Virus record (IMG/VR): IMGVR_UViG_3300043446_004613
Coordinates: 124,001-188,000 of that record
Direction: 5' to 3' (one strand)
DNA length: 64,000 nt
Shown: in pieces, positions 1-64,000 of the stretch
How the letters are laid out: each line of letters begins with the position of its first letter
Numbering within the stretch: position 1 is the stretch's first letter
Notes under the pieces: model-generated
Database searches by the model: none
Told to the model about the DNA's origin: nothing
What the model saw: only the letters and a program-made list of their open reading frames with translations
Made by a program: the position numbers and the translations under genes

Positions 1-44
1 TCTTCGCCTTGGTATAACCGTAATCGACGGAGCCATCCGTACTT

Positions 45-980
45 TTGACATCTAATTTTATGCGTAGCCTAATTGCAATCAAAACCTATCGCCGACTCCA
101 CGCCCTCAAAGCTATGATGTCGGGCATCGAACAACACTGTCCGCAGTATCACTGCATTATCAGCGAAGACTGCGGTCAGCGTGATGGAACGACAGATTTC
201 ATTACTAAAGGCCGTGTCGGCACAGCTGTGCCGGAACTGCTGTCGACAAAGCATGTCGTTGAAAGCGGCGACGCTAACTTCATTAACGCAGATGTATACA
301 CTGGAGACGTAAATCTGGGTGTTACAGGCAACAACAACCGTTTGCTCAAGCTGTTCATGGATGGCGAGTGGGATCACCTGCTGCTGTGCGATGACGATTT
401 GCTCGTGACGGGTGATTTCGTTGAAGCATACGCGAACGCCCATGCAGACCTTGGTGTGGACATGTTTTGCTTCTGCGACTTCACTGAAGCATCTCCAGCC
501 ATATCCGGTGCCCCGGAAACGTATAAATGGACTACTTATCCGATGCGCGGTTATCAAGTAAAGTTTCTACCCCGCTTCACCGGCATCATGATGTCGGTAA
601 CACGCAGCCTCATTGAAAAGATAGGCTACATGGATGCCGAGTTCGGCAAGTTTGGAGAAGAACACTGCGACTGGACAATTCGTGCGCGTATGGCAGGCGG
701 CATACGTCTGAACAACACGGATATGAATTGTTTGGACATCGCCCATAACCGCCTGACCCATCAAAACGTACAGACCAGTATGTCAGGTTCAGCGCGTAAG
801 CACGCTGATCAAGAAGCCCACGTCGCTATGCAGCGGGCTGCCTATGAATACCGTTTGCGTCACTATTACCGGCCCTTCCGTCTTACCTATCCAGTGATGG
901 CGGCAGGCCATTCCGGTGTCGGCGTGCCCTGCCGCCAGCTGGATCAGATCGGCTATAGACTCGTGAACGCCCCTGCGTAG
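45..980 (+). CDS. glycosyltransferase family 2-like protein
   Basis: N-terminal LIAIKTYRR/IISEDCG, DxD motif (LLCDDD), C-terminal GYMDAEFGKFGEEHCDW typical of GT2; the real start may be ATG at 60. Confidence 0.7.
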   Translation: MTSNFMRSLIAIKTYRRLHALKAMMSGIEQHCPQYHCIISEDCGQRDGTTDFITKGRVGTAVPELLSTKHVVESGDANFINADVYTGDVNLGVTGNNNRLLKLFMDGEWDHLLLCDDDLLVTGDFVEAYANAHADLGVDMFCFCDFTEASPAISGAPETYKWTTYPMRGYQVKFLPRFTGIMMSVTRSLIEKIGYMDAEFGKFGEEHCDWTIRARMAGGIRLNNTDMNCLDIAHNRLTHQNVQTSMSGSARKHADQEAHVAMQRAAYEYRLRHYYRPFRLTYPVMAAGHSGVGVPCRQLDQIGYRLVNAPA

Positions 981-983
981 TTA
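977..983 (+). promoter_or_regulatory. GTAGTTA upstream motif (first of 15 copies, see findings)
   Basis: GTAGTTA ends 4 nt before the GTG at 988; its TAG is also the stop of the upstream gene. Confidence 0.55.
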
Positions 984-987
984 GGCT

Positions 988-1635
988 GTGACTAAGAATC
1001 CGCATCTGAAGAAATTACTCGGCGAATCGGAACACGACGAGGTTCACCGCTACGCCGATGCTATGCAGCAAACGCCGCAGAACGGACGCGAAGCATACCC
1101 AGATCAGCCTGAGCTTGCCTCTGCGTTTGATCGGCTGCATTTGCAGGATAAGTCGTTGGACGAACTGCGCGACATGGTTGCCAATCAAGCGCTAAACGGC
1201 TTTGAGCTTGAGGTCGTAAACAACGAGATCGAGTTTTTGAGCGGACTCTCTGAAAATCTCGAAGATCAGCAGAATATGCCCGCACGTCCAAAAGACGAGA
1301 CGCAGGACGACACGCCGATCAAGCCGAAAAGTAACAAGGCGGCCAGCTTCGGAAACGTCAACGTGGAACTGGCTCCGAGCGTGCGGGAATTGATCGGTCT
1401 TTGGAAGCGCGGCGAGCACATGGCAGTTGCCGCCCGCTTGATGTTCACGCCAGCGAGCTATGTCGATTTCATTGCGTTATCTTTTACCATTGGTCAAGCT
1501 GGTGCAATGGAATTGGCTGGTTTACTGGATGAACTTTCAGATACCGAAAATATGCGACCGCCGTCCACCCCGCCAGAGTACAAAGAATTGCTTCAAAAAG
1601 TCGCAGGAGCAAACGCAGAGGAAAACGTTATATGA
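988..1635 (+). CDS. hypothetical protein, candidate internal head protein
   Basis: 215-aa ORF, N-terminal HLKKLLGE motif, overlaps next start. Confidence 0.6.
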   Translation: MTKNPHLKKLLGESEHDEVHRYADAMQQTPQNGREAYPDQPELASAFDRLHLQDKSLDELRDMVANQALNGFELEVVNNEIEFLSGLSENLEDQQNMPARPKDETQDDTPIKPKSNKAASFGNVNVELAPSVRELIGLWKRGEHMAVAARLMFTPASYVDFIALSFTIGQAGAMELAGLLDELSDTENMRPPSTPPEYKELLQKVAGANAEENVI

Positions 1636-2399
1636 GCAGCAACCCCCTTTTAGCCCGCGCCCTTGGTGAATCAACCGGCGATGTCGTGCCGGTTCTCGCC
1701 AATGTACCGCGCAGCACGCAACGCAGTCGTCTTGAGCGCCTGCGCCAGCGCCGTGATCCAGAAGGTATTGAATCCAAAAATGAAAGCCATCGGCGCGACA
1801 TCTCGCGCCTGATCGGTGAATCTGAAACCGATGAGCAGCAAAAGCGCAGCGATAGCGTTATCCCGGACGAAGCAGAGGAGATTGATAAGAGCGCCTACAC
1901 TGTAGGCAAGCCGATTGATCCGCCCAAGAAAGTCGTGCAGGAACCGTCGCATCCAACAGCTGATAAGGAGAAGTACATTACTCCGGCATCTGCTTTGACT
2001 GCTCCCGATGCGACACCGCAGGCCACGCAGCCGCTAGACGCTTCACAGGTACCGATGCCCGGCGCATCCGGGCCTCAGCGATTTAGCGCATCCGACCTTG
2101 AAAAAGCCCCGGCAGCCCCAGCAGCCGGAAAAACGACAGCTGAAATCGATCCGCTGTCTGTACTACTTGGTCATGGTCGGGTACCGCGCCCTGCGCCCGA
2201 AATGCAAACGTTCCAGCAGGCAGGCAACATCAGCACTGAAGAAGCCCAGCGCATGGTTGGCGTACAGCCGATGCTTGCCGAGGAGGCCAAATCTCGAGCA
2301 GCAGCGGCGCTTCAACAGGGCGGCGTACCGATGCCTGAACCGAGCGCGCCAACAGACGGAAAGCGCGTTTTGGAAGCTTTCCGTCGTTTTGTCGTATGA
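1632..2399 (+). CDS. Pro/Ala-rich hypothetical protein, candidate internal head protein
   Basis: 255 aa; LARALGE and ISRLIGE motifs; 4-nt (ATGA) overlaps with both neighbours. Confidence 0.6.
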   Translation: MSSNPLLARALGESTGDVVPVLANVPRSTQRSRLERLRQRRDPEGIESKNESHRRDISRLIGESETDEQQKRSDSVIPDEAEEIDKSAYTVGKPIDPPKKVVQEPSHPTADKEKYITPASALTAPDATPQATQPLDASQVPMPGASGPQRFSASDLEKAPAAPAAGKTTAEIDPLSVLLGHGRVPRPAPEMQTFQQAGNISTEEAQRMVGVQPMLAEEAKSRAAAALQQGGVPMPEPSAPTDGKRVLEAFRRFVV

Positions 2400-2911
2400 A
2401 AGCCGATGTCATCGCGTTTAAGCTGCTAGAGGCTGACGGCGAATACGTACCAGAAGGGTATGAGTTGCTGGACACGGTTGACGTTGGCGACTACACGCTG
2501 AAGCTGTGGCAGGGTGAAGGGCACGTTCGCGGCGTTGCCGTTAAATTTTACGAAATTAGCCTGAACGCTCACGGGCGCTCTTTTGCTCCTGAAGAGCAAA
2601 ATAAGAAGTTTGCGACAACGATGGCGATGCCTGCGCGTAGCGTTATGCGCGTTGTAGGTGAATGGATCAAACGCTACGGCGGTCTGTACATTGGTAGCTA
2701 TTCTCCGCGAAAGCTGGCTACATACCACCACATGTTTAAGCGCTATCTTCCCCAGCTGAAGGTCAGCGATCCGTTCGCTCCGTTCGATGAGTGCGAAGGT
2801 AAACCCGAGTATTTCACCGTAAACAGCATGCCATCAGCTTTAGAACGTGCGCTCGCTGAAGCAATAAAACGCTACGATGCGCAAGTTAAACGCGGGCAAG
2901 ATCAGCGATGA
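2396..2911 (+). CDS. hypothetical protein
   Basis: 171 aa, N-terminal VIAFKLLE motif; may continue by a 1-nt shift into 2877-3059. Confidence 0.6.
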   Translation: MKADVIAFKLLEADGEYVPEGYELLDTVDVGDYTLKLWQGEGHVRGVAVKFYEISLNAHGRSFAPEEQNKKFATTMAMPARSVMRVVGEWIKRYGGLYIGSYSPRKLATYHHMFKRYLPQLKVSDPFAPFDECEGKPEYFTVNSMPSALERALAEAIKRYDAQVKRGQDQR

Positions 2912-3059
2912 TAACCGTAACGAGTATGCGGAACAGATCGTTGAACAGGTTATCGTAGACTCTGACCTGCTTTCCACCGATGACGTTGAAACAATCGACA
3001 CGTTTAACCATGTTTTAGCCAAGCTGCTGGCGTATGCGTCAGGCAGTCCGGTAGCTTGA
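2877..3059 (+). CDS. short ORF, possibly the frameshifted C-terminus of 2396-2911
   Basis: 60-aa acidic helical-looking ORF overlapping the previous gene in the +1 frame. Confidence 0.3.
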   Translation: MRKLNAGKISDDNRNEYAEQIVEQVIVDSDLLSTDDVETIDTFNHVLAKLLAYASGSPVA

Positions 3060-3078
3060 CCTATAACCACTTAAATCC

Positions 3079-3369
3079 ATGTCTGATCTGCCATTACCCA
3101 ATCTCGGTGTGCCTGTTGTAAACAACGAGCTACACGTGCGCATACACCGCGAGATGTTTTCGGATTTCTTCACCATAATGCTGGATGACAATTCTAGCGA
3201 AGAGCTTGAAATTGAACCTCTTAGGGAATGGTTTAAGGTGCGTGGCGCGAACATGGATTCGATTGATAAGGTGCTCGACCATGTCTGGAATTTTGGTTAC
3301 GCGGAAGTCCTGATCTCCAACCCAAAAACACCTAAGCACCTGCGCCTTCCGCATGAGCCGGACATTTAG
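3079..3369 (+). CDS. hypothetical protein
   Basis: 96-aa ORF filling the gap before the protease gene. Confidence 0.55.
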   Translation: MSDLPLPNLGVPVVNNELHVRIHREMFSDFFTIMLDDNSSEELEIEPLREWFKVRGANMDSIDKVLDHVWNFGYAEVLISNPKTPKHLRLPHEPDI

Positions 3370-3483
3370 TAGACACCGGGCACCTGCAAGCCTCTGTAGA
3401 CGTAAGTGACGTAGCAAAAGTCTATTGGAAGTCCAATCGTATTAGGTGCGTTAAGCCAGTGTAAACGGTCGCTAGGGAGAAGT

Positions 3484-5178
3484 ATGCGTTGTTACGTACG
3501 CAGAATTTCTTGTATGCGACAATACCTTATTGAAGGCATAACGGGCGCGTTTCCGTTCATTGTGGATCGGAACAAAACTCCGGTAACGGAGAGTCGCCCC
3601 AACGGCGGTAGCTTCACCCGCATCCCCGGACGTTTCAGCGTTTGCGACTGTGTCAACGGCAACAATCGCCGTTACAGCAAGCGTGTCTGGGAAAAGAACC
3701 TCACTGAAGGCTCAGTCCTACAGGAGTCCATCAAGCGCAACGCTGCTTTCGGCCTCCTCGAACACCCCAAAGACGGTATTGTCACTCTTCTCTCTCCGAT
3801 TTCCCACCACGTTACCAAAGCAGAAATGGTTGAAACCCGCGATGCCTCCGGCAAGCCGGTTTATGAAGTCTGCGGCGAAATCGTCATTTTCAATACCGAT
3901 GAAGGCCGCAAGTTGACCGCTTTGATCGAAGGCGGCTACAACCCGCTCGTCTCCAGCCGTGGTTACGGCTCTCTGAACAAAGCCAGCGACGGTGTTGATG
4001 AAGTCGCTGAGGACTTTGTCTGCGAAGGTTGGGACGTGGTAATCAAGCCGAGCTTTGAGCAGGCTGAACTGACTCCGGCCCGCAGTACTTCTACGGCCAC
4101 TATGGCCACCCCCGTCGCTCCTAACCCGCAAGCTGAATCTAAACAGCCTGCGCCCGCTACAGTGACGGAAACCAAACAAAATTTGAAGGAGTCGACGCCT
4201 TCAACTGGTGCGGATAAACCGACCAGCGTAACCACAAACAAAAATAACACTATGGAACTGAACACATTGAAGTCGCAGATCGAGAGCCTCCGCTCCGCTG
4301 ATGCTGCGAAACCCAATCGGTTCGCTGAGTCCATGACGAAAGTCGAGGAACTGCACCAGCAGGTTGCTGAGTGGGCCGCTGCCGATCCCAAACGTTCTTG
4401 GGAAGCGCAGAAGCTCCACAAGTCCCTCGACTCCATCGGCGAAGGACTCACTGCGACCATTAACCGTCCCGCTGACACCGCTCGTAAGCTCAGCGAGAAC
4501 AACAACAAGCTGCTTCGCGTTATCGACGCCGTCGCCAAGACTGCCGTCACTTACAAGAAGAAGCTCGGCGAAGCCCTCAAATCCGACGGCAGCCGCGTCA
4601 AGATGATCGAAGAACTGACCCGTCGCGGTCAGGGCTGGCAGCGTATCGCCGAGAGCCGTAAGCAAAAGCTCATGGTTCAGGAAAAAGATTTCGATACCGC
4701 GTGCGAAGCGCTCGACATCATGGCCCAGCGCTATCACGAAGACGTGACCGAACTCGGTCGTCGCCTCATCGTCCTTGAATTCAAGGAGAAGGCCCAGACG
4801 CCTGAAATCCAGAAGTCGCTCAAAGAAGCGACCCGTCTGCGTCACATCGTTACCATCCGCGAACGGCTGGAAGGTAAAAAGAAACCCGTCTCTGAAACCT
4901 CTGCGGAAGGCAAGCAGCCCAAAGAAGGCGAGCAGCCTAGCCACGAAGGCATCAAGGACGAGAAGCAAAAGGGCGCTGGCAGCCCTGATGCTGGCAAGGT
5001 TGCTGAAGAACCCGGCAAGGTGAAAACCGAGTCGAAGGCTCCCGGCGACGCGGCCAAAAAGACTCAGACCGTTTCTGAGTCACAGGTGCTGAAGACGGAT
5101 CGCGCTGACATCAGTGTCCGCTCGGTCAATGAATCGGTGGAACTGGTGCGTCGGCTTAGCACCGCACCCGCCAAGTAA
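3484..5178 (+). CDS. prohead core protease (T4 gp21-like) fused to a coiled-coil scaffold region
   Basis: NGNNRRY, GLLEHP, VSSRGYGS and GWDVVIKPSF motifs of the gp21/U9 family, followed by about 300 aa of charged helical sequence; directly upstream of the MCP; likely start 3514. Confidence 0.88.
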   Translation: MRCYVRRISCMRQYLIEGITGAFPFIVDRNKTPVTESRPNGGSFTRIPGRFSVCDCVNGNNRRYSKRVWEKNLTEGSVLQESIKRNAAFGLLEHPKDGIVTLLSPISHHVTKAEMVETRDASGKPVYEVCGEIVIFNTDEGRKLTALIEGGYNPLVSSRGYGSLNKASDGVDEVAEDFVCEGWDVVIKPSFEQAELTPARSTSTATMATPVAPNPQAESKQPAPATVTETKQNLKESTPSTGADKPTSVTTNKNNTMELNTLKSQIESLRSADAAKPNRFAESMTKVEELHQQVAEWAAADPKRSWEAQKLHKSLDSIGEGLTATINRPADTARKLSENNNKLLRVIDAVAKTAVTYKKKLGEALKSDGSRVKMIEELTRRGQGWQRIAESRKQKLMVQEKDFDTACEALDIMAQRYHEDVTELGRRLIVLEFKEKAQTPEIQKSLKEATRLRHIVTIRERLEGKKKPVSETSAEGKQPKEGEQPSHEGIKDEKQKGAGSPDAGKVAEEPGKVKTESKAPGDAAKKTQTVSESQVLKTDRADISVRSVNESVELVRRLSTAPAK

Positions 5179-5215
5179 CAAGTAAGCCATCCAACAACAA
5201 AACTAACGAACTACT

Positions 5216-6679
5216 ATGGTAATTCTCACTGAAAGTGGAAGACCGGTATTGGCGTCTGATGGCGGGCACATCTCCCGTTTCATGGACGTCTTGGAGTGGG
5301 GCTATCGCCTCGCTGAAACATCGTTGGGCATCCCTGAAAAGAACTCACGCGGCCTTTGGGAAGCGCGGGGCTGGAAGGAATTTGTCCAACACATGCCTGA
5401 GCACAAGCGTCCTTTGGCCGCAATCATGCTCGAAAACTGCCGCAGCCGTTTTGGCCGCCTCGATGAAGTGACTCGTACCACGTCACTCGGCACGTTCGAT
5501 AAATGGATTTTCCCCATTATCGCCAACATGTCCGAGAACGACGTGATCGACCAGCTTGTCGCGCTCCAGCCGATGGCAGGCCCGGTGAGCCAGATCGTCT
5601 ACATGGACATCGTCACTGGCCGTCGCAAAGGCCGTACTCCCGCAGGTGCCCCGATGTGGCGTGCCTTGCAGGGCGCGGTTGACCGCGACGACGACGGCGA
5701 TGAAGTCGTTCAGGACGAAACCGGCACTGCGTCGAGCGGTGGCGTGTTCATCCTCGAATGGACGCCTATCCGTCCCGGTACCGTCACAGGTTCCTACAGC
5801 ACCGTGAACTTTGCTGACGACGGCAACGGTCAGATCATCAACGTAGCCACCAACGCCGCGATCGGTACAGTCGTGTACCAAGGCACTGGCGCTGGCACCG
5901 TGACGATCGCCGGGGCAGCCAACACGGACTACTCCGTGACCTACGCGTTCAATTCTGAAGGCAACCTCGCCATTCAGGATTACGAAATGAAGCTTTCCAG
6001 CACTCCGGTGACTGCGAAAGTGATGAAGCTCAAGACCCTGTGGTCTGAGGAAGCCGACCAGAACCTTCAGGCGATGTACAACATCAAGGCCGAAAGCGTT
6101 CTGCTCAACGCGCTCACCAACGCCCTCCAGTATCAGAAACACCGCCAAGTGATCTTCGATCTCCGCGCCAAAGCTGATGCCGGTTTCGTTGTCTGGGATG
6201 CGATCGCTCCGTCTGGTGTCAACTACCAGACCCACAAGTTCAGCATCATCGACGCGTTCGAGACTGCATCGAACTTCATCTACGGCGCTACGAACATGGT
6301 TGCCGGTAACTGGTTGCTGCTTGGCCTCCAAGCCGCTACCGTGGTTGCCACGCTGCCGCAGTTCGTGCCGAAGAACAACCGCGTGCAGATGCAGGGTATC
6401 ACCTACATCGGCGATCTTGGCAACAAGAAGGTCTTCGCTGACCCGCACTATCCGACTAACGAGTTCCTCGTCGGTCACAAGGGTGACCAGTTCCTGACCA
6501 CCGGCTACGTGTTGGCCGAATATCAGAAGCTGTACACCACCCCTGACGTGGTGCTGCCGGACTTCATCCATCAACGTGGCTTTGCGACGAGCTTCGCCCG
6601 GAAGATGGTTAACAGCAAGATGTACTGCCGTGGCCTCGTTCAGAATAGTCCAACGGCGTTCGGCCAAACGATTGGCTAA
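5216..6679 (+). CDS. major capsid protein (T4 gp23-like)
   Basis: DQLVALQPMAGPVSQIVYM motif, KLKTLWSEEADQNLQAMYNI segment, strongly biased codons, position after protease/scaffold, own terminator. Confidence 0.92.
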   Translation: MVILTESGRPVLASDGGHISRFMDVLEWGYRLAETSLGIPEKNSRGLWEARGWKEFVQHMPEHKRPLAAIMLENCRSRFGRLDEVTRTTSLGTFDKWIFPIIANMSENDVIDQLVALQPMAGPVSQIVYMDIVTGRRKGRTPAGAPMWRALQGAVDRDDDGDEVVQDETGTASSGGVFILEWTPIRPGTVTGSYSTVNFADDGNGQIINVATNAAIGTVVYQGTGAGTVTIAGAANTDYSVTYAFNSEGNLAIQDYEMKLSSTPVTAKVMKLKTLWSEEADQNLQAMYNIKAESVLLNALTNALQYQKHRQVIFDLRAKADAGFVVWDAIAPSGVNYQTHKFSIIDAFETASNFIYGATNMVAGNWLLLGLQAATVVATLPQFVPKNNRVQMQGITYIGDLGNKKVFADPHYPTNEFLVGHKGDQFLTTGYVLAEYQKLYTTPDVVLPDFIHQRGFATSFARKMVNSKMYCRGLVQNSPTAFGQTIG

Positions 6680-6698
6680 GAGTAAGCTGAAAATTCAT

Positions 6699-6727
6699 AA
6701 ACCCCGCAGGAAACTGCGGGGTTTTTT
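6699..6727 (+). terminator. Rho-independent terminator of the MCP gene
   Basis: aaaccccgcag-GAAA-ctgcggggttt hairpin followed by a T tract, 20 nt after the MCP stop. Confidence 0.9.
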
Positions 6728-6856
6728 GTTGCTTTATTTTGCTAACTAGCTAAAAGTAAGCTGGTGCAGGCAGGTAAGCTCAAGCTTGACCAGTTTCGGG
6801 AATATGTGAAGCGTGCGCTGACAACCAAGCTGTAGATAGTTACATAAAATATAATG

Positions 6857-6884
6857 TTGACTTTCAGCGCCGGGCGCTTACTCT
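6857..6884 (+). promoter_or_regulatory. sigma70-like promoter, probably giving a leaderless transcript
   Basis: TTGACT-N16-TACTCT, with the -10 box ending 6 nt before ATG 6891. Confidence 0.45.
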
Positions 6885-6890
6885 TACACC

Positions 6891-7268
6891 ATGCTATTTG
6901 AACCGACGGCCACCAACATCACCAAGCGCTACTTTGTAGACCGCGATGGCGTGCCGACATCCCGGATGCAGAACCGGCCCGGCATGGGCCACTTTGAGAT
7001 CGCGCAGTCTGTTGTAAATCTTGATCCGAATACTGATCTGTACCAGCAGATGTTTGCTTTGAAATACCTGCGCGTAGGCGAAGATGCGGCGAGCAATACG
7101 CTGTACGTCGACGCTCCTGTCAGCAGCGCGGATAAGCTCACTACGCGTCAACGGCGCTGGCTAAAGGACAAACAAGCGGAAGGCTGGAAAGTCGAGTTCA
7201 ACAATCGCTCGTTTGTTGAGGCCCGCGACACCCGCGCCACGCAGGTTGTAAAGCAGCTGCTCGGGTAG
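6891..7268 (+). CDS. hypothetical protein
   Basis: 125 aa, ends in ATQVVKQLLG motif. Confidence 0.6.
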   Translation: MLFEPTATNITKRYFVDRDGVPTSRMQNRPGMGHFEIAQSVVNLDPNTDLYQQMFALKYLRVGEDAASNTLYVDAPVSSADKLTTRQRRWLKDKQAEGWKVEFNNRSFVEARDTRATQVVKQLLG

Positions 7269-7275
7269 TTAGACT

Positions 7276-7518
7276 ATGCTGCATAAACGTGCCAATCAAA
7301 TCCGTACCCGGATCACGCAAATTGAACGTGAATTAGACAACGACCACGATGGTCAGCCTACCGCGCCGCTGACTCGCGAACTCGAAGACCTGCGTAACGA
7401 ACTCGCTTTCATTGAGGCCGACATCCCGCGTCGCACAAATGGTCGTTTTTTGGAAGGCCAGAACCCGCATAATACGACTCCTGCTGGGGCGCTGGTTTCC
7501 AAGATGCTTGATGCCTGA
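7276..7518 (+). CDS. hypothetical protein
   Basis: 80 aa, short coiled coil, ends GALVSKMLDA; GTAGTTA upstream. Confidence 0.55.
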   Translation: MLHKRANQIRTRITQIERELDNDHDGQPTAPLTRELEDLRNELAFIEADIPRRTNGRFLEGQNPHNTTPAGALVSKMLDA

Positions 7519-7523
7519 ATGAT

Positions 7524-8027
7524 ATGCTCTCCGCCGCTTTCATTGTAAACCGCCTGCTTGAAACCAGCGTCAATGACCATGTTCTGGTAAAAAGCAAAGG
7601 CTTGGTGCTGCTTAAAATGTCCATGATTGCGCAGTACTTGCTTGATAAGAATCGTTACCCTGATCTGCCTGAAGCTGCCGTGCAGGCTGAAATCAAAAGT
7701 GCCCGTTTGACGGCGGCTCAAGTCGACAACATTCTGGATGACGACGACGAAAAAGCGGAACGATCCGAAGCCAAAGCAGACGGTACAATCGATCAGTACT
7801 GGCAATCCAAGTGTGAAGATATTGCTGATAGCGTTGCTAACGACATTCGCAGAAGTGCCGGAATTAAAGAACCGACGTGGCAACAATGGAAGCAGGGCAA
7901 CGCTCACTATTTTAAGACTCCGTCCGGTGAAATCCTCACCGCGCAAACCGCAGAAGAGTACTGGGCAATTCAGGCCAGAATCGGAAAACAACGCGTTACT
8001 TTATGCTCTCCGCCGCTTTCATTGTAA
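7524..8027 (+). CDS. hypothetical protein
   Basis: 167 aa starting MLSAAFIVNRLLE. Confidence 0.6.
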   Translation: MLSAAFIVNRLLETSVNDHVLVKSKGLVLLKMSMIAQYLLDKNRYPDLPEAAVQAEIKSARLTAAQVDNILDDDDEKAERSEAKADGTIDQYWQSKCEDIADSVANDIRRSAGIKEPTWQQWKQGNAHYFKTPSGEILTAQTAEEYWAIQARIGKQRVTLCSPPLSL

Positions 8028-8042
8028 AGCGCCTGCTCGAAA
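7524..8042 (+). repeat. 40-bp direct repeat (7524-7563 and 8003-8042) encoding the N-termini of two adjacent genes
   Basis: atgctctccgccgctttcattgtaaa(c/g)cgcctgct(t/c)gaaa, 2 mismatches. Confidence 0.9.
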
Positions 8043-8500
8043 ACGACGATGATGACATCGGTCGCTATATCGACGCAGCAGCCCACCAGCTACGCTACGG
8101 CGCAAAGATGCTGGCAACACAACCGACATCTGCTGATCCTGTAACGTATACGCATTTTGATTGCTGGTCTGACACAGGCGACGACGAAGATGATGGCGGC
8201 GAAGTTTGGAACTGGGACAGCGATCAAGCCGTAGCTCAGGTAGGTGTGCTGTGCGACGAATGGGTGACCATACCCGGCGTTGATGCGGATAAAATTCGAC
8301 AGATACAGCGCAATTATCTAGCACTGGGTATCGAAGGGCCTGCCGACTATGGTTGTCCCGGACAGGCCGATGCGTTCAACGAGTTTGCTAAAGTTTTTAT
8401 TGAAGCTGGCTACAGTGTCTACCTAAGTGACAGCATGTTTGAAGTTTACGATCCCGAAGAATTATCGGAAGAGGACAACGTATCGGATGATGAGCTATGA
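8003..8500 (+). CDS. acidic hypothetical protein
   Basis: 165 aa starting MLSAAFIVKRLLE. Confidence 0.6.
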   Translation: MLSAAFIVKRLLENDDDDIGRYIDAAAHQLRYGAKMLATQPTSADPVTYTHFDCWSDTGDDEDDGGEVWNWDSDQAVAQVGVLCDEWVTIPGVDADKIRQIQRNYLALGIEGPADYGCPGQADAFNEFAKVFIEAGYSVYLSDSMFEVYDPEELSEEDNVSDDEL

Positions 8501-8904
8501 GCGGCTGCAACCAACCATCAGCTTTACCCGGAAGCCAGCGCACTGTTCCATGTGGAACAAGTGTAGACGGTCGCATCTTCCTATGCTCCAACTGCCACAT
8601 GAGCGAGTCCGGCCCGCGTAAAGCCAGCCGAATCGTAGAATCTCTCTTGGAGGATGAAGGTGAACTTAACGCGCAAAGCTACGTCGATGAATTACCTCGC
8701 ATCATCGACGACTGGCATGATCTTGCCGGTGATGACTGGATGGAATGGATGGAGATAGTGCGTGAGATCGATGGCGACCTGCCTGAAGAAGAACAGATGA
8801 CCAGCAAGGAAGCCGATCGGCTGGCTGGCCAGATTTATCGGGCGCACAACGGTGAACTACAGGCAGCGCGGGCAGCTTTTGGATTGGAAACCGGTGCCAG
8901 CTAA
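8497..8904 (+). CDS. hypothetical protein
   Basis: 135 aa, ATGA overlap with upstream gene, contains ASRIVESLLE. Confidence 0.55.
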   Translation: MSGCNQPSALPGSQRTVPCGTSVDGRIFLCSNCHMSESGPRKASRIVESLLEDEGELNAQSYVDELPRIIDDWHDLAGDDWMEWMEIVREIDGDLPEEEQMTSKEADRLAGQIYRAHNGELQAARAAFGLETGAS

Positions 8905-8938
8905 GCATGTGATTAGATCACGTGCTAGTAGTTAGAGC

Positions 8939-9157
8939 ATGAACGCTACAATTCGTAAAGTCATCGGCGAGATGCAAGAGCCGCACCCGGAAACGGATAT
9001 GTCTAACCCCGAGGAAAAGCGTGAGGTCGTGCTGGCCCGTAAGATCAAGCACTGCATTGGCGCACGTAAGGGCACCGCCGAAGATTACCGGGAAGCTCTC
9101 AAGCAGGCCGAGCGTTACGCTGACGAAATTATCACGATGCACGGACAGCAGCCTTGA
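8939..9157 (+). CDS. hypothetical protein
   Basis: 72 aa, TIRKVIGE N-terminus, GTAGTTA 4 nt upstream. Confidence 0.55.
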   Translation: MNATIRKVIGEMQEPHPETDMSNPEEKREVVLARKIKHCIGARKGTAEDYREALKQAERYADEIITMHGQQP

Positions 9158-9161
9158 TTCG

Positions 9162-9821
9162 ATGCCACAGTCCAAAGCCCATAGCGTAGTTTCGCACCTG
9201 CTTGAAGCGATGGAGGTTCGGCTGGACGGTTACGATTACCCGGTGGCTGTATACTTGATTGATCTGAAGGATAAGCAGACCGTCAAAAGCGGGTACGCTT
9301 ATTTCTCCCGGCCCTACCGTGACTGGCCGATCCCGGAGTCTTTCACGTACTTGATCGGCACAGAGAAACCTGCCCGGAAGTCCATCGCGATCCAAGCGAT
9401 TATCAACTTTGTAGACGGCCCGGCGACTGCTGCCAAGGTTACCGACGTGGACGAAGACTATAAGGCGTTTCTGCGTGACTATTACAAGCCATCGCAGCTG
9501 GACGACTACAAGTACTTTTCCAACTGTGCGCTGCAATGGGCGAAGCAGAACAAAATCATGCGTCCGGGGTACATAATGCAAGACGAACTGGACAGTTACA
9601 CGTACCCTATTCCAGAGCTACAGGCGCTTGTCAAATGGAGTTCTGACAACTGGCGCATGTCCGACCACTTTGGTTTGTTCCAAGGCAACTCTGGCGCTAC
9701 CCATGTCAGACTCACGCTCTACATCAGTGTAGACTACGCCGGTATACCGGACGAGCCGGATGCCGAAGCAGTCGAACGGTTGCTTCCTTACTTGGGGAAT
9801 GAAGGAGGGCGCAATGGCTGA
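9162..9821 (+). CDS. hypothetical protein
   Basis: in-frame ATG of ORF 9021-9821 just after the upstream stop; AHSVVSHLLE motif. Confidence 0.6.
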   Translation: MPQSKAHSVVSHLLEAMEVRLDGYDYPVAVYLIDLKDKQTVKSGYAYFSRPYRDWPIPESFTYLIGTEKPARKSIAIQAIINFVDGPATAAKVTDVDEDYKAFLRDYYKPSQLDDYKYFSNCALQWAKQNKIMRPGYIMQDELDSYTYPIPELQALVKWSSDNWRMSDHFGLFQGNSGATHVRLTLYISVDYAGIPDEPDAEAVERLLPYLGNEGGRNG

Positions 9822-10068
9822 ATTCACTCCTTGGCAGTTGACGCGCCGTCCCGAAGTAACCACACGAAAGAAAGAGGTTTTTGCGCGTGATCTCTACAAC
9901 TTTAGCGGACGCAGTGAGACGCAAGGCGCAAATAACCCGAAGGTAGGTATCCCAAGCATGGGGCCGCACGCTGCCGGGGCTATCCCGCCAACCAAGTATC
10001 CGACAGTAGTTGCCACCGAAGTTATCACCACCGGCACGCTGGGCACGGAATACGGAAACAATTTATGA
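9814..10068 (+). CDS. small hypothetical protein whose 3' end is duplicated at 11324-11404
   Basis: GGAGG SD before ATG 9814; the second copy differs only at synonymous sites, showing the frame is coding. Confidence 0.7.
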   Translation: MAEFTPWQLTRRPEVTTRKKEVFARDLYNFSGRSETQGANNPKVGIPSMGPHAAGAIPPTKYPTVVATEVITTGTLGTEYGNNL

Positions 10069-10145
10069 GTATAAGCGCACACAGGCTTGTCGACATGCTG
10101 GATAAGATTAGAGCCGATGAAGCCAGCGCCGCCTGTGATCAATAA
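10065..10145 (+). pseudogene. 5' stub of a phage gene interrupted by the rml insert
   Basis: ATGA-coupled start, MSISAHRLVDMLD motif like neighbouring phage proteins, then runs into antisense rmlB sequence and stops. Confidence 0.55.
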
Positions 10146-10151
10146 ATTCAT
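10090..10151 (-). pseudogene. rmlB: 5' fragment of dTDP-glucose 4,6-dehydratase
   Basis: MNLLITGGAGFIGSNLIQH is the RmlB Rossmann start; similarity ends after about 20 codons. Confidence 0.8.
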
Positions 10152-10166
10152 AGTGACAGTTGAAGA

Positions 10167-11114
10167 TTATTCCGGCTTCCAGTTTTTCAACGAGTGTTCG
10201 AGCGCTTCTTCTACGCTACGAACTTTGATACCTGTAGATTTCAATTTAGAAACATCCATGATGCAATTGGAGCGCGGCGTCTTAGCGGCGACTTTGTAAA
10301 ACTCATCGTCATTCGCCCAGAACTCAAATTTCCGCGCGGGCTTCAGGTGCTTTTCAATGAGTGCTACAACGTGCCGCGTGGTGACATAGCCTTCATTGGT
10401 GAGGTTGTAAACGCCGAACGGGGCGCGGCGTTCCCATAAATCCAGACAGATGCTCGCGAACTCGGCGCGGTGCGAAATGGAATTTACGTTTTCGTAAGCC
10501 TTCACATAACGCTGCACTTTGCTCAAGTAATTGCGTTTATTGTCAAATTCATCGAACGGAATCCGCAATCGCCAGACGTAGCTCTGACCAATACCTGCCA
10601 TCGCTTCCTCACCCAGCGCCTTGGTGCCGCTATAAAAACTACACGGCTGGTCGCGAAAGGAAAAATTCGGAGTATCGTTTTCGGTGAAACCGAAAATAGA
10701 GGAGGATTTCTGCTCAGCCAAAGCATGCAGGTACGACTTAGTCATATCCTTCTCCACACGCATCTTTCCGTTCTCCAAAATTTTGGCTCCGCTGTAGATG
10801 CAACCAGAAGAGACGTGTCCCCACGGAATTCCCGCCGCCGCACACGCGTGAGCGATGGTCTGGGGTAGCAGCGTATTCCCGACCAGCGTGCCAGCCTTGT
10901 CCAACTCGCAGGCATCCACATTCGGTTTTCCGGTGTAACCCGCGCAGTTAGCCACAAACTCTGGCTTTTTGGCTCGCAAAAATTCCAGCAATAAATCAAA
11001 GCGGGAATAATCCACCTGACTACGCGAAAGGGTGATGAACTCTTTTTTACGACGGCGTAATTCCGTAACGAATGCTTCGCCGATATAGCCAGTGGCTCCG
11101 AGAAGTAGAATCAT
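10167..11114 (-). CDS. rmlD: NAD(P)-dependent nucleotide-sugar epimerase/reductase (RmlD family, NRS/ER-like)
   Basis: GATGYIG, CAGYTGKPNVDACE, HVSSGCIY and FYSGTK (YxxxK) motifs; lies between rmlA and rmlB fragments. Confidence 0.85.
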   Translation of the reverse strand: MILLLGATGYIGEAFVTELRRRKKEFITLSRSQVDYSRFDLLLEFLRAKKPEFVANCAGYTGKPNVDACELDKAGTLVGNTLLPQTIAHACAAAGIPWGHVSSGCIYSGAKILENGKMRVEKDMTKSYLHALAEQKSSSIFGFTENDTPNFSFRDQPCSFYSGTKALGEEAMAGIGQSYVWRLRIPFDEFDNKRNYLSKVQRYVKAYENVNSISHRAEFASICLDLWERRAPFGVYNLTNEGYVTTRHVVALIEKHLKPARKFEFWANDDEFYKVAAKTPRSNCIMDVSKLKSTGIKVRSVEEALEHSLKNWKPE

Positions 11115-11120
11115 TTTTTT

Positions 11121-11322
11121 TTATTGCAGACGTTTGGCTTCGGCGATGACCTCTGTTTCCAGATAAGCGCGATATTCGCAATTTGGCATCAGGCTTACGA
11201 TTTTTTTCTAACTGAGTCAGCGTAACGATACCCGAGCGGAACGCTGCTTCTTCGGGACAGCCAATCTTGATGCCCGCGCGTTTTTCAATCGTCTGCACAT
11301 ACGCGCTCGCATCATGCAGGCT
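11121..11322 (-). pseudogene. rmlA: 3' fragment of glucose-1-phosphate thymidylyltransferase with a +1 frameshift
   Basis: SLHDASAYVQTIEKRAGIKIGCPEEAAF matches the RmlA C-terminus; removing one A from the 7-nt run near 11201-11207 restores LEKIVSLMPNCEYRAYLE...KRLQ*. Confidence 0.85.
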
Positions 11323-11449
11323 ACCGCCAACCAAATACCCAACAGTGGTCGCTACGGAAGTAATCACCACCGGCACGCTGGGAACCGAATACGGAAATAA
11401 TTTAAGATGAACTGCACATGCCTCAACCTTGGTGTGTAGTTATAGTGCT

Positions 11450-11680
11450 ATGAACGTAAACTATAATCCAAACGCTCGCTACGACATGGGTGCTAATGCC
11501 GCAGGCTGTGACCGTGTGTCGAATCAAAGCACACTGAACTCAGGCAGCGCCAAAGGGCTGGCCAGTGACAATGCACTATCCAGCGCGAACTTGCGTGCTG
11601 GTTTTAGTGCTGCTGGTAATCAGCGCACCAACAGCGGCCCCAACGTGGCCGGTGCTCCGCGCAGTATCAACGGCACCTAG
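11450..11680 (+). CDS. small Asn/Gly/Ala/Ser-rich hypothetical protein
   Basis: ATG 7 nt after GTAGTTA, biased codons. Confidence 0.5.
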   Translation: MNVNYNPNARYDMGANAAGCDRVSNQSTLNSGSAKGLASDNALSSANLRAGFSAAGNQRTNSGPNVAGAPRSINGT

Positions 11681-11877
11681 GTGTCGCTCAGCAGTCTTTT
11701 CTTGATGCGGTCGCAACGAGAACGTAGCCCGTCCATTACGTCGGGCCACTTCTCGTCTTCCGCTACTTCTGCGGTCAGATCGAAGCGCACGTTCTCGAAG
11801 TTACCGGTGTTCACTGTCAGCCCGTAGCTGACGCGGACAACTTTACCGGGAATTTTCTTTTTGGGCTGCGCTTCCAT
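11677..11877 (-). CDS. hypothetical protein
   Basis: 66 aa from ATG 11877; VSYGLTVNTGNFENVRFD resembles small phage proteins. Confidence 0.5.
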   Translation of the reverse strand: MEAQPKKKIPGKVVRVSYGLTVNTGNFENVRFDLTAEVAEDEKWPDVMDGLRSRCDRIKKRLLSDT

Positions 11878-11881
11878 ACAC

Positions 11882-12565
11882 TTAACGATGGCACCAAACA
11901 CTTTTACCTAGTAAGCGTACGTGAGGACTGTGTAAAAGACGGCAATAGCAGGCAGTACGTGTTATCTTATCGCCAGTTTTTTCAGTCCACGCTGTTAGTA
12001 CTTCTTTAGTACTGATACGTGGCTTTACGCTAATAGTTGCGAGCACAAAGTCATCAAAAGCAGCCGTACTGGCTGTCTTCCAATGCCTGCGCTGTTTAGT
12101 CACAAGTGCCGACTTATCATCCGCACTAGCTGGTTTAAGGCCGTTAATCGCACGAGTATACTCATCAATTTGGCTAGTGAGTTCTGCGATTTCGTTTATT
12201 AGCTTAGCCTTGGTAACATTGATTGATTCCAACTGCGCATTTTTGCGTTTAAGCGTAGATTCCGCTGTTGTGATACGTATCGAAAGTTCATCTTTAAGTG
12301 ACATAGCTTTTTGAATTTGCGCCGAAGGTTTAGTTAAAAACACGTGGGCGCTTTGAAGAATAGTGGACTTGGAGATGGTATCAGCCGTAAAGCCGCTATC
12401 CGCCAAGCTTTCGGTTAAATTGACGATGTCAGAAGAAACGTCTACAGTCGTGCGATCTGGCCGCAGTATTCCGACTAGAACCTGCGAAAGCTTTTGACGC
12501 AATGACGGGTCTTTTTCAACCACATCGCGCACCTTGATGTAAAATCTGAAGGATACTCTTTGCAT
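11882..12565 (-). CDS. hypothetical protein with coiled coil and possible C-terminal winged HTH
   Basis: C-terminal 227 aa of ORF 11882-12748; AT-rich; the upstream part overlaps the DUF932 gene and is ignored. Confidence 0.55.
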   Translation of the reverse strand: MQRVSFRFYIKVRDVVEKDPSLRQKLSQVLVGILRPDRTTVDVSSDIVNLTESLADSGFTADTISKSTILQSAHVFLTKPSAQIQKAMSLKDELSIRITTAESTLKRKNAQLESINVTKAKLINEIAELTSQIDEYTRAINGLKPASADDKSALVTKQRRHWKTASTAAFDDFVLATISVKPRISTKEVLTAWTEKTGDKITRTACYCRLLHSPHVRLLGKSVWCHR

Positions 12566-12576
12566 AAGATTTAGAT

Positions 12577-12602
12577 AGGGGCTGACCCGAAGGCCAGCCC
12601 CT
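12577..12602 (-). terminator. stable hairpin (terminator or mRNA stabiliser) after the DUF932 gene
   Basis: aggggctggcc-TTCG-ggtcagcccct on the minus strand, C(UUCG)G loop, weak U tract. Confidence 0.55.
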
Positions 12603-12608
12603 GTGATT

Positions 12609-13733
12609 TTAGTTGCGCAAAAAGTCCGATGGCGGCAGTTCCATGATCTTTCCACCCAAGCGTTCAATGTCCACAGCGCGGTCGTAGCTGGGCACATCTT
12701 CTGCCAAACGGGTAACTGCGTTGACCAAGCCGTACTGGCTGAAGTCACCGCCCTGTGCGAAATGCAGGAGCATGTTGGCTTTTTCCTGTTCGATCAGGTC
12801 AAAACGATCGGCAACGGCTTCCACGACCTTGCTCACGTCCGTGGCGTCTTTAGCCAGTTGAACGTTCTGCAACTTGCGCAGCCGTTCGATGTTTTCGTTG
12901 AACTTGATCTGATCGAGTGCGCCGGAAACAACGTCACTAACTTTGGCCCAGAAAGCTTTGTCATCGAGCTTGCGTGTTTCGTCGCTGAACAGTTCAGAGG
13001 TGTTTTCGTCGCCCCAGATTTCACCCTCGTTACGGCGACCGACATGGTGACGCTTGAGGGTACGCTGCAAGATAAGGCCGTTGGTGCAGACCAAATCGTG
13101 CATGATCGGATCGACAAAAATTGAACCGTTGCCTGTTTCAGAATTACCGATGATGACCCCGGCTTCGACGGTGCGCTGGATACGGTTGTGGGTGCCGATC
13201 TTCACATTCTGGTCGATGATGGCTTGGATGCGTGGGGTTGAAGCTTGGATATAGAAACGCTTCTCAGTGATCTCAGCGCTGCGGATAATGCAGCCTGCTT
13301 CCTTGAGCTTGGGCATGACAGCAGCGAAAAGGTCGAAGTTGTCGAGAATACGGTAACGGTCGCTCAGGAAGGCGCGAGCGATCTTGTGGCCGTTGCAGAG
13401 GGTGCGCAACATCCGGCGTTCCGGCTTGGAGGCGAACCAGTGGTTTACGTTGCGGCAGAGAAGCTCAGGAGCTTCGGTGCGCATGCGTTCGGCATACTTT
13501 GCCGGAATACCGACGCGGGCGGCGATTTGCTCAAGGCACTGTACAGTGGGCTTGAACACTTGTTGTTGCTGATTGACGGTAAACTGAAGGCCCACATCGG
13601 GGGTACCTTCGGACTCTGGTGGTTCGACTACCGTCATGCTCAGGGCACTGGTGTCAGCGACGAAATCCCGTTTGGTACGGTTCTCCTCAAGGATTTGCTG
13701 GCTGAGGTCTTGCAGTGAACGTCCTGCTTTCAT
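12609..13733 (-). CDS. DUF932 family protein
   Basis: RAFLSDRYRILDN, NSETGNGS and LVCTNGLI motifs typical of DUF932. Confidence 0.75.
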   Translation of the reverse strand: MKAGRSLQDLSQQILEENRTKRDFVADTSALSMTVVEPPESEGTPDVGLQFTVNQQQQVFKPTVQCLEQIAARVGIPAKYAERMRTEAPELLCRNVNHWFASKPERRMLRTLCNGHKIARAFLSDRYRILDNFDLFAAVMPKLKEAGCIIRSAEITEKRFYIQASTPRIQAIIDQNVKIGTHNRIQRTVEAGVIIGNSETGNGSIFVDPIMHDLVCTNGLILQRTLKRHHVGRRNEGEIWGDENTSELFSDETRKLDDKAFWAKVSDVVSGALDQIKFNENIERLRKLQNVQLAKDATDVSKVVEAVADRFDLIEQEKANMLLHFAQGGDFSQYGLVNAVTRLAEDVPSYDRAVDIERLGGKIMELPPSDFLRN

Positions 13734-13808
13734 GATATGTCTTTCTTTTAGTTTTATGGCCGTTAGTTGTTGCCTTGACTGGTCGGCCCGCCAGCCAAGG
13801 ATGGGTAC

Positions 13809-13836
13809 ACTGTATACAAAGTTTTTTAACGGTCAA
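13809..13836 (-). promoter_or_regulatory. sigma70-like (early) promoter for the DUF932 gene
   Basis: TTGACC-N16-TACAGT on the minus strand with an A/T-rich upstream tract. Confidence 0.45.
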
Positions 13837-13886
13837 CACCAAAAAACATAAAACTAGAACTTTTTTGCGGGTAGTTAAAGTAGCGT

Positions 13887-14294
13887 ATGCCTGCAAAATC
13901 TGAAAAACAGCGTAAGTTCCTAAACTGGAAATTTGGCCACAAATGGGTCAAGAACCATCACTTTGACAATCCCGGCAAACTGCCGAAGAAAGTCAAAAAG
14001 GAAGAGGCTTTGACGGCCCGTGCTATGTTTGGTCGCCTACAAGAGCGCGACGACGCGCCAAGCTTGCCCTTGGGCAAAGCCGGTCATGCGTATTCGCGCA
14101 TGGATAAGAGCGACATTATGGAGCAGCCCGGCGGTACGTCCAAGAAGTGGCACAAAAGCGTCGCGTTGCGCAAAGAGGTGACCAACCAGCAGGACGTCAA
14201 AGGCTTTCCGAGCATGGACAAGGTCGGCAAGGTGCCGCACGCCATGAAGGAAGCACTGACGTCAGCGCAGGTTGTCAGCGCGATGCTGGACTAA
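13887..14294 (+). CDS. basic hypothetical protein
   Basis: MPAKSEKQRKF start seen in many phage proteins; ends SAQVVSAMLD; GTAGTTA upstream. Confidence 0.6.
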   Translation: MPAKSEKQRKFLNWKFGHKWVKNHHFDNPGKLPKKVKKEEALTARAMFGRLQERDDAPSLPLGKAGHAYSRMDKSDIMEQPGGTSKKWHKSVALRKEVTNQQDVKGFPSMDKVGKVPHAMKEALTSAQVVSAMLD

Positions 14295-14653
14295 AGTTCG
14301 GGCGCAGGCCCGACCCATGCACCATGTTTACGGCGGCACTCGTCAAGATCAAGGCACTCTTGCTCAAATTTGCGCCGTTCCTCGGCACGCCGAGCGGGGG
14401 CTTGGGCAAGCTCAAGCGCTTTAGCCTCTGCGTGCTTAGCCGCATGGCGCTTAACGTCGTATTGGAACAGCATGCTGCCAACGCCGTAAAGGAAACCGTA
14501 GACCGGATTGATTGTGCTAAGGATGACTCCTGTCGCAACTTGATCCCACCTAAACCGGCGACTGTTCTGGATGCTTTCAAGCAGCACGCTTTCAGGGCCG
14601 CCGGGATTGTCAGCGGCAGCCCGTTCAACCGTCAAGACATCGTTGTCATTCAT
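14291..14653 (-). CDS. hypothetical protein, possible membrane segment
   Basis: 120 aa with a hydrophobic stretch; strand choice uncertain because a + strand ORF also spans it. Confidence 0.35.
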   Translation of the reverse strand: MNDNDVLTVERAAADNPGGPESVLLESIQNSRRFRWDQVATGVILSTINPVYGFLYGVGSMLFQYDVKRHAAKHAEAKALELAQAPARRAEERRKFEQECLDLDECRRKHGAWVGPAPEL

Positions 14654-14699
14654 GGTTTCAACGTATACGCATGTGTGTAGTTAGTCAACATTATATTTT

Positions 14700-17048
14700 A
14701 TGGCAACCGATTTTGCAGACATTGTAAAGCAGGCGGAGTTTTTGGGAAAACGCCTGACTGAGTCACAAAAAGCCGGTGATGCGCTTGAAAAGGCACTTTC
14801 CGGGGCTGCTGCGACTGTCACTGAGTTTACTGTGATGCAGAATGTGATGGCTCGGATGGTCGAGTCTTCGTCTGTATTAAGCTCTTCGTGGAACCTGATT
14901 AAAAACAGCAGCAAGAGTCAGGCTGAATTGTTGAAGCGGCAGGTCGACCTTACAGCGTCCAAAAACTTTTTTGAAAAAGAGCTTCTTACCGCTACAGGTG
15001 CTCAAGCCAAACTAGCGCAGGAACTTTACGATTCAGCTGAGCACGAGCTAGGAGTGCTCAGGCTTCAACGGCAAGTAAACGCCGAGCTTAACAAGCTCGG
15101 CAGTGTCCGGTTAACGATGCTGAAAGCATACATCGATGCCGGTAAACTTTTGTGGTCTAATGAGCGCAAGCTTAACGAGCAGCTTATCGAAGCCAACTCG
15201 TCCCATGCTCAGCGCACAAAGCTGCTTGAATCCAGTCTCATGCTTCAAGTGCAGACCGGTCTTTCATACGATAAGATCACAGAAGCTGCACGGGCACTGG
15301 TTTCCTATAACATGGATACGGCAGACAGCTTTGGTGAAAATCTGAAGCTGGTGGCACAGCTTAATACCGGGGTCGGTGTTTCCGTAAATGAGAGCGCCCA
15401 CCTTGCGGCTGTTGTGGAACGCCAAGTGAATGGTTCATTCAAGGATGTAGCCGAGACGGTTAGCCAGCTTGTCGATGATACGGCTCTAGCTGGCGATGAG
15501 GCCGCTAAGCTCGCTGCCAATCTCGGTACGGCAATGAGTCGTTTGCGTCCGGGCATTGCTTCCGCAGGCATCGCTGAAGTCACTAGAATTGTCGGAAAAT
15601 ACGAAGGTGCGCTAAAAGAGATTGGTGGACAGTCAGGCGCGTTCCAGCAGCTTATCACGTCGCTGACGACGCCAGAAGGTCTTGCTGGTGCTGGTGCTCT
15701 GGGCGTCAGTCCTGAATTTCTCGCTACGTCTAACGGCGTGCAAGATGTCATGAACCGTTTTGCCCGCTACGGTGACATGCTGGTCGGACAATCACAGGGC
15801 TGGGAACGTCAGATGCGTTTACAGGCGCTGGCGCAGATGTTCGGCGTATCTGCTGATCAAGCGAATCAGATGTTGATTGCGATCAAGCGGGCGAATGACG
15901 AGCAAATCGGGCAGATCAGTACGCAAGAGCGCTGGCGCAATCAGATGAGCGCTACGAACCAAGGAATTACACGACTGGGTAATTCACTTGCCGCGTTGCT
16001 TCAAGGAAGTATGTATCCGCTTGTGCGCTTTGTAGGCTGGGCAGCTAACGGCTTAGCCGATTGGATAAACAAAATTGCTGAATACAAGGACGTTGTATAC
16101 GGTGCTGGCATCGTATTGATGGGTGGCGCGGTCTTGCTGACCATTCGCTTGGCCAGCCTTGCCAAGTCACTTTATCAAGCAGCCATAGCTTCTGCTGTAT
16201 ACCAAAATACGCTTGGTAAAGCGGGTATTCCGGGATTAGGCGGCGGTTCAATCAAAAGCATTTTAATGACGCTAGGAACATCAGTCGTGACGTTTGGCAA
16301 AGATATAAAAACATGGGTTAGCTCAGCTAGTAATCTAAATTCACTCAGAAACTTGCCGAACATGTTGCGCATAGCCTTGATGAATTTCCAACTAACAGGT
16401 GTTCGTGGAATATGGTCTGTGCTAAGCGGTACCTTTCGGACGGCTGCACCTCGGTTGGCAATGGGTATCGGTGCTGATCTAGCTCTTGGTGCGGCTCCAC
16501 TGGTTTTTGCTGGGATCATGCTCAAAAAGATTTACGATGTAAACAAACAGTCTTTGGAAGATCAACGCGCTGCCAATAAAGTCATAATCAACCGCGAGAA
16601 GATGCTGGAAGATCAGACTCGTCGGCGCATTTATTCCGCTGCCCGTGCCGGTGACGCTTCCGAGGTTGAACGCTTATACGTCAAGCTCGCTCAGCAGGCC
16701 AACGCTAAGTTCAGTGACCTAAAAGACCCGCGTGCGCGTAAACAGGCGCAGGAAAACTGGCTTAATGAGCAGATGCAGGGTGTTAAACGTGATGTTGAAG
16801 TCGGCATGGCAACAAAGTTGATGTTTACGCCTATGGCTGAACGGACGCCCGAGCAAAAGCGCGAATCAACGGACATGCTGAAAGCTAACGAAAAGCTTGT
16901 AAAAATAAACGAAGCGCAGGAAAAGGTTTTGACCCGTACGTATAATAGCTCGGTTGAGCGCATGGAAGAGGAACGCATTGAACGGGCGAAAATGGGGGTA
17001 TGGGCAACTTCTGTTGATTACTGGAGCCGCCTCGGCGGAGATGAATAA
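14700..17048 (+). CDS. tail tape measure-like protein
   Basis: 782 aa, Ala/Leu/Gly-rich helical, hydrophobic central segments, myophage context. Confidence 0.7.
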   Translation: MATDFADIVKQAEFLGKRLTESQKAGDALEKALSGAAATVTEFTVMQNVMARMVESSSVLSSSWNLIKNSSKSQAELLKRQVDLTASKNFFEKELLTATGAQAKLAQELYDSAEHELGVLRLQRQVNAELNKLGSVRLTMLKAYIDAGKLLWSNERKLNEQLIEANSSHAQRTKLLESSLMLQVQTGLSYDKITEAARALVSYNMDTADSFGENLKLVAQLNTGVGVSVNESAHLAAVVERQVNGSFKDVAETVSQLVDDTALAGDEAAKLAANLGTAMSRLRPGIASAGIAEVTRIVGKYEGALKEIGGQSGAFQQLITSLTTPEGLAGAGALGVSPEFLATSNGVQDVMNRFARYGDMLVGQSQGWERQMRLQALAQMFGVSADQANQMLIAIKRANDEQIGQISTQERWRNQMSATNQGITRLGNSLAALLQGSMYPLVRFVGWAANGLADWINKIAEYKDVVYGAGIVLMGGAVLLTIRLASLAKSLYQAAIASAVYQNTLGKAGIPGLGGGSIKSILMTLGTSVVTFGKDIKTWVSSASNLNSLRNLPNMLRIALMNFQLTGVRGIWSVLSGTFRTAAPRLAMGIGADLALGAAPLVFAGIMLKKIYDVNKQSLEDQRAANKVIINREKMLEDQTRRRIYSAARAGDASEVERLYVKLAQQANAKFSDLKDPRARKQAQENWLNEQMQGVKRDVEVGMATKLMFTPMAERTPEQKRESTDMLKANEKLVKINEAQEKVLTRTYNSSVERMEEERIERAKMGVWATSVDYWSRLGGDE

Positions 17049-17050
17049 TT

Positions 17051-17908
17051 ATGCCTGACGAAACGATTAGACGTGATGAGCGCTTACTGTGTGGCAGGCT
17101 CGTAGCGCTGCCCAGCACAGGCGGTGATTTACTGAAGTCATTCAGTGAAAACGCAGGATTCCAAAACATCATAAGCATCGACTTTCCGGCGATGCCTGAT
17201 GTTGTTGAACTGGCGCGTACGGCTGATTACAAGGTGAACTACAACATGGTTCTGCCTGACGGTATTCACCAGTATACCGGAACTAAGCCGCTGGAGATAC
17301 CGATCAGCTTCAAGCTTCATGCGTTTGACAAGCAGTACTGTAAGCACGGTGCGCGAACGCTGCTCCAGTTAGCTGCACGGTTGCACTCGTTTGTCCTGCC
17401 TATAAGCAGCTTTGACAAAAACGCTTCAATTAGCGCACGTGTACCGGAGACTGGCGAGACGTCTGGAAAATCTAACGATGCTCAGCAGCAGGCAGCCGCA
17501 TCGCAGGAAACTGTCTGGGAAGTAAGCGGAACCGGTAACAAAAACGGCGCTATATTCTCGCCCATAACCTGCTTTTTGCACCTTATGTACATCGGTGCAA
17601 ACGATCCCGGCATATCAGCCATAGGTTATGTTCGCGATGTAAACGTAAAGCTGTCCGGGCCTTGGCTGCGCGGCCCAGACAACAGCTTCAATCTACCGTC
17701 ATCGGCAGAGTATTCGTTTACGTTCGTACACCGGCCAAATCACAATAATTCGACAAGCTACACGTCGAGCCAGAATCCCGTATCTATCGCCGAAGGCGGT
17801 CAAGCGTACGCCGATACGGTTAAGGATCGTTTGTTTAATACACGCGATCTGGTTCAGGCAGCCAATTATCAGGGCTTCACATCTAATCCCGAAGGCAGAA
17901 CAAGTTAG
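17051..17908 (+). CDS. baseplate/tail-tube initiator-like protein
   Basis: follows the tape measure; beta-rich with ISFKLH and VNVKLSG...SAEYSFTF pattern of tube-fold proteins. Confidence 0.5.
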   Translation: MPDETIRRDERLLCGRLVALPSTGGDLLKSFSENAGFQNIISIDFPAMPDVVELARTADYKVNYNMVLPDGIHQYTGTKPLEIPISFKLHAFDKQYCKHGARTLLQLAARLHSFVLPISSFDKNASISARVPETGETSGKSNDAQQQAAASQETVWEVSGTGNKNGAIFSPITCFLHLMYIGANDPGISAIGYVRDVNVKLSGPWLRGPDNSFNLPSSAEYSFTFVHRPNHNNSTSYTSSQNPVSIAEGGQAYADTVKDRLFNTRDLVQAANYQGFTSNPEGRTS

Positions 17909-19854
17909 CGCCAGCGGGCTGAACTGTATACACTCCCGGATTCGCTTACTTTCTCGACCAAAAGCACGTGGTCAGCGTAATTCGCTGCTACCGGGTTGTG
18001 ATCGACTAGAAACACAAGGATGCCGAGGCGCTGTGCTACTTCTTTCATGTAGGAATAGATGCTGTGGCAAACCTTTGGGTCTTGATGGGGCACGATCTCA
18101 TCATACCAGCGGTAACCGACACGACGTGATACCTGACCTACTTCCGAAAGGGTTTCTGCGATGATGAAGTTTGTTAGTCCGGCTTCTCCTTTCGAGCTAC
18201 CGCTCAAGTCTTTGTCCCCGAGCTTATTGTCCACTTCAATGTTCAGCTGGGCTTTCTCAAGACCGCTGGCAAGTTCACGGGTCGTGCTATAGCGCACTTC
18301 GATTGTACCGCCTGTCATGGCCGCGCTGATCCGGCGAGCTTCTTTGTTCAGCGGTGCAATCGCATCGCGCAGCACCATGTTCGGTATGCCGTACGGTGAA
18401 AAGGCCACGTTCCAGTACTCCAGAACCTTTATAGTGTCCTGATCATCGACAAGCGCCGCCGCTGCTGTTGCCAGCTTCTCTTTGGCCTGCTTCAGTGCGT
18501 CCTTGCGGTCGTTGTAGCGCACTTCGGCAGTCTTCAGCGCTGAGTCGGAAGGCCCGCTCTGCATACGGGCTGCCTCTAGCTCATAATCGCGGATTTCAGA
18601 CGTCGCCATCGCAATTCCCTGCTCCAACTCTTCAACCTGATCCGCGTAGTTTTCAACGTCAGCTTTGGCAGATAATTCCCGGTGTTTTTTGGCTACATCG
18701 CGATACTGGGTGTTAAGAGTCACGACGGTCTGCTCTGCCTTAACCCACTGTGCCTGCGCTTTTTCTGATGCTGCTTTGGCAACCTCCACGGCTTCGGCTA
18801 GTTCAACCTTACGGGCCTCGTCAATCTGACCCATAGGCCGTTTGCATGTCGGACACATACGAGCAGCGTTGACGTAGTTGCTGTATGCGGTACGTGCTTC
18901 ATGCAGGCAGATACCGGCAGCTGACCGCGCTTTGTCTAGCGGTTTACGCGCTTCTTCTGCCTGTTGAATGGCTTCCTCGATCTCGTGCATGCTGATCTCA
19001 AGCGCATGCGATTTATCGGCCCGTTCCTGCTCCATCTTGCGCAGCTGCTTGGCGATGCGGTCAATCTCGGCCTTTGCGTCTTGGATACTCTGTTTTTTAG
19101 TGTTGACGGCTTTCTCGATATTTTTGATCATGCGCTCGTTTTGGCGCACTGCCTCTTCGTAGTTTGTACGCTCTTGCGTATAAGCTGCTTTTGCAGTTGA
19201 AAGCGCGATGGCGGCCTGCTTTTCGGTGTCGAGTGCGACGCGGTGATTTGTCTCAGATTGATCCAGTGTACGACGATACTTCCCCAAAAAGCGCTTGCTG
19301 GCTTCGTGGTACTCATTCCACGGCGGTTGGCGCAGACTGGCCATTACCAGTTCAACAGAGTCTGCCTGTCCAAGTTTGTTGAACTTGATGCTGTCGCCGT
19401 CAATAAAAGCCGTCCATCCGGCAAGAAGGGGCGAAACGCCCAAAAGCTTGCTCAATTCACTGCGCGTCTGTTGAATCGTGCCGCGTTCAACCTTTTTAGA
19501 GTCATACGTGTAGCGCAAAGCTTCACCGGTTTTACTCATTTCCTTGCACTTATAGCCGGATTCGACGACTAGGGGCTTGCCGAGCAGGGTTGCCTCTACC
19601 TTGACGTAAGTATCCCCGGCTTTCTCGGAACTGAACTGTTTCAGCGACGTAAATCTGCCGTTGACGCCCAAGAGCGTACGACTGACGGCTTCGCCAATGC
19701 CGGTCTTACCGCTTCCGACAGATAGAAGCGCCCCGCCAGAGGCGTTGTTTACGCCTTGCACCAGCACCAAGCCTTTCTCTGGGAAGGTCAGGTCAACGCT
19801 GCGAAATTTCATCCAATTACGGATTGTGACTCGATCAAGTTTTAGGTCTACCAT
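17905..19854 (-). CDS. sbcC: SbcC/Rad50 (gp46-like) ATPase
   Basis: NWMKF start, Walker A ending GSGKT, long coiled coil with CPTC hook, LSG signature, WYDE Walker B, VDH switch. Confidence 0.88.
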   Translation of the reverse strand: MVDLKLDRVTIRNWMKFRSVDLTFPEKGLVLVQGVNNASGGALLSVGSGKTGIGEAVSRTLLGVNGRFTSLKQFSSEKAGDTYVKVEATLLGKPLVVESGYKCKEMSKTGEALRYTYDSKKVERGTIQQTRSELSKLLGVSPLLAGWTAFIDGDSIKFNKLGQADSVELVMASLRQPPWNEYHEASKRFLGKYRRTLDQSETNHRVALDTEKQAAIALSTAKAAYTQERTNYEEAVRQNERMIKNIEKAVNTKKQSIQDAKAEIDRIAKQLRKMEQERADKSHALEISMHEIEEAIQQAEEARKPLDKARSAAGICLHEARTAYSNYVNAARMCPTCKRPMGQIDEARKVELAEAVEVAKAASEKAQAQWVKAEQTVVTLNTQYRDVAKKHRELSAKADVENYADQVEELEQGIAMATSEIRDYELEAARMQSGPSDSALKTAEVRYNDRKDALKQAKEKLATAAAALVDDQDTIKVLEYWNVAFSPYGIPNMVLRDAIAPLNKEARRISAAMTGGTIEVRYSTTRELASGLEKAQLNIEVDNKLGDKDLSGSSKGEAGLTNFIIAETLSEVGQVSRRVGYRWYDEIVPHQDPKVCHSIYSYMKEVAQRLGILVFLVDHNPVAANYADHVLLVEKVSESGSVYSSARWR

Positions 19855-19886
19855 ACTCTTCAAAGAACAGGATGTAGTTAATCCGA

Positions 19887-20663
19887 ATGATACTCGCGCA
19901 CGCTATTGTTGACGTACTGCTCGAAGCCAGCCAACCGTCGGCTGGTGACGCAAAAGGTGTCTATGTTTTTGGTCGAGGATTACCGGCAAGTGGTTATCCA
20001 GCGCCCACCTTTGAAAAGCTTATTGAGCAATTTCGCGAATACGGTTTCATCGACGCAAACGTAAAAGACAGCGCTAATTTGATGAGCCAGCTGGTAAAGA
20101 CCGGGTACACTTTTATATTTAAGCGCAGCCAGAACGACATTGAAGTGATTGGACGTATTCCAGTTGAAACGTCTGCTGCGAAATACGTAGAGCAGTATCT
20201 CGGAATGGAAGATAAAACAGTCGTTCAGTATCGGCGCGATGTGTTTGCTACGCCTACAAAGATGAGCGCTGAAAAGATTTTCTCCAAAGAGGAATCTCAA
20301 GGGATGAAGCCCCTCAACAGTTCAACGCGGATTGGCATCGGCTACGAGACGGCAAAAGAAGGCATCAAAATCGTCGAAGTCCATCAGAACGGCCCAGCAG
20401 CGCAAGCTGGTCTTAAAGCGGGGATGATTCTGACTTACGCTTGGATTGATTTTGGTCAAGGTCATGGTTCTGACTGGTACAAGCTAACCTCTGAGGAAAG
20501 CCTTGCAGTAGTGCTAAGCGCAGCCCAGCCCGGAAAACCGTTGATGCTCAAAATTCTTGTTGGAGGTACCTACCAAAATTTTCCGGTAATCCCTGTCGCA
20601 AACCAGCAGGGAGGCCCACAGAAACCGCCAGCAGCCGGTTCAACCTCCGGTTCTAAACCTTGA
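19887..20663 (+). CDS. PDZ-domain protein, candidate internal head protein
   Basis: RIGIGY...IKIVEVHQNGPAAQAGLKAGMIL is a PDZ signature; N-terminal AHAIVDVLLE. Confidence 0.65.
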   Translation: MILAHAIVDVLLEASQPSAGDAKGVYVFGRGLPASGYPAPTFEKLIEQFREYGFIDANVKDSANLMSQLVKTGYTFIFKRSQNDIEVIGRIPVETSAAKYVEQYLGMEDKTVVQYRRDVFATPTKMSAEKIFSKEESQGMKPLNSSTRIGIGYETAKEGIKIVEVHQNGPAAQAGLKAGMILTYAWIDFGQGHGSDWYKLTSEESLAVVLSAAQPGKPLMLKILVGGTYQNFPVIPVANQQGGPQKPPAAGSTSGSKP

Positions 20664-20664
20664 T

Positions 20665-22095
20665 ATGCCTCTTTGGCTCGAAGAACGCCTGACGTTTGAT
20701 AAACTGTTTCGGATCAGCGATCCGAAGCGGGTCTATCGTTCTTTTACCGTACGCGGGCCGCCACTGGAGATCGACTCCTATCAGGATGTCGTCTATTACA
20801 TCTTCAATTTCAAGTCCAGCCCAAGCACAACCGGATTACGGCATCGCGGGTACGTCAAGTTTTTCAAACCGAAAAACAAGAGTCCCAAAAGCGTGCCGCT
20901 CCAGCATTTGGATTGCTTGGTTGATTGCACGTGTCCCGACTTCCGTTATCGCTGGGCATGGGCAAACAAGCAGCGCCAAAGCAGCGTTGTCGGCCCGAAC
21001 TCGCTTAATCAGGCGTGGAATAAAGCGCCGCGTAAAACGAATCCATCCGGTAAGCCGGGTCTGTGCAAGCACATCTTGGCGGCGCGGCAGTACATCTACG
21101 GTTTGATGTCCGCGTTCCCCGGTGATGAACCAGATACGGCATATAAGCTTGACCGTCTGACCAAATACGCGACCAAACGCTGGACTGATTTTGAAGGTCA
21201 GATGCAAGCAGCCAAGGAGCGTGAAAAAGAAATTCGCCGTCGGCGCGAACAGCGTAATCTTGGCCAGCTGCCACTGACACCACCACCGTTACCTGCTGCC
21301 TCAAAGGCTCCAGCGTCTACACCTGTACGGCCAGTGTCTACAGAACCGAGTGTCGATGCTGTGAAGTCAGCACCGCAGGCGCAAAAGCCCAAGGCGACCA
21401 CGGCGTTCAAAAGCGCATCACCGGAACCTTTGCCTACCGATGTTACCGCTAAAAAGCCTGCTACACCGCAGCAAAAACAAGTTTCCGTTAAACCAGCACT
21501 GACACCGACATCGAAGCCGAAACGTGTGATCGGAAACCGTATCGTGCAGCCGTATAATCCTAGTGACAAGTACTGGATCAAACCAGAGGAGGCACTGCTG
21601 TGTGTGCCGATACGCGATATTATTTTGGAGAGTGTAGTTAGTGCGAACGGTAAAAGTATGAGCAACATCAAAGAAGCCATCAAACTCGTCGAGGAACTGG
21701 AAGCTGACGAAATTCAGCTTGGTGACGAAATGCCTGCAACTGACATGGGCTTGGGTAGCGACATCGGCGGTGAAACGCTGGAACCGAGCGAACCTGCCGT
21801 CAGTGACAGCGCTATCGGTGCCGATACGGAAGGCGACACGGCGCTTAGCCTCCTCCGCTCCATCAAAACCTCTCTTGAACAGATTGCCGCCGCAGTCGCT
21901 CCTGTCGACGCTCTCCCTGCCCCCGGTGAAGCCGGTGAAGGCGTGGAAGGTGCCGAAGAAGCTCCGATGCCCGGCATGCCTCCCGCTGATCTCGGTGCCG
22001 AAGCCGCTGCCGAGGGTGAAACCCCGGAAGAGGAAGAAGCCGAGCACGAAGACGACGAAGCCGAAGCTGAAGCTGAAGGCGAAGAAAAAGAGTAA
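20665..22095 (+). CDS. SWIM zinc-finger protein with Pro/Lys linker and acidic tail
   Basis: VDCTCPDF...LCKHIL (CxC...CxH); possible internal start at 21658. Confidence 0.65.
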   Translation: MPLWLEERLTFDKLFRISDPKRVYRSFTVRGPPLEIDSYQDVVYYIFNFKSSPSTTGLRHRGYVKFFKPKNKSPKSVPLQHLDCLVDCTCPDFRYRWAWANKQRQSSVVGPNSLNQAWNKAPRKTNPSGKPGLCKHILAARQYIYGLMSAFPGDEPDTAYKLDRLTKYATKRWTDFEGQMQAAKEREKEIRRRREQRNLGQLPLTPPPLPAASKAPASTPVRPVSTEPSVDAVKSAPQAQKPKATTAFKSASPEPLPTDVTAKKPATPQQKQVSVKPALTPTSKPKRVIGNRIVQPYNPSDKYWIKPEEALLCVPIRDIILESVVSANGKSMSNIKEAIKLVEELEADEIQLGDEMPATDMGLGSDIGGETLEPSEPAVSDSAIGADTEGDTALSLLRSIKTSLEQIAAAVAPVDALPAPGEAGEGVEGAEEAPMPGMPPADLGAEAAAEGETPEEEEAEHEDDEAEAEAEGEEKE

Positions 22096-22113
22096 CCATT
22101 TACATTCGACACT

Positions 22114-22572
22114 ATGAACCCCGGTGAATATACAAGCCCGCTTGTTCGCAAGACGCTGGTTCAGTGTCCTGTTGTTTCCGGTTACGTGACTTCGCGCCTG
22201 TACACGCAGGACGATTATCCGCCGACCATTTCCGGCGGTACGACTGCGACGAACATGCTCGTGACGTTTGAGAACGTGGGTAACACCCAGTTCGCCGTTT
22301 ACTTGCGCGAAACCAACGACCGGAGCATCAGCGGCATCCGCTACAACCTGACCGATAATCCGGTCAATCTGGTACCCGGCGGTCAGCAGACCAAAATGCT
22401 CAGTGGCACCCGCAGCTTCCTTGAAGTGTATTGCTCTGGAACTACGGCTGGCCAGCTGCGTATGCAGATCGACTCGCAACGTCGTTGGAGTGAACTTGGG
22501 TTTGCGAAGGATGATCCGTTCTATCCGCCGCAGCTGTGGCAAGCCACGGTTCTTCCCGGCCCGATCACTTAA
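22114..22572 (+). CDS. putative virion beta-sandwich protein (paralog of 33345 and 50680 genes)
   Basis: shared hhhxNxGxN motif; biased codons. Confidence 0.55.
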   Translation: MNPGEYTSPLVRKTLVQCPVVSGYVTSRLYTQDDYPPTISGGTTATNMLVTFENVGNTQFAVYLRETNDRSISGIRYNLTDNPVNLVPGGQQTKMLSGTRSFLEVYCSGTTAGQLRMQIDSQRRWSELGFAKDDPFYPPQLWQATVLPGPIT

Positions 22573-23892
22573 TCAAACCGGTTTTCCGGTACTTGCGTCC
22601 GCCACGATCGCATAGGTTGTGGCGGACGACTGTTTTCCGGCACCGCGTGTGCGTTCTGAGGATTGGACTTCAGGGATGCTTGGGAAGTAACCCGGCGCTT
22701 GGCTTTCAGGAACTAGCTGGTTTTGCGCGTTCTGTACGGTAAGACTTTGATCCTGACCGCGAAATTCTCCGCGCTGCAATGTATACACCGAGTGAACAGA
22801 CTGCTTTCTTACGATGTGTAGCGCTTCTGTTACAAGGTAGTATCCGCTGTGGCTGCTGGCACGATCGGACTGCTGCGTCATCGATACGTTCAGCAAATCA
22901 CCGTGCCGAATAGTGATTGTCTTCTCAAGCTCGACAGTACAGACGAAAGTTTGCTGGCGTGCCCGCTGATACTGATACTGGGCGATTGCAGCAGCTTCGG
23001 CGGCCCCGTTATCGGACAGGTGGTAGGACATGGTGTACTGCCCATTCGGCACACTGCTGTACTGATAGATGTTATCTGAAAGCTTGAGTGCTTTTTCAGG
23101 CAAACTGGACACCTCTTTGGTTTCACCTGTCTTGGGATCGTACTGAATGATGCGCAATCCGGCGAGGCCTGTATCCCAAAGAACAGGTTCCTGACTCCGA
23201 TCGACTACGTTCAAGCTCGTGCCGTAAACGCTGTAGTAGTCCATCAAACGCACCGTAGATTGGTAGTCTGGCGTATGAAAATGCAGCACGTTATCGCGGA
23301 TGAAGAAGTAGTACCCTCCGTGCCCGACTGTGTTGACTGCACGCGGTAAAAGGCGCTCGATAACAAAACGCGTATCATCGATGAAAGTCTGGTAGTAGAT
23401 GAAGTCCCCGCTCGTTTCTTCCACCACGCAATCGAGCTTGTTTTCAGCGGCGATCGCTTTGACGATGTCACTGATCTTGCCTTTGCGGGCTACTACTTTA
23501 TTAGAGCGCTCAATTCGTAACAGGTCATTTGCAGTCTTGAATACGATCGTATGGCCAGACGTGTTAGCTATACCTTCAAATTTGCTGCTGTAGCATACGA
23601 TGATGTGTTGTTGCCAAGGCAGCCAGTACATTTTGGTGGGTGTGCCGAAACCAAGGCGAAATTCCAGCACCGGGTCTGCATCAGCCATAACCTGCTTTAC
23701 GCTCTCAACAAAAGCCGGGTCGTTCGTCGTAAAAGTGTGTGTACAAAAGCCCGTAGACATCATGCTTTCGCGCAATTCGGCTTGGTAAAGGGTAACAACG
23801 TTCGGATTGAACACGAGCGTCTTGTTGTCCTTCAAAACCAGCTTATACTGTAGCTGAGCTTGACCTTCTAGGGCTTGAACGGTTTCAGGCAT
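22573..23892 (-). CDS. baseplate hub protein (gp27/GPD-like)
   Basis: ISDIVKAIA, DTRFVIERL, YYFFIRDNVLHF and GYYLVTEALH pattern of hub/late-control D proteins. Confidence 0.72.
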   Translation of the reverse strand: MPETVQALEGQAQLQYKLVLKDNKTLVFNPNVVTLYQAELRESMMSTGFCTHTFTTNDPAFVESVKQVMADADPVLEFRLGFGTPTKMYWLPWQQHIIVCYSSKFEGIANTSGHTIVFKTANDLLRIERSNKVVARKGKISDIVKAIAAENKLDCVVEETSGDFIYYQTFIDDTRFVIERLLPRAVNTVGHGGYYFFIRDNVLHFHTPDYQSTVRLMDYYSVYGTSLNVVDRSQEPVLWDTGLAGLRIIQYDPKTGETKEVSSLPEKALKLSDNIYQYSSVPNGQYTMSYHLSDNGAAEAAAIAQYQYQRARQQTFVCTVELEKTITIRHGDLLNVSMTQQSDRASSHSGYYLVTEALHIVRKQSVHSVYTLQRGEFRGQDQSLTVQNAQNQLVPESQAPGYFPSIPEVQSSERTRGAGKQSSATTYAIVADASTGKPV

Positions 23893-23903
23893 AATGTATA
23901 CAG

Positions 23904-24212
23904 TCAGCCCTCATCCACAGCCACAAAACTGCGTTCAAGCAGTTCGAGAACATGGCTGGATAGGCCGACATCGTACAACGCGATTGACGCATCGTCGATT
24001 TCGATTGCGTCGATCATGCGCTCAACGGTGTTACTGTTGGCAAAAATCATGGAACATTCGGAAGCGCTCAGTTCGATGCCATCTTCTGCGACTGCCGCTT
24101 CATCGTTTGGATAAATCACGGCTTTTGACGTTTTAACCACGTCAACGTCGCTCTGGATGTGCTCAGAGCTAAGGTCTTCCAACAACTGTACAAGTGCGTT
24201 TGGTTTTTTCAT
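23904..24212 (-). CDS. hypothetical protein
   Basis: starts MKKPNALVQLLE. Confidence 0.5.
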   Translation of the reverse strand: MKKPNALVQLLEDLSSEHIQSDVDVVKTSKAVIYPNDEAAVAEDGIELSASECSMIFANSNTVERMIDAIEIDDASIALYDVGLSSHVLELLERSFVAVDEG

Positions 24213-24232
24213 TCTGCTAGAATAGTTACGGT

Positions 24233-24787
24233 GTGACATTCAACGAGCGCAAAGAGTGGCAATACGACATGGCTCAGTACGGTCTGGCTGATACCCAAAC
24301 CGCGCTGAAGATACACGCGGAGTACATCAACAAGATGTCTCCCCGGCCATATCCCAAATTCTATGAGATCGACCGCCGCTCTGAGCGCTACGATGACCTT
24401 TGGCACGTACCGTTGGACGATAGAACCAAGTTTAGCCGGGTTATTGATGAACTTCCGGTCATCGTTCAAGCGGAGCGCCCGGACTGGCGTTTGACACGTG
24501 TCGGTATCGTACCGCAGCAAAAATACAAGGTCTGGATGTCCAATCTCGGCCTACAGGCTGCGAACTACTTTCCAACCCGTGGTGACATCATGTACTACAA
24601 TGGTTATCGGAACATGATCATCAATGTGGTGATTGAGCCGACATCCATGTGGATGCAGACCAATGTCTGGCTGGGCCTGCTGGTCGAAACAACCATTCCG
24701 GCGGACGGCGATGCGCGTCCGTTGGTCAGCCCGAACGAACCAGCGCCGTCAGAACGTATACAAACACGCCCGCTGCCTGAAGCATGA
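24233..24787 (+). CDS. putative neck/head-closure protein
   Basis: 184-aa beta-rich protein with PTRGDIMYYNG motif, upstream of the tail terminator and sheath. Confidence 0.45.
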   Translation: MTFNERKEWQYDMAQYGLADTQTALKIHAEYINKMSPRPYPKFYEIDRRSERYDDLWHVPLDDRTKFSRVIDELPVIVQAERPDWRLTRVGIVPQQKYKVWMSNLGLQAANYFPTRGDIMYYNGYRNMIINVVIEPTSMWMQTNVWLGLLVETTIPADGDARPLVSPNEPAPSERIQTRPLPEA

Positions 24788-25131
24788 TAATGGACGCGCT
24801 AAAGCGGACTATCGACCAGTCGATTAAGACACGACTGGCGAACCCAGCGCAACGTAAACAGGTTGTAGACACCGTGCTGGCAGGATTTGAGCATCTGCGT
24901 AAAAATCCAGTGCCCGATTTGCCCGAGCGCACGCAAAAACTACGCCAGCGCGTTGAAAAGCTGGCGCAGGAAGTAGCGGTAGAGTTTTCCGGTGATAAGC
25001 TCGTAGTTAAGGTGGCCGGGGCGTCAGAGTCGTTGTTGGTAGAGCTTAGACGCGGCACAAACTGGTATGCGCCGTGGGAAGAGATTGACGTGATTGTTCT
25101 GGCTGCGATATTAAAAGACCCAAGCAAGTAG
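24784..25131 (+). CDS. hypothetical (possible head-tail) protein
   Basis: 115 aa, ATGA coupled, ELRRGT motif. Confidence 0.5.
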   Translation: MIMDALKRTIDQSIKTRLANPAQRKQVVDTVLAGFEHLRKNPVPDLPERTQKLRQRVEKLAQEVAVEFSGDKLVVKVAGASESLLVELRRGTNWYAPWEEIDVIVLAAILKDPSK

Positions 25132-25140
25132 TTAAGTCAA

Positions 25141-25404
25141 ATGAAAGACCTCAAAAAGATCATTTCGGAATCCGTCGTGAACGGCGGCAAGAACTATGTG
25201 AGCGAAGCCGTGAACCAGATTCTCGGCGAAGACGTCTCTAGCGGCCAAACGGTCGCAGTTGTTGACGATCCGATCAGCGGTATGACCGGTGCCAAAGGCA
25301 AGGTCAAATCCATCAGCGACTCCAATCCCGGATTCGCGGACGTGGAGCTTGAAAACGGCACCACGGTGAAGATGCAGACTTCGCTGCTCGTTCCCGTCAA
25401 GTAA
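25141..25404 (+). CDS. small SH3/KOW-like protein, probably abundant
   Basis: GQTVAVV...GAKGKVKSI...ADVEL pattern; own upstream motif and terminator; biased codons. Confidence 0.55.
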   Translation: MKDLKKIISESVVNGGKNYVSEAVNQILGEDVSSGQTVAVVDDPISGMTGAKGKVKSISDSNPGFADVELENGTTVKMQTSLLVPVK

Positions 25405-25422
25405 CACCGTGAGTTATTTTGC

Positions 25423-25468
25423 CAGCGAGCACGGCGGCTAAAAAGGCTGCCGTGCTCGCTGTTTCTTT
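25423..25468 (+). terminator. Rho-independent terminator
   Basis: 16-bp stem cagcgagcacggcggc / gctgccgtgctcgctg followed by tttcttt. Confidence 0.8.
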
Positions 25469-25488
25469 ACAGACCCGTAATTAAGTGT

Positions 25489-26562
25489 GTGAACGTACCG
25501 AATTGGAAAGGTAACACGCTGAACACGCAGGCCGGTGCCTTGGCTGGCACCAGTATGCGTTATCATGAACTGGCGCTCCAACAGTGGCTGAACACAGTGT
25601 TCAAACTGCGCTGGGGCGTGCCGGTGCCTGTTGTATTCTCTACACCGATGGACGCGTTCAGCGCGTTCAACAAGCTCTGGGCCGAAAACGACAACGTGTT
25701 CAAATACCTGTTGGACGTAAAAGACGAGGAAGGCCGACCGGTGTATCAGCCGTATCCACAGCCGGTGCGCTACCCGATCATAAGTGTATACAGAAAAGGC
25801 TGGAAGCTGCGTCAGTCGCATAACTTCTCGATTCACCGGATGCGCTACATCAACTGGCCCACGGTCAGCAGCACCGGCTCAAGTGTATACGGGCGACCCG
25901 ATCAAGGTGATAACCTTACCCAGTGCAACATGGGTCACGTGACAACGAGCCGTTTTCCGATGGCTTTCGATTACCGTTTCCAGATCGATCATTTTTGTAA
26001 CCGCCCGGATACGCAGGCATTTTATATTTCGCAGCTGTTCCGCGAATTTTGGCGTACAGGAGGCCCGACGATGCAGACATGGATCGTCGTGAATTATCCC
26101 GGTTTAGGCTCAAAGCTTGTTCGACTTTATGTCGACGGTGAAATCCAGAACATGACGCCGGAAGAACCGGAAGATGGCAAGAGCGTTGAATTTCGCACCA
26201 GTTTCACCGTCGTGCTGGAAGGTTACGATATTGACCTCGATTATCAGATTTATCCGACGCTATGGAAACTGGTGCTGCGCAGCGGAAGCGTTGATCCGGC
26301 GGCACTGACTGACGCGTTTAACGCACTAACCATAGACATGCGCGAACAGCCGGATAATAGCGTCGTAAACTATCGCAGCAAGATGGGTGCGATGCCACCT
26401 GAAGGCGATTGCCCGCAAAAACTGCGTGACGCTCGCTTGGAGCGCGAGCAGGTACAGGTTACCGTGCTTGAAGCATTACAGGTTACAACGCAAGGGCCTT
26501 CCGGTTATCCGCCAGCAGCCGGAGTTACCGCTTTCGGTACTGCTTCACTAGCTTCAGTGTAA
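25489..26562 (+). CDS. tail terminator/completion protein (gp15-like)
   Basis: position before the sheath; PMAFDYRFQID and FRTSFTVVLEG segments resemble gp15-type folds. Confidence 0.55.
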   Translation: MNVPNWKGNTLNTQAGALAGTSMRYHELALQQWLNTVFKLRWGVPVPVVFSTPMDAFSAFNKLWAENDNVFKYLLDVKDEEGRPVYQPYPQPVRYPIISVYRKGWKLRQSHNFSIHRMRYINWPTVSSTGSSVYGRPDQGDNLTQCNMGHVTTSRFPMAFDYRFQIDHFCNRPDTQAFYISQLFREFWRTGGPTMQTWIVVNYPGLGSKLVRLYVDGEIQNMTPEEPEDGKSVEFRTSFTVVLEGYDIDLDYQIYPTLWKLVLRSGSVDPAALTDAFNALTIDMREQPDNSVVNYRSKMGAMPPEGDCPQKLRDARLEREQVQVTVLEALQVTTQGPSGYPPAAGVTAFGTASLASV

Positions 26563-26670
26563 ACACCCGCGAGTACGTGGCGTTGCGTTAAGTGCGCTGA
26601 ATGATACTGGTAGTTAAAAGTGTGAGCGCGGTTTTAATAGATTAGCGCGTAGTTAAGACAGCAAAAGATT

Positions 26671-28968
26671 ATGACGATTACACCAAAAACCTTTCCGGGG
26701 GTTTACACGACTATTGTCGACAAATCCTTTTTTACTCCGGCGACCAGCCGCTTCAAACCCGGTTTGCTCGGTGTCGCCTCAAAAGGGCCGTTTGACGTGC
26801 CAACCCCGGTGCAGTCACTCAAGGACTTTGTCAACGCGTTTGGCCGTCCGATCACGACGACCTACTCGACGGACGCGACCAGCCGCATCACGACCCCAGA
26901 CGGTAACGGCTACTTTCTCGCTGACGCCGTGGACGCGATCACGGATTACACCGACGCGATCACGATCGTGCGCATCGGTAACCGCTACACGGAACTTCAA
27001 CCTTCCGACGCAATTTCCGGTGCAAACAACTACACGGTGTACAGCCCGTCAAACGCACCTCGGATTCAGCAGCTGATCGTGGATAACGACGGCCCGGTAT
27101 ATCTGCGTCTTACGCAGCCCGGCCTCCACTCGACAGTCAATGTTCTGGCTATCTCAGCCACAGGTACAACCATTGCGCTTGACCCGAGCAGCGACGGTAT
27201 GGCTGACGCCTACGGCCCCAATGCGACGATCTCGTACAGTCTTACGGACAAGGCAGCCAATAAAGCGGAAGGCGTTCTCTACGCTTACACCTACGGCACC
27301 GATGCAACTGACTATGCAGACGCGCTATTCACGTCTGTCGGTTCCATCTCTGGCAACAAGAATCAGTTCCAGTTCTACTGCGCATCTGATGCGGACAACA
27401 TTGCTGTCGGTGATGTTTTCAAGATCAAGGAAACGAACAAAGACACGTCGTACGAAGTGCGTGTTCGCGGTTTGCTCATTGACTACCTGAACAACAACGC
27501 TGGTACGGTCTATCTTGAAAAGACGGACATGCCGCAGATCGGCTATCAAGCGCTGCCGTTGCAAGACAACTACTCCAATGCCCAGCTGTACAAGCCCACC
27601 GGCAAGCTTCCGGCTCTTCGCCTCAAGGCGACCACGGAAGGCACATGGGCCAACGGCGCAAATTCCTCGCAAGGTCTTTACCTGCGCGTACGCCCCGGTT
27701 CTGACGGCGGTACCAAGAAGCTTGAAGTCTACTGGGATTCAGCGCTTGTTGAAACCCACGACAATATCACAGACGATCCGGCTGATACCGTCAATTTCTG
27801 GGAAGCCCGCTTGGCCAAAGGCAAGAGCCAGTTCGTTTACCTCGACGAAGATGCAGGCGTTACCGACTTGATTACCGGAGATTGGACTTGCGCCAACACG
27901 GTTCATCCGTGGGATGCCCGTTTCTTCGGCACTACCGCAACTCCCGGCCTGCCGGTTCCGATGCCGCTCGGTGCAACCAACGCCGGTATCTTGAACGTCG
28001 CAGTGAATACCATCGAAGACACTGGCGGTCAGTTTATCAATGGTTACAACGGCGAAAATCCGAACGATTCCGACTGGATTGGTACGCTCGACCCGACGAC
28101 AGACACCATGACCGGTATCCGTGCTTTTGAAGACACCGACACGGTTGAAATCAACTATCTCGCCGCGCCGATGGACAACATCAGCTTTGCGGTGATGGAA
28201 CAGATGGGCCGTACCTGCGCCAAGGTCAATGCGATGGCCGTTTGCGACGTGCCTGCTCAGTACAACGCTCGCGAAGCGATTGACTGGCACAATGGCAAGC
28301 TGCCGACTCAGGACGGTACCCGGATCGACAACCGCAACGTTGCGGTCTATTGGAATTGGTTCATGCGCACCAATAGCTGGGCTGAAACAAAGTTTGTGCC
28401 TCCGACGGTTGGATTGCTGGCACGTACCGGCTACACCTTCAACGCGGACAAGCCGTGGTATGCTGTCGCTGGCGAAACTCGCGGCTATCTCCAGATGGCT
28501 GAAAAGGTCGCGTTTGACCGCGTGTCTGATGACACCAAGCAGGCGATGTACGGTAACGGCAACAGCATTAACCCGATCCTCAAGATCAAGGGCAACCACT
28601 ACCTGTACGGTGAACGCACAATGCAACGTGCCGAAAGCAAGCTTACGGCAGTTCATAACGTTGTTCTCGTGAACTGGGTTGTAACCGGTATGGCGAACGT
28701 CGCCCGCCGCTTCGTGTTTGATCCGAACGACGCTGAATTGCTGATCCAGCTGAAGCTGGCGTTCACCGAGTTCCTTGACCGCATCGCTAACGATCGCGGC
28801 ATCGAACAGTACAATCTGGTCATGGATGATCGGAATAACACGGCTGAGACTCGCAATAACCGCGAAGTTTTAGTCGACTTGGAGATTATTCCGACCGACG
28901 TGGCGGAACGTATCTACATCAACGCGACTGTTCGCGAAAGCGGCGCAGTCCTGAACCGTTTAGTCTAA
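26671..28968 (+). CDS. contractile tail sheath protein (gp18-like)
   Basis: FPGVYTTIVD start; WYAVAG.TRG, INPI, YGERT and FVFDPND C-terminal sheath motifs. Confidence 0.93.
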   Translation: MTITPKTFPGVYTTIVDKSFFTPATSRFKPGLLGVASKGPFDVPTPVQSLKDFVNAFGRPITTTYSTDATSRITTPDGNGYFLADAVDAITDYTDAITIVRIGNRYTELQPSDAISGANNYTVYSPSNAPRIQQLIVDNDGPVYLRLTQPGLHSTVNVLAISATGTTIALDPSSDGMADAYGPNATISYSLTDKAANKAEGVLYAYTYGTDATDYADALFTSVGSISGNKNQFQFYCASDADNIAVGDVFKIKETNKDTSYEVRVRGLLIDYLNNNAGTVYLEKTDMPQIGYQALPLQDNYSNAQLYKPTGKLPALRLKATTEGTWANGANSSQGLYLRVRPGSDGGTKKLEVYWDSALVETHDNITDDPADTVNFWEARLAKGKSQFVYLDEDAGVTDLITGDWTCANTVHPWDARFFGTTATPGLPVPMPLGATNAGILNVAVNTIEDTGGQFINGYNGENPNDSDWIGTLDPTTDTMTGIRAFEDTDTVEINYLAAPMDNISFAVMEQMGRTCAKVNAMAVCDVPAQYNAREAIDWHNGKLPTQDGTRIDNRNVAVYWNWFMRTNSWAETKFVPPTVGLLARTGYTFNADKPWYAVAGETRGYLQMAEKVAFDRVSDDTKQAMYGNGNSINPILKIKGNHYLYGERTMQRAESKLTAVHNVVLVNWVVTGMANVARRFVFDPNDAELLIQLKLAFTEFLDRIANDRGIEQYNLVMDDRNNTAETRNNREVLVDLEIIPTDVAERIYINATVRESGAVLNRLV

Positions 28969-28972
28969 TCTT

Positions 28973-29614
28973 ATGTCAAAGATGAACTTCAACAATACGT
29001 TCGGCGCTATTTCAGACGCCAACGCTATTGACCTGCAACGCAGCGACCTGTGGAAAGTGGACATTGTCTTGCCACAGGTGCTGAACGCGAACTGGAACGA
29101 CAACGTGCAGTTCTTGCTCGAAAAGTTTCCGTTCCCGACCCGCGAACGCGAAATGATCGAGGTCAAGTACATGCAGCAGACCAACTTCATTATCGGGAAG
29201 GACACTCCGACAAACGCCATCGAAATTCCCGTCCGCTACGCTTTCGGTGTCAAAGTCGTCGAAGCGCTCGAAAAATGGAATTGGCTCGTTGCCAACCCGA
29301 TCACAGGTGGTATCGGTCTGACCTCGCAATGCAAAGCCAAAGGCAGCATGCGCTGGGTTGTACCGAACATGCAGAACCAAGTGAACGCCCTGAGCAACAA
29401 CGTTGCTGCCGGGGAGAACACGATGGACGACGGCTTGGTTTACAACCTTGAGGGCTGCATCATCAAAGGACTCAAATACTCAGATGCTGACATGACGCAG
29501 AGCGGTTATGTGAACATCATGTTCAATCTCCAGATCGATCGCTACTATCCGGCTGGCAAGTCTCGCAACGGCGCTCTGGATGACACAATCGTCAATCCTG
29601 TTGTTGCGCGGTGA
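28973..29614 (+). CDS. tail tube protein (gp19-like)
   Basis: directly after the sheath; FPTREREMIEV and YSDADM..VNIMFNLQID tube pattern. Confidence 0.8.
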   Translation: MSKMNFNNTFGAISDANAIDLQRSDLWKVDIVLPQVLNANWNDNVQFLLEKFPFPTREREMIEVKYMQQTNFIIGKDTPTNAIEIPVRYAFGVKVVEALEKWNWLVANPITGGIGLTSQCKAKGSMRWVVPNMQNQVNALSNNVAAGENTMDDGLVYNLEGCIIKGLKYSDADMTQSGYVNIMFNLQIDRYYPAGKSRNGALDDTIVNPVVAR

Positions 29615-30012
29615 AAATTGACGTATACAGCGAAGCGGTACTTCGGGTGCTCCCCGAAGTACCTGATCTCCCTCTGGAGGCACCGCCTGCGGAGGGCTTC
29701 GATCTTGTCGATGTCTGCATCTGTCCGGCCTGCGGCGGCCAAGACGCCGCTGTGAAGAAAGTGGAGGATGCGGAAGTTGCTAAATGCCCACAGTGCCAGT
29801 GTGAATTCTCGCCACGCTTGGAAGCTGTATCGGCGCAAGTCATTCGCCGTATTGGTGAGCACCGTGCCCGGCGCATGAGCCGCTTCCTTGAGTCATTGCC
29901 GTTGAATCCACCGCCGGGTGTAAATCCAAAAGATTACTCACTTTTCCGTAAAATCGTCGATACTGAGCCTTTGGCTGTTGAAAACCCTGAATCCGAACTT
30001 GAAAATGAATAA
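29611..30012 (+). CDS. zinc-ribbon protein
   Basis: CPACG...CPQCQ pairs. Confidence 0.55.
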   Translation: MKIDVYSEAVLRVLPEVPDLPLEAPPAEGFDLVDVCICPACGGQDAAVKKVEDAEVAKCPQCQCEFSPRLEAVSAQVIRRIGEHRARRMSRFLESLPLNPPPGVNPKDYSLFRKIVDTEPLAVENPESELENE

Positions 30013-30781
30013 ACTTATCGAAGCTGCTGTTGTTGAACCGCAGTACAGCAAAACAGAGCGTGAATTTGATCCTCGTCATCTCATGAGCAAGCTAGATGCT
30101 ATACATCGCCGCTTTGTAGATGAGCGCGTAGCTGGCTTTACGACTCCTGAAGGTGTCACTCACCCACCCTGTTCACGTGAAGAGGCTGAAGCTCGTTGGG
30201 CTAAAGCGGAGCAGGCCTTTATGAACGCGCTTTCAGGAAACGTTGCACCTGAGCACCGTGAAAACAGTAAAAGTTTGCAGCATAAGCTGGGACTTACCCG
30301 GCCTAAGTTAACAGGCGCGATTTACCGCGATGATCCAACCGTTCCAGACACGGAACCAGAAACTGACTGGGAAAGCTACGAAAAATCGTGGCATAAGCAG
30401 GAAAGTAACGTGAGCGCTGTCGTGCGTACGCTTGTAACCGAAGCGATCGATATGCCTACGCCCGAGTGGGAAATAGATAAACATTTTTTTGATCAGGCAC
30501 TGCACAGTATCCGCAGCCGCTTTGTAGATGAGCGCGTATCTGGTTTTATGACGCCTGACGGTGTCAAACATCCGCCGGTTTCGCGTGAAGAGGCGGAAGC
30601 TCGTTGGGCTAAAGCAGAGAATGTTTTCAAAAAAGCGCTTATGAATCCATCGCCAAAAGCGGCGAAAAGCTTGAAACTTGGACGTAAACTCAGCCCGTAC
30701 GAGCGCGGCATGCGCGATGAGCCTTCGCTACGTCGCGGCGAGTCAAAATCCAGTTCTATCGTGCGGAAGATGATTTCTTGA
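30005..30781 (+). CDS. internal-repeat hypothetical protein
   Basis: two copies of RFVDERVxGFxTPxGVxHPPxSREEAEARWAKAE. Confidence 0.65.
   Translation: MNKLIEAAVVEPQYSKTEREFDPRHLMSKLDAIHRRFVDERVAGFTTPEGVTHPPCSREEAEARWAKAEQAFMNALSGNVAPEHRENSKSLQHKLGLTRPKLTGAIYRDDPTVPDTEPETDWESYEKSWHKQESNVSAVVRTLVTEAIDMPTPEWEIDKHFFDQALHSIRSRFVDERVSGFMTPDGVKHPPVSREEAEARWAKAENVFKKALMNPSPKAAKSLKLGRKLSPYERGMRDEPSLRRGESKSSSIVRKMIS
30110..30618 (+). repeat. about 100-bp intragenic direct repeat (30110-30210 and 30518-30618)
   Basis: same-frame repeat, period 408 nt. Confidence 0.85.
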
Positions 30782-30783
30782 AC

Positions 30784-31320
30784 ATGAAGCGTCCTGAAGG
30801 ATTACTAACCATCAGCGGCATCAAGGATGCCGAAGGTAAACCGCTGTCTACACAGCAAGCGGTTGACTATGGTTGGATCACGCCTTCTGCCGGAAACTTT
30901 GCTGGCTGGGGTCTTGCACGCCACGAAGTGCCTTTGGGTAAAAACCTCTTTGTGGATCAAGGGCGTCAACTCGTCGCCTACGCTTTTGGTTTCCGCAGCC
31001 CTATCTCTGACTACACGGTTCAGAAGTTTGGAGTTGGCACTGGAACTACACCGGCCAAAGTTACCGATGTTGCCCTTCAAGCGCCGATCACGCTAAGCAA
31101 TAGCTCTACGCTCAAAAACATCGATTCCGTCGATTTCCTAGCACCATTTGTTGTGCGGGTGTCTTTCACGCTAGGAAACGACGACGCCAACGGTTACATC
31201 ATCAGCGAGATGGGCCTGTTCAGCGGCGGCAGTGCGCTGATTGCGCGTAAAGTCCGCAGCGTAAGCATCAACAAAACTTCCGACTACTCTCCGACATTGA
31301 CGTGGCGCATCCGGTTCTAA
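30784..31320 (+). CDS. tail-fibre/baseplate attachment protein (tail-collar fibre N-terminal-like)
   Basis: FGVGTGTTPA.VTDVAL, ISEMGLF and KTSDYSPTLTWRIRF pattern. Confidence 0.65.
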   Translation: MKRPEGLLTISGIKDAEGKPLSTQQAVDYGWITPSAGNFAGWGLARHEVPLGKNLFVDQGRQLVAYAFGFRSPISDYTVQKFGVGTGTTPAKVTDVALQAPITLSNSSTLKNIDSVDFLAPFVVRVSFTLGNDDANGYIISEMGLFSGGSALIARKVRSVSINKTSDYSPTLTWRIRF

Positions 31321-31324
31321 TTCG

Positions 31325-31331
31325 GTTCTTA
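31325..31331 (+). promoter_or_regulatory. GTTCTTA upstream motif (one of 9 exact copies, see findings)
   Basis: ends 5 nt before ATG 31337. Confidence 0.55.
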
Positions 31332-31336
31332 CCGGC

Positions 31337-31999
31337 ATGGAACACTCGCTATTAACGGTACCTCAGTTTGCACAGCATGTGCAGGACGCTATAGACAAAG
31401 CCTCTAAAAATGAGCATCGGCTCGACGATGAAACGCTGGCCGTAAAAGGATTCAGCACCGCGCACATGCGGAAGTTATACAACAACCTGTGCGCATATCC
31501 GGGCATGACTTACCTTGAAATAGGGCTTTGGTGTGGCGCGTCTTTCACAGCGGCGTGCTGTAATAACAAGCAACTTACCGCTTACGGAATCGAAAACTTT
31601 GATCAGAGTTTCGGCCTCGACAGTGTTCGCTACGAGTTGACTGTCAACCTCAACAACTTAAAGGCCAAGGCGGGTGATATAACAACACTGTTTACAGACT
31701 GCTGGCAGTGCGGCCCGGAACAGATCAAGCAACCTGTCGACTACTTTTTCTACGACGGTCATCACGACACACAGTGGCAGCTTAAAGCGCTGCCTCATTT
31801 CTTGCCCTGCATGTCGAACGTGTTTTTGTACGGTGTCGACGACTATAACTGGCCTGCTGTCCGCAAAGGCACAGAAGAAGCTTTCAGCAACCTTGCCGAC
31901 AAAATTGTAACAGAGCGCTCATGGGTGTGGGAAACACCCGGAAATGACGATCCAACGTTCCATAACGGTTTGGCGCTTTTTCTGTGCCGTAAGGTATGA
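31337..31999 (+). CDS. class I SAM-dependent methyltransferase (Methyltransf_24-like)
   Basis: YLEIGLWCGAS, FFYDGHHD and VDDYNW motifs. Confidence 0.8.
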   Translation: MEHSLLTVPQFAQHVQDAIDKASKNEHRLDDETLAVKGFSTAHMRKLYNNLCAYPGMTYLEIGLWCGASFTAACCNNKQLTAYGIENFDQSFGLDSVRYELTVNLNNLKAKAGDITTLFTDCWQCGPEQIKQPVDYFFYDGHHDTQWQLKALPHFLPCMSNVFLYGVDDYNWPAVRKGTEEAFSNLADKIVTERSWVWETPGNDDPTFHNGLALFLCRKV

Positions 32000-32760
32000 T
32001 CTCTGTTGTCGTAAACCTCGATACGCGTCCCGGATGGAAACTAGAAGCGACTCTGGCAACAAGTACGCTCAACGGAACACGCTCAGTCGATTTTTTCACT
32101 GAGGGCTTGATCAATAAGCGAAAATTCTTTGCAGGACATGAAATCGAACTGATTGCTTACGTAGACGAGCACGAGCCTCTGGATGTTGCCGTAAGCGGCG
32201 CGGATAAGCTGGTGGTTGTACCACACAGCAAGGAACGCTACCGCTGGAACGACCATGTTTATCTGGATGCGCTGGCACACGCACAAGGCGACTACGTCTG
32301 TCACTTTGATCAGGATACGGTGGCGTTTTGTGTTGATGGTGCTGTTATCGAGCAATACCTCAAGTTGCTTGACTCCGGCGTCGCTAACTTTGTCAGCCTC
32401 CCTTTGCCATCTGAGCGGACAGATACCTATTGGTGGGCCAGCACACGGTTTTTCATCACCAAGCGGGAATTTTTACCGCTGGACGAAATTCGTCACTACA
32501 TCACTGATCCGCAGGCTCTCGTTGAAAAATACCGTTGGCCCGGAATATCTTCTTTCCCGTGCTTAGAGCACCTGCTTGGAGCAATGAACGCAGGTAAAGT
32601 GCTCTATCCGGTTCAAGATGGTAAGGCTCACATCTACTCATGGTACAACTATCGTCAGGGTGTGCTCGCTGATATGAACCGATTGAGCTACCCAGAGGTC
32701 TGTGCTTTCATTGAAAGCAAATGCGGTACCGGCGGTGCTGGTGAGCTTTACCTGAAATGA
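31996..32760 (+). CDS. putative GT-A fold glycosyltransferase
   Basis: ISVVVNL start, DYVCHFDQD (DxD); sits between two methyltransferases. Confidence 0.5.
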   Translation: MISVVVNLDTRPGWKLEATLATSTLNGTRSVDFFTEGLINKRKFFAGHEIELIAYVDEHEPLDVAVSGADKLVVVPHSKERYRWNDHVYLDALAHAQGDYVCHFDQDTVAFCVDGAVIEQYLKLLDSGVANFVSLPLPSERTDTYWWASTRFFITKREFLPLDEIRHYITDPQALVEKYRWPGISSFPCLEHLLGAMNAGKVLYPVQDGKAHIYSWYNYRQGVLADMNRLSYPEVCAFIESKCGTGGAGELYLK

Positions 32761-33338
32761 AAACGATTATTCACGTCGGCTGCGGCCCGATCTACATGGA
32801 GTCTGATAGGAACTACCGCTGGATAAACATGGACATCAATCCAGCTTTTAAGGCGGATATTACAGGTGATTGTAGACAGCTTAGCGTTCTGATTGGGAAT
32901 AACGTCGGTGACTACTTGTGGTCGTGCCATCATCTGGAGCATCTGCCTTACCCGGACGGTGTCCAAGAGACATTGCGCCAGTTCCTAGCGGTGCTTAAAC
33001 CCGGAGGAATTGCGCGTATCGCCACACCTGACCTTGAAACAGTAGCGCAGGCTTACTGTGACGGCAGCAGCTTGAAGTTCATCTACGGCGAAGACTTCAA
33101 GGGCTACGCGCATATCGACTGTCCGGCGGAGCGGTTCTTGTTTTTCATGCGTGCGTGGGAACACACGTTTATCCCCGATTTCGTCCTTTTGTCTACACTT
33201 ATGCGTGAAGCAGGCTTTGAAAACGTCCGCCGTTGTACCGCAAATCAAAGCGCCATACCCGGCTGGTGCCATGACCGGTTTCAATCTGAGAGCCTATACA
33301 TTGAAGGACAGAAACCTGCGCAGACCGAGTGTATTTAG
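32757..33338 (+). CDS. class I SAM-dependent methyltransferase
   Basis: IHVGCG, NMDI, HHLEHL and LKPGGIARIATPD motifs. Confidence 0.82.
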   Translation: MKTIIHVGCGPIYMESDRNYRWINMDINPAFKADITGDCRQLSVLIGNNVGDYLWSCHHLEHLPYPDGVQETLRQFLAVLKPGGIARIATPDLETVAQAYCDGSSLKFIYGEDFKGYAHIDCPAERFLFFMRAWEHTFIPDFVLLSTLMREAGFENVRRCTANQSAIPGWCHDRFQSESLYIEGQKPAQTECI

Positions 33339-33344
33339 ATCAGT

Positions 33345-33698
33345 ATGATGATTCACGTTACAGATTCACAGGTGGTCGGCGAAACCCAGAGCACGCTTTT
33401 CAGTGTGCTTCAGTCGGGGCCGATCAACATGGCCCTTTTCATCAAAAATTCAGGTGTAAACACGATGAACTACCGCTTGCAGGAGTTCAACGGAACCGCT
33501 TGGGTTGACCTCGGTAACTCCGGCAGCGACTACTACAACACTTTGTCACCAAACGAAGTGAAGTTGGTTAAGGTCGTTTCATCGTACCCGCAGGTACAGA
33601 TGGTCGGCAACGCTTCCGGCGGCGCGTTCTTGGAGTTCTCAATCGACCGCTACTTCAACCGTCCTTCGGGCGGGGCGCTGCCGATTCTGAACCTCTAA
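33345..33698 (+). CDS. putative virion beta-sandwich protein (paralog of 22114 and 50680 genes)
   Basis: MALFIKNSGVNTMNYRLQEFNG motif. Confidence 0.55.
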   Translation: MMIHVTDSQVVGETQSTLFSVLQSGPINMALFIKNSGVNTMNYRLQEFNGTAWVDLGNSGSDYYNTLSPNEVKLVKVVSSYPQVQMVGNASGGAFLEFSIDRYFNRPSGGALPILNL

Positions 33699-34519
33699 TC
33701 TGAGTAGTAGGGGTAGACCTGACGATAATACAGGTCAATCTGCGGGACATCGAGTTTATCGACTTCAGCAGGTTTGCGTAGTTTCAAATGTGCCGGGCTT
33801 GGAACGCCCGGCACATCGTTTCTAAGCAATGTGCGCTCAAGGGCGACGTAGAATTCATCGGCTTGCGTAGGCGGAAGCTGACTGACGATTGTATCCATCG
33901 CTTCTTGAAACTTCATTTCCGGTGTAACAGCCTCAAACAGTTTCCGGCACTTCTTTTCGCCGTAACCGTGTACACCCTTGATGTTGTCGACAGAGTCACC
34001 CGTAACCGCCAGCGAAAGCGCAATCTGACTGGGACGCTTGATGTTTGGGAATTTCTTCAGGATCGTGGCTCGTGACAGAACAGCCTTATCGTGCAGCGAA
34101 TAATACTGGCAGCGTTCAGACATCAGCTGCATCAGGTCTTTGTCGCCTGATACGATGTATACGATGTCTTCCGGTGCTTTTTGGGCGCATACCGTGGCTA
34201 CGATGTCGTCGCCTTCAGCAGAGTCATTCTCCACGTTAGCTGCCCCGAGTATTTCACGCAGAATCTCCTTTAGGCGGTCTTTTGTCGCGTGGTAAGCTGG
34301 AGGCTTTGGGTCGCGATTTTTCGCTTTATTTTGCTGGCCGTCCCATGCGAACAAGATGCGATCAAACGTAAGCCCGATCTTGTTCGTGCCCGGATTCAGG
34401 AGCAGTAGCACGGAATTGATCGCCAGCCGCAAGGCTTCGCGAGGATCAGGGTTGTTGCGCTGGGCAGCAAACCACGACCTCGCGTAGAGACTGTTGGCGT
34501 CAAATACTAAGTCAGTCAT
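33695..34519 (-). CDS. 5'-3' exonuclease / flap endonuclease (PolI N-terminal, T4 RNase H-like)
   Basis: VFDANSL, AWDG, EGDD, SGDKDLMQL and GDSVDNIKGV.GYGEK motifs; ATG 34519. Confidence 0.9.
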   Translation of the reverse strand: MTDLVFDANSLYARSWFAAQRNNPDPREALRLAINSVLLLLNPGTNKIGLTFDRILFAWDGQQNKAKNRDPKPPAYHATKDRLKEILREILGAANVENDSAEGDDIVATVCAQKAPEDIVYIVSGDKDLMQLMSERCQYYSLHDKAVLSRATILKKFPNIKRPSQIALSLAVTGDSVDNIKGVHGYGEKKCRKLFEAVTPEMKFQEAMDTIVSQLPPTQADEFYVALERTLLRNDVPGVPSPAHLKLRKPAEVDKLDVPQIDLYYRQVYPYYSD

Positions 34520-34695
34520 CGTTTTGAGGCTTGTCGATTTTCTTCTTCTACGCGTTCGTTGCGCCAAACGGCAAACTGTTTAAGGATGTCGTCCGGCAAA
34601 TCGTTCATGATTAGCGATAGACCTTTACCGTCCCACGCTAAGTCGAACATCAGGCGGTATCTGGCGATGCGGCTCGTCCGAGCCGCTTCAACGAA
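34516..34695 (-). CDS. +1-frame extension of the tail assembly chaperone (or small separate gene from ATG 34650)
   Basis: 59 open codons starting at the TTTTTTC run and ending in an ATGA overlap with the exonuclease start. Confidence 0.6.
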   Translation of the reverse strand, partial: FVEAARTSRIARYRLMFDLAWDGKGLSLIMNDLPDDILKQFAVWRNERVEEENRQASKR

Positions 34696-35452
34696 AAAAC
34701 TCGCTATCGAAGCTCAACGGAAACGTGAACGAGCGACCGCACGCTGCTTCATCGCACTTGTGCGGAATGTTCGTATCAAGGTGTGGCGTGATCTTACGTC
34801 CCTCATCGTCAAGGAACTTACAATCACGCGGACTCAACGCACGGAACCACTGAATCATTTCATCCAAATTATCCGGCTTACTGTCGTTGATCTCAACGAT
34901 ACGTAGAATCGTACGCAGTTCACCATCAGGCACCGCATCGCGATTCGCACGCTGGCCGATAATGACCTTCTCGTCGGCGATCAATAGCGGACGCAGTTTA
35001 ACAACGTCCTTCACATCCGGCAGTGTAACCGTGTCGTAGCCGGGATAGCCGACAGCTTTTTCGCCAATTTTTCCAAGCTCGTCTGGAACTTTTATCGTCT
35101 CTTCAGTCTTGCTACCGCAGTACGGACACTGAGCAGTGTATACAACTGCCCCGTCCGTAGTCAAGGCACGACTGACAAGAAGCACCACATTGATTTCATC
35201 GGCCACGAAGTTGTCCAGCTTGCCGCCGTTCAAATCAGCTACCTGTCCGAGCAGGCCGAAGATCAAGTCTTGGCGGGAGAGCTTGCGCAGGTTGTCAACG
35301 ATCCACTGGTCAATCGTATTATCCCAAGGGTAAATCGTCAGCTTTCCACCCGCCCACGCAGGATCGTTGAATCCCTTGGAGAGAAGCGTGATTTCTTTCT
35401 TATACTGCTGGCGGCGCGGCGTCAGCGACTTCAGATTGGTTTTAATAGCCAT
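34688..35452 (-). CDS. baseplate hub / tail assembly chaperone (T4 gp26-like)
   Basis: CPYCG, VKLRPLLIADE, and C-terminal C...ACG...PLSFDSEFF. Confidence 0.7.
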   Translation of the reverse strand: MAIKTNLKSLTPRRQQYKKEITLLSKGFNDPAWAGGKLTIYPWDNTIDQWIVDNLRKLSRQDLIFGLLGQVADLNGGKLDNFVADEINVVLLVSRALTTDGAVVYTAQCPYCGSKTEETIKVPDELGKIGEKAVGYPGYDTVTLPDVKDVVKLRPLLIADEKVIIGQRANRDAVPDGELRTILRIVEINDSKPDNLDEMIQWFRALSPRDCKFLDDEGRKITPHLDTNIPHKCDEAACGRSFTFPLSFDSEFFR

Positions 35453-35472
35453 ACAAGGTAGAACGGCAAAAG

Positions 35473-36189
35473 TCAGGTTTTAGGCAGATAAATCGGATCG
35501 GTGATAGGCTGTGGTTCAGCCTGAACTGTTCCTTGCACGTTAGCCGTGATATTCCCGCCTGTAACGAAGTCGCTAAGCTGGGTTTGCGGGAAGTTGATAA
35601 CCGGTACTGGTATCGGCACTTTAACCATGATTGGCGGCGGTGCAGGAAACGGTATTGTGACGGTATAGTCGGCACCCACAGCGATGTTTGGAAGTTCCAG
35701 TTGAAAGGTCGGCACATCGACAACAACTGGTGTCTTTTTAGCCACCAGCTGGATGTTCAGCACGATGACAAACCCAATCTTGATCACGATGCTGACGGTA
35801 AGCTCTGGGATAGCCTGCACCAGTTTTATCGCGTCATTTACGATGTTCTGCACTCGTTTTACGATATTTGACGTAAGCCAGAGAGTTGCCTCTGGAATAC
35901 CGAGAGCCGTCAGTGCAGGGAGGACGAAATCGCCCAAAAGGTTGAGGTTAAGGCTCAGGTTAAGGAATGGAACAGGAATCTGAACGACGATCGTGTAGTT
36001 GTATGCGGCGGTAGCGCCACTGTCTGTACGGATTACAGTGCTGTCCGTCGTTACACCGTAGGACGTCAATCCGGCACTACTGGTCAGCGTGCTTGTTCCG
36101 TAGTTGCCGTTCAGCGTAAAAGTTGGATTGTCCAGTGTCGGGCCGGTATAGCTGGCACTGTTGGTTCCTGAATCGTATACAGTAGGCAT
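35473..36189 (-). CDS. hypothetical baseplate-associated protein
   Basis: 238 aa directly after the spike gene; Thr-rich start, hydrophobic middle, Pro-rich end. Confidence 0.5.
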   Translation of the reverse strand: MPTVYDSGTNSASYTGPTLDNPTFTLNGNYGTSTLTSSAGLTSYGVTTDSTVIRTDSGATAAYNYTIVVQIPVPFLNLSLNLNLLGDFVLPALTALGIPEATLWLTSNIVKRVQNIVNDAIKLVQAIPELTVSIVIKIGFVIVLNIQLVAKKTPVVVDVPTFQLELPNIAVGADYTVTIPFPAPPPIMVKVPIPVPVINFPQTQLSDFVTGGNITANVQGTVQAEPQPITDPIYLPKT

Positions 36190-36190
36190 G

Positions 36191-37213
36191 TTAAATAGTA
36201 CGGGTTGTCAGTGATCCAGTATCCAGCGGCGGTGCTCCAATCGGTGTTCCGGTAGGCTCACCGTCCTTTCCGTTATAGTGCGTGTGGGCTGTGATCCATT
36301 CCAGCATTGCCGGGGTTAGCATCATAACCTGATACTGAGCTTGCGTGCCTAGCGCGATGGCTGCGCTATTCATGACGAACTGCGGGGCGTTCATGGACAG
36401 TTTTGTGGCTTCACACACAACGCCTGTTCCACCAGCCGAGCCTATATGCGCTTTCGTAGCTTCCAGCGCCAAACTTGATCCGCCAGCTGAATTCAGTGAA
36501 ACATTGCCACTTTCGTCGATAATAAACGTCGCGCCGGAGGCGGTACTGATAACTGTGGAAGAAGCTTCGACGCTGATCATCGTGGAGCCGACCATCATCG
36601 TTAAGCGCTCCGACGCCCGCATAAGCACACTCGTGGCCGCGTTCAAGATGACGGTTTTGGCCGACATCACGCCTGTTTCAAGAGATTGGATGACGGCGGT
36701 TCCATTCAAGTCGTTCAGGGTCATCCGTTGACCCTTTGGCGTTTGTATGGAGGCCTGTCCGCCGCTTTCACTGGTACTTTCCTGTAGCAGCAGTTGATAG
36801 CCTTCCTTGGTGGTCATAACCAAGGAATCGGTTTTTAGCTCAATACTGTGCCCGTAGCGTGTCCAAATGGCCCGATCCGGGGCATTGTTCGTGTACTCGT
36901 TGAGCTTTAAGTTGCTGTGGTCGTTGTCTGATTGAACGGCCCATTCCCAGATTGGTTTTTCCGGTTCACCATCCAGAAAACGTACCCAGACCTTGTCGCC
37001 TTTCTCTGGTAAATGACTGAATCCGCCTGATTTGCTGGAGCCACCGGCAGGCATACCAGCAGGCAGTGCCCACGGCAAATCGTTGGTAGGCACGTAACCG
37101 CTACCCGTAGACAAAGAGCCGTATACGTGCGGAACGCGCACTTTTAACCGACCGACTTGGCGCGGATCAGCCGTCGACTCAACGATTCCAGCGTATGTGA
37201 ACCCGTAATTCAT
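36191..37213 (-). CDS. baseplate central spike (gp5/gpV/VgrG OB-fold plus beta-helix)
   Basis: DPRQVGRLKVRVP, LPWA, PEKGDKVWVRFLDGEPEKPIW, C-terminal HTH apex motif. Confidence 0.88.
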   Translation of the reverse strand: MNYGFTYAGIVESTADPRQVGRLKVRVPHVYGSLSTGSGYVPTNDLPWALPAGMPAGGSSKSGGFSHLPEKGDKVWVRFLDGEPEKPIWEWAVQSDNDHSNLKLNEYTNNAPDRAIWTRYGHSIELKTDSLVMTTKEGYQLLLQESTSESGGQASIQTPKGQRMTLNDLNGTAVIQSLETGVMSAKTVILNAATSVLMRASERLTMMVGSTMISVEASSTVISTASGATFIIDESGNVSLNSAGGSSLALEATKAHIGSAGGTGVVCEATKLSMNAPQFVMNSAAIALGTQAQYQVMMLTPAMLEWITAHTHYNGKDGEPTGTPIGAPPLDTGSLTTRTI

Positions 37214-37232
37214 TCTCTATTGTAGTTACAGC

Positions 37233-38066
37233 ATGGCGCGTCAGATCGACATAAGCACACAAGTAAATCTCTGGGGCAAGGCGACCGACCAAACGGTTGG
37301 ACTTGTACCTCAGCGAAGCGACTTGTTTTACGTTGACTTCAGAAACGCTGTGCGGGGTATAAACGCCACAGGCGCTTCACCGCGCCCTATCGACCCGGCC
37401 AGCATCCTGCCGCAATTTGTACGATCCACCACCTTACCAGAGAACAGACTAAAACCAGAAACTGTACGCCGGGATAGTGTGCCATACAACATGCCCTCGT
37501 GGGACGATCCGCTCGATCCGGTAAAAGTGGTGTTTTTAATGAGTAATTCTGACGATGTCAGTAAAAACGACCTTATATCCGTACTGGATACGTGGTTGAA
37601 ACTGACACGTGCCGGTCGTGGTTCTCGTCAGGATGGATACGGTAATTCTGGATACGTACTGTTGAACAGCAACTACTCAATCGACTATACGTTCGACGTG
37701 AGTATTCACCTACTGCGCGGTACACTGCTCAATGCTTCCAATACAGCAGCTAACACCTCAAATGCAAGAGTCATGGCTGTAAACAACGAGATTCAGCGGC
37801 ACCGTCGAAAAGCAAAAGGCTTGGCGCAAATGGGTAAACCCATACCAAAATCGATACAGAAGCAGCTTGCGTCATCACCCGGCGCAGTTAACAACATTGT
37901 CGAAACCGGCATGACTATCGATGCTACGTGGATCATGTACAACGCATGGATCGGCGGCTACAAGCTTTCTGACCTGAACACCGCAGAAACCGGGCTGGTC
38001 ACGGTTGAGGCCACGTTCTATACAGAAGCGTTTGAGCGCAACGATGCTCTGAGCAATCAACTATGA
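37233..38066 (+). CDS. tail-tube-like baseplate protein (gp54/gp19 paralog)
   Basis: VRSTTLP, DPVKVVF and YKLSDLN...TVEATFY tube-fold pattern. Confidence 0.55.
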   Translation: MARQIDISTQVNLWGKATDQTVGLVPQRSDLFYVDFRNAVRGINATGASPRPIDPASILPQFVRSTTLPENRLKPETVRRDSVPYNMPSWDDPLDPVKVVFLMSNSDDVSKNDLISVLDTWLKLTRAGRGSRQDGYGNSGYVLLNSNYSIDYTFDVSIHLLRGTLLNASNTAANTSNARVMAVNNEIQRHRRKAKGLAQMGKPIPKSIQKQLASSPGAVNNIVETGMTIDATWIMYNAWIGGYKLSDLNTAETGLVTVEATFYTEAFERNDALSNQL

Positions 38067-39232
38067 ATCTATCCACGCCGACGCTTAACGCGCTTGCCAA
38101 GTTAAGACCGCCGTTCGCACGGTCGGCTACTTTCTTATACCCGTTCACAAACGAAGGCTTGGTAAACCCCGGAATCACTGTGCAGATGCCTGCCGGTGAG
38201 CCGGTCGTTGCCGCAGGTGCTGGAACGGTCGTTGATGTATACAGGCAGCTTCCGATCTACCAAGTTTCCGACAATACGCTGCTAAAAGCGGTGGTTTACT
38301 ACGTGGTCATTGCCCACGGCGGACTGGTGTTCACTACCGTCGCAGGTCTTTCTGGCGTGAACGTCGTTAAAGGTTCGACTGTTCAGCGCGGCCAGCGCAT
38401 CGGCACGATGTCTAGTGACAATCTGTTTGTAGCGGCTCAAATCGACAACAAGGCGATAAATCCGCTGACATTAAATAAGCACTGGGCAATCCAGAACTCG
38501 GCGTTTGTCGTCGGTCAGGGAAATAAGATTCGATTCGCTCCTGATCAACTGCTGCGCGATTTGAGTAATGGCATCGTGGTGTTCCTGCATAACGGTATAA
38601 AATATTTCAAGCAAGCAGTCGCGCCTACACCTTTTCTGGTCAATATTGCGTTTAATGGCGACGGTACAAAGACCGGGAGCGCAGCTACTGGCATCACCGC
38701 TGATGACTACTGGAACGATTATCTGCCTGAAGACTTTCAAGCACTTGTAGACTCTGCATGCTATTACCCTTACCTAGGTTCATTTGGGATACAAGCATAC
38801 GACTTCACTGCACAGCCGGTGCTCCACCTGAGCGATTACGCAGGTAATCGCAATCAGGTACTGCTTGAGCGCGTTGCTCCGATGCTTTCGGCAGCAAATA
38901 GCGGTTTGAGTTGGGATGCTATGCTTGCCCGCTGGATTGGTGGTTATCTCGGGCCAGTACCCTACGAAAATATCTTTCGCCTGCGTAACGTTCCACCGGG
39001 AACGTATACACTTTACCTGTACGCTAATGCAGGAACGCTTGGCAGCGCCAGCACGTTTTACGTGTCAATCAACAGCGGTACGCCGACAGTATTGACCAAC
39101 AATCCTGTGCTGACACCCGCTTTCATCGAACACTACAACTACGTAAAAATTGATGTTACGCTTGCACGCAACGACGCCCTCACAATCAAGACAATCGGTT
39201 ATCTGTCAGGATTGCAGCTTCAGCGGATTTAG
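38063..39232 (+). CDS. degenerate M23/LytM-like domain plus beta-sandwich domain, probably virion-associated
   Basis: GEPVVAAGAGTV...VVIAH...VVKGSTVQRGQRIG matches the M23 fold but the HxxxD and HxH ligands are missing. Confidence 0.55.
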   Translation: MNLSTPTLNALAKLRPPFARSATFLYPFTNEGLVNPGITVQMPAGEPVVAAGAGTVVDVYRQLPIYQVSDNTLLKAVVYYVVIAHGGLVFTTVAGLSGVNVVKGSTVQRGQRIGTMSSDNLFVAAQIDNKAINPLTLNKHWAIQNSAFVVGQGNKIRFAPDQLLRDLSNGIVVFLHNGIKYFKQAVAPTPFLVNIAFNGDGTKTGSAATGITADDYWNDYLPEDFQALVDSACYYPYLGSFGIQAYDFTAQPVLHLSDYAGNRNQVLLERVAPMLSAANSGLSWDAMLARWIGGYLGPVPYENIFRLRNVPPGTYTLYLYANAGTLGSASTFYVSINSGTPTVLTNNPVLTPAFIEHYNYVKIDVTLARNDALTIKTIGYLSGLQLQRI

Positions 39233-39813
39233 ACCGTAGCGCCGATGTCAATCAGGCTGCCTTGGCTACGATCATGGAAAAACGGTGACGGAAAAATCAC
39301 CGCACTATTGAACTTGCGCCAAAAATAAAGATCATCAGGGAACCCGTCGAATTCTACCGAGCGAAAGCGCAGCGCCGCTTCTGGTGTTATCCAGTATGCC
39401 ATGCAGCAGCCGTTTATGCCGGACGATTTATCATTCGTGTAAAGGCCGTAACCGAATCCAAGATCAGCAACCTTACTGTACGCATTTACATCGAATTCGC
39501 GCCCGTGGAGGCTGATAAAATCGAATCGGTAGAGGTGGGAAAAAGCCTCAAGCGCTATCCTTTGCCAGTGGTTACTGATAGGCACGGCATCGTCTTCAAA
39601 AACCAAGGCCGGGCCAACGGCTTCCGCTAGAGCGTCTTGGTGCCCGCGAAAAGCCCGCAGGTGACCTACCTTGTTTGGCACGATATTGTGCTGGTCGACC
39701 CACCCATCCGGCAGTTCGTAGTCAGCGCAGAAATGCTGGTTGTAGTTCAAGCCGCGCAGGTGCGGCAAAATAAGCGCTTTGCGCTTTGTGTTTGCGACAA
39801 CGATTATGTTCAT
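39229..39813 (-). CDS. glycosyltransferase family 25-like
   Basis: GHLRAFRGH, ALVFEDDA and AYWITPEAA motifs. Confidence 0.7.
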   Translation of the reverse strand: MNIIVVANTKRKALILPHLRGLNYNQHFCADYELPDGWVDQHNIVPNKVGHLRAFRGHQDALAEAVGPALVFEDDAVPISNHWQRIALEAFSHLYRFDFISLHGREFDVNAYSKVADLGFGYGLYTNDKSSGINGCCMAYWITPEAALRFRSVEFDGFPDDLYFWRKFNSAVIFPSPFFHDRSQGSLIDIGATV

Positions 39814-40817
39814 GACCAGATACCTGCTTCACGGAGTGCTGGCACAACGTGCTCTTCCATGTATACACTGTTAATGTAGCGCCTTGCTTGCACACAGCCT
39901 GCAACATAGATTCGATACAGGTTTGCGTGGAGCGCCTGCTCAATTTTGTCTACAGCAGCTTTGACATCTATCCAGTGCGGAGGATTGCGATTGGGCCGCG
40001 TAAGGTTGGGTAAAACCACGCAGTTAACGCCATCTGTCCAAGGGTACGTAAAATCCACGGGAGACTCTTGCATAGCCATGACGCTATTAAAACTGGCTTC
40101 AGCATGGCGAAAACATTTCCAAGACGCACCCCGTAGGCATAGCGACAACTTGGCCTTGCTTTGATACGCCATCAAAGTGTCCAAAGGTATACGGCGGTAA
40201 TGCGGTGTATACAGAATCGCTGTTTGGCGCTTATGCCCTTTTGCAAAAGCGTAGTCCAAGTCCTCAAGCGACGTACACAGACCATTGCACAGCTTTCTTT
40301 TAACAAGTTCAGCGTGTAAAAGCGGACGATCACACGAGCTAAAGCCGTATGAGTAGAATATGTCAATCGGACGTGCGTTAAATGCCTCTTCAGTATCCGG
40401 CTCGTGTGGAGAAAAAGTACTCGTAAAGTCGATAACCTTGAGCGGGAACGCTGTTGTTGGAACAGTGCGCTTGGAGAATTCGCGCTTAAAGTAAAGCTTC
40501 ACTGCTGGGGCAAGATCAGCACAAGGCTTGTAGGCGCTCAACTTGCCGGGCCAGTTAAAGCTGTTGGTCAGAATTATTTGATAATCGTTTTCGCACTCAA
40601 GGTAGTCAAACACGACAACGGGTTTACCTGACAGCAGCACAGCTTTTACAGTTTCCGGGTCACACACGTATTCAGGGTGCCATGTCCAAAGGTAAAAAAC
40701 GACGTCGGCCTCGTTCAAAGAGGTGACAAACTCTGAGTCGCGTAAACCTTTTACACGATCAAGCACGAAGCCATCGACTTCGACGTTGCCGCATGTTGTG
40801 GAGTAGACTTTCACCAT
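39810..40817 (-). CDS. GT-B glycosyltransferase (exostosin/GT47-like)
   Basis: LYFKRE, RPIDIF and SKAKLSLCLRG...CFRHAE motifs. Confidence 0.6.
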   Translation of the reverse strand: MVKVYSTTCGNVEVDGFVLDRVKGLRDSEFVTSLNEADVVFYLWTWHPEYVCDPETVKAVLLSGKPVVVFDYLECENDYQIILTNSFNWPGKLSAYKPCADLAPAVKLYFKREFSKRTVPTTAFPLKVIDFTSTFSPHEPDTEEAFNARPIDIFYSYGFSSCDRPLLHAELVKRKLCNGLCTSLEDLDYAFAKGHKRQTAILYTPHYRRIPLDTLMAYQSKAKLSLCLRGASWKCFRHAEASFNSVMAMQESPVDFTYPWTDGVNCVVLPNLTRPNRNPPHWIDVKAAVDKIEQALHANLYRIYVAGCVQARRYINSVYMEEHVVPALREAGIWS

Positions 40818-41461
40818 TGGCCTTCTCCAACAAAGTTATAGGCGACATCTTCCGATATTCCGTTTACACCGCTGCCGTATATTCCGATGTGCTGTGCTAG
40901 TGAGTGCTTGGTGGCAATCTTGCGCTCAAACACCTTACTGATGCAATGATCCCAGTTATGAACCCACCAGCTGACGGGCATCTCATCAAACACGCACTGG
41001 GCTGTAGCACGATCGACGAATTGAATTGCACCGCCTACGCCATCCACCACCACCCAATCTTCGTGCTCTTCGTAGACCTTCTGCGTAACAGAGCGGTATC
41101 CGGTGAGCACCGTTCGGCGGTGCGGGTCTTTTGTGACCTCCCACAGCTGGCGTAGGCGATAATCGAACTGAGCGCCAAGGAGCAGATCGTTGTCCATCGC
41201 TAACAGGTAACGATACTGCTCAGGCGAACTCAAAAAAGCTTTGTAGCGGTTGTACGCTGCCATACCGACACCCACATGTTCGACATGCTGCTGCACTGGC
41301 CAGTCCCAGCGGGACAGAAAATCTACGCCGTACTTTTCGCTCTTGTCGTCGATGATCAAGACGTCGCTGGCAGCGCTTTTGTTGCGCTTTAAGCTGTCCA
41401 ACGTAATTCCTGTCAGATCGCGGCGATTCCACGTAGACACGATGATGAGGATGTCTTTCAT
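40811..41461 (-). CDS. glycosyltransferase family 2
   Basis: IIVSTWNR, LIIDDKS and MDND (DxD) motifs. Confidence 0.78.
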   Translation of the reverse strand: MKDILIIVSTWNRRDLTGITLDSLKRNKSAASDVLIIDDKSEKYGVDFLSRWDWPVQQHVEHVGVGMAAYNRYKAFLSSPEQYRYLLAMDNDLLLGAQFDYRLRQLWEVTKDPHRRTVLTGYRSVTQKVYEEHEDWVVVDGVGGAIQFVDRATAQCVFDEMPVSWWVHNWDHCISKVFERKIATKHSLAQHIGIYGSGVNGISEDVAYNFVGEGQW

Positions 41462-42336
41462 GCCATGATGCGGAAATGTGTCCGCGTATTGTCTTCCTCA
41501 AAGATGTCGAGCTTGGTCTGGCTATAGGAGCGCTGCCACGATTCTTCAGTTGTGTTCTCGCCCGTCTGTCCAACGTGCCACGCACGGTTAACAAGAGCTA
41601 CCGCATGAGAAAATCCAGCTAGACGCAAGGCCAGCGCCATAGCCCCGTCTTGACTTGATACAGGGCGTGACGTGAAGTACTCCTTGGCTGGCCAATGAAC
41701 CGGAAACGGTCGATTGCCGCAATGGACAGGCAGGCGCTCAGCAATACCACGCATCCAGTCGCCGATGCGGGCGATGTCGCGATCTTTGTAGGGGCACTGG
41801 AGGAAGCGCTGGACATATTCTTGCATCCACGGACGGGTTAAAATCCAGCACTCGCGGCTCATCATGTGATTACACAAGCTATAGCCGCAGTCCGATACCA
41901 GTCCGAGACTGGCTTGCTTTTCTTCCAGCGGCATGTTGCAGAATACGGCTGTGCTGACAACACACTCGTTGCTGTAGTTGGCTTTTATCCAAGCCATCAT
42001 GTTCTGCAACAAAGTCATCAAGTGCGGAGACATGCGGATGTCGTCCTCGACGTAAAATACCCGGTCAAACTTGCACTCTTCAAACAGATAGCGTTTAGCC
42101 TCGTACACGTTTCGACCGATACCGTAGTGCTCTGGGCGCATCAGCAGGTGCAACCCCGGAATCTTTGCCCGTATAGCGATGGCTGCGTTTTCATACTGGG
42201 CAGCGTCAGGGCCTCCGTCGCACGCCAGAACGACCGGCATGCCCATGCGTACCTGCGGAAATGCCAGCACGTCTTGCAGCACTTGAGCAAGCATGCCGGG
42301 TCGGTTATAGCACGGTATTAAAATAGCGGTCTTCAC
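41458..42336 (-). CDS. glycosyltransferase, GT-A fold (GT2-like)
   Basis: ILIPCYNRP, LACDG, GIGRNV and YVEDD motifs. Confidence 0.75.
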   Translation of the reverse strand: MKTAILIPCYNRPGMLAQVLQDVLAFPQVRMGMPVVLACDGGPDAAQYENAAIAIRAKIPGLHLLMRPEHYGIGRNVYEAKRYLFEECKFDRVFYVEDDIRMSPHLMTLLQNMMAWIKANYSNECVVSTAVFCNMPLEEKQASLGLVSDCGYSLCNHMMSRECWILTRPWMQEYVQRFLQCPYKDRDIARIGDWMRGIAERLPVHCGNRPFPVHWPAKEYFTSRPVSSQDGAMALALRLAGFSHAVALVNRAWHVGQTGENTTEESWQRSYSQTKLDIFEEDNTRTHFRIMA

Positions 42337-44057
42337 GCGACAACGGTAGAACGTTTCACCGCAAAGAACCGAATTTCCTCGCCGTTACCGGATGCCCATA
42401 CTTTTTCGATCTCTGCATCAATCTCTTCGGTCTTCATGACGCGGTTTTCGCGCTCTTGGATTAAACGGCGCAGTTCGTTTAAGTCGTAATCGCCTGTATG
42501 CGTGTACACACGGAGTACGTCAAAACCGAACTTCTCAAGCGTCGCTTTCAAAGTTGCCGGACTGTAGTGGACATAGTGCGTGTTGACGTCCAGCCATTGC
42601 CATTTTTCTTTGCGCTGTTCGCTACAATACGATTCGATGTTAGGAACGATACCGGCGAAAATGCCTCCTACTTTTAAGAGTTTGCACACACGGCTTAAAA
42701 CCTCAGCTGGCTTGGAAAGGTGCTCGAACGTGTGGATAGCGACAATCACGTCAAGGCTGTCGGCATCAATCGCACAATCCAGCAGTTCGTCGCAGGTGGT
42801 AGGTATGCCGAGCACAGAGTTGCTAAAATTGGCCGCCTTGTAGCAAACGTCGATACCCTGCGGCGTGAATCCCTTCTCGCGAGCATTTACCATGAAGGCA
42901 CCCCAGCCGCAGCCAATGTCCAGCATCTTACCGGGCGGTTTGGCGAATTCCATAAGCTGCTGCATGAAGTAGTCACGACGCAGTCCGCTCGTACGGATGT
43001 CGTCAAAATTCTTCGGCAGGCGCATGTGTGAGTGGTCATCGGCGTACTGCTGATAATAGAGCATCGTCTGCTCATGATCCGGGTGCGTGCGCAGATACAC
43101 GAGATTGCAGCTTGGGCACTTTACGATGTCAGTCTGCGCTCGATGCTGCGGAGCGTTGGCGGCATCTGCGTCGCAGATGGGACATTTTGTTAACACGGTA
43201 TTCATAGATTTTTTGTATAGTTTTGGTATATGAACAATAGCGCTTTCGCCGTAAATCGCGTTGCGCCGGTTGAAAATGCAGTTCGGGCCTTCGAGCCACA
43301 CTTCGAGCATGCTGTCGTGCTTCAAGCCTTCACAGATGGCGTAAGGCAGCGACTGGTTTCCAATGTACAAGCGGCAACCCGCTATGAGACGCGCAAGTTC
43401 AAGGAAGTCTTTTGTCGGCAAATACGTCAAATAACCCCAGTCAGCAACGAACGCGTTGTACTCGCTAGGCAATCCGACAAAGGCCGCTCTTTTGCCGTGA
43501 CGCTCCATGATCTTCGCCCACGGAAAATCAGAATTACGCCAACGCGGGCTGCGGTGGATAAGAACTGGATAGTCATTTAGCTCAGTGGGAGTGTCGATCG
43601 TAAGCCACGCGGATTGACAGGCATCTAGCGGCACTTTGAACGTGTATAGATGAGCTTCCGCTAGGTTGAGTCGCCGTGCGCCTTCCGCCATTTTGGTGTG
43701 CTCCGTCAGCAGGTATTCACGGAACTGGTTCAAGTCGATGTCGATTTCAGGGGCTTTTTCTACAAAGCTCAGTTCGTGGATATACGGTTGCATTTCCAGC
43801 AGAGGTCGCATTACTTCTACATGCTCTGCTGTCATCGACAAACGTGTCTTGTGTTGAACACTTGGGCCGATAAACAAGCTGCCGCCGCCCATCGCTTTTA
43901 TGGTCGGCAGCGCGTAAATGATGTCGCCAAAGTCACCGCTATGGAAAAACGAAAGACGGTGCTTCAGTGGAATGACGACGCTTCTTTCGGCAGACACGGG
44001 ATCAAAGTGTTCTGCTTTTAGCTTTTTAGCGATGTATTCAAACGATTTCACTAGCAA
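42333..44057 (-). CDS. fusion of a GT9-like glycosyltransferase and a Zn-binding class I methyltransferase
   Basis: HSGDFGDIIYALP and LIAGCRLYIGNQS (GT9-like); CPIC...CPSC, LDIGCGWG, HTFEH (methyltransferase). Confidence 0.75.
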   Translation of the reverse strand: MLVKSFEYIAKKLKAEHFDPVSAERSVVIPLKHRLSFFHSGDFGDIIYALPTIKAMGGGSLFIGPSVQHKTRLSMTAEHVEVMRPLLEMQPYIHELSFVEKAPEIDIDLNQFREYLLTEHTKMAEGARRLNLAEAHLYTFKVPLDACQSAWLTIDTPTELNDYPVLIHRSPRWRNSDFPWAKIMERHGKRAAFVGLPSEYNAFVADWGYLTYLPTKDFLELARLIAGCRLYIGNQSLPYAICEGLKHDSMLEVWLEGPNCIFNRRNAIYGESAIVHIPKLYKKSMNTVLTKCPICDADAANAPQHRAQTDIVKCPSCNLVYLRTHPDHEQTMLYYQQYADDHSHMRLPKNFDDIRTSGLRRDYFMQQLMEFAKPPGKMLDIGCGWGAFMVNAREKGFTPQGIDVCYKAANFSNSVLGIPTTCDELLDCAIDADSLDVIVAIHTFEHLSKPAEVLSRVCKLLKVGGIFAGIVPNIESYCSEQRKEKWQWLDVNTHYVHYSPATLKATLEKFGFDVLRVYTHTGDYDLNELRRLIQERENRVMKTEEIDAEIEKVWASGNGEEIRFFAVKRSTVVA

Positions 44058-44598
44058 AACGGGTTACGTAATGAGCCGCACTGTCGATTTCTGTCACGAT
44101 CTCGAACTGTTTCCTGAACTCCACAGGGTTTTCTGTAAAGCTCGCTGGAAAGAACCGGTAAAATCCCCAGCAATCACGATGACCTTCTACGATCACAAGC
44201 TTTCTGTCTTTTAACGCATAGACCCGCTGTTGGCGCAGTAAAGTGATCGAGTTCTTGGCCCGTTTGTCCATGTGTGCCCGGATATAGGCTGGATCGTAAA
44301 CAGCATCAGGTAGCCAGTTGAAGCACCATTCACCGATGGCATTATCGCGGCAAAGCTGAAGCATTGCCGGTACGGATTGGCGGCTGAGTTGAATCTCCAG
44401 AAAGTTAGGCCACCGCTTAAACCAAGGCTTGAGCTTGCTATTGGTCGTATTGTATACAACCATCTGCTTATTCGGCCAGTCTTGGTTGTAAAATGAAGCG
44501 ATGCTTGCTCTCGCGGCGGTTAGCTGCTGGGGACGGGTAAACGCCATGAGTCCCGATGCGATCGGGTATTCAATCCAACTGGTGTCGTTCTCAGGCAC
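44038..44598 (-). CDS. degenerate GT2-like protein
   Basis: TRPQQL...SF.NQDWPNKQMVVYN and GEWCFNW.PDAVY pattern, but no intact DxD. Confidence 0.45.
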   Translation of the reverse strand: MPENDTSWIEYPIASGLMAFTRPQQLTAARASIASFYNQDWPNKQMVVYNTTNSKLKPWFKRWPNFLEIQLSRQSVPAMLQLCRDNAIGEWCFNWLPDAVYDPAYIRAHMDKRAKNSITLLRQQRVYALKDRKLVIVEGHRDCWGFYRFFPASFTENPVEFRKQFEIVTEIDSAAHYVTRFASEIV

Positions 44599-44618
44599 AC
44601 GACAAAGAACGGTTTTTG

Positions 44619-44810
44619 TCAGTTGGATACTGGCGTGATCGGTGGCATCTGCTGCGGCATGCCTTGCGTCTGGTTTTGCGCAGCCATGCGTTGGGCTAGT
44701 TCGACACCGAAACCGACCTGATGGCTACGGTCAATCGTAGGCAGCTGGCTGTCCGAAGCAGGTGCGGTGTACTTTTGTGCCGTATCAATGAATTTGTTAA
44801 TATCGTTCAC
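44619..44810 (-). CDS. small hypothetical protein
   Basis: 63 aa from GTG, GTTCTTA 5 nt upstream. Confidence 0.45.
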   Translation of the reverse strand: MNDINKFIDTAQKYTAPASDSQLPTIDRSHQVGFGVELAQRMAAQNQTQGMPQQMPPITPVSN

Positions 44811-44830
44811 AGTTCTAAGAACAAGATAGC

Positions 44831-45889
44831 ATGATCGGGCCGGTACTAAAGCAGGAAATTGAGAATACGTTCATCGTGGTGCGCGAAAAGTGTACCACCC
44901 TCGAATTGGTATTCTGCTGCCCCGAGTGCGGCGATAAGACAGGCCATCGCAGCGTAAACCTCAAGTCCGGCAAGACTTTCTGCTGGAAATGCAACAAGGG
45001 CAAGAATAACAAAGGGAACTTTGTTGCGTGGGCGCGGGCGCTCGGTTTCCATTTTACGGCAGATACAGGGGCGAATAACGTTCCGGTTGAACAACTGCTT
45101 TATGCTGAAGATCAGCAGGAATCGGTTGTTCCCGTTATCCAAGAGGTGAAGCTGCCTGAAGGTTTTACACCAATCGCCCGGACACCCAAGAGCGTATACA
45201 CTAAGTTGATAACCAAGATGGCTGCACGTAAAAACCTAGACTACGCTGCATTTGCTGAAGCAGGAGCCGGTTATACCCCAGCCCACCCAAAATGGGAGCC
45301 TTTCTGCATTTTTCCGGTGCAAGAGTACGGTTTGACGGTCTACTACCAAGGGCGCACTTATGTAGACGTGCCGGGGGAGACAACCAAGAAATTTCCAAGT
45401 CGGAACGAGGTAACTTTTGGTGCTGGTAACTGGGTGTACAACATCGATACCGTTCGTGAGCAACAGCCGGAAATTGTTGTCATCGTGGAATCCATATTGA
45501 ACGTGCTGTCGTTGCGCAAAAAGCTTCGGCAGCTTGGCTGGAAAAATATCGTTCCTGTCTGTGTTTTTAAGCACCACCTAAGCCAAGTACAAGCACTTAA
45601 ACTACTGCGTTGCCAAGGTGTTCAAGAGTTCTGCATGCTGTTTGACCACGATGCGATCGATAAAACGTGGCAGAGTGTCAGCGCGATTGCGAACAAGAAG
45701 GTCGTGACGATCGCTGAGATGCCGTTATTAGACGGCAATAAGAAATGCGATCCAAACGACGATGTGGACGCCGCGATAAACGCAATCGAAAATCGTCAGC
45801 TGTATACAGCTTCGAGCTTCAGCCGTAAAATGCTGGAGGCAGATGATCCGAGAATTTTTAGTATCACATCACGAAATATCTGTTCTTAG
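44831..45889 (+). CDS. DNA primase (zinc finger plus Toprim)
   Basis: CPECGD...CWKC zinc finger, VIVESILN and LFDHDA (DxD) Toprim motifs. Confidence 0.8.
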   Translation: MIGPVLKQEIENTFIVVREKCTTLELVFCCPECGDKTGHRSVNLKSGKTFCWKCNKGKNNKGNFVAWARALGFHFTADTGANNVPVEQLLYAEDQQESVVPVIQEVKLPEGFTPIARTPKSVYTKLITKMAARKNLDYAAFAEAGAGYTPAHPKWEPFCIFPVQEYGLTVYYQGRTYVDVPGETTKKFPSRNEVTFGAGNWVYNIDTVREQQPEIVVIVESILNVLSLRKKLRQLGWKNIVPVCVFKHHLSQVQALKLLRCQGVQEFCMLFDHDAIDKTWQSVSAIANKKVVTIAEMPLLDGNKKCDPNDDVDAAINAIENRQLYTASSFSRKMLEADDPRIFSITSRNICS

Positions 45890-45893
45890 CACC

Positions 45894-46520
45894 ATGAACG
45901 TAAATCTATTCGGCCACCGTTGTCTCGTTGAATTCACACGTCTGAAAACGACGAGCAAAATCGTTATCCCTGACGCAGCCCAAACGCACGATACCCACCG
46001 CATCGGTATTGTTCGCTTTATCGGCGACGGTAAAGTGAAAGGCAAAGATGAACCAGTGCCCTCGTTGGTAAAGCCCGGTGACATGGTCATGTTCCAGATG
46101 AATCAAGTCATGGAGAACACGCAGAAGTATGTCGCTGATGGCAAGCACTACATGAACTTGCTTCAAACGGAGTTGGTGTGCCGGATCAATGGTGAAGATA
46201 TGTCCATCGACAACCTTGAAGCGCTTGGTGACTACACCATCCTCAAGCACTTTGTGCGTGAAGCGTCGGATACCATCATCCTGCCTGATAGCGTTGCCCG
46301 CCAGAACGCCAATGAATTCATCTATTTCAAGCTTTTGAAGAAAGGCTCAACTGTCGATCTGCCGATTAACGTCAATGATGAACTTATCGTCAATTTTGGC
46401 CGCCTTACGCCGATGTTTATCGTCACCAGCGGTCTTGAAGGTACCCGTAACGAGGAATACTGCTACACAAGCAAGGAATGGATCGACGCCGTCGTTTTCA
46501 ATGTCGACACCACACGTTAA
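45894..46520 (+). CDS. groES: co-chaperonin with two tandem GroES-like domains
   Basis: LFGHRCLV...IVIPD...IGDG...VKPGDMV and ALGDYTIL...IILPD...INVNDELI. Confidence 0.72.
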   Translation: MNVNLFGHRCLVEFTRLKTTSKIVIPDAAQTHDTHRIGIVRFIGDGKVKGKDEPVPSLVKPGDMVMFQMNQVMENTQKYVADGKHYMNLLQTELVCRINGEDMSIDNLEALGDYTILKHFVREASDTIILPDSVARQNANEFIYFKLLKKGSTVDLPINVNDELIVNFGRLTPMFIVTSGLEGTRNEEYCYTSKEWIDAVVFNVDTTR

Positions 46521-46551
46521 GCGCGGTACGACCGATCTCTGCGCCGGGGAG

Positions 46552-46758
46552 ATGGTTTGGGGAAAGACGTCCTTGCGGATGTCGAAAGCGCAGTTTCGTA
46601 GGCAGTGCCCTGAGTGCGGTCGGCGCGAAATTTGGGTACCGGCGCGGGGAGCCGCGAAAGGTTACTGGTCAGTTGTTGATCTTCACAATCTCGAACAGCG
46701 AAGCCCAGAATGGCTTGCTTCGCATTTGATGTCTTGGATAACAGGCGACCGTAGTTAA
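46552..46758 (+). CDS. small hypothetical protein
   Basis: 68 aa with CPECG. Confidence 0.35.
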   Translation: MVWGKTSLRMSKAQFRRQCPECGRREIWVPARGAAKGYWSVVDLHNLEQRSPEWLASHLMSWITGDRS

Positions 46759-46761
46759 TGC

Positions 46762-49700
46762 GTGATCGAGCTATTCGTCAATGATGCCCCTTTACCGGCG
46801 TCTCTAGCTGCTAATGCCAATTACACGCTAACCGTTCGTTTGAACGGTGCTGTGGTGTTGCCGTTAAATTGGTCGGTCACCGATGGCACCTCTACAGTCG
46901 CCGAGGGTGCGTCCAGCCCGGTAAAGTTTCAACCTGTAAGTCCGGTACCGCACACGATCGTTGTCCGGGTGATGGGTGAATTCGATTTGCCGCAAACCTA
47001 TGCCCAGACGGTAAATATTGTTGCACGGGGAAGCAGTGCGCAAGCCGGTGTGAACTGGAGCAACCTGATCTTTACGCCCGGCGAAAACATCACAGCCGTC
47101 ATTCAAGCCCGCGACAGTGTAGGTGCGCCTCCCCAAAGCATCCTCTGGACACTTTACCGGAACGGTGTCGAAGTGTTCAAGAGCAGCGGTTCATCCGTGA
47201 ATTACAGTGGTTCAGCGAGCGGTCTTTATCGGTTACGTGGAACGGCTTACTGCAACGATGGATCACAGCTTAGTTTCGACAGTACGGTGCAGTGCTCAGG
47301 TTCGGTTAATGTACGTCACAATCTTCCTGTGCCGGAGTTTGGAGGTAGTTTGGTTTATCTAGGATCGGTGTATACACAAACACTAGCTGCTAACGGCGGT
47401 ACAGCTACCAGCTTGCCGCAACAGATTGCTAGCGTCACCGAAGAAATTTTCCTGCTTCCGGGCACTACGCACTGGACTTTTGATATTGATCCCGGTGCCG
47501 GGCCTCTTGCGGATGAAGTCGTGTTGCGCACGCAAAAAGGTAACTGGTGCTTGAACGGTTTGTCTGGCGGATTGGCTGGTGAAACGGTCGGTTATGACTA
47601 CGGTTACATGCCGACATACATCCCCGCACCGGCAGACCAACACCTGCGTATCACAACGGACACTTTCAGCGTAAGCAGTTTGACCTATAGCGGTTACACA
47701 TCACGGTTGCGCTTAAACTGCTACCGCACCGTGCCTCAAGGCATCTACCGTTACGAGCGCTGCACTAATTCTGACCTGCCGGGTGGCGAAGGTCGGCGTA
47801 ATCGGCGCTGGGCCGCTATCATCACTGAGATGGATGTGCAAACTGACGCCAACACGCGCCTTGACCGCATGGGTGTCGGTGAAAGCCTTACACACTACAC
47901 TACGGTAGATGCTACCAGTGTTCCGTTGATGAATCTTGCCACGAACGGCGCACCGAATCCGATCCAAGCAAATACCGGACTCTTTTACACTGACAGTAAC
48001 TTGTACGCATTTTACGAGTCCGACGGGAAGTACGAGCTAAGCGCTCACGCCATCGCTGCGATTGAAGGTGTACGTCCTTGCTGCATGTCCTTATTGACGT
48101 TCGGCAACACACGTCCGCTGATCAACAACCGGATCAAGCGTTTAACTGGAAAGTTGAGTGTTTATCTTACGGATGGATCGGTAATGGCTGGTTCTGTGAT
48201 CAATGTAACCTTGCTTCGGCAGGAAGGATTAGCGTCAACAATAATTCCTGTAAATGTAACGGAAACTGCTTACGCGGACGACTCCAACACCCTACTTCGT
48301 GTGGGTCAGGCTGAGATCAATATCAGTGACTTTCAGTTCAGCGAGACTGGGCTGGTTATGTCTTTTTCTGTTGACGAGTCCGGTGTCACGGATTCGACGC
48401 CAAATCCGCTGCCTACGCCGATAAGCAGCCCGGATAACATCTACTCGCCGGTTTGGGGACGCACTGTAGTTTACGAAGGGGCTTGCTACACAAACCCAGT
48501 GTACGTTCCGGTATTTGACGGCGAGGGTGTGCTTGTAACGCCAATCGGCGGCTGTCAGACGCCAATCTGTGGCCCGGCAGCGCTTTACTGTTACACCTCG
48601 CTGGAATCACCAGTCACCAAGATCAACGTGGCACAGCCTTTTGGATTTCCTGCCCCGTTTGTCGCCTATGGCGCAGCCCCTGCACGTTGTTATGGTGATC
48701 CTAAAGCGCAGGCGTACTATAACGGCACAAACGTGTCTACAGCGGCGTTCACTGGAACGCAAGCGATTGACCTTTGGGCATATCAAACCACAGACTTTTG
48801 CGGAGAATCCTATCTCTATAACGCCTGCGTAGCATCCGCAGCGTACGCAGCTTCACTGGTAGTTGTTTATCCTACTGCGTCAACACCGCATGCTTACTTG
48901 AGCTATGGCGACCGCCTATACACGTTCGCCGGTACCGTGGATGACTACGGTTCGCGGATGCTCGTTTCCGCTGCTGACGTCATGCCTGCGCTGGATTGTG
49001 AACTAAACGCATCCGTCAACGGCGACTCAGTTGTATACATTGATACCCAGACAGGCATTGAAGTTCCGGTTCGTTTTGACCACCTAGCTGAAGGTATCGC
49101 GCATTACGGAGTAGCCAGCGAGATCATTGACGACTGGAACGACGGTGTAACCGATGGTCGTCGTTCGGTCGGGTTGAATCGCGCTGACACGCTCATCTAC
49201 AGCAGCACCGGCACAGGTAAGCTTATCTTTGACGTCGGGCTGGCTTACCCCAAGAGCCTCGTGCGCGAGCGTGCCGGAGTCCTGACCGCCTACACGATGC
49301 CGTCTGCCACTTATCGCCAGCTGGTTCAAGTGATCCCCGGAGACAAGGTCTATCTGCGCGTTTCTGATGCCTATGGCCGTCTGCCGCATCAGTTGACCGG
49401 TAAAACGGTAGCAGTCAGCTGGCAGGCTATACCTGCACTGCCTCGGCTATACCATGCTGCGCTGCTTGAATACGAAGGCAGCAGCGCCATAAACGCGGTC
49501 GGTTTTTGTGCGTACACCAACCAAGGTGAATACGTTTTTTATGGAACGCTGCCGTATAAAGGCTCGATGTCTGGCCCGGTCAATCCAGACAGTATTGTTA
49601 CAGTCACAGCTGAAGGTACGGAGTACAATCTTATCAGCGCTTCTGCGGTAGGCGACGTTAACTCTTACGAGCTTACGCACCTGCCGGATTACGCAGGCCA

Positions 49701-50070
49701 GCTGCTCAACGGCCCGTTCCTATTCAAGTTTTACGCCGGGCGTGAAGCCTTTGGTGCGCATGGCGAGATGGATGTATGGCTCGATACTGACGGCGAATTT
49801 CCAAATTACTTCCGTGCAGGACAGTTCAGCGCCTTGTCCGTTGGAACATATCGGCGTGACGTGGCTCCAACAGACACGCACCGTAATAGCTTTGCCGTGG
49901 CTGCTTCGGAAACGGTCGTAGATGCCGTATGGCCGCAGCTGGCGGTTGCTGCCGATGGTGAAGTCATTTCAGCCTACAATCCGACCGGTTATTTCGTATA
50001 CGGAGGTAAAACCTTCAATGCTGTTGCACCTGATCCCGGTTTATCTTACTCGATCATCCGGCTGGCATGA
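46762..50070 (+). CDS. large beta-rich virion protein (fibre/baseplate; PKD/Ig-like N-terminus)
   Basis: 1102 aa, Ser/Thr/Gly/Tyr-rich, Cys pairs, GTAGTTA upstream. Confidence 0.6.
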   Translation: MIELFVNDAPLPASLAANANYTLTVRLNGAVVLPLNWSVTDGTSTVAEGASSPVKFQPVSPVPHTIVVRVMGEFDLPQTYAQTVNIVARGSSAQAGVNWSNLIFTPGENITAVIQARDSVGAPPQSILWTLYRNGVEVFKSSGSSVNYSGSASGLYRLRGTAYCNDGSQLSFDSTVQCSGSVNVRHNLPVPEFGGSLVYLGSVYTQTLAANGGTATSLPQQIASVTEEIFLLPGTTHWTFDIDPGAGPLADEVVLRTQKGNWCLNGLSGGLAGETVGYDYGYMPTYIPAPADQHLRITTDTFSVSSLTYSGYTSRLRLNCYRTVPQGIYRYERCTNSDLPGGEGRRNRRWAAIITEMDVQTDANTRLDRMGVGESLTHYTTVDATSVPLMNLATNGAPNPIQANTGLFYTDSNLYAFYESDGKYELSAHAIAAIEGVRPCCMSLLTFGNTRPLINNRIKRLTGKLSVYLTDGSVMAGSVINVTLLRQEGLASTIIPVNVTETAYADDSNTLLRVGQAEINISDFQFSETGLVMSFSVDESGVTDSTPNPLPTPISSPDNIYSPVWGRTVVYEGACYTNPVYVPVFDGEGVLVTPIGGCQTPICGPAALYCYTSLESPVTKINVAQPFGFPAPFVAYGAAPARCYGDPKAQAYYNGTNVSTAAFTGTQAIDLWAYQTTDFCGESYLYNACVASAAYAASLVVVYPTASTPHAYLSYGDRLYTFAGTVDDYGSRMLVSAADVMPALDCELNASVNGDSVVYIDTQTGIEVPVRFDHLAEGIAHYGVASEIIDDWNDGVTDGRRSVGLNRADTLIYSSTGTGKLIFDVGLAYPKSLVRERAGVLTAYTMPSATYRQLVQVIPGDKVYLRVSDAYGRLPHQLTGKTVAVSWQAIPALPRLYHAALLEYEGSSAINAVGFCAYTNQGEYVFYGTLPYKGSMSGPVNPDSIVTVTAEGTEYNLISASAVGDVNSYELTHLPDYAGQLLNGPFLFKFYAGREAFGAHGEMDVWLDTDGEFPNYFRAGQFSALSVGTYRRDVAPTDTHRNSFAVAASETVVDAVWPQLAVAADGEVISAYNPTGYFVYGGKTFNAVAPDPGLSYSIIRLA

Positions 50071-50618
50071 TTTAGAATCTCAGCGGCATCCTGCACGGTA
50101 GGTGGAGCGGCTTTCTTCGTGAAGGCGCTGCGGACTTTTTCGTCCTTTTCACAGATAATAGACAGCGCTCCCAGTACGTTTTCTACGATATAGCGGGCGA
50201 TGTCCTGTTCCGTTTTGGGTACCGGCACGTAGATCACTTGATGATTTTCCACGATCAGCTGCACCGTAAGTTCTGCACCAAGTACATCACTGGCTTTTAC
50301 GACTTTCGCGTTGACCTTGTGGATCGGTGTACCGTCAGGCGCTTTGCCTACGACTTCATTCGTATAAGTGTAACCGGGGAAGGATGTAACAAAAGCAACA
50401 CGCTGTGGTTCAGCTATTTTTAGATCGATAAGGATACCGGACTTTTCGTAGGCATACGTGGTTGTGCTTCCTTCCACGAGTGACGTGAATTCGCGCTGTT
50501 TCATAAACACATCGAGTGCCAGCAAGGCAAATCGATACTGCTGATGGCGCTGACCAGACAAGAGTCTGGCCTTGCTGTCTGAGGCCGCTAGGGAACTGCT
50601 TGCCGGTACTATGTCCAT
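50046..50618 (-). CDS. hypothetical protein
   Basis: C-terminal 190 aa of ORF 50046-51176; ATG 50618 has GTTCTTA 6 nt upstream. Confidence 0.55.
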   Translation of the reverse strand: MDIVPASSSLAASDSKARLLSGQRHQQYRFALLALDVFMKQREFTSLVEGSTTTYAYEKSGILIDLKIAEPQRVAFVTSFPGYTYTNEVVGKAPDGTPIHKVNAKVVKASDVLGAELTVQLIVENHQVIYVPVPKTEQDIARYIVENVLGALSIICEKDEKVRSAFTKKAAPPTVQDAAEILNHASRMIE

Positions 50619-50631
50619 ACAGGCTAAGAAC

Positions 50632-50656
50632 AAAAAAGCCGCCCCGAAGGGCGGCT
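50632..50656 (-). terminator. Rho-independent terminator
   Basis: agccgccc-TTCG-gggcggct followed by T tract on the minus strand, after gene 50680-51207. Confidence 0.88.
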
Positions 50657-50679
50657 CGTGATCTACGCAGACGGCTCGA

Positions 50680-51207
50680 TTAGATGGTCGTGCCGTTGGG
50701 ATTGATGTTACCGGGGCCTGCGTTGATGTTGGCAACGGTAGAGGCTGGGCCAGTAACAGAACCCCACTGCTTGATGAGTTCGTTGCGGCACCAACCTTCG
50801 TCGTAGCCCCAAGCGCGGCGGCCCGTGGCAACGATGTCGATCTGCGCACCGCGCAGGTCGGACTTGTTGCGAAGAACAGCCGAGATGTTGACGGAGGTGT
50901 TGCCAGAGCCGAAGAACGCCACGCGCTTGCTAACAAGCGTGTAGTGACGGGTGACAGTACCACCGGGAGCCACTGCGAAGCCACGGAATCCAGCAGTGAA
51001 CGGAGACGCGGTGTAGGTCGTGTCGATTGTGGCGAAGCCGGAGGGCGACGTTGTACCGTCATATTGACCGAGACGGATGTAAGCGGTGTTAGGCCCCGTG
51101 TTTTCAAACACGAAGTCGATTGCGCCCAGCCGGTCATTGGCGGATTCGGCATAACCTTGGAACACGTTGGCGTCAACGCCGAACGGTACAGAGGATACTT
51201 GGTTCAT
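50680..51207 (-). CDS. abundant virion protein, candidate capsid decoration protein
   Basis: strong codon bias, (CAA)n leader, own terminator, paralog motif FVFENTGPNT. Confidence 0.6.
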   Translation of the reverse strand: MNQVSSVPFGVDANVFQGYAESANDRLGAIDFVFENTGPNTAYIRLGQYDGTTSPSGFATIDTTYTASPFTAGFRGFAVAPGGTVTRHYTLVSKRVAFFGSGNTSVNISAVLRNKSDLRGAQIDIVATGRRAWGYDEGWCRNELIKQWGSVTGPASTVANINAGPGNINPNGTTI

Positions 51208-51335
51208 AGTGATGTTTTGGTTTGTTGTTGTTGTTGTTTATCAGCCAGCCACATGACCGGCATTTGTTGCACCATAACAACGTGTTCACTGCCTACTGCA
51301 TCGAACACTGTTGAAATTCAATGCGCTTAGACGTA

Positions 51336-52358
51336 TCAGCCATTCAATACGTGCCCGCTCATCTCGATCATCTCATCTTCATTCAGGCTGATTCCAACTT
51401 TTGATGGCGGTACTGACTTCAAATAGCGGCGAAGCGTGCCTTCAAACGAGAAATCCGTTTGTTCCGTCTGCTCCTCTGGTGCCTGTTCTTCGTATTTGTA
51501 TTCGGCGACTGCGCGGTTGAACAGCGGATGCCGGAAAAACTGCTCGGATTCGTCGTGGCTGGTCAGCACGACGCGGTAGCGATCCTCGCTGGCTGTGCCT
51601 ACAGAAGTCATGAACTCTGTCAGCGACAGCGTGCGGTATTGCGGGTATCCGGTAAGAGGAACCCACTTCACGGAACAGGTATCAGTGTCTACAATAGCGA
51701 CGCGCTTATCTTGACCGGCTTCACCCCAGTCCTGCTGAAAAGGTGAGCCGATATAGTGGATTTTACTCGTGAGTGACTGGGGCATGTGAATGTGTCCCAT
51801 CAGCACTAGGTTGCACGCAGAAAGCAACTTTTGCGGCACGCCTGTCAGCGCTTTGGCATTATTGAAAAAGGAGCCTTCAATCTCAAAGTGCCCGAATAAT
51901 ATAACCGGGCCTGCACAAGCACCGAGTTTTTTATCGATCCACTCACAGAGCTTCTTATAGTCGCCGGGATAGGATGCAAAAAGCAGGTTCACGTCGTCTA
52001 CTATTTCGTGCCGATAGCGGTCAACTACGGTAAAGCTGTGGTCGAACAAACGGCGATTGTTGACCGAAGCATCGCGTAGGTATTGCTCATGGTTTCCGGT
52101 CAGTTTCCAGCGCGGGCAGTCTGGCAGACCAGCGATGCCCGAGCCAAGTACCTCAACAGTCGTCATCGGTATCGATGACCGATCATCTGTTGTGTCCCCT
52201 AGATCGACTATTCCATCGCAACCTTCCGCCGTGTATATCTCGGCGATGTCCTTAAAGAACTTTTGCGTTCGATAGTGCTGGAGTGTTGTGTTGGGCTTCG
52301 TGAAGCAGAGTTCGTCGCCGTCAGTGGCCTGTAGATCAGCGTAGCATAGCAGTTTCAT
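51336..52358 (-). CDS. sbcD: SbcD/Mre11 (gp47-like) nuclease
   Basis: ADLQ, DLGDTTD, GNHE, GHF, GHIH and YIGSP metallophosphoesterase motifs. Confidence 0.85.
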   Translation of the reverse strand: MKLLCYADLQATDGDELCFTKPNTTLQHYRTQKFFKDIAEIYTAEGCDGIVDLGDTTDDRSSIPMTTVEVLGSGIAGLPDCPRWKLTGNHEQYLRDASVNNRRLFDHSFTVVDRYRHEIVDDVNLLFASYPGDYKKLCEWIDKKLGACAGPVILFGHFEIEGSFFNNAKALTGVPQKLLSACNLVLMGHIHMPQSLTSKIHYIGSPFQQDWGEAGQDKRVAIVDTDTCSVKWVPLTGYPQYRTLSLTEFMTSVGTASEDRYRVVLTSHDESEQFFRHPLFNRAVAEYKYEEQAPEEQTEQTDFSFEGTLRRYLKSVPPSKVGISLNEDEMIEMSGHVLNG

Positions 52359-52439
52359 GCTTTTTAAGAACAGCGTCTGCTTGAAGTTCAATCAGGAAAG
52401 ATGCGTTAAGGGGTTTGCTGTTATTGGTTCTTATTGAAA

Positions 52440-52661
52440 GTGGAACTTACATTGATGACAAAGCTATATTCACTGGCTGTAAACAGACAGGAAGTCTGTC
52501 GGGTCGAAATTGAAGCCCCGGCATGGCTGCCGGTAACGCCGCGTGTACCGAAAGAATGGCTGCGCGGAGTCGTCACCAAGGCGCTTCACCGCTATTTTTC
52601 TGAGTCGTCCCTGTATTTAGATTGTCATGACCGAAGCACGCGCAGCACAATTTTTAATTGA
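52440..52661 (+). CDS. small hypothetical protein
   Basis: GTG 6 nt after GTTCTTA. Confidence 0.4.
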   Translation: MELTLMTKLYSLAVNRQEVCRVEIEAPAWLPVTPRVPKEWLRGVVTKALHRYFSESSLYLDCHDRSTRSTIFN

Positions 52662-53004
52662 AGACCTGCCCTTTAAGCTCAAGAAAGCAGGGGCAGACGA
52701 GAAAGTCTCAGCCGTAGCCAACCGGATGGCTTTGCAGGTCTTTAGTGTCCCTTCGTTGCAGGCTTTTCTTTCTGACTGGAGCGTCACCGATAAAGGCTGT
52801 TCTGACGGTGCCGTGAAAGTTCAGCTGGACTTTTTGCGTTTGCCGCAGGAAATCATCCCCGAGCTTGAGAAATTACTGTGCGTTGACCAGTTCAAGAACC
52901 ACCGGCTGCTAAAATACATCAAGAACGGTCAAGCGCGTACAGGGCTGGAGATTGAGATCAGCCCGAAAGACCTGCCGGGTACGCCTTACAACTATGCCTT
53001 CTGA
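52627..53004 (+). CDS. hypothetical protein
   Basis: 125 aa, RAAQFLIE start. Confidence 0.55.
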   Translation: MTEARAAQFLIEDLPFKLKKAGADEKVSAVANRMALQVFSVPSLQAFLSDWSVTDKGCSDGAVKVQLDFLRLPQEIIPELEKLLCVDQFKNHRLLKYIKNGQARTGLEIEISPKDLPGTPYNYAF

Positions 53005-53302
53005 TGAAGCCAAGAAAGTGGCAGGCACCTACGTTCCCGATGAAGTGAACAAGCTGTCAGAAACGATGGCTTGGCTTACCAAGGAATGTCGTTCTGGCTC
53101 TCTTTCTGAGCACGTAGCTCAATTCTGCAACGAGCAGCGTGAGTTTATAGACAAATCGCTGGTGATCGTTGAAAACGTCACCAGCGACTGTATACACTGT
53201 AGAATTCCCTGCCGCTGCTACGACCACGAAGATGCAGGCACTTTTCCGGTCGATGTCCGCTTCACGCTTAATCCGAAGACGGGGGCGTGTGCTCGGATTT
53301 AA
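52994..53302 (+). CDS. hypothetical protein
   Basis: 102 aa with a Cys cluster. Confidence 0.45.
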   Translation: MPSDEAKKVAGTYVPDEVNKLSETMAWLTKECRSGSLSEHVAQFCNEQREFIDKSLVIVENVTSDCIHCRIPCRCYDHEDAGTFPVDVRFTLNPKTGACARI

Positions 53303-53559
53303 CCGATCTTTTCGTGGTCAACCAGACGATCTGCCGGATTTTTGTATACAAGGCGGCCATCAATGAAGTCATTGACCACCTTACGGGCCTGTTGATTCAG
53401 TGAATTCACGCCGGTAGCTTCGCCGCGCTCGAAGATTTCGGAAAGCTTGCCGTGCTTGTCGCCGCTGAGGCGGAAGCTGACAACGTGTGGATGTGTGATC
53501 GCCTCGCGTTGAACGGCGGCGCTTTTCTTTGTTTTTGGTGCTTTAGTGTTTTTAGCCAT
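53299..53559 (-). CDS. putative ribbon-helix-helix DNA-binding protein
   Basis: HVVSFRLS...KLSEI...SLNQQARKVV pattern; GTTCTTA upstream. Confidence 0.5.
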   Translation of the reverse strand: MAKNTKAPKTKKSAAVQREAITHPHVVSFRLSGDKHGKLSEIFERGEATGVNSLNQQARKVVNDFIDGRLVYKNPADRLVDHEKIG

Positions 53560-53611
53560 ACCTCTAAGAACAGCATTTTGAGAATTTTCTGTTCTCGTAG
53601 TTAAAGATATT

Positions 53612-55585
53612 ATGGCTGATACCAAAACCAGCAGTTTGTTGCGCTACATGGGACTTACGGGTTCGAGTGGGGCGCACACCGGTTCTCTAGTGCCTCGTGC
53701 CCAAACGCCCGACGCCGATCAACGGCTATGGCAGGAATTTCAAGATGCCGGTCGTGTAAGCGATCCTGAAATCTGGACGAAGTTCAATTCCATGATGAAG
53801 CGTCCGACGACGTTCGACGCGATGCTTCAGATGTGGGATGAGATGAGTCAGTGGGACTTGCTGGCGGCAGCGCTCGTCGAAATTGTCGATGAAGCAACGC
53901 AGGCCGATGCCAACAGCCCCGGCACGTTATGGTACCAGTGCAACGATACGGCTTTTGAGGAAGAACTGAACGACATGCTTGTTCGCCTCGATGTCGAGTC
54001 CTTGATTCAATCTCAGGTCTGGTATATCGCCGCGATGGGTAATCACTTCGAGAAATTGGAGTACGCACCGCACGACGGCATCATCGGGATGTCTTTTGTT
54101 CACCCAATGGAGATGCGTCGCTACTGGCTGGAGCGCAACCGCAAATGTATCGGATTCCGCTGGCTAAACCATAAACCGAACAAAGAAGACGTTTTTGTAC
54201 AGCCCGACAACTCGACGCCGGTTGAACGTGTTTCAATGGCCAGCGGCCAGAACGTCGAAGATTTGTGGTATCCGTGGGATTTTATGCACTTTCGCCGCAT
54301 GTTCCGCATGCGCATGAGTGAGCACGGTGAACCAATTTTTTCTGAAGCTGACGGCATCTATAAGAAGCTGCGCTTAGCTGTTGACCAGATGGTCGTCTGC
54401 CGTGCGCAAGTTCAACCTGATCGTTACGCGGTCAGCATCGACACACAAGAGCAACCGCCGATTGAGCAAATGAAAACGGTGCAGCGCTGGCGTCAGACGC
54501 TACGCAGCAAGCTGGCGTTCGGGCAGGTTGGATCGCCGAACGAGATGAATAGTGCCAGTGACTTTACGGCTTATTACAACGCGCTGGCTTTGGACACCAT
54601 GCTGTACATTGCACAGCCCAAAGGTTTCAACAACGTCATCACCAAGCTGCCCGGTACAGCAGACGTGCCTGATGTATACGACATCGAGCTTTTAACCGAC
54701 CTTTTCTACAGCATCATCGGCATGCCAAAGTCATGGTTCAGTAACCAAGGTGGTGGCGGCGGTGGCGGCGGTGAAACACCGTCCGGTCGTGCGTTGCTCG
54801 CTCAAGACATCCGTTTCCTGCGCAAGATCAAGTCCATCCGCAAGCCGATTACCAACTGTTACCAGTGGCTGGCTTACTTCCACGCCGTACTGAAAGGCAA
54901 GGATGTCAGCAAGCTCGACATCAAGGCCATGATGCCTCAGATCGGCAGTCTGGAAGAGCAGATGAAGATGGAAATGCTCGGTATCCAAGCCGACATCTTG
55001 CAGAAGCTAGGTGACGTCATGGAGCAGTACAAGTTGCCCAAGGAAGCGTGGATTGACGTCGTTTTCAAGCGCTACATGCACCTTCCAGACGAAGTTGTTT
55101 CTGTTTTCATGACGGCGCTGCCCTCTGAAATCGAGCAGCAGGAAGAGAGTCTTGGTCGCAAGGGTGCGCCCAAGATGGATAAACTGATCGAAGAGATCAA
55201 CGCCAAGATCGGCAATAGCCGTGAAGGTCAGGCAGCCATGAACATGCTGCGGGAGGTCTACTACAAAGAGAAGTTGCCGCAGGAACCGAAGACCAAGTGG
55301 ACAAAGGAACGTGTCCTTGAGCGTGCGCCGATGAAAGAGAACGACGTTGTTGTATCAAGCTTTGGTCGCCATCCGTTTGAGCTTAAACGCCGCACAAATT
55401 CTGACGGAAAACTCTCCGAGAGCAAAGTCGGCGAAAATGGTGCTGCCGGGGTCATCCAAGCCAAAGTCGATGCTAAGTCTGCGGGCTGGGACGATGACGG
55501 CGCTACGAAGCCTGTCAACGAGTCACAATCAGGTTCCGGCGAGGGCATGGGCGGCCCGTCCGTGTACCGTAAATGGATCGGCTAA
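53612..55585 (+). CDS. portal protein (T4 gp20-like)
   Basis: AALVEIVDEA, MHFRR, YKKLRLAVDQMVVCR..VQPDRYAVSID, ITKLPG, LAQDIRFLRKI. Confidence 0.9.
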   Translation: MADTKTSSLLRYMGLTGSSGAHTGSLVPRAQTPDADQRLWQEFQDAGRVSDPEIWTKFNSMMKRPTTFDAMLQMWDEMSQWDLLAAALVEIVDEATQADANSPGTLWYQCNDTAFEEELNDMLVRLDVESLIQSQVWYIAAMGNHFEKLEYAPHDGIIGMSFVHPMEMRRYWLERNRKCIGFRWLNHKPNKEDVFVQPDNSTPVERVSMASGQNVEDLWYPWDFMHFRRMFRMRMSEHGEPIFSEADGIYKKLRLAVDQMVVCRAQVQPDRYAVSIDTQEQPPIEQMKTVQRWRQTLRSKLAFGQVGSPNEMNSASDFTAYYNALALDTMLYIAQPKGFNNVITKLPGTADVPDVYDIELLTDLFYSIIGMPKSWFSNQGGGGGGGGETPSGRALLAQDIRFLRKIKSIRKPITNCYQWLAYFHAVLKGKDVSKLDIKAMMPQIGSLEEQMKMEMLGIQADILQKLGDVMEQYKLPKEAWIDVVFKRYMHLPDEVVSVFMTALPSEIEQQEESLGRKGAPKMDKLIEEINAKIGNSREGQAAMNMLREVYYKEKLPQEPKTKWTKERVLERAPMKENDVVVSSFGRHPFELKRRTNSDGKLSESKVGENGAAGVIQAKVDAKSAGWDDDGATKPVNESQSGSGEGMGGPSVYRKWIG

Positions 55586-56346
55586 TGTCACTGCGCATAA
55601 CCAACTTAAACGGGGTAAACCTCATCGAGCAACCACCAGAGACGGTAGCAGTTGCTGCTTATCCGGTAACCGGCGGTGCCGCAAACATCCAGTGTTTGTT
55701 GATTGAGGACTCAGCCCTGCCGGTTGACTACATCACCGGTACGCTTTACTGGGATGATGGCTCATTACCGGTTGTATACAACGGTACCAGCGCAGGCACG
55801 ATTGTCATTGATGCGACCCGTAACCTACAGCCCGGACAATACGTGGCGCGGGTGGAGGCGCACAATTATGCGGTGATACCGGAGGACTGCGGACGACCGC
55901 ACTGGAACACTGTCAGCGTAAACTTTGGATTCTATGTCCAACCGATTGATAAGCAACCGGTCAAGACGCCGTTGATCTACGGCCCGATTCTGCCAAAGGA
56001 CACCGGTTATCCGAACCAAGACCAATGGAACTGGAATCGCGGTGAAGACATTGAGATTCTTGCTTCTTCTGTAAAGATGCTGCTCACCACGCGCAAAGGC
56101 GAGCGGATCATGCAGCCGGGTTACGGTACCAATCTGCACGCCATCTTGTTCGAGCTTCAGACCACCGGTATTGAAACATTGGTTCAGCAAGAGATTGTAG
56201 ACGCGCTGGTGCTTTGGGAGCCTCGTGTGAGTTTACGTTCTATACTTGTGGAACGAACGGCAGAACGTGACGTAACAGTGACTGCCGATTTCGTCAGTAA
56301 ACTGAACCAACGGGATTTTACGATCCCAATGACATTCAACACGTGA
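55585..56346 (+). CDS. baseplate wedge protein with C-terminal gp25 domain
   Basis: SVKMLLTTRKGERIMQPGYGTNL...WEPRV gp25 signature, preceded by a PKD-like domain. Confidence 0.85.
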   Translation: MSLRITNLNGVNLIEQPPETVAVAAYPVTGGAANIQCLLIEDSALPVDYITGTLYWDDGSLPVVYNGTSAGTIVIDATRNLQPGQYVARVEAHNYAVIPEDCGRPHWNTVSVNFGFYVQPIDKQPVKTPLIYGPILPKDTGYPNQDQWNWNRGEDIEILASSVKMLLTTRKGERIMQPGYGTNLHAILFELQTTGIETLVQQEIVDALVLWEPRVSLRSILVERTAERDVTVTADFVSKLNQRDFTIPMTFNT

Positions 56347-56702
56347 ACGAAATTGACGCGAAAACGTTTGACCGGCGGACTTTTATCGATCGGTACATGA
56401 AAGAAGGTGGATTGACGTACAGTCAAGCCTGCCGCCTGCACACCGTAACCTGTAACGTATTTGAAGAGGCTATCATCACCGGCAGTAAAGTTACCATCGG
56501 GCGTGTTGGAGCCATCGTTCCCTGCTGGCGTTCACCGCGAGAAATCCAGATGCACTTTCGGCGGACGGGCCAGAAGGTCGAAAAAGGTGTTCACCGCACT
56601 TTTTTCATGGACGGACGCTACGAGTTCAAGTTCCGCCTCTACCGGCGATTCTTGGAATCTCGGAACCTAAAGTGGATGGTAGATATGCCGGTCAGTAGTT
56701 AA
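56343..56702 (+). CDS. HU/IHF-like DNA-binding protein
   Basis: EAIITGSKVTIGRVG...RSPR arm...FKFR pattern. Confidence 0.65.
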   Translation: MNEIDAKTFDRRTFIDRYMKEGGLTYSQACRLHTVTCNVFEEAIITGSKVTIGRVGAIVPCWRSPREIQMHFRRTGQKVEKGVHRTFFMDGRYEFKFRLYRRFLESRNLKWMVDMPVSS

Positions 56703-56708
56703 AAGCGT

Positions 56709-58043
56709 ATGGCAATAAAACCACTCGATTTACCGGCAGCAGCTGGTGTTGATTATAGCGGCGGCGATGTGCGGCACTTCTCGCAAGGTGACGCTGTTAA
56801 CGTGCCCGGCTTGAGCGCCCCGACACGCAATCTAGCTGAGCGCGACAATCTTATCGGGGAAAAAGTCAACGAGATCATCAGCACGGTGAACAACCGCGAA
56901 CAGTTTGTTCCCCTGCCGGTAATCCGCACCACCGTACCTCCCGGCGAAGAGATCATCGTCACAAATTACCGTATTCCGGCAGGCTATGAATCGCGGGTGC
57001 TTAACGCAGTCATCAGCGCCACGCCAACCAGCAATCTGGCGCAGCTGAACGTCTATTACTCGGATACGTATGGCGGTTCGACGGGTACAGCTGTGGTTAC
57101 AACCACACCTAGCAGCGAATTCAACGGTGACGTCAATTTTTATCAGACCGGCGAATTCATCGTTTCACTGAAAAACACTGGAGCCGCCACGCTCGAACTG
57201 GCCGCCAGCTTGATGCTGACGATGCGTCCGTTGGGTGCTGAAGGTACGCTTCTTGTCGGCACGGTCATCCAAGGCGAACAAGGGCCTCCCGGCCCGAAAG
57301 GTGCGCCCGGCCCGCAGGGGCCTCCCGGTACCGGCGGTGTTGGTTCTCCCGGCATGATCTGGCGCGGCGCTTGGTTGAACGCTACAGGCTACCTGACAAA
57401 CGACGTGGTCAGCTATGACTACAGCGGAACGTACGGGTCTTGGATTTGCCGTAATGCTCATGTGTCATCGCTGGGTGTTAACGATCCGGCTGTTGATCCG
57501 GCCACTTGGAATTTTGTTAGCTACGGTATCTATGCCCAAGGCCCCGCAGGCCCTACAGGCCCTACCGGTGGTGAGCCTGTGTTCAGCCAGCAAGACATCA
57601 GCGGTACGATCTTTACGTCGAATACCTACGTGTCGCGTCCGTACAGTGCCGATTACACGGCAGGTGTCGTATCAGCTGCGAGCACTAAATATCCGATTGC
57701 TGTGCGTGAATCGGTCATCACTAACGCTTCAGGTACGATCGGCTTTGCTTTTCTGGAAGCTTCCTACAAGACATGCTTCAGCGGAAGTCTGTCTATCATA
57801 CTACCGAACAAGGCGTTCAACGGCGCGGCTGCGAACTACAACACGTCCAGCATCAGCCTTCAAGTAGCAGCGGCAGGTACATTCGTGTCCGCAGGTACAG
57901 CCACGAACTCTTCAGTTTCCGGCGGGGTTTATTCCAAGCTGTTTGAGCAGACAACGTACAGTTACGGTTGGGGTATCAAGGTGCTGTCACCGGACGCGCT
58001 TCCAATGTCATTCCTGATTTCTGGCGTTCAGTCCGTTCCTTGA
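56709..58043 (+). CDS. tail fibre-like protein with collagen-like Gly-X-Y repeats
   Basis: GEQGPPGPKGAPGPQGPPG and GPAGPTGPTG; WRGAW...Y..NDVVSY module. Confidence 0.75.
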   Translation: MAIKPLDLPAAAGVDYSGGDVRHFSQGDAVNVPGLSAPTRNLAERDNLIGEKVNEIISTVNNREQFVPLPVIRTTVPPGEEIIVTNYRIPAGYESRVLNAVISATPTSNLAQLNVYYSDTYGGSTGTAVVTTTPSSEFNGDVNFYQTGEFIVSLKNTGAATLELAASLMLTMRPLGAEGTLLVGTVIQGEQGPPGPKGAPGPQGPPGTGGVGSPGMIWRGAWLNATGYLTNDVVSYDYSGTYGSWICRNAHVSSLGVNDPAVDPATWNFVSYGIYAQGPAGPTGPTGGEPVFSQQDISGTIFTSNTYVSRPYSADYTAGVVSAASTKYPIAVRESVITNASGTIGFAFLEASYKTCFSGSLSIILPNKAFNGAAANYNTSSISLQVAAAGTFVSAGTATNSSVSGGVYSKLFEQTTYSYGWGIKVLSPDALPMSFLISGVQSVP

Positions 58044-58368
58044 TGAACTGAAGGTAGCTGGGAAAAGTACAGTCAGGAAAAAGGTCATCCACTGAAATTT
58101 TAAGCTGTTCCGCTATGCGGTTCATCGCTTCATCGTCTTTACCTTCACGGTGTAAGCGAACAAGTTCCAGATCAAAAGCTGCCAGCGCCTGCCAATCGTA
58201 GCTGCTGCGCTCCTCAGCCCTCATGACCAATGTTCCTTGGGTGTGGTGATAAGCTGCAACCAATATCGGCCATTCCCGAAGCACATAAGCAAAAACCCGG
58301 CGCATATCGTCTTTTTCGTCCTGCGTCCACGCGTGAACGTTTTTAACATGCGCACAGATTGTGTTCAT
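57976..58368 (-). CDS. hypothetical protein
   Basis: 130 aa, ATGA coupled to the upstream minus-strand gene. Confidence 0.5.
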   Translation of the reverse strand: MNTICAHVKNVHAWTQDEKDDMRRVFAYVLREWPILVAAYHHTQGTLVMRAEERSSYDWQALAAFDLELVRLHREGKDDEAMNRIAEQLKISVDDLFPDCTFPSYLQFIKERTERQKSGMTLEARPVTAP

Positions 58369-59504
58369 ATCGGAGGCCCCGGCGGATAGTAATAGTTGTC
58401 AGAGTAGACCGGATCATTCGCCAGTGTGATACGCGAAGCCGATTGATTCGTATCAGGGCCGGAAAATATCCAGCTGCCATCCTCGTCGTTACAACGGAAA
58501 TAGCACCAATTTGTATACGTTGATCCAGCCGCGTTCGTAAACTTACCCCGCACCAAAGCTCCGGGTTGACCACTGTTATTGCCTGAAGCTGTCCTGATAA
58601 CAAGTTCGTACGGGTATTCCGCAGTTCCGACCATCTTCGAGTGTGTATTAACCCAGCTTACTTGAGCCGGTACAGCGGTAAATCCTGTGCTGTATACAAG
58701 AGATACCCATTCGCCTGAGCCTAAAAGCGGATCAGTTGGGCCGGTAGGCACGTAGCTGTTGAGTTGCCATTCAAAAATGTACGGAAGGGTACCGCCAGCA
58801 GGCAAATTAACGTAGAAGTAACCAAACTGGGTATCATCACGCCCCATCGAGCAGTAGTTGCAGTTAGTTCCGATCAAAGTCGTTATCCCCGGAAAAGCCG
58901 GACGTACCGGCTGTAGCGGGCCGCCCAGTCTGCGACTGCATGGAAGCAAAAGCTCAACGCCGTCTACGATGATACGCGCAAGGTAATCCGCAACCCGATG
59001 GCCTGCGCTATCGACCGTGACCTGTGGGATCACTTGGTACAAGCCGCCGCTGTGTGTTTCCCAGTGTGCTTCCTGCGTGTGCGGCAGCAGCACCTGCGTA
59101 TTCGTATTGATCAAGTCTTGCTCGTCTTGTGGTGTGAAGTCGGTGACCCACGCAGTACCTCCGGGCGCGGTGGTAATCGTCGGCGTGTTGAGCGTGCGGC
59201 TTATGCCTGTCTCGGGGTCTTTACCCGGAAGTGACGTGGCTTCAATCGGAACAAAGTAGTTGATGCGGTTGTAGTTCAGCACCATGTAGTAGCGACCAAC
59301 GCGATCACCGTGGCTGTCCAGATACATGCTTACGTCGTTACCGGCGGCATCGTAGTAGGGCACCGGCAGGTAGCGCAAGTTGATGCCGTGCGCTTTAGAC
59401 AGCGAAGCGTTAGCGTGCTTGAACAAGTTGTTTACAAGCTCAGTCTGTGCCGCTTTTATCTGCTCAAGTCGCGCACGGGTAACGAGATTTTGTTGTGAAG
59501 CCAT
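58365..59504 (-). CDS. virion/fibre protein with an Ig-like C-terminal region
   Basis: 379 aa, YIFEWQ...GKFTNAAGS Ig-like strands. Confidence 0.55.
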   Translation of the reverse strand: MASQQNLVTRARLEQIKAAQTELVNNLFKHANASLSKAHGINLRYLPVPYYDAAGNDVSMYLDSHGDRVGRYYMVLNYNRINYFVPIEATSLPGKDPETGISRTLNTPTITTAPGGTAWVTDFTPQDEQDLINTNTQVLLPHTQEAHWETHSGGLYQVIPQVTVDSAGHRVADYLARIIVDGVELLLPCSRRLGGPLQPVRPAFPGITTLIGTNCNYCSMGRDDTQFGYFYVNLPAGGTLPYIFEWQLNSYVPTGPTDPLLGSGEWVSLVYSTGFTAVPAQVSWVNTHSKMVGTAEYPYELVIRTASGNNSGQPGALVRGKFTNAAGSTYTNWCYFRCNDEDGSWIFSGPDTNQSASRITLANDPVYSDNYYYPPGPPI

Positions 59505-59507
59505 AGG

Positions 59508-60638
59508 TTATCCAAGGGGCGGCAGAATCACGTTAGTTCCGGCGCTGCTTATACTGGCAGGCCCGGATATGTGGGCCAGCCCGTACATCGCGAAATTGAA
59601 GAATCCTTTCCAGAAACTGTTATGTGCCACGTAGCCATTGACCACGTACACGTCGGTAGGTTCAACATCCAGATTGTAGGTTTCAACATGTCCGCGCACG
59701 TATGACATGCGATCGATCGTTACCGACATCCCATCTTTCCAGAGAAGGTCGCCAACAACCAAGTCCTGAACCTGACGAAAAGCCCAGATGCCAGAGCGAC
59801 AGGTAAGCAGCGGATGTTCGTAAGTAACACGAAGGTCGAGCAACTGAAAGTAACCGGTGAACTGCTGATGCAGGACGCGCTTGACCGTTGATGGTGACGC
59901 ACGCATCACCAGTTCCTTAGCCGACCACGTTTTCCACGCGTCCTCGTTATCTGGATTTAGGCCGTTGATCTTGTATGACATGACCTTGTCGCCGACTTTG
60001 ACATCGCAGATGAGCTTTTGCGTGCCATCAGCCATTGTAACCGGCGTGTCTGGCAAAAAGCAGCCGTCTTTGTGGTATCTGAAACCTGAACTGATCGGCG
60101 ATACCGTCAAATGCGCGGAACTGCTGACCGTTGTTCCGTAGCTGTTCGATACGACTACATCGTAATTTCCACTGTTCGCTGTAGTGCAATACGGTATGAG
60201 GTAAGCGGCTGTATTTCCGTTAGCTACGTTTGTGCCGTTGAAACGCCACTGATAGCTCATTTCCACCGGGCTGATAGCTTTAACCACAAACTCTGCCGGA
60301 TCAGTTGTATACACAGATAGCGGCTCCGGTTGGCGCACAATGTACGGCGTGCTTCCAACCTCGTAGGCTGTCGAACCGGATATGATTGCAGGCAGTGTAA
60401 AGGCAGCATCGCCGGTACCGTCTACGTTGGTACCTGTCAGCTGCACCCGCAGCAGAAAAGCGCCGTTTATGGTATGACCCGTGTCGTGCTCAGCGAAAGT
60501 TGTGCCGTAAAAGCGCACTTGATTATGAGCGCCCCAGTCCCCAGATGCGTGGGCGGCGGCGGAGTTCTCGTAACCGGTAACGGCTTGATAAACGGCAGCT
60601 TCGCTGGCAGACGTCAGTATGTTTACGTTCTGCCGCAT
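59508..60638 (-). CDS. Ig-domain virion protein containing a Hint domain
   Basis: IVRQP...SYQWRFNG...NSGNYDVVVSN I-set-like Ig domain, then a Hint domain and a 36-aa tail. Confidence 0.8.
   Translation of the reverse strand: MRQNVNILTSASEAAVYQAVTGYENSAAAHASGDWGAHNQVRFYGTTFAEHDTGHTINGAFLLRVQLTGTNVDGTGDAAFTLPAIISGSTAYEVGSTPYIVRQPEPLSVYTTDPAEFVVKAISPVEMSYQWRFNGTNVANGNTAAYLIPYCTTANSGNYDVVVSNSYGTTVSSSAHLTVSPISSGFRYHKDGCFLPDTPVTMADGTQKLICDVKVGDKVMSYKINGLNPDNEDAWKTWSAKELVMRASPSTVKRVLHQQFTGYFQLLDLRVTYEHPLLTCRSGIWAFRQVQDLVVGDLLWKDGMSVTIDRMSYVRGHVETYNLDVEPTDVYVVNGYVAHNSFWKGFFNFAMYGLAHISGPASISSAGTNVILPPLG
59619..60062 (-). mobile_element. 148-aa mini-intein / Hint domain without endonuclease
   Basis: starts CFLPDT, block B TYEH (TxxH), block F TYNLDVE, ends HN with +1 Ser. 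Confidence 0.8.
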
Positions 60639-60645
60639 GTTTTAA

Positions 60646-61104
60646 TTATTCGCGTGGCGGCTCAGGCAAAGCAATCTCTTCTTCGCCAGCACCTTCAGGT
60701 GAAGCCAGTTGTTCGGCTGTTTCTGCCTCGCTGGGTTCTTCGCCGGGTTCAGGCAGACCAGCTTCTGGGCCGCCTTCGACCGGAGCTTCCATGCTCTCAG
60801 GCTCTTGTGTCGGCACCTCTTGCGCGTCTTCTGGCGCACCGGCATCTGGCGGCGCATTAGGCGGGAGCGGGATAGCCATATCGCTTTCCGCATCACCTTC
60901 GCCCTCACCTTCACCCTTGCCTTCATCCTCCTCTTCGCCGGGGCCGGGCACGCGTTCCATGTACCACTGCCATTCCGCGTTGAGTTCGTCGGCAACAGGA
61001 TCACTGTGGTTATTGGCCAGCGCTGCTGCGATCGCCTCGATTTGACCCCAGCTAAGTTCTAACTTATAATCGTTATAAGTTTTTTTAATCTTTTCGAGTT
61101 TCAT
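60646..61104 (-). CDS. acidic Glu/Pro-rich hypothetical protein
   Basis: 152 aa with a low-complexity C-terminal half. Confidence 0.6.
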   Translation of the reverse strand: MKLEKIKKTYNDYKLELSWGQIEAIAAALANNHSDPVADELNAEWQWYMERVPGPGEEEDEGKGEGEGEGDAESDMAIPLPPNAPPDAGAPEDAQEVPTQEPESMEAPVEGGPEAGLPEPGEEPSEAETAEQLASPEGAGEEEIALPEPPRE

Positions 61105-61290
61105 GGTTTTGCTTTATTTTTGTGTAAACGCGGACGCACCAGTCGTAAAACTCGGCCAAGCTGTTATCGCTTTTAGCATAGTTGCATACTTTACAGCAGG
61201 GAACTGCGTTTTCAGGAACGTACGCCATATCATTATCTACACGATCAAGATCGCTATAGTTAAAGCCGCCGTTTATTCCGTAGCCGTGTA
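61085..61290 (-). pseudogene. remnant of an HNH endonuclease gene
   Basis: frame reads DLDRVDNDMAYVPENAVPCCKVCNYAKS...EFYDWC, the C-terminal half of phage HNH nucleases; no N-terminal part. Confidence 0.6.
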
Positions 61291-61326
61291 TAAGAACAGA
61301 ATCGGCGGCTTGCTGTTCTTAACACC

Positions 61327-62463
61327 ATGAATCTGATCACATTCAATGACCCGATCACAATCGCCTTCAAGAAAAGCGCCGGTGGCGTCACTCAAACCTT
61401 TGAAGCCAACCGTCCATACCTGATCGCCAATGCGCAGATTGAGCGCATCATGCGCGATCAACAAGTCAGCGGACGCGCTTACAAAATCAGCCGCGCCGAC
61501 ACACGTATTCCGAACGCGCATAAAGCCGCTTTCAACCGTAATGACAGCGTTCTGATCTACAACGGCAGCGGCGGCTACGGCGACCAGATTTTGACTTGGC
61601 CGGTGGCGCGTTATCTTGCCAATCAGGGTTTGAAAGTCCACGTCTTAACTGACCCCGGCAACAACGTATGCTGGTGGGGATTTGACTTCGTCAAGACGGT
61701 GAACACGATTCCGTTGCTTTGGGAGACTGTTCAGCTATATGACCACTTCATCCACTGGGAGGCGGTGGTTAACATGGACGAGCATCAGGATCAGGAGCAT
61801 CCGATTGACATGATGTTCCGCAAGATAGGCTACGATCCGGCGGATATTTCGGCTGAGGACAAGTGCGTGCGCCCTGTGTTTACGCCAAGTGAACTAGGCA
61901 CCTTGAACAAATACGTGACTTCCGGCAAGCGCGTCGGTCTTTACCAGCTATCCAGTGCCAATCCAGTGCGCTGCCTGCCTGCGGCGGACAGCGTGTTCTT
62001 GATCATGAAGATTGCTGAAGCCTATCCTGACATTCACTGGCTCTGCCTGCATGACGAGTTTGTGCCCAAGGAGTACAAAGAGACACTGGCTGTTGAAATT
62101 ACCAAGCGCGGTTTTACGAATGTGGAAGGTTTTACGGCTCCTAATCTGCGCGAACTGTGGGCGCTGACAGAGCACGTGAATGTGGTTATCAGCCCTGACA
62201 GCATGATGGCCCACATCGCCGGAGCTTTCGGTACTCCCTGCGTAGGTCTTTGGGGGCCGATGTCACCGGAAAGTCGGATGAAATACTACAAGAACCACCA
62301 CCCGATCTACCATCGCGAGTTCTGCCCGCACAGCCCCTGCTTTGTATACAGTAACACATTCCCGAAATATTGTCCGCCTCGCGCAAATCGCAATGTCTGC
62401 GACGTTATGGCCGGTATTTCGCCTTCGGAAGTGATTAGCGCTATCGGTCACATCTGTAGATAG
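61327..62463 (+). CDS. glycosyltransferase family 9 (heptosyltransferase-like)
   Basis: GGYGDQILTWP and VISPDSMMAHIAGAFGTPCVGLWGP signature. Confidence 0.85.
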   Translation: MNLITFNDPITIAFKKSAGGVTQTFEANRPYLIANAQIERIMRDQQVSGRAYKISRADTRIPNAHKAAFNRNDSVLIYNGSGGYGDQILTWPVARYLANQGLKVHVLTDPGNNVCWWGFDFVKTVNTIPLLWETVQLYDHFIHWEAVVNMDEHQDQEHPIDMMFRKIGYDPADISAEDKCVRPVFTPSELGTLNKYVTSGKRVGLYQLSSANPVRCLPAADSVFLIMKIAEAYPDIHWLCLHDEFVPKEYKETLAVEITKRGFTNVEGFTAPNLRELWALTEHVNVVISPDSMMAHIAGAFGTPCVGLWGPMSPESRMKYYKNHHPIYHREFCPHSPCFVYSNTFPKYCPPRANRNVCDVMAGISPSEVISAIGHICR

Positions 62464-62597
62464 TTCATGAACGATGAACCGATAAATACTGAGTATATTG
62501 ATCCCGAGGCTGAACGCTATCGGTCACATCTGTAGATAGTTCATGAACGATGAACCGTTAAATCCTGAGCATCTTGATCCCGAAGCTGAACGCTATC
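62439..62597 (+). repeat. 76-bp tandem duplication bounded by CGCTATC
   Basis: CGCTATC at 62439, 62515 and 62591; first 43 nt identical, 5 substitutions in the remainder. Confidence 0.92.
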
Positions 62598-63271
62598 TCA
62601 GCCAGCTTCCGCCCGCGCCGCCAGACGATACGCTTCAAGGTGTCGTTTCCGCGCTGCAACCGTTGGGCATTACAGAGCTTAAGGTGCAATATTCCGGCTA
62701 TGGTGACAGTGGAGACATCGACTACATCAGCATAGAGCCGTCTGACATCGTTTTGCCGGATAAGTTCGATGAAGTGGTTAAAGACGTTGCGTGGAAAACA
62801 GCCTACAATCTACACTCCGGATTTGAGAATAACGAAGGTGGTCAAGGTCATGTAACTTTTGATTTTAACGATAGAACGGTCACGGTATATCACACAGACA
62901 ATGTTGAGTTCGACGAGGAACTGAACATGCCGAATTTACCTTTGCCGGAAGAATTTCGGGAATACACTGGGGATGACGGATCGTGCTACATTAGCTTCTA
63001 CATGGGCAGCGATGGTGATGTCTACTTCAATGATAAAACTGAAGGCATCGATGAAGATGCAAACAATGTTGGGGCTATTTCAACGCTTGTTTTTGATAAC
63101 GCAGACTTAGGGGAAAATGATTCCTACTCTGGAGCAGTGCGCTGGCAAAATGGCTCAGACACCTGCTCTATCAGAGGCACGAAATCATGGACAGCGACTG
63201 ACGAGGATAATGCCTCTGTAAACACGTATACGTTCGATGAAATTTTAGCGAATGAGCAGCTAGGTACCTAA
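62543..63271 (+). CDS. acidic DUF6878-like protein
   Basis: LGITELKVQYSGYGDSG and GFENNEGGQG motifs. Confidence 0.6.
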   Translation: MNDEPLNPEHLDPEAERYLSQLPPAPPDDTLQGVVSALQPLGITELKVQYSGYGDSGDIDYISIEPSDIVLPDKFDEVVKDVAWKTAYNLHSGFENNEGGQGHVTFDFNDRTVTVYHTDNVEFDEELNMPNLPLPEEFREYTGDDGSCYISFYMGSDGDVYFNDKTEGIDEDANNVGAISTLVFDNADLGENDSYSGAVRWQNGSDTCSIRGTKSWTATDEDNASVNTYTFDEILANEQLGT

Positions 63272-63291
63272 CCGGAGGAGTTACCTTAAAC

Positions 63292-63681
63292 ATGGCCACA
63301 TCTTACCACCACGCAGTGAGCAGCGCCCGTAAGTGGGGCGGTAAACCGGATGATTACATCAAGGTTCACACGTGGTTTGATGAATCGAAGATGTTCATGG
63401 CCGATTTCCGGCACCGCGCATTGCGTCACCATGCTGAAGGTATCTTCATGGCTGAACGCTTGTTCGGTACAGTCATCATCAATTCCTTGGGTCGGGAGAT
63501 ACCTGTGCGTTGGATCGGAGAGCAGCATGTGCTTGAAGACCTTGGGTTTATCCCTTCCATGCAAGATTGGTTTGAGCACATCACCCCGGTTCATTGGATG
63601 CGGAACACCAAAAAGCTTCCCGTTGAGATTGAAGCAGAGAAAGCGGCCAAAGCAGCTGCAAAAGCACGTAGTGCGAAGTAA
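63292..63681 (+). CDS. DUF6915-like protein
   Basis: HHAVSSARKWGG, WFDESK, RHRALRHHAEG and EQHVLED motifs. Confidence 0.7.
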   Translation: MATSYHHAVSSARKWGGKPDDYIKVHTWFDESKMFMADFRHRALRHHAEGIFMAERLFGTVIINSLGREIPVRWIGEQHVLEDLGFIPSMQDWFEHITPVHWMRNTKKLPVEIEAEKAAKAAAKARSAK

Positions 63682-63753
63682 TTGTTGATTATTGTTGACG
63701 GTTACTATACCGTCGAGGTGCGACGTTTTTCTGGTTCTTAACGTCGGCCCGCT

Positions 63754-64000
63754 ATGATCACACTTTACGAAAACGCTACGCATGTCACCGTCACCGGTAA
63801 CGCGCAAGAGATTGACGAGCTTGTAACCACTTTCCGCTTCCGCCCGGATGGGTACTTCTTTGCTCTCAGCTACCAGCGTAATGTAAAAAGCCAAGGCGAA
63901 GAAGGCTGGGATGGCTACACCTACCCTTTACAGCGCACCGGCAGGACAGCGGCCCGCGCTCTGCGCGGACGTAAAGACGAAATCATCCGGGCAGCCAAGA
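63754..64000 (+). CDS. 5' part of a probable UvsW-like helicase (cut by window edge)
   Basis: FRFRPDGYFF..SY...GWDG resembles the UvsW N-terminus; GTTCTTA upstream. Confidence 0.5.
   Translation, partial: MITLYENATHVTVTGNAQEIDELVTTFRFRPDGYFFALSYQRNVKSQGEEGWDGYTYPLQRTGRTAARALRGRKDEIIRAAK

What the first reader, a model, noticed from the sequence alone, without database searches (positions are those of the whole stretch)
10065..11322. Host rml operon fragment apparently caught in the act of capture
A 1.2-kb antisense segment reads rmlA 3' end, intact epimerase/reductase, rmlB first 20 codons, with operon-like spacing (6 and 15 nt). It interrupts a phage gene stub. Bases 10085-10103 read plausibly both as the phage motif LVDMLD and, antisense, as RmlB IQHVDK, which suggests a microhomology junction. 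The rmlA remnant carries a frameshift while the central gene is intact. There is no integrase or IS nearby. This would be a snapshot of how an auxiliary gene is acquired, and it should identify the host; Verrucomicrobiota is my unverified guess.
Basis: partly seen in the sequence, partly recalled or inferred. Interest (0 to 1): 0.8.

Follow-up and report, generated by a model that had tools for sequence, protein, structure and literature searches.

The report
Host rhamnose-operon fragment captured by phage
A 211-kb T4-like freshwater phage carries, backwards between two head-module genes, a 1.23-kb piece of a Verrucomicrobiota rhamnose operon with one intact enzyme gene and stumps of both neighbours. 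It is an ordinary kind of host-gene capture, but both junctions can still be read unusually clearly.

Summary
On the minus strand, window 10092-11322 is a piece of a Limisphaerales (Verrucomicrobiota) rmlA / epimerase-reductase / rmlB operon. It holds the last 66 rmlA codons with a +1 frameshift, an intact 315-aa NRS/ER-type gene, the first 20 rmlB codons, and the native 6- and 15-nt spacers. It lies in the head module of a T4-like phage, between genes X and Y, which are adjacent in 11 of 14 related loci.

Homology stops at 11322 in all 29 aligned host genomes and at 10092 in all 18 shown. The stumps are almost undecayed, so the capture is young. However, the best sampled donor is only 80% identical in DNA, and the structure has even depth in two runs of one sample.

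Three findings are new:
- An 84-nt repeat of X's 3' end flanks the insert. All 11 in-frame differences are synonymous, so the copies come from two already diverged X genes.
- The 27 nt left of the insert are the start of a lost phage gene.
- An unrelated phage (L082) captured the same gene independently.

The mechanism is known; this example is unusually legible.

The parts
9814..10068 (+). Phage gene X. It is complete at 84 aa and belongs to a small conserved head-module protein family of unknown function.
   Evidence: It has 35 homologues at 54-67% identity in large gp23-bearing phage contigs, and it aligns over its full length with them. An RBS-like GAAGGAGG lies upstream.
9985..10068 (+). 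Left copy of the 84-nt direct repeat, which is the last 27 codons plus stop of X.
10065..10091 (+). 5' stub of a lost phage gene Z. Its ATG overlaps the X stop (ttATGa) and it reads MSISAHRLV. This is the first half of an N-terminal motif shared by several head-module genes of this phage.
   Evidence: The motif [ILVF][IV]xx[LM]L[ED] sits at the N-termini of the genes starting at 7524, 8003, 8599, 9162 and 19887. Relative L170 has a 182-aa gene after X with the same ATGA overlap and the N-terminus MTASTLVDYLLE. The 23-mer has no other copy in the window or in any fetched locus apart from the three that are the source contig itself.
10092..10103 (.). Left junction zone. These 12 nt (GACATGCTGGAT) read DMLD on the + strand, completing the Z motif, and IQHV of RmlB on the - strand.
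   Evidence: Host homology reaches 10092 in all 18 host loci shown. The exact crossover point within the zone cannot be fixed.
10092..10151 (-). First 20 codons of host rmlB (dTDP-glucose 4,6-dehydratase): MNLLITGGAGFIGSNLIQHV.
   Evidence: It is identical in protein to the start of L001's 345-aa ORF. That ORF matches TIGR01181 at 472 bits against a cutoff of 365. Pfam gives a weak Epimerase hit on the 20-mer.
10152..10166 (-). Native 15-nt operon spacer between the epimerase/reductase gene and rmlB.
   Evidence: Host L002 has a 9-nt spacer at the same place.
10167..11114 (-). Intact 315-aa NRS/ER-type gene, the predicted bifunctional 4-keto-6-deoxyglucose 3,5-epimerase/4-reductase. It is the only complete gene of the insert.
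   Evidence: Pfam RmlD_sub_bind, E = 1.4e-26. PDB 4QQR '3,5-epimerase/4-reductase', E = 5.6e-29, and 7JID UDP-L-rhamnose synthase. It scores below the RmlD equivalog cutoff. GATGYIG, GCIY and YSGTK are present. It is 94% aa identical to L001 and sister to it in the tree. It keeps 165 of 170 host-conserved columns, and all 5 deviations are shared with L001.
11115..11120 (-). Native 6-nt A-rich spacer between the rmlA stop and the start of the epimerase/reductase gene.
11121..11322 (-). 3' stump of host rmlA (66 codons plus stop), with a +1 frameshift in the A-run (T7 at 11201-11207 on the + strand).
   Evidence: Aligned with 14 host rmlA tails. 43 of 44 host-conserved residues are kept, and pN/pS is 0.14-0.20 against a host-host median of 0.22. 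Homology ends at 11322 in 29 hosts.
11323..11323 (.). One base (A) at the right junction that belongs to neither partner.
11324..11410 (+). Right copy of the X 3' end: 27 codons, then AGA, then the TGA stop. It is a stub with no X 5' part. It sits at the ancestral distance (45 nt) from gene Y.
11450..11680 (+). Phage gene Y (76 aa), the usual immediate downstream neighbour of X.
   Evidence: tblastn finds Y 51-67 nt after X in 8 of 9 related loci.

Best explanation
A 1.23-kb fragment of a Limisphaerales (Verrucomicrobiota) chromosome was joined into the head-gene module of a T4-like jumbo phage by illegitimate (non-homologous or microhomology) recombination. No integrase or transposase was involved.

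The fragment spans the end of rmlA, the whole NRS/ER-type epimerase/reductase gene and the start of rmlB. It lies in reverse orientation at a variable spot between phage genes X and Y.

The left joint lies within the first 10-13 codons of a phage gene (Z). There the DNA encoding a recurrent N-terminal motif matches antisense rmlB over up to about 9-12 nt. The right joint is essentially blunt, inside a second copy of X's 3' end.

The two X copies had already diverged as working genes. The locus therefore combines DNA from the host with two diverged X genes. The most likely source is two related phages, one with X-Z order and one with X-Y order. A plausible route is template switching or join-copy recombination during mixed infection.

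The capture is evolutionarily young. If the one intact gene is expressed, it would carry out the last two steps of dTDP-L-rhamnose (or UDP-L-rhamnose) synthesis from the product of the host's RmlB.

Shown: host origin, donor clade, breakpoints, absence from relatives, youth of the stumps, coding-type divergence of the repeat, and the Z stub.
Inferred: the recombination route, the order of events, and expression and benefit of the enzyme.
For: - Phage context: gp23, gp21-like protease, gp20 portal and tail sheath are present. The source is a 211-kb IMG/VR contig.
- Host origin and breakpoints.
- Host operon order: rmlA, then the 315-aa gene, then rmlB, in bacterial contigs beside clpB.
- Phylogeny: the phage copy is sister to Limisphaerales MAG L001 (100/99), nested in Verrucomicrobiota, with a terminal branch of 0.048, which is not long.
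- Relatives without the insert and with the same synteny: X to Y is 51-67 nt in 8 of 9 loci. Gene calls show the same in L173/L174, L177/L178 and L179.
- The spot is variable: L170 has a 1037-nt different insert and L175/L176 have a 120-aa gene.
- Youth: the rmlA stump keeps 43 of 44 conserved residues with a host-like pN/pS. The central gene has no phage-specific change at 170 conserved columns.
- Repeat: 11 of 22 synonymous sites and 0 of 59 non-synonymous sites differ. None of 200,000 random draws gave an all-synonymous pattern.
- Z stub and motif.
- No mobile-element genes or terminal inverted repeats.
- Assembly: one 87-kb Logan contig spans 8200-14000 with 0 differences. In a second run, contigs cross both joints with 0 differences at 16-17x.
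- Recurrent capture: L082, a RecT/methylase phage contig, has a lone homologue (65% aa) with a decayed rmlA tail. It branches elsewhere in the tree.
Against: - No donor closer than 80% nt identity was found. The crossover points and the length of any microhomology therefore rest on homology limits, not on the true parental sequences.
- No close relative of the phage exists in the collections searched; the best X is 67% aa identical. Neither the intact Z, nor the second X lineage, nor the age of the insert within this lineage can be checked directly.
- Both runs that hold the structure come from one sample, probably the source of the contig.
- There is no evidence of expression. No sigma-70-like promoter and no T4 late-promoter motif was found, and the gene is antisense to X and Y.
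- The intact ORF could reflect youth rather than selection.
Confidence: 0.8

Rival explanations
1. Neutral passenger. The fragment is recently acquired junk. The epimerase/reductase gene is intact only because there has been too little time to break it, and it is not expressed or useful to the phage.
For: - The stumps are almost undecayed, so elapsed time is short.
- Zero phage-specific changes at conserved sites fits recency as well as it fits selection.
- No promoter-like site was found, and the orientation is antisense to the flanking operon.
- A lone last-step enzyme without RmlA/RmlB is an odd auxiliary gene. Of 79 other viral loci with a homologue, 55 carry full rmlA and rmlB nearby.
Against: - The one certain indel lies in the roughly 270 nt of stumps and none in the 948-nt ORF. 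At the stump rate, about 3.5 would be expected in the ORF (P about 0.03, my estimate).
- An unrelated phage (L082) independently kept just this gene while its rmlA tail decayed.
- The gene points the same way as the neighbouring minus-strand gene cluster (13733-11677), so read-through could express it (inference).
Confidence: 0.35
2. Single-genome event. The ancestor carried two diverged copies of X (X1 - Z - ... - X2 - Y). One replacement with host DNA then removed everything from Z codon 10 or so to X2 codon 56. No second phage was involved.
For: - It needs only two illegitimate joints in one molecule.
- It explains the coding-type divergence of the repeat and the Z stub.
- L170 shows that partial paralogue pairs exist at this spot: Y' and Y flank extra genes.
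Against: - None of the related loci inspected has two X copies.
- Two paralogues with 27 of 27 identical residues but pS of 0.5 in one genome would be exposed to deletion or gene conversion.
Confidence: 0.25
3. Old, vertically inherited auxiliary cassette that is conserved in this phage lineage, not a recent event.
For: - The nearest donor is only 80% nt identical with saturated dS.
- GC3 of the gene (0.585) equals the phage mean (0.60).
- No close relatives are available to show absence within the lineage.
Against: - The non-functional rmlA stump keeps 43 of 44 conserved residues with a host-like pN/pS. This bounds neutral decay at roughly 5% or less (the bound is my Poisson estimate).
- Several hosts also have GC3 of 0.57-0.60, so composition is uninformative.
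- The relatives that could be inspected all lack it.
Confidence: 0.1
4. Assembly chimera of phage and bacterial reads, or of two phage strains.
For: - It is a metagenomic contig.
- In run X2 the inner part of the insert (10666-11114) is broken into short contigs of lower word depth.
- The two X copies look like two strains.
Against: - Two assemblers and two runs give the same joints with 0 differences, at depths of 23.7x and 16-17x matching the flanks.
- The longest exact run shared by the two repeat copies is 20 nt, read from the alignment. That is below a 31-mer word size, so the copies cannot collapse in such a graph.
- Neither joint shows any long stretch shared between phage and host DNA.
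- The breaks in X2 lie inside the gene, not at the joints.
Confidence: 0.04

Closest known systems
Host-derived auxiliary metabolic genes in hyperplastic regions of T4-like phages (for example cyanomyoviruses). Illegitimate 'genetic additions/replacements' are described for T4-related genomes in PMC2993671.
   Same: A host metabolic gene sits in a variable spot of a T4-like genome and is absent from relatives. No mobile-element genes are present. The proposed mechanism is illegitimate recombination in the replicating phage DNA pool.
   Different: Here both flanking host genes survive as stumps with their native spacers, so direction, donor clade and breakpoints are readable. The site is inside the head-gene module. 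A diverged duplicate of the phage target and the stub of a third phage gene are preserved at the joints.
Morons of lambdoid phages (my knowledge of the concept)
   Same: An extra gene lies between two genes that are adjacent in relatives, and its orientation is independent of the flanking operon.
   Different: A moron is defined by having its own promoter and terminator. None was detectable here. The insert carries broken neighbours rather than a tidy transcription unit.
NRS/ER of Arabidopsis (PDB 4QQR) and Mimivirus L780 / UGER (PDB 7JID), which are bifunctional nucleotide-rhamnose 3,5-epimerase/4-reductases
   Same: It is a single RmlD-like domain. The best solved-structure match is 4QQR (E = 5.6e-29). 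The GxxGxxG, GCI[FY] and YxxxK motifs align. The bifunctional activity of these enzymes is stated in PMC9741107.
   Different: It is bacterial, and it lies between rmlA (a dTDP-type thymidylyltransferase) and rmlB, so the substrate is probably dTDP-linked rather than UDP-linked. It has an insertion of about 25 residues (roughly positions 110-140) relative to 4QQR. Activity is untested.
Replacement 3' ends carried by integrating elements (tRNA- or gene-end-targeting islands and prophages; my knowledge)
   Same: A diverged duplicate of the 3' end of the target gene flanks the inserted DNA, and the gene stays intact.
   Different: There is no integrase and no identical core. The duplicate lies on the far side of host DNA that is itself a random operon fragment.
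Shuffling of internal-protein genes in T-even phages through short conserved flanking sequences (my recollection; not checked in a paper here)
   Same: Neighbouring head-module genes share near-identical 5' ends that encode an N-terminal targeting-like motif (7523-7577 and 8002-8056, 85% identical). The left joint of the insert lies in such a motif.
   Different: The partner here is host DNA that matches the motif only by chance on its antisense strand. Cleavage or capsid targeting by the motif is not shown.

Membership tests
Host-to-phage captured gene (auxiliary gene acquired by illegitimate recombination) | The sequence is of cellular origin by phylogeny and nested within a host clade. | tested here: met
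   It is sister to Limisphaerales MAG L001 (100/99) inside Verrucomicrobiota. 550 of the 600 genome stretches that matched a pattern encode a relative, and the top 80 are almost all labelled Verrucomicrobiota.
Host-to-phage captured gene (auxiliary gene acquired by illegitimate recombination) | It is embedded in a bona fide phage genome between phage genes. | tested here: met
   gp23, protease, portal and sheath genes are in the window. X and Y flank the insert.
Host-to-phage captured gene (auxiliary gene acquired by illegitimate recombination) | It is absent at the same locus in related phages. | tested here: met
   X to Y is 51-67 nt in 8 of 9 loci. Gene calls agree. These relatives are distant, with X 54-67% aa identical.
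Host-to-phage captured gene (auxiliary gene acquired by illegitimate recombination) | No site-specific recombinase or transposase, and no terminal inverted repeats or short perfect target duplication. | tested here: met
   No such Pfam or PHROG hit. No terminal inverted repeats. The flanking repeat is 84 nt at 86% identity.
Host-to-phage captured gene (auxiliary gene acquired by illegitimate recombination) | The gene is maintained by selection or expressed in the phage. | tested here: inconclusive
   The ORF is intact and has no phage-specific change at conserved sites, but the stumps are equally undecayed. No promoter was found. No RNA data were available.
Moron | Own promoter and terminator flanking the extra gene. 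| tested here: not met
   There are 0 sigma-70-like sites in 9500-12200, and no terminator-like site lies beyond the 3' end of the gene. The scan does not cover non-sigma-70 promoters.
NRS/ER-type bifunctional 3,5-epimerase/4-reductase | A single RmlD-like SDR domain that is closer to NRS/ER than to canonical RmlD. | tested here: met
   4QQR scores E = 5.6e-29 against RmlD structures at 2e-10 and 3e-9. TIGR01214 rmlD scores 84.9 bits against a cutoff of 224.
NRS/ER-type bifunctional 3,5-epimerase/4-reductase | Cofactor and catalytic motifs: GxxGxxG, YxxxK, and the Cys of GCI[FY]. | tested here: met
   GATGYIG at 6, GCIY at 104 and YSGTK at 161. They align with the same motifs of 4QQR. The catalytic role of the Cys is from my memory of the literature.
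NRS/ER-type bifunctional 3,5-epimerase/4-reductase | It replaces separate RmlC and RmlD in the pathway. | tested here: inconclusive
   The host operons are rmlA, this gene, then rmlB, with no rmlC adjacent. Whole host genomes were not searched for rmlC or rmlD.
NRS/ER-type bifunctional 3,5-epimerase/4-reductase | Demonstrated epimerase plus reductase activity. | not testable with these tools
   This needs an enzyme assay.
Canonical RmlD (dTDP-4-dehydrorhamnose reductase, TIGR01214 equivalog) | Score above the curated equivalog cutoff. | tested here: not met
   84.9 bits against 224.05.

The most novel reading that the evidence does not exclude
The locus could be the product of a single three-party replication accident in a mixed infection. 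A 3' end from a phage with X-Z gene order primed on a host DNA fragment, at a chance antisense match to the DNA encoding the phage's N-terminal targeting-like motif. It copied 1.23 kb of the rml operon and then switched to a second, diverged phage with X-Y order. The genome left and right of the insert would then descend from two lineages. The conserved motif-coding DNA that these phages seem to use to shuffle head-protein genes would also be a port of entry for host genes. L082's independent capture suggests that this particular enzyme is repeatedly kept by phages of Verrucomicrobiota.
Probability: 0.2. Interest if true: 0.65.

Novelty: new member of a known kind. Interest (0 to 1): 0.5.

Why it matters
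Phages are known to pick up host metabolic genes, but the joints are usually erased, so the mechanism is inferred rather than seen. Here both broken neighbours, the native operon spacers, a stub of the phage gene at one joint and a diverged duplicate of the target at the other all survive.

Several things follow. The direction of transfer and the donor order (Limisphaerales) can be assigned, which links an uncultured 211-kb freshwater phage to its host. The breakpoints can be placed to within a few bases. One can see that the event involved no recombinase, used at most about a dozen bases of chance homology, and drew on two diverged phage templates.

The locus also offers a natural test of whether a lone last-step rhamnose enzyme is useful to a phage, because an unrelated phage kept the same gene. 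The mechanism itself is the expected one, so this is a clean example rather than a new principle.

Tried and rejected
- GenBank phage search: blastn of 9000-12800 found no match.
- Close relatives of the phage: none in IMG/VR with the DUF932 neighbour or a degenerate X C-terminus pattern, which returned only the source contig. None in JGI metagenomes with X (best 67%). The two-lineage idea could therefore not be tested directly.
- A closer donor: P0001 and P0006 have no retrievable DNA. L172 is 76.5% nt identical.
GC3 is 0.585 in the insert, 0.60 on average in phage genes and 0.52-0.91 in hosts.
- dS dating: saturated, with pS of 0.68 even to L001.
- Reading 10079-10091 as further rmlB with a 3-nt deletion, resembling L031/L037: dropped. 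The Z-stub reading is better because the nearest host L001 does not match, while the ATG/stop overlap and the AHxLV motif do.
- Origin of the 23-nt 'filler' elsewhere: no other copy. A degenerate search for Z's N-terminus in IMG/VR returned only the source contig.
- Microhomology at the right joint: GGCTA is shared only if a 2-nt gap is allowed, so I treat it as chance.
- Promoters: no sigma-70-like site and no TATAAATA.
- Second run search, to decide whether the identical 151-nt piece in X3/X4 is phage or donor: X3/X4 hold under 5% of words of 20000-29999. This is suggestive of a donor but inconclusive at depth 2.
- tRNA or att-type explanation: there are no tRNAs in the window.
Full report
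**Context.** The window is part of IMG/VR contig IMGVR_UViG_3300043446_004613 (211,113 bp). It encodes a gp23-type major capsid protein, a gp21-type prohead protease, a gp20-type portal and a tail sheath. It is therefore a T4-like jumbo myovirus. The finding lies in the head-gene module, a few kb downstream of the capsid gene. There are no tRNAs in the window and no similar sequence among GenBank phages.

**The observation.** On the minus strand the sequence reads, from 11322 down, as follows:
- 66 codons and the stop of rmlA, with the stop at 11123-11121;
- a 6-nt A-rich spacer;
- an intact 315-aa ORF (11114-10167);
- a 15-nt spacer;
- MNLLITGGAGFIGSNLIQHV, the first 20 codons of rmlB (10151-10092).

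A scan of one genome per species returned 550 relatives of the 315-aa protein, the best 80 almost all from Verrucomicrobiota MAGs. In these genomes the order is rmlA, the 315-aa gene, then rmlB with short spacers. In longer contigs the set sits beside clpB and a subtilisin gene. blastn of the window against these loci gives alignments of 70-80% identity that begin at 11322 and end at 10092 or 10096. Aligning the junctions shows that similarity to the hosts stops abruptly at 11322 in 29 of 29 loci. It stops at 10092 in all 18 shown. The rmlA stump has one extra base in an A-run compared with 14 hosts. Two runs and two assemblers reproduce the run length.

**What the intact gene is.** Pfam places it in RmlD_sub_bind. 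It scores far below NCBI's cutoff for true RmlD, at 84.9 against 224 bits. Its best solved relative is Arabidopsis NRS/ER (4QQR, E = 5.6e-29), followed by the Mimivirus UDP-L-rhamnose synthase 7JID. Bacterial RmlD structures score only about 1e-9 to 1e-10. NRS/ER and L780 are single-domain enzymes that perform both the 3,5-epimerisation and the 4-reduction (PMC9741107). The Rossmann motif, GCIY and YSGTK are present. A three-gene operon without rmlC fits that reading, but activity and the absence of rmlC elsewhere in the hosts are untested.

**Donor.** In a maximum-likelihood tree of 56 host proteins, the window protein and 8 viral homologues, the window protein is sister to that of Limisphaerales MAG L001 (support 100/99). 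The pair lies inside a clade of Verrucomicrobiota subdivision 3 / Limisphaerales, and its branch is not long (0.048). The donor itself is not sampled. L001 is 94% identical in protein but 80% in DNA, with synonymous sites saturated (pS 0.68). Other candidates are no closer.

**Age.** The stumps cannot function, so they record time since capture.
- The rmlA stump keeps 43 of 44 residues that are at least 90% conserved among 30 hosts, and the one change is V to I.
- Its pN/pS against hosts (0.14-0.20) equals the host-host value (0.22).
- Nearly all of its divergence from sampled hosts therefore arose while it was still a working bacterial gene.
- One change at roughly 100 visible non-synonymous sites bounds neutral decay at about 5% or less (my Poisson estimate).
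- The central gene has no phage-specific change at 170 conserved columns.

The capture is therefore young in evolutionary terms. It is not demonstrably in progress, though. The structure has even depth (23.7x, and 16-17x in the second run), and no contig lacks the insert in two runs of one sample. Contigs hide rare variants, and both runs are probably the source sample.

**Relatives.** Gene X (9814-10068, 84 aa) has 35 homologues in large gp23-bearing phage contigs. In 8 of 9 related loci, X is followed after 51-67 nt by gene Y. Gene calls in five more places, L173/L174, L177/L178 and L179, show the same. The wider gene order (protease, gp23..., X, Y, a DUF932 gene, a 780-aa protein, an SbcC-like gene) matches the window. 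The insert is therefore not an old feature of the family. These relatives are distant, however; no close relative exists in IMG/VR or the JGI metagenomes. The spot is variable. L170 has 1037 nt of other genes between X and Y, and L175/L176 have a 120-aa gene there.

**New point 1: the flanking repeat.** The insert is bracketed by an 84-nt direct repeat, 9985-10068 and 11324-11407. It is one of only four direct repeats of 30 nt or more in the window.
- The left copy is the true end of X.
- The right copy is a stub that sits 45 nt before Y, the ancestral distance.
- The copies encode the same 27 residues and differ at 11 positions, all third-codon and synonymous: 11 of 22 synonymous sites and 0 of 59 non-synonymous sites.
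- None of 200,000 random sets of 11 changes was all-synonymous.
- A stub drifting in place would collect mostly non-synonymous changes, and pS of 0.5 far exceeds the decay of the rmlA stump.

The two copies therefore diverged as working genes before they were brought together. Either two related phages contributed, or the ancestor had two X paralogues.

**New point 2: the left joint.** The 23 nt between the X stop and the host DNA are not filler.
- An ATG overlaps the X stop (ttATGa), and the frame reads MSISAHRLV, then DMLD.
- The pattern [ILVF][IV]xx[LM]L[ED] sits at the N-termini of the genes starting at 7524, 8003, 8599, 9162 and 19887. Examples are MILAHAIVDVLLE and MPQSKAHSVVSHLLE.
- In L170 the gene that follows X has the same ATGA overlap and starts MTASTLVDYLLE.
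- So 10065-10091 is the start of a lost phage gene, Z.
- The next 12 nt, GACATGCTGGAT, complete the motif on the plus strand and encode IQHV of RmlB on the minus strand.

The exact crossover and the true length of the match (3 to about 12 nt) cannot be known without an intact Z.

The right joint shows no convincing microhomology. One base (11323) is unassigned, and GGCTA is shared only if a 2-nt gap is allowed.

**Mechanism.** No integrase, transposase or homing nuclease was found in the ORFs tested between 6891 and 17908. There are no terminal inverted repeats and no perfect short target duplication. Illegitimate recombination in the replicating DNA pool, as discussed for T4-related phages (PMC2993671), is the simplest route. 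The layout is: complete X plus a Z stub, then host DNA, then an X stub plus Y. I see two routes that fit:
- (a) two template switches or joints involving a phage with X-Z order, a host fragment and a diverged phage with X-Y order;
- (b) a single replacement in a genome that had X-Z-...-X-Y.

I favour (a), because no inspected relative has two X copies. The data do not decide between them.

**Assembly.** A chimera is unlikely.
- An 87-kb Logan contig spans 8200-14000 with no difference. In the second run, contigs cross each joint with no difference at the depth of the flanks.
- The repeat copies share at most 20 consecutive bases, read from the alignment.
- The contig breaks seen in that run lie inside the gene, not at the joints. 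That region also attracts short contigs that match only in part and probably come from host homologues.

**Function in the phage.** This is the weakest part. The ORF is intact while the stumps hold the only certain indel. That mildly favours selection (P about 0.03 by my estimate). An unrelated RecT/methylase phage contig, L082, carries a lone homologue (65% aa). It branches elsewhere in the tree, and just upstream it has a much more decayed rmlA tail (...PNCEYRDYL...AEAKRL), with no rmlA or rmlB within 6 kb. That is an independent capture in which the same gene was kept.

Against this, no promoter was found, and the gene is antisense to X and Y. It is, however, co-oriented with the minus-strand cluster 13733-11677, from which read-through is conceivable (inference). 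In addition, 55 of 79 other viral loci with a homologue carry the full rmlA and rmlB as well. If expressed, the enzyme would convert the RmlB product to nucleotide-L-rhamnose during infection. What the phage would gain from that is unknown.

**Verdict.** This is a real, young, host-to-phage capture of a Limisphaerales rml operon fragment by illegitimate recombination at a variable spot in the head module. 'In the act' is relative, and the locus history involves a second X gene and a lost gene Z. The kind of event is known. The value lies in how completely the joints are preserved.

Noticed in passing
window 7524, 8003, 8599, 9162, 19887 (N-termini); 7492 and 14271 (C-termini): A motif [ILVF][IV]xx[LM]L[ED] recurs near the N-terminus of at least five plus-strand genes around the head module, for example MLSAAFIVNRLLE, MPQSKAHSVVSHLLE and MILAHAIVDVLLE. 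It also occurs at the C-terminus of two others. It resembles, from memory, the capsid-targeting and prohead-protease cleavage signals of T4 internal proteins. This was not tested.
   Followed up: partly
window 7523-7577 and 8002-8056: Two neighbouring genes (167 and 165 aa) share a 55-nt 5' end at 85% identity, with the first 8 residues identical, while the rest differs. This suggests gene shuffling or conversion through the motif-coding DNA.
   Followed up: partly
L082:5732-7158 (IMGVR_UViG_3300010885_034387): An unrelated phage-like contig (RecT, DNA methyltransferase) carries a lone NRS/ER-type gene (65% aa). A decayed rmlA C-terminal remnant lies just upstream, and the gene's stop codon is lost, so the ORF runs on to 390 aa. 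This is an independent capture of the same host gene.
   Followed up: partly
L170:185-1210; L175:3255-3617: The X|Y boundary holds different extra genes in other relatives. L170 has a 182-aa gene with the same N-terminal motif, a 74-aa Y-like paralogue and one more ORF. L175/L176 have a 120-aa gene whose GTG overlaps the X stop. The boundary looks like a hot spot for insertions.
   Followed up: partly
window 10082-10087 and 11317-11322: The hexamer CAGGCT occurs at or next to both ends of the host fragment. On the left it lies in the Z stub just outside host homology, and on the right it is the last six host bases. It may be chance. No model I tried explains it.
   Followed up: no
window 10797-10947 (runs X3/X4): Freshwater metagenomes from other studies hold a 151-nt contig that is 100% identical to part of the captured gene at depth 2. 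They hold under 5% of the sampled words of a 10-kb stretch of the phage (20000-29999). This may be the true donor lineage.
   Followed up: partly
window 10528-11109 (run X2): In the second run of the source sample, the inner part of the captured gene is split into short contigs with about half the word depth of the flanks (about 8 against 16). This may come from graph branching with host homologues in the same sample, or from variation in the insert.
   Followed up: no
window 62439-62590 and 30108-30640: There is a 76-nt tandem duplication (93% identical) at 62439-62590. There is also a 125-nt repeat (82% identical, 408 nt apart) inside the ORF 29978-30781.
   Followed up: no
window 11677-11680: Gene Y (+) and the 74-aa minus-strand gene converge and overlap by 4 nt. 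This leaves no room for a terminator between the two transcription units.
   Followed up: no
relatives' contig qTEj4tR0: A 124.7-kb related phage contig carries LAGLIDADG and Hint (intein or homing-endonuclease) domains and a Mom-like gene near its gp23 and X genes. None of these is seen near the insert in the window.
   Followed up: no

What the first reader, a model, noticed from the sequence alone, without database searches (positions are those of the whole stretch)
9985..11404. Insert flanked by two alleles of the same 27 codons that differ only at synonymous sites
Seen: 11 differences in 81 bp, all third-position synonymous, yet the second copy has no start and cannot now be under coding selection. 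It therefore comes from a recently functional, diverged allele. The sequence after each copy differs. Model (inference): DNA from a related phage carrying gene end + next-gene stub + host fragment entered by homologous recombination on the left and by a short GGCTA-type microhomology at about 11319-11323 on the right, stranding the resident gene end. The alternative is a chimeric assembly of two strains plus host reads.
Basis: partly seen in the sequence, partly recalled or inferred. Interest (0 to 1): 0.75.

Follow-up and report, generated by a model that had tools for sequence, protein, structure and literature searches.

The report
Fresh host-DNA capture scar in phage
An uncultivated freshwater jumbo phage has recently taken up 1.2 kb of a Verrucomicrobia (Limisphaerales-like) rhamnose operon between two small genes, and the join left a second, synonymously diverged copy of the last 27 codons of the upstream gene: a clear but ordinary example of how phages gain host DNA.

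Summary
Window 9985-10068 and 11324-11407 are an 84-nt direct repeat with 12 differences. Eleven are third-position synonymous changes in 27 codons (P about 1e-6). The twelfth changes the stop codon (TGA versus AGA).

The window lies in a 211-kb metagenome-assembled phage, 3 kb downstream of its capsid gene. In 9 of 11 relatives gene A (9814-10068) is followed directly by gene B (11450-11680).

The insert 10092-11322 is one contiguous bacterial segment on the minus strand:
- the last ~66 codons of rmlA, with a +1 frameshift;
- an intact 315-aa NRS/ER-like epimerase/reductase gene, 94% aa identical to a Limisphaerales MAG;
- the first 20 codons of rmlB.

Only 22 nt (10069-10090) remain unassigned.

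Contigs assembled separately from two runs of the same sample cross both junctions, which argues against an assembly chimera. Neither the stranded copy nor the rmlA remnant shows decay, so the event is recent.

Best model: an illegitimate join of host DNA between two diverged copies of gene A's end, most likely from two related phages. A lost tandem paralogue is the main rival. No close relative of either allele is in any database, so donor and direction stay unresolved. This is a known kind of event with an unusually legible scar.

The parts
9814..10068 (+). Gene A, 84 aa, small conserved phage protein of unknown function; intact, with a GGAGG ribosome-binding site upstream
   Evidence: ORF list. 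Homologues at 54-67% aa in 34 metagenomic proteins and 13 related loci. No Pfam or PHROG family.
9985..10068 (+). Repeat copy 1: the last 27 codons of gene A plus the TGA stop; the copy in use
10069..10091 (.). Left junction: about 22 nt of unassigned sequence between the gene A stop and the first base alignable to bacterial rmlB (10091/10092). Either filler or the start of the donor genome's post-gene-A sequence
   Evidence: blastn end points, alignment A2. No source found in the phage genome or in 175 fetched loci.
10092..11322 (-). One contiguous captured bacterial segment (1231 nt), colinear with the rmlA - NRS/ER-like - rmlB operon of Verrucomicrobiota (Limisphaerales-like)
   Evidence: Single blastn alignments of 1227-1232 nt at 74-77% identity to L097, L098 and L100; 80-81% to L096 and L006. 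Gene order in bacterial contigs. Organism names.
10092..10151 (-). 5' stub of dTDP-glucose 4,6-dehydratase (rmlB): the first 20 codons, including the GGAGFIGS Rossmann motif
   Evidence: Translation and alignment. 100% aa identity over residues 1-20 of the L009 RmlB. The L009 protein scores above the TIGR01181 cut-off.
10167..11114 (-). Intact 315-aa NRS/ER-like sugar-nucleotide 3,5-epimerase/4-reductase (RmlD_sub_bind fold); antisense to genes A and B
   Evidence: Pfam PF04321/PF01370. Best solved structure 4qqr '3,5-epimerase/4-reductase', E 5.6e-29. 94% aa to a Limisphaerales MAG, 92% to P0001. No deviations at 206 columns conserved in >=97% of sequences.
11121..11322 (-). 3' remnant of glucose-1-phosphate thymidylyltransferase (rmlA), about the last 66 codons plus stop. 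A +1 frameshift comes from an extra base in the T7 run at 11201-11207 (A7 on the coding strand)
   Evidence: Translations, alignment A1. tblastn to L009 RmlA residues 227-292. No deviations at 36 conserved columns.
11323..11323 (.). Right junction: bacterial homology ends at 11322 and the repeat starts at 11324. The single A at 11323 cannot be assigned to either side
11324..11410 (+). Repeat copy 2: stranded last 27 codons of a gene A copy, then AGA and TGA. No gene body upstream. It keeps its native link to the spacer and gene B
   Evidence: A 46-aa ORF (11270-11410) fuses 19 antisense-rmlA codons to it in frame. There is no evidence that this ORF is used.
11450..11680 (+). Gene B, 76 aa, the normal downstream neighbour of gene A in relatives
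   Evidence: tblastn in 10 related loci, placed 32-68 nt after gene A in 9 of them. Homologues at up to 72% aa.

Best explanation
This is the scar of a single, recent, illegitimate recombination event in the variable region downstream of the capsid gene of a freshwater jumbo phage. A 1231-nt piece of the host chromosome became joined between two phage DNA ends that overlapped by 84 nt. The host was a Limisphaerales-like verrucomicrobium. The piece runs from inside rmlA, through an intact NRS/ER-like epimerase/reductase gene, to codon 20 of rmlB.

The left end ran through the complete gene A plus about 22 nt. The right end began 27 codons before the stop of gene A and continued into gene B. The two phage ends came from two copies of gene A's 3' end that had each been evolving as working coding sequence (dS about 0.8, dN 0). 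These were most likely two related phages meeting in one cell. This could have been a donor/recipient cross with one homologous and one illegitimate crossover (homology-facilitated illegitimate recombination), or two broken genomes bridged by a host fragment.

Only products that kept gene A whole and gene B with its native upstream 127 nt would be viable. That would explain why the joins lie where they do.

Shown: the repeat, the bacterial origin and colinearity of the insert, its absence from relatives, its physical reality in two runs, and the lack of decay. Inferred: two genomes as the source of the two copies, one event rather than several, and the selective filter. The captured enzyme gene may be neutral cargo or a usable auxiliary gene. 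Nothing here shows that it is expressed.
For: - Repeat and synonymous-only pattern: (P about 1e-6).
- Phage identity: a 211-kb virus record, with head protease and major head protein at 3484-6679.
- Ancestral state: gene A is followed directly by gene B in 9 of 11 relatives.
- Bacterial origin: more than 8000 bacterial homologues, best 92-94% aa. The best viral homologue is only 65%.
- Colinearity: the same rmlA - 315-aa gene - rmlB order occurs in bacterial contigs. Single colinear alignments span 11322 to 10092. Both end genes are truncated.
- No other rml gene or gene A paralogue exists in the phage genome.
- Physical reality: in run X1 one 87-kb contig (depth 23.7) spans 8200-13400 with no differences. 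In run X2 a 4.4-kb contig (depth 16.3) crosses the left junction and a 3.4-kb contig (depth 16.9) crosses the right. No joint skips the insert, and no contig at 99% identity continues the host genes.
- Recency: no nonsynonymous-site differences at 59 sites in copy 2, none at 36 conserved columns of the dead rmlA remnant, and none at 206 conserved columns of the intact gene. By my Poisson bound on copy 2's 59 nonsynonymous sites alone, copy 2 has been neutral for less than about 6% of the divergence path.
- Variable site: the A|B boundary carries other inserts in L014 and L176 and a gene B duplication in L003. The capsid-to-gene-A interval shares no genes with relatives whose capsid protein is 89-100% identical.
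- Precedent: phage recombinases recombine sequences up to 22% diverged (PMC2327257). One-sided-homology integration is documented in bacteria (PMC3240628).
Against: - No relative close enough to carry either allele exists in any collection searched. Gene A relatives reach 67% aa at most and gene B relatives 72%. The two-genome origin, the donor and the direction are therefore inferred, not observed.
- The copies differ at 41% of their codons. Relatives that differ at 8-14 of these 27 residues show 36-62% at their identical-residue codons. On a simple clock, a lineage that far away should show several amino-acid changes, and none is seen. By my rough estimate P is 0.002-0.07. This fits episodic protein change but is not explained.
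- The 22-nt left filler has no identified source.
- Microhomology at the right junction is at most a few bases and is ambiguous.
- Depth evidence is contig-level only. In run X2 the short contigs inside the insert have depths of 6.3-7.8, against 16-17 in the flanks. This could mean a mixed population or just low local coverage.
- The two runs come from one sample, so they are not fully independent.
Confidence: 0.6

Rival explanations
1. Tandem-paralogue remnant within one lineage. The ancestor carried two adjacent gene A copies (A1-A2-B), both functional and long diverged at synonymous sites. One break-repair event replaced the A1-A2 spacer and the first 57 codons of A2 with host DNA.
For: Tandem paralogues occur in this genome (genome 69003-70247 and 70249-71202). 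They also occur in this gene neighbourhood in relatives: an A-like gene upstream of A shares its start and end at 82-87% nt in L003, and gene B is duplicated in L003. The model needs only one genome and one event. It fits the lack of any sampled second lineage.
Against: None of 11-13 relatives has two gene A copies of this kind. The A-like upstream paralogue of relatives is absent here. Two tandem copies kept 27/27 identical in protein at dS about 0.8 would need strong selection on both. Redundant duplicates rarely experience that.
Confidence: 0.2
2. Assembly chimera: reads of two phage strains and a bacterium were wrongly joined.
For: The record is a metagenome assembly. All evidence comes from one sample. 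Short contigs inside the insert in run X2 have lower depth.
Against: Both junctions are reproduced with no differences in contigs assembled separately from two runs, at the depth of the phage flanks. No alternative path, insert-skipping joint or high-identity host continuation is seen. The copies share at most 20 identical bases, fewer than the 31-mer used, so the repeat cannot confuse the graph. Bacterial homologues in the sample are under 95% identical to the insert. A chimera would also need two separate false joins that happen to leave gene A and gene B intact.
Confidence: 0.04
3. Site-specific insertion of an element that carries its own replacement 3' end of the target gene. Prophage 21 and e14 do this in E. 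coli icd, displacing the resident end to the far side (recalled from the literature, not tested here).
For: The architecture is the same: the gene is completed by the first copy, then the insert, then a displaced copy that differs mainly at synonymous sites. There is a 20-nt identical core-like run in the middle of the repeat.
Against: The insert has no integrase or any mobility gene. It is a raw operon fragment with both end genes truncated. Bacterial homology abuts copy 2 directly. No other copy of the element was found in viral collections.
Confidence: 0.04
4. In-situ duplication (target-site-like or slipped) followed by divergence of the two copies in place.
For: Direct repeats flanking an insert are what such events leave.
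Against: A non-coding copy would change at all codon positions. Instead 11 of 11 differences are synonymous (P about 1e-6). The equally non-functional rmlA remnant next to it shows no substitutions at conserved sites. So there was no time for 14% divergence in place.
Confidence: 0.01
5. Copy 2 is still translated, as the C-terminus of a new 46-aa ORF (11270-11410). Its first 19 codons are antisense rmlA and resemble a lipoprotein signal ending in LASC. Its codons would then still be under selection.
For: The ORF exists, has an ATG and is in frame with copy 2. This would explain the perfect protein conservation.
Against: There is no ribosome-binding site or promoter-like signal (sequence). The N-terminal part is a by-product of a conserved bacterial gene read backwards. 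Recency alone explains the lack of decay.
Confidence: 0.05

Closest known systems
Moron / auxiliary host-gene acquisition by illegitimate recombination in tailed-phage mosaicism (the model of Hendrix and colleagues, recalled from the literature)
   Same: Host-derived DNA sits at a gene boundary in a variable region, is absent from relatives, and has joints that leave the neighbouring phage genes intact.
   Different: The raw scar is still visible here: truncated host genes at both ends, 22 nt of filler and an 84-nt overlap. No promoter or terminator of its own was detected. The gene is antisense to its neighbours.
Homology-facilitated illegitimate recombination (PMC3240628 and the work on competent bacteria cited there)
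   Same: It predicts exactly this outcome: a homologous anchor on one side, an illegitimate join on the other, and foreign DNA carried in with a duplication or deletion at the join.
   Different: It was described for chromosomal uptake of linear DNA in bacteria. Here the recipient would be a phage genome. The anchor crossover cannot be located because no parental sequence is known.
Homeologous recombination between diverged phage sequences by phage recombinases (lambda Red; PMC2327257)
   Same: It involves related phage sequences 14-22% diverged. It also implies that the two 86% identical copies could still recombine and delete the insert.
   Different: That work concerns in-register exchange. 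Here the partners are out of register by the length of the insert.
Prophage 21 / e14 insertion in E. coli icd, with an element-borne replacement 3' end and a displaced resident end (recalled from the literature)
   Same: A gene is completed by one copy of its 3' end, and a second copy that differs mostly at synonymous sites is stranded on the far side of the insert.
   Different: There is no integrase, no att core shown and no mobile element. The cargo is a truncated operon fragment.
NRS/ER-type bifunctional NDP-4-keto-6-deoxyglucose 3,5-epimerase/4-reductase (Arabidopsis 4qqr; mimivirus UDP-L-rhamnose synthase 7jid)
   Same: These are the best solved-structure matches of the captured 315-aa protein. 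In bacteria the gene sits between rmlA and rmlB with no rmlC listed between them in the contigs seen. That fits a three-gene rhamnose route.
   Different: Activity and nucleotide specificity are untested. The protein scores below the RmlD equivalog cut-off (84.9 versus 224). The phage carries neither partner enzyme.

Membership tests
Host-derived moron / auxiliary gene in a phage | The sequence is of cellular origin and closer to cellular than to viral homologues | tested here: met
   92-94% aa to bacterial proteins and a Limisphaerales MAG. The best viral-contig homologue is 65%. The segment is colinear with the bacterial operon, including non-coding spacers.
Host-derived moron / auxiliary gene in a phage | Present in this phage but absent at the same locus in relatives | tested here: met
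   Gene A is directly followed by gene B in 9 of 11 relatives. None carries rml sequence.
Host-derived moron / auxiliary gene in a phage | Own promoter and terminator (classical moron definition) | tested here: not met
   The consensus scan finds no sigma-70-like promoter for the minus-strand gene and only weak terminator-like hairpins. Verrucomicrobial promoters may not fit that consensus.
Host-derived moron / auxiliary gene in a phage | The gene is expressed and useful to the phage | not testable with these tools
   The ORF is intact with no deviations at conserved columns. The dead rmlA remnant is equally undecayed, so intactness does not show selection. No RNA run holds the sequence.
Homology-facilitated illegitimate recombination product | One junction formed by homologous crossover with a related donor | not testable with these tools
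   No parental or near-parental sequence is available.
Homology-facilitated illegitimate recombination product | The other junction lies at a short microhomology | tested here: inconclusive
   GGCT at 11319-11322 is bacterial and also occurs before copy 1, but 2 nt out of register. The base at 11323 is unassigned.
Transposon or insertion-sequence insertion with target-site duplication | Transposase, terminal inverted repeats, and a short identical target duplication | tested here: not met
   No transposase domain. No terminal inverted repeats at the insert ends. The repeat is 84 nt and only 86% identical.
Integrative element with a replacement 3' gene end (icd / e14 type) | Imperfect direct repeats of the target gene's 3' end flank the insert, and the first copy completes the gene | tested here: met
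Integrative element with a replacement 3' gene end (icd / e14 type) | Integrase or recombinase encoded in the element | tested here: not met
   The insert holds only the rmlA remnant, the NRS/ER-like gene and the rmlB stub.
RmlD (dTDP-4-dehydrorhamnose reductase) equivalog, TIGR01214 | Score above the curated cut-off | tested here: not met
   84.9 bits against a cut-off of 224. The best structural relative by sequence is the bifunctional 3,5-epimerase/4-reductase 4qqr.
Short-chain dehydrogenase/reductase, extended type | N-terminal GxxGxxG nucleotide-binding motif and catalytic YxxxK | tested here: met
   GATGYIG near the N-terminus and YSGTK are visible in the translation. Pfam Epimerase and RmlD_sub_bind domains.

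The most novel reading that the evidence does not exclude
The scar may not be a one-off. This phage lineage might gain genes routinely by out-of-register recombination between diverged genomes at gene termini. Three scars of that form occur in one genome:
- the one studied here;
- a 41-nt, 95% identical repeat forming the first 13 codons of two adjacent unrelated ORFs (7524 and 8003);
- a 45-nt, 89% identical repeat of a gene 3' end flanking 1.1 kb elsewhere in the genome.

In addition, the synonymous divergence between the two copies is unusually high for zero protein change. This might reflect selection acting on the repeats themselves, for example against recombinational loss of the insert or for continued translation of copy 2, rather than simple inheritance from two lineages.
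Probability: 0.12. Interest if true: 0.6.

Novelty: new member of a known kind. Interest (0 to 1): 0.38.

Why it matters
Phage mosaicism and host-gene capture are usually inferred from tidy end products. Here the untidied intermediate survives: both host genes at the ends are cut mid-frame, a short filler remains, and an 84-nt overlap is still readable codon by codon.

Three things follow:
- It dates the event as very recent.
- It shows that two coding copies of the same gene end took part in the join.
- It gives a sequence-based host assignment (Limisphaerales-like Verrucomicrobiota) for an uncultivated 211-kb freshwater phage.

It also marks the gene A | gene B boundary, and the capsid-to-gene-A interval, as a gene-gain hotspot in this phage family. 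It does not reveal a new kind of system.

Tried and rejected
- Phage GenBank collection, near and distant modes: no match to the locus.
- Degenerate 27-codon pattern in viral contigs: no match.
- Gene A in viral contigs, metagenome contigs and 5.8 billion proteins: nothing above 67% aa.
- Gene B: nothing above 72% aa. Its best relatives (L179, L180) carry neither allele.
- Source of the 22-nt filler: no approximate match in the phage genome or in 175 loci. The 10-13-mer hits are at chance level.
- Alignment of the filler to the spacer after copy 2, by eye: no convincing similarity.
- Codon-usage and GC3 comparison of the two copies with the phage's genes, to tell resident from intruder: uninformative. 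Summed log codon frequencies are -11.9 versus -13.8, and GC3 is 0.59 versus 0.52.
- Promoter and terminator scan: nothing that explains expression of the captured gene.
- Search for further rml genes or gene A paralogues in the phage: none.
- In-place divergence of a duplication: rejected.
- Transposon or integrase models: rejected for lack of any mobility gene.
- Other self-repeats in the genome: those at window 30108/30516 and genome 69133/70376 proved to be an intragenic domain repeat and ordinary tandem paralogues, not scars.
Full report
**Context.** The window is bases 124001-188000 of a 211,113-bp linear IMG/VR virus record, estimated 93% complete. It is a genuine tailed phage. ORFs at 3484-5178 and 5216-6679 match head maturation protease and major head protein families. 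The finding lies about 3 kb downstream of the capsid gene. The sequence occurs in two public runs of one freshwater metagenome sample and in no other run served.

**The observation.** The repeat finder reports a single direct-repeat family in 9000-12500: 9985-10068 and 11324-11407, 84 nt, 86% identical, 1339 nt apart.
- Copy 1 is the end of gene A (9814-10068, 84 aa), which has a strong GGAGG site upstream.
- The 27 codons of each copy encode the same peptide. They differ at 11 sites, all third positions and all synonymous (7 transitions, 4 transversions).
- The twelfth difference turns TGA into AGA, which is followed by TGA.
- Only 27% of possible single substitutions in this stretch are synonymous. 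The chance of 11 out of 11 is 6e-7 analytically and 2e-6 by simulation.
- pS is 0.50 and Jukes-Cantor dS is 0.82.
- The differences are also synonymous in the antisense frame that shares third positions. Conservation of gene A in relatives identifies the + strand as the selected one.

**What the insert is.** On the minus strand the DNA between the copies reads as three parts.
- *An rmlA remnant.* It covers the last ~66 codons of a glucose-1-phosphate thymidylyltransferase (11322 down to 11121). One extra base in a homopolymer run (11201-11207) shifts the frame.
- *An intact 315-aa ORF (11114-10167).* It has RmlD_sub_bind and Epimerase domains.
- *An rmlB stub.* After 15 nt come the first 20 codons of a dTDP-glucose 4,6-dehydratase (10151-10092), including GGAGFIGS.

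Bacterial contigs carry these three genes in this order. The flanking two score above the RmlA and RmlB equivalog cut-offs. Three Verrucomicrobia genome contigs align to the window in one piece from 11322 to 10092-10096, 1227-1232 nt at 74-77% identity. The closest, a Limisphaerales MAG, is 94% identical in protein and 80% in DNA. The best homologue on any viral contig is 65%. The phage has no other rml gene.

The insert is therefore one raw piece of a verrucomicrobial chromosome, cut inside a gene at each end. Only 10069-10090 (22 nt) is unassigned, and I found no source for it.

The 315-aa protein is closest, among solved structures, to the plant bifunctional 3,5-epimerase/4-reductase 4qqr (E 5.6e-29) and to a viral UDP-L-rhamnose synthase. 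It falls below the RmlD cut-off. That fits a three-gene rhamnose pathway in the donor bacteria.

**State in relatives.** I examined eleven distinct related loci, plus one contig for which only gene calls were available. Their capsid proteins are 89-100% identical to the window's, and capsid DNA is 84-86% identical with dS 0.7-1.5.
- In nine loci gene B starts 32-68 nt after gene A. The contig seen only as gene calls has the same order.
- Two carry other genes at this boundary: a 182-aa ORF plus a B-like gene in L014, and a 120-aa ORF in L176. Both start by overlapping gene A's stop.
- L003, counted among the nine, also carries a second gene B copy further downstream.
- None carries rml sequence.
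- The interval between the capsid gene and gene A shares no genes between the window and these relatives.

The locus therefore lies in a hyperplastic region, and the A|B boundary is a recurrent site of gene gain.

**Is it an assembly artefact?** Logan contigs are built run by run with 31-mers.
- In run X1 one 87,369-nt contig (depth 23.7) covers 8200-13400 with no differences.
- In run X2 a 4413-nt contig (depth 16.3) covers 8200-10666, and a 3389-nt contig (depth 16.9) covers 11114-13400. Each junction is therefore crossed independently.
- No joint skipping the insert was reported. No contig at 95% identity or more continues rmlA or rmlB beyond the joins. The bacterial homologues in the sample are under 95% identical.
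- The two copies share at most 20 identical bases, so they cannot tangle a 31-mer graph.

The chimera alternative is therefore unlikely. Three caveats remain. Depth is per contig, not per base. Both runs are from one sample. In run X2 the two short contigs inside the insert have depths of 7.8 and 6.3. That may be low local coverage, which is also where contigs break, or it may be heterogeneity.

**Timing.** Copy 2 has no differences at 59 nonsynonymous sites. The rmlA remnant cannot be functional. Yet it has no deviations at 36 columns conserved in at least 95% of 38 bacterial homologues, only the frameshift. The intact gene has no deviations at 206 columns conserved in at least 97% of 121 sequences. 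A Poisson bound on copy 2's 59 nonsynonymous sites alone puts its neutral time below about 0.05 substitutions per site. That is under about 6% of the synonymous path separating the copies. So the copies did not diverge in place. Copy 2 was working coding sequence until very recently, and the host DNA arrived very recently. Because the right junction joins host DNA directly to copy 2, one event is the simplest reading.

**Mechanism.** The product requires two phage ends that overlap by 84 nt. One ends just after gene A. The other starts 27 codons before gene A's stop. A host fragment lies between them.

The ends came from two copies that had evolved separately as coding sequence.
- *Most likely source: two related phages in one cell.* This could be a donor already carrying host DNA after gene A, integrated by one homologous and one illegitimate crossover. 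Such events are documented in bacteria (PMC3240628). Alternatively, two broken genomes were bridged by a host fragment. Phage recombinases tolerate this level of divergence (PMC2327257).
- *Main rival: a lost tandem paralogue (A1-A2-B).* Tandem paralogues exist in this genome and in this neighbourhood in relatives. However, no relative has two such gene A copies.

Which copy is resident cannot be decided. Codon usage does not discriminate, and no parental lineage is sampled. The claimed GGCTA microhomology is out of register by 2 nt, and its GGCT belongs to conserved bacterial codons.

**An unexplained detail.** The copies differ at 41% of their codons. The window's gene A differs from relatives at 36-62% of identical-residue codons in the same 27-codon stretch, and those relatives also differ at 8-14 of the 27 residues. 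Synonymous distance between the copies is thus not far below that to distant relatives, yet protein change is zero. Small numbers and saturation make this only mildly anomalous. It would fit episodic protein change tied to lineage-specific partners. I record it rather than explain it.

**Function of the captured gene.** It is intact and antisense to genes A and B. It has no detectable promoter and lacks its pathway partners in the phage. It may be neutral cargo that has not yet been lost. It may instead supplement the host's rhamnose pathway during infection. No RNA data exist.

**Verdict.** The anatomy needed correction, and the assembly alternative is largely excluded. This is a fresh example of a known process, host-DNA capture by illegitimate recombination in a phage hyperplastic region. 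Its scar is unusually readable, and it gives a useful host assignment.

Noticed in passing
window 7523-7563 and 8002-8042: A 41-nt direct repeat, 95% identical, forms the start codon and first 13 codons (MLSAAFIV[N/K]RLLE) of two adjacent ORFs (7524-8027 and 8003-8500). By eye the two ORFs look unrelated beyond that point; I did not align them. It looks like another recombination scar at a gene terminus.
   Followed up: partly
G000 genome 6874-6918 and 8005-8049 (outside the window, upstream): A 45-nt direct repeat, 89% identical and 1131 nt apart. One copy is the 3' end of a 91-aa minus-strand ORF. The other lies just upstream of a different ORF, with two ORFs in between. The differences are 3 nonsynonymous and 2 synonymous by hand translation, so this possible scar looks older or decayed.
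   Followed up: partly
window 6680-9813 compared with L002-L005, L012, L015, L177, L178: The capsid protein is 89-100% identical to relatives. None of the six ORFs between the capsid gene and gene A has a homologue in them, and the interval length varies from 0.65 to 3.6 kb. This is a hyperplastic region.
   Followed up: partly
L014:185-1210, L176:2755-3117, L003:5317-5854: Relatives carry different extra genes at the same gene A | gene B boundary: a 182-aa ORF plus a B-like gene, a 120-aa ORF, and a duplicated gene B. In L014 and L176 the extra gene starts by overlapping gene A's stop codon.
   Followed up: partly
window 10703-11122, run X2: The two short Logan contigs inside the insert have depths of 7.8 and 6.3, against 16.3 and 16.9 for the contigs that cross the junctions. 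No contig covers 10667-10702. This may be low local coverage or a mixed population.
   Followed up: no
window 11270-11410 (+): A 46-aa ORF fuses 19 codons of antisense rmlA (MPARFSIVCTYALASC, resembling a lipoprotein signal with an LASC lipobox) in frame to the stranded copy 2. It is probably a coincidence, and no ribosome-binding site is evident.
   Followed up: no
window 9894-10151 and 11047-11376 (-): The antisense frame of gene A's 3' end is open in both copies and encodes the same peptide (…VPVVITSVATTVGYLVGG). In the window it is fused in frame to the rmlB stub on one side and the rmlA remnant on the other. The same antisense frame is open in relatives L003 and L004. It is probably a by-product of shared third positions.
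   Followed up: partly
window 9950-9975, 11480-11500, 11640-11665; L014 76-94, 774-792, 894-912, 1251-1269: Genes A and B and their paralogues share a short GP[HN]AAG-type motif (for example MGPHAAGA and GPNVAGAP). It recurs as a nucleotide repeat in L014. The small proteins at this locus may form one repeat-containing family.
   Followed up: no
window 30108-30232 and 30516-30640: A 125-nt repeat, 82% identical, lies inside one ORF (29978-30781). It is an internal duplication of a ~40-aa segment (RFVDERV.GF.TP.GV.HPP.SREEAEARWAKAE).
   Followed up: partly
window 62439-62597; G000 genome 56691-56884: Two tandem arrays were seen in the self-comparison: period 76 nt (94% identical) near the end of the window, and period 84 nt (100% identical) upstream of the window.
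   Followed up: no
L179:1-2734: One relative has a gene B homologue (70% aa) with no gene A upstream. A UvrD-type helicase gene on the other strand lies there instead. Genes A and B are therefore not always linked.
   Followed up: no

What the first reader, a model, noticed from the sequence alone, without database searches (positions are those of the whole stretch)
19862..63740. Second upstream motif, GTTCTTA, marks replication and glycan-modification genes
Exact copies: + strand 31325, 45882, 52427, 61315, 63734; - strand 44816-22, 50625-31, 52365-71, 53565-71. Eight of nine end 5-6 nt before the start codon. Variants: GTTCTTT before SbcC (19862-68) and the GT cluster (44604-10), GTTCTAA (20650), GTTCTAC (35458-64). 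Targets include SbcC, SbcD, GroES, the helicase, GT9 and the methyltransferase cassette. Together with GTAGTTA this gives GT-NN-TTA with a 2-nt code that tracks gene class; opposite classes sit back to back at 19862-19880 and 53565-53603. Inference: a middle/late promoter pair, read by two sigma factors or one factor with different affinity.
Basis: partly seen in the sequence, partly recalled or inferred. Interest (0 to 1): 0.72.

Follow-up and report, generated by a model that had tools for sequence, protein, structure and literature searches.

The report
Phage replication-gene promoter motif GTTCTTA
GTTCTTA is a real, conserved signal lying 5-8 bases before the start codons of DNA-replication, repair and sugar/methyl-modification genes in an uncultivated 211-kb T4-like phage. 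It is most likely the core of a phage-specific promoter class whose messenger RNAs have almost no leader.

Summary
The window has 11 exact GTTCTTA copies. That count is not unusual (5.9 expected), but the placement is: 8 copies end 5-6 nt before a gene start (P ~ 6e-22). In an unbiased test of all 7-mers across the 211-kb genome, GTAGTTA ranks first and GTTCTTA third for sitting just before ATG.

Both motifs reappear as top hits in related phage contigs and two complete relatives. Homologous genes keep their motif class in 22 of 22 cases.

- **Class B (GTTCTT[A/T] and variants):** SbcC, SbcD, DNA polymerase, helicases, primase, GroES-like protein, glycosyltransferases.
- **Class A (GTAnTTA):** portal, sheath, baseplate, adaptor.

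The genome shows no Shine-Dalgarno signal. A third class of canonical sigma-70-type promoters also places the ATG where transcription should start. The motifs can lie further from the ATG, in tandem, or directly after terminators.

I read GTTCTTA as a -10-like promoter core giving leaderless or near-leaderless mRNAs. The phage encodes one conserved sigma-family protein. No transcript 5' ends were available, so timing, start sites and the reading factor remain inferred. The "two-letter code" idea is too simple.

The parts
19862..19868 (-). Class B variant GTTCTTT, 7 nt before the ATG of the SbcC-like gene (17905-19854)
   Evidence: SbcC-like by phrog_77, E 1.8e-35
20650..20656 (+). Class B variant GTTCTAA, 8 nt before the ATG of the 476-aa gene 20665-22095
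31325..31331 (+). Class B GTTCTTA, 5 nt before the ATG of the 220-aa methyltransferase-like gene 31337-31999; a second copy, GTTCTAA, lies at 31314
   Evidence: weak Methyltransf_24 hit
35458..35464 (-). Class B variant GTTCTAC, 5 nt before the ATG of gene 34688-35452; this gene has a weak baseplate-hub hit and may be a class exception
42346..42352 (-). Class B variant GTTCTAC, 9 nt before the GTG of the 292-aa gene 41458-42336
44604..44610 (-). Class B variant GTTCTTT, 5 nt before the GTG of the 186-aa gene 44038-44598, which heads the methyltransferase cluster
44812..44822 (.). Palindromic GTTCTAAGAAC. On the - strand it reads GTTCTTA, 5 nt before the 63-aa gene 44619-44810. On the + strand it reads GTTCTAA, 12 nt before the primase-like gene 44831-45889
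   Evidence: primase by phrog_47, E 1.2e-24
45882..45888 (+). Class B GTTCTTA overlapping the stop codon of the primase-like gene, 5 nt before the GroES-like gene 45894-46520
   Evidence: Cpn10; class B in most orthologs compared
50625..50631 (-). Class B GTTCTTA, 6 nt before the 190-aa gene 50046-50618; it abuts the T-run of the best terminator-like hairpin in the region (50636-50657)
   Evidence: the same terminator-motif junction is present in relatives L018 and L019
52365..52371 (-). Class B GTTCTTA, 6 nt before the SbcD-like gene 51336-52358
   Evidence: phrog_100, E 1.5e-36; class B in most orthologs
52427..52433 (+). Class B GTTCTTA before a small ORF; the start is either GTG at 52440 or the called ATG at 52455
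   Evidence: the start assignment is ambiguous
53565..53571 (-). Class B GTTCTTA, 5 nt before the 86-aa gene 53299-53559; back to back with the portal gene's class A site
61291..61297 (-). Relatives have a B-A tandem before that gene's ortholog
61315..61321 (+). Class B GTTCTTA, 5 nt before the GT9 glycosyltransferase gene 61327-62463
63734..63740 (+). Class B GTTCTTA, 13 nt before the DEAD-box helicase gene (63754 onward); it follows a terminator-like hairpin at 63711-63725
43559..43565 (-).
977..983 (+). Class A GTAGTTA, 4 nt before the GTG of gene 988-1635; its TAG is the stop codon of the upstream gene
7265..7271 (+). Class A GTAGTTA, 4 nt before gene 7276-7518
8928..8934 (+). Class A GTAGTTA, 4 nt before the 72-aa gene starting at 8939
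11436..11442 (+). Class A GTAGTTA, 7 nt before gene 11450-11680
13871..13877 (+). Class A GTAGTTA, 9 nt before gene 13887-14294
14677..14683 (+). Class A GTAGTTA, 16 nt before the 782-aa gene 14700-17048; it overlaps the -35 hexamer of the divergent sigma-70-type promoter
19874..19880 (+). Class A GTAGTTA, 6 nt before gene 19887-20663; back to back with the SbcC class B site
25128..25134 (+). Class A GTAGTTA, 6 nt before gene 25141-25404
25477..25483 (+). Class A variant GTAATTA, 5 nt before gene 25489-26562
26610..26655 (+). Two class A GTAGTTA copies (26610 and 26649) before the tail-sheath gene 26671-28968, at 54 and 15 nt
33331..33337 (+). Class A variant GTATTTA, 7 nt before gene 33345-33698
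37222..37228 (+). Class A GTAGTTA, 4 nt before gene 37233-38066
46751..46757 (+). Class A GTAGTTA, 4 nt before the GTG of the 1102-aa gene 46762-50070
52613..52619 (+). Class A variant GTATTTA, 7 nt before gene 52627-53004; its orthologs carry either GTATTTA or GTAGTTA
53597..53603 (+). Class A GTAGTTA, 8 nt before the portal gene 53612-55585; a class-B-like CTGTTCTC lies directly before it
   Evidence: conserved in relatives down to about 50% portal identity
56695..56701 (+). Class A GTAGTTA, 7 nt before the tail-fibre-like gene 56709-58043
6845..6890 (+). Sigma-70-type (probably early) promoter: an A/T-rich block plus TTGACT at 6857. The ATG of gene 6891 lies 34 nt after the first base of the -35 hexamer, so the mRNA would be leaderless
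   Evidence: it follows the strong terminator after the MCP gene
14654..14700 (-). Sigma-70-type promoter with TTGACT at 14688-14683. The ATG of gene 14291-14653 lies 35 nt after the first base of the -35 hexamer

Best explanation
GTTCTTA, more fully (C/T)(C/T)GTTCT(T/A)(A/T/C) with an A/T-rich stretch just upstream, is the -10-like core of a phage-specific promoter class. This class drives the replication, recombination and DNA- or sugar-modification genes of an uncultivated 211-kb T4-like jumbo phage whose host is probably a member of Verrucomicrobiota.

GTAnTTA, mostly GTAGTTA, is the matching core for virion-structure (late) genes. A third class looks like ordinary host sigma-70 promoters (-35 TTGACT / TTTACA plus a -10).

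In all three classes the -10-type element sits so close to the start codon that transcription should begin at or within a few bases of the A or G of the start codon. The mode is 4 nt for class A, 5 nt for class B and 6 nt after the canonical -10 hexamer. Promoter-proximal genes would therefore be expressed from leaderless or near-leaderless mRNAs, in a system that uses no Shine-Dalgarno pairing.

The host RNA polymerase is presumably redirected by phage factors. One conserved full-length sigma-70-family protein (336 aa) is encoded inside a class-B-headed operon, which fits a cascade from class B to sigma to class A.

Shown: motif reality, placement, class-function link, conservation, absence of SD, and the presence of a sigma-family gene. 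Inferred: promoter function, transcription start position, timing, and which factor reads which motif.
For: - **Placement.** GTAGTTA ranks first and GTTCTTA third of all 7-mers for preceding ATG. The window placement has P ~ 6.5e-22.
- **Independent rediscovery.** Both motifs come out on top in relatives and in the complete genomes G002 and G003.
- **Class is conserved.** Orthologs keep their class. Genome-wide, 22 homolog pairs agree and none disagree.
- **Class tracks function.** Class B covers SbcC, SbcD, DNA polymerase, DnaB-like and other helicases, primase, RusA, an endonuclease VII-like protein, GroES-like protein, GT9, other glycosyltransferases and a methyltransferase. Class A covers portal, sheath, baseplate wedge, head-tail adaptor and a tail-fibre-like protein.
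- **No SD enrichment.** SD-like 4-mers occur before 17% and 5% of genes, against 12% background. Loci from the probable host group are equally SD-poor.
- **Heads of transcription units.** A motif sits at 57% of unit heads against 26% of internal genes. Divergent pairs have start codons only 14-34 nt apart, with one outward-facing motif each.
- **Spacing is not just compaction.** The motif stays 4-9 nt from the start even when the intergenic gap is 150-1000 nt.
- **Variable distance in relatives.** The same gene can carry GTAGTTA at 17-26 nt, with a B motif further upstream in tandem. The sheath gene has sites at 15 and 54 nt. This rules out a fixed-spacing ribosome site.
- **Terminators directly before B motifs.** Seen at 50636-50657 and 63711-63725, and conserved in relatives.
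- **Canonical promoters share the geometry.** G002 has 22 copies of a sigma-70-type promoter; the start codon (13 ATG, 1 GTG) lies 6 nt after the -10 in 14 of them. The own genome has 8-10 TTGACT/TTTACT-type promoter candidates, and in the five with a clear start the ATG lies 34-37 nt after the start of the -35.
- **Extended class A consensus is anchored to the motif, not to the ATG.** Position +4 is C or T in all minimal-spacing sites and C in 58% of longer-spacing sites. Position +5 is a purine.
- **GTG starts occur only at minimal spacing.** For class A the counts are 26/71 at 4 nt, 5/22 at 5 nt and 0/55 at 6 nt or more (p 5.6e-6). Class B shows the same trend (p 0.03). This is expected if the first base of the codon is the initiating purine.
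- **B sites are single and directional, not palindromic**.
- **A sigma-family gene is present.** The top 50 listed PDB fold matches are all sigma-factor entries, nearly all sigma-70 family. It has 293 homologs (the 120 listed are 56-76% identical) on contigs up to 245 kb, it is present in G002-G004, and it lies in a class-B operon.
- **Other systems not detected.** No RegA, MotA, AsiA or phage RNA polymerase was found.
Against: - There is no direct evidence for transcript 5' ends or timing. The only RNA run holds fragments of distant relatives and says nothing about start sites.
- Spacing varies from 4 to 9 nt, occasionally 12-16 nt, so many transcripts would carry 1-10 nt leaders, and how these are translated is unknown.
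- Neither motif has the A(-11) and T(-7) pattern of known sigma-70-family -10 elements.
- For class B, the base at the predicted start in longer-spacing sites is not purine-rich.
- The motifs are not clearly avoided inside genes. GTAGTTA antisense is 1 against a median of 7 (5th percentile). GTTCTTA is 5 against 11, which is not significant.
- Only one sigma-family gene was found for two phage-specific classes.
- The most abundant late gene, MCP, has no proximal motif.
- About 60% of genes have neither motif, so promoter assignment for them is open.
- Sigma fold matches are uniform but weak (best E 0.01).
Confidence: 0.65

Rival explanations
1. The motifs act on the RNA as class-specific translation signals. 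They could be a non-Shine-Dalgarno ribosome-recruitment element, or an operator for a translational regulator of replication genes, as RegA is in T4. In this reading transcription starts elsewhere.
For: The motifs lie at -12 to -5 relative to the start codon, where a ribosome-binding site would be, with a lower spacing bound of 4-5 nt. Many sit inside co-directional gene runs and overlap the upstream stop codon. The genome has no SD, so some other initiation signal must exist.
Against: - The two motifs cannot pair with one rRNA site, because positions 3-4 are AG in one and TC in the other.
- About 60% of genes, including MCP, have neither motif and must still be translated.
- In relatives the same gene has the motif 17-26 nt away, or in B-A tandems more than 40 nt from the ATG.
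- Divergent genes 14-34 nt apart would need their promoters buried inside each other's coding regions.
- B motifs abut terminators.
- Canonical sigma-70 promoters occupy the same position.
- No RegA homolog was found.
- The restriction of GTG starts to minimal spacing is not predicted by this model.
Confidence: 0.12
2. The motifs are binding sites for phage transcription activators or repressors (operators) rather than the element read by a sigma factor. The real core promoter would be something else nearby, such as the A/T-rich tract upstream of class B sites.
For: Several helix-turn-helix proteins are encoded. Some B sites form inverted pairs at divergent genes, for example 44812-22 and 61291-61321. 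An A/T-rich stretch precedes class B sites.
Against: An inverted partner is present at only 1 of 22 internal B sites, which equals the 4% background. The paired cases all serve two divergent genes. No other conserved element lies within 50 nt upstream of either class. The tight tether to the start codon holds even in long intergenic regions, which fits a start-site-defining element better than an operator.
Confidence: 0.12
3. The motifs are RNA-processing sites. A phage or host endoribonuclease would cut polycistronic transcripts just upstream of start codons and produce leaderless cistrons in a class-specific way.
For: Many sites are operon-internal and lie 4-9 nt before the start codon. A processing precedent adjacent to start codons is T4 RegB, which is my background knowledge and was not tested here.
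Against: The motifs also head divergent units and follow terminators, where no upstream transcript would exist. Both classes are conserved as DNA in both orientations at back-to-back pairs. No nuclease candidate was linked to them. This model does not explain the parallel geometry of the canonical promoters.
Confidence: 0.06
4. This is chance or a compositional artefact: GTTCTTA is simply a common word near gene boundaries.
For: The copy number in the window is not above shuffle expectation. A few GTTCTTT copies may only be the T-run of a terminator.
Against: The placement statistics, the rediscovery in relatives and the 22 of 22 class concordance among homologs all argue against chance.
Confidence: 0.01

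Closest known systems
T4-type late promoters (TATAAATA, read by gp55 with gp33 and the gp45 clamp)
   Same: A short -10-only element with no -35, placed in front of virion-structure genes of a phage with T4-like portal, capsid, protease and sheath genes. A phage-encoded sigma-family protein is present. This parallel applies to the partner motif GTAGTTA.
   Different: The sequence is unrelated to TATAAATA. The sigma candidate is a 336-aa protein aligning with full-length sigma factors, not a 185-aa gp55; its gp55 profile hit is marginal (E 8e-5 to 3e-3). The element abuts the start codon and leaves no room for the SD-containing leader that T4 late mRNAs have.
T4 middle promoters (MotA box at -30 plus a sigma-70 -10, with MotA and AsiA)
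   Same: A separate promoter class for replication and recombination genes, expressed before the late genes. This is the functional analogy for GTTCTTA.
   Different: GTTCTTA sits at about -12 to -6, not -30. No sigma-70-like -10 accompanies it. No MotA or AsiA homolog was detected.
Leaderless middle/late transcripts of Thermus phage phiYS40, and the '-10 motif adjacent to ORFs' pattern of Deinococcus-Thermus
   Same: A -10-type element directly upstream of the start codon gives mRNAs without a leader, and this is used by a large myovirus for most middle and late genes (review PMC3594737; PMC12340547).
   Different: In those systems the motif is the host-type TANNNT read by the host primary sigma. 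Here two non-canonical phage-specific cores partition genes by function, the likely host phylum is different (Verrucomicrobiota), and nothing has been tested experimentally.
Shine-Dalgarno ribosome-binding sites
   Same: The position relative to the start codon, roughly -12 to -5.
   Different: There is no complementarity to the anti-SD. There are two mutually incompatible sequences. SD words are not enriched anywhere in the genome.

Membership tests
Bacterial/phage sigma-dependent promoter (-10-type element) | Primary transcripts start about 5-8 nt downstream of the element | not testable with these tools
   No usable RNA data. The geometry is compatible: modal gaps of 4-5 nt place the motif at about -12 to -5 if the start codon is +1.
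Bacterial/phage sigma-dependent promoter (-10-type element) | Directional, found at the heads of transcription units, including after terminators and at divergent gene pairs | tested here: met
   57% of unit heads against 26% of internal genes. Terminator-motif junctions. Single directional sites.
Bacterial/phage sigma-dependent promoter (-10-type element) | Functions at variable distance from the coding start | tested here: met
   Orthologs of gene 60646-61104 carry GTAGTTA at 4 to 26 nt, with B-A tandems. The sheath gene has sites at 15 and 54 nt, and the helicase at 13 nt.
Bacterial/phage sigma-dependent promoter (-10-type element) | A cognate sigma or specificity factor is encoded or available | tested here: inconclusive
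   One conserved sigma-70-family protein was found. Its target motif is unknown and no second sigma was found. The protein-DNA complex job was not folded.
T4 late promoter / gp55 system | TATAAATA consensus | tested here: not met
   The consensus is GTAnTTA for class A and GTTCTTA for class B.
T4 late promoter / gp55 system | gp55-type small sigma | tested here: inconclusive
   phrog_234 matches residues 60-154 of a 336-aa protein at E 8e-5 and 3e-3. The same profile also hits 8 of the 14 control genomes. The fold resembles full-length sigma factors.
T4 middle promoter / MotA-AsiA system | MotA box centred near -30 plus a sigma-70 -10, with MotA and AsiA proteins | tested here: not met
   The motif abuts the start codon and nothing is conserved 20-50 nt upstream. 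PF09114 and PF09010 are absent.
Shine-Dalgarno ribosome-binding site | Purine-rich GGAGG-like word complementary to the 16S 3' end, 5-10 nt before the start | tested here: not met
   SD 4-mers occur at background frequency. The motifs are T-rich and not complementary to the anti-SD.
RegA-type translational operator | A RegA repressor is encoded and the operator overlaps start codons of replication genes | tested here: not met
   PF01818 was not detected in the genome. The position and gene class would fit, but see the distance and terminator arguments.
Leaderless-gene promoter architecture (Deinococcus-Thermus / phiYS40 type) | A -10 element within about 10 nt of the start codon and no SD | tested here: met
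   The canonical TANNNT sequence itself appears only in the third (sigma-70-type) class, not in classes A or B.

The most novel reading that the evidence does not exclude
A whole clade of roughly 210-245-kb T4-like phages, probably infecting Verrucomicrobiota, expresses essentially all promoter-proximal genes from leaderless mRNAs through three promoter classes. Two of these are non-canonical 7-9-bp cores (GTTCTTA for replication and modification genes, GTAnTTA for virion genes) that lack the A(-11)/T(-7) signature of known sigma-70-family -10 elements. They would be read by a new full-length phage sigma and at least one further unknown factor. Start-codon choice (GTG allowed only at minimal spacing) would be coupled to the choice of initiating nucleotide.
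Probability: 0.4. Interest if true: 0.72.

Novelty: new variant of a known kind. Interest (0 to 1): 0.58.

Why it matters
Temporal promoter classes are the backbone of phage gene regulation, but they have been worked out for only a few cultivated phages. This case offers a sequence-level, testable regulatory map for an uncultivated jumbo-phage clade from fresh water and soil.

- The map has three promoter classes, each tied to a gene function.
- All three appear to give leaderless mRNAs, in a host group (probably Verrucomicrobiota) that does not use Shine-Dalgarno pairing.

Practical uses follow.
- The motifs fix start codons and operon heads in these genomes.
- They allow unknown genes to be assigned to a replication or a virion class.
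- They nominate a new sigma-promoter pair for biochemical study.

Tried and rejected
- **Nucleotide search against known phages.** A megablast of 5.2 kb found nothing. The MCP protein is under 30% identical to anything in the phage collection, so no annotated relative could be used.
- **RNA evidence.** The two holders found with kind 'any' are the metagenome's own DNA runs. The single RNA run, a soil metatranscriptome, holds only 80-90%-similar fragments of the protease and MCP genes of relatives. No 5'-end pile-ups were seen, so it is uninformative.
- **Sigma-DNA complex prediction.** The job was not folded by the tool and provides no evidence.
- **Y(-1) test.** I tested whether a pyrimidine at -1 distinguishes motif-bearing genes. 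It does not: 86% against 74% in motif-free genes.
- **Intragenic avoidance test.** Comparison with anagram k-mers gave only a weak antisense depletion, so it is not decisive.
- **Literature search for GTAGTTA as a promoter.** Only irrelevant primer hits.
- **Searches for other systems.** RegA, MotA, AsiA, T7-type RNA polymerase, and the Rpb1 and Rpb2 multisubunit RNA polymerase domains were all negative. Very divergent homologs could be missed. The T7-type model hit nothing in the control genomes either, so that negative is uninformative.
- **Motif test on probable host loci.** The loci are one repeated orthologous region, so enriched words reflect conserved coding sequence. The only usable result is that GTAGTTA and GTTCTTA are not start-proximal there.
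- **My first greedy ORF set** contained spurious genes. I replaced it with a codon-usage-scored set that largely matches the database gene calls in the part of the window compared, although it misses a few small genes.
- **Bacteroidota as host.** I considered this because of the missing SD. I rejected it in favour of Verrucomicrobiota on the epimerase evidence and because the third promoter class is TTGACA/TATAAT-like.

Full report
**What the window is.** The window is bases 124,001-188,000 of a single 211,113-bp contig with 52.4% G+C. The contig comes from a freshwater metagenome. It encodes a T4-type portal, prohead protease, gp23-type capsid protein and tail sheath. The capsid protein is under 30% identical to anything in the phage collection, and a nucleotide search found nothing. 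This is therefore an uncultivated, deep-branching T4-like jumbo phage. CheckV estimates 93% completeness.

**The observation.** GTTCTTA occurs 11 times in the window. All nine listed copies are correct. Two were missed: 43559-65(-), which is intragenic, and 61291-97(-), which is intergenic.

The number of copies is unremarkable: shuffles give 5.9 +/- 2.4, and 6 of 100 shuffles reach 11. The position is not. Eight copies end 5-6 nt before a gene start and a ninth ends 13 nt before one. Given 76 gene starts, that has a probability of about 6.5e-22.

I then asked, for every 7-mer in the 211-kb genome, how often it is followed by ATG at a gap of 3-9 nt. GTAGTTA came first (30/47, p ~ 4e-19). GTTCTTA came third (15/32, p ~ 1e-7), behind only GTAGTTA's own one-base shift (TAGTTAA). 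Related words followed: TGTTCTT, GTATTTA, CTGTTCT and GTTCTTT. No Shine-Dalgarno-like word appears near the top.

**Two motif classes.** When the start must open an ORF of at least 45 codons, the counts are as follows.

| Word | Start-proximal / total |
|---|---|
| GTAGTTA | 38 / 47 |
| GTATTTA | 10 / 15 |
| GTAATTA | 5 / 6 |
| GTACTTA | 4 / 7 |
| GTTCTTA | 17 / 32 |
| GTTCTTT | 12 / 33 |

Other GT-NN-TT(A/T) words show much lower fractions. Profiles anchored on the motifs show these features.
- **Class A:** GTAGTTA followed by a-(a/g)-g-C, with nothing conserved upstream.
- **Class B:** an a-A-t-(t/C)-(C/t) prefix before GTTCTT(A/T), and again nothing in a -35 position.

Ortholog comparisons add ATAGTTA to class A, and GTTCTAA, GTTCTAT and GTTCTAC to class B. 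The two classes are therefore constrained at different positions.

**Class tracks function.**
- **Class B genes:** SbcC-like, SbcD-like, primase, RusA-like resolvase and an endonuclease VII-like protein. Also DNA polymerase, a DnaB-like helicase, a second DNA helicase, a glycosyltransferase and an endolysin-like protein. Also Cpn10/GroES, GT9 and a DEAD helicase, and a methyltransferase-like protein.
- **Class A genes:** portal and sheath, a tail-fibre-like protein, baseplate wedge and head-tail adaptor, and a 2,127-aa protein with a C-terminal hydrolase domain. Many large proteins without matches also fall here, as is usual for structural proteins of novel phages.
- **Possible exceptions:** a radical-SAM protein in class A and a weak baseplate-hub hit behind a GTTCTAC variant.

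**Conservation.** A portal-based scan of IMG/VR gave 21 loci with 50-100% portal identity and 43-62% G+C. The same unbiased k-mer test places GTAGTTA first or near the top, and usually GTTCTTA among the leading words, in most identity groups down to about 59% portal identity.

Two relatives were read in full.
- **G002** (222.7 kb): GTAGTTA 23/27 (p ~ 3e-24) and GTTCTTA 9/20.
- **G003** (225 kb, with terminal repeats): GTAATTA 6/7, GTATTTA 6/8 and GTTCTTA 7/15.

Orthologs keep their class. Most orthologs of GroES, the SbcD-like gene, the 86-aa gene and GT9 are B. Most orthologs of portal, the 444-aa gene, the 125-aa gene and the 1,102-aa gene are A. Genome-wide, among homolog pairs where both members carry a motif, 22 agree and none disagree.

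**Promoter or ribosome site.** Several lines favour a DNA-level promoter.

1. The genome has no SD signal. SD 4-mers precede 17% of motif-free genes and 5% of motif-bearing genes, against 12% in random sequence. Some 60% of genes, including the capsid gene with its C/A-rich leader, have neither motif. The motifs are therefore not the general translation signal.

2. Using a codon-usage-scored gene set of 274 genes that largely matches the database calls, a motif precedes 57% of genes that head a strand switch and 26% of internal genes. Many divergent pairs have only 14-34 nt between their start codons, with one outward-facing motif each. That leaves no other room for promoters.

3. The short spacing is not just compaction. 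With intergenic gaps of 150-1,000 nt the motif still lies 4-9 nt from the start.

4. Distance is nevertheless flexible in a way a ribosome site is not. Orthologs of gene 60646-61104 carry GTAGTTA anywhere from 4 to 26 nt upstream, with a B motif 22-25 nt further up in tandem. The sheath gene has copies at 15 and 54 nt, and the helicase at 13 nt.

5. B motifs abut terminators. The best terminator-like hairpin of the region (50636-50657) runs straight into GTTCTTA, and a second hairpin (63711-63725) precedes the helicase site. The first junction is conserved in relatives.

6. B sites are single and directional. An inverted partner lies within 45 nt at only 1 of 22 internal sites, which equals background. 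This argues against a dimeric operator.

**A third, canonical class with the same geometry.** G002 contains 22 copies of an unmistakable sigma-70-type promoter: an A/T-rich block, then TTTACA, a 16-17-nt spacer and TATAGT. In 14 copies the start codon (13 ATG, 1 GTG) follows the -10 hexamer by exactly 6 nt. That is the position where transcription normally starts.

The present genome has 8-10 comparable promoter candidates with TTGACT or TTTACT as the -35. In the five with a clear start, the ATG lies 34-37 nt after the first base of the -35. Two are in the window: 6857(+) before gene 6891, directly after the capsid terminator, and 14688(-) before gene 14291-14653.

So in this clade even ordinary promoters are placed to give leaderless mRNAs. 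Classes A and B occupy the equivalent position: the motif spans about -11 to -5 or -12 to -6 when the start codon is +1.

**Two further details fit a start site fixed relative to the motif.**
- The extension after GTAGTTA is anchored to the motif, not to the ATG. Position +4 is C or T in all minimal-spacing sites and C in 58% of longer-spacing sites. Position +5 is a purine.
- GTG start codons occur almost only at minimal spacing. For class A the counts are 26/71 at 4 nt, 5/22 at 5 nt and 0/55 at 6 nt or more (Fisher p 5.6e-6). For class B they are 9/32 at 5 nt against 5/57 at longer spacings (p 0.03). This is expected if the first base of the codon is the initiating purine.

**Who reads the motifs.** A 336-aa protein (genome 114,960-115,970, minus strand) gives a marginal match to the gp55 late-sigma profile over residues 60-154. 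It also matches a Mor/late-activator helix-turn-helix over residues 238-314.

- It has 293 homologs; the 120 listed are 56-76% identical, on contigs up to 245 kb.
- It was modelled at mean pLDDT 79.
- The top 50 listed PDB fold matches are all sigma-factor entries, nearly all of the sigma-70 family, over almost its full length, though at weak E-values (best 0.01).
- It is present in G002, G003 and G004.
- It lies in a minus-strand operon headed by class B sites. This fits a cascade in which class B expression supplies the factor for class A, but that is an inference.

Three small helix-turn-helix proteins are further candidates. No MotA, AsiA, RegA or phage RNA polymerase domain was detected. 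The T7-type model hit nothing in the control genomes either, so that negative says little. A sigma-DNA complex prediction was not executed by the tool.

**Host context.** The phage epimerase gene (window 10167-11114, minus strand) is 66-94% identical to genes of many Verrucomicrobiota MAGs: Limisphaerales, subdivision 3 and Pedosphaera. Even the end of the upstream gene is similar, which suggests a recent transfer from the host lineage. The orthologous host genes have A/T-rich, SD-free upstream regions. SD words precede 5% of long ORFs in these loci, against 6% background. A host that does not rely on SD pairing makes a leaderless strategy plausible. The host assignment is still an inference.

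**What is known.** Leaderless middle and late transcripts are documented for Thermus phage phiYS40 (review PMC3594737). A -10 motif adjacent to ORFs has been validated experimentally as the promoter of leaderless genes in Deinococcus-Thermus (PMC12340547). T4 supplies the model of separate middle and late promoter classes, which is my background knowledge.

The present case has the same logic with new parts: two non-canonical cores, a different and longer sigma, a third host-type class, and a different probable host phylum.

**Limits.** No transcript 5' ends or timing data could be obtained. Promoter function, start position and the early/middle/late labels are therefore inferred from sequence, placement, comparative data and gene function. 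Translation-level, operator and RNA-processing readings are less likely but not excluded.

Noticed in passing
genome 99,969-100,045 and 100,235-100,652 (outside the window; locus L042 969-1045 and 1235-1652): The phage encodes a tRNA-Met (CAT) and a full-length tmRNA (Rfam RF00023, 127.5 bits, E 7e-51), side by side in a 1-kb stretch with no protein-coding gene.
   Followed up: partly
whole genome (e.g. window 14663, 23896, 45802, 53190): The 8-bp palindrome TGTATACA occurs 40 times in 211 kb, against about 2.6 expected from base composition. GTATAC occurs 106 times against 46 expected. Of the 40 copies, 31 are inside genes. It is often extended to CTGTATACAG. I have no explanation; it could be a modification, recognition or recombination site.
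   Followed up: partly
window 10167-11376 (- strand): The epimerase gene is 66-94% identical to genes of Verrucomicrobiota MAGs (Limisphaerales / subdivision 3). The 3' end of the upstream gene is also similar. This is a likely recent host-derived gene pair and the best host clue.
   Followed up: partly
window 5150-5215, 6702-6729 and 51208-51335: The capsid gene and the most conserved gene of the region (175 aa, 50680-51207, about 90% identical in relatives) have no A or B motif. Instead they have C/A-rich leaders. A strong terminator follows the capsid gene.
   Followed up: partly
window 3466-3483: The prohead-protease gene (3484-5178) has one of the very few SD-like words (GGGAGA) a few nt before its ATG, in a genome that otherwise lacks them.
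   Followed up: no
window 61107-61290 (- strand): Between the orphan GTTCTTA (61291-97) and gene 60646-61104 lies an open frame that, by eye, resembles the C-terminal part of an HNH endonuclease and has no obvious start codon. It may be a decayed homing-endonuclease insertion that split a B-A tandem promoter seen in relatives. No family search was run on it.
   Followed up: no
relative G002 (loci L060-L071), 22 sites, e.g. 14,310, 79,421 and 208,579: A roughly 45-bp, almost invariant sigma-70-type promoter cassette is repeated 22 times: 21 copies on one strand and one on the other. Each is followed by a start codon 6-9 nt after the -10. It amounts to a dispersed promoter repeat.
   Followed up: partly
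genome 195,486-201,869 (locus L044 486-6869): A 2,127-aa class A gene whose C-terminal 400 residues match hydrolase/phosphodiesterase families (phrog_13624, E 1.6e-57). It may be a virion-associated enzyme.
   Followed up: no
window 61042-61070 (+): The best canonical promoter match of the region (TTGACC, 17-nt spacer, TATAAT; 11 of 12 matches) lies before a weakly supported 75-aa ORF (61103-61330). It would give a leader of about 26 nt, unlike the other promoters.
   Followed up: no
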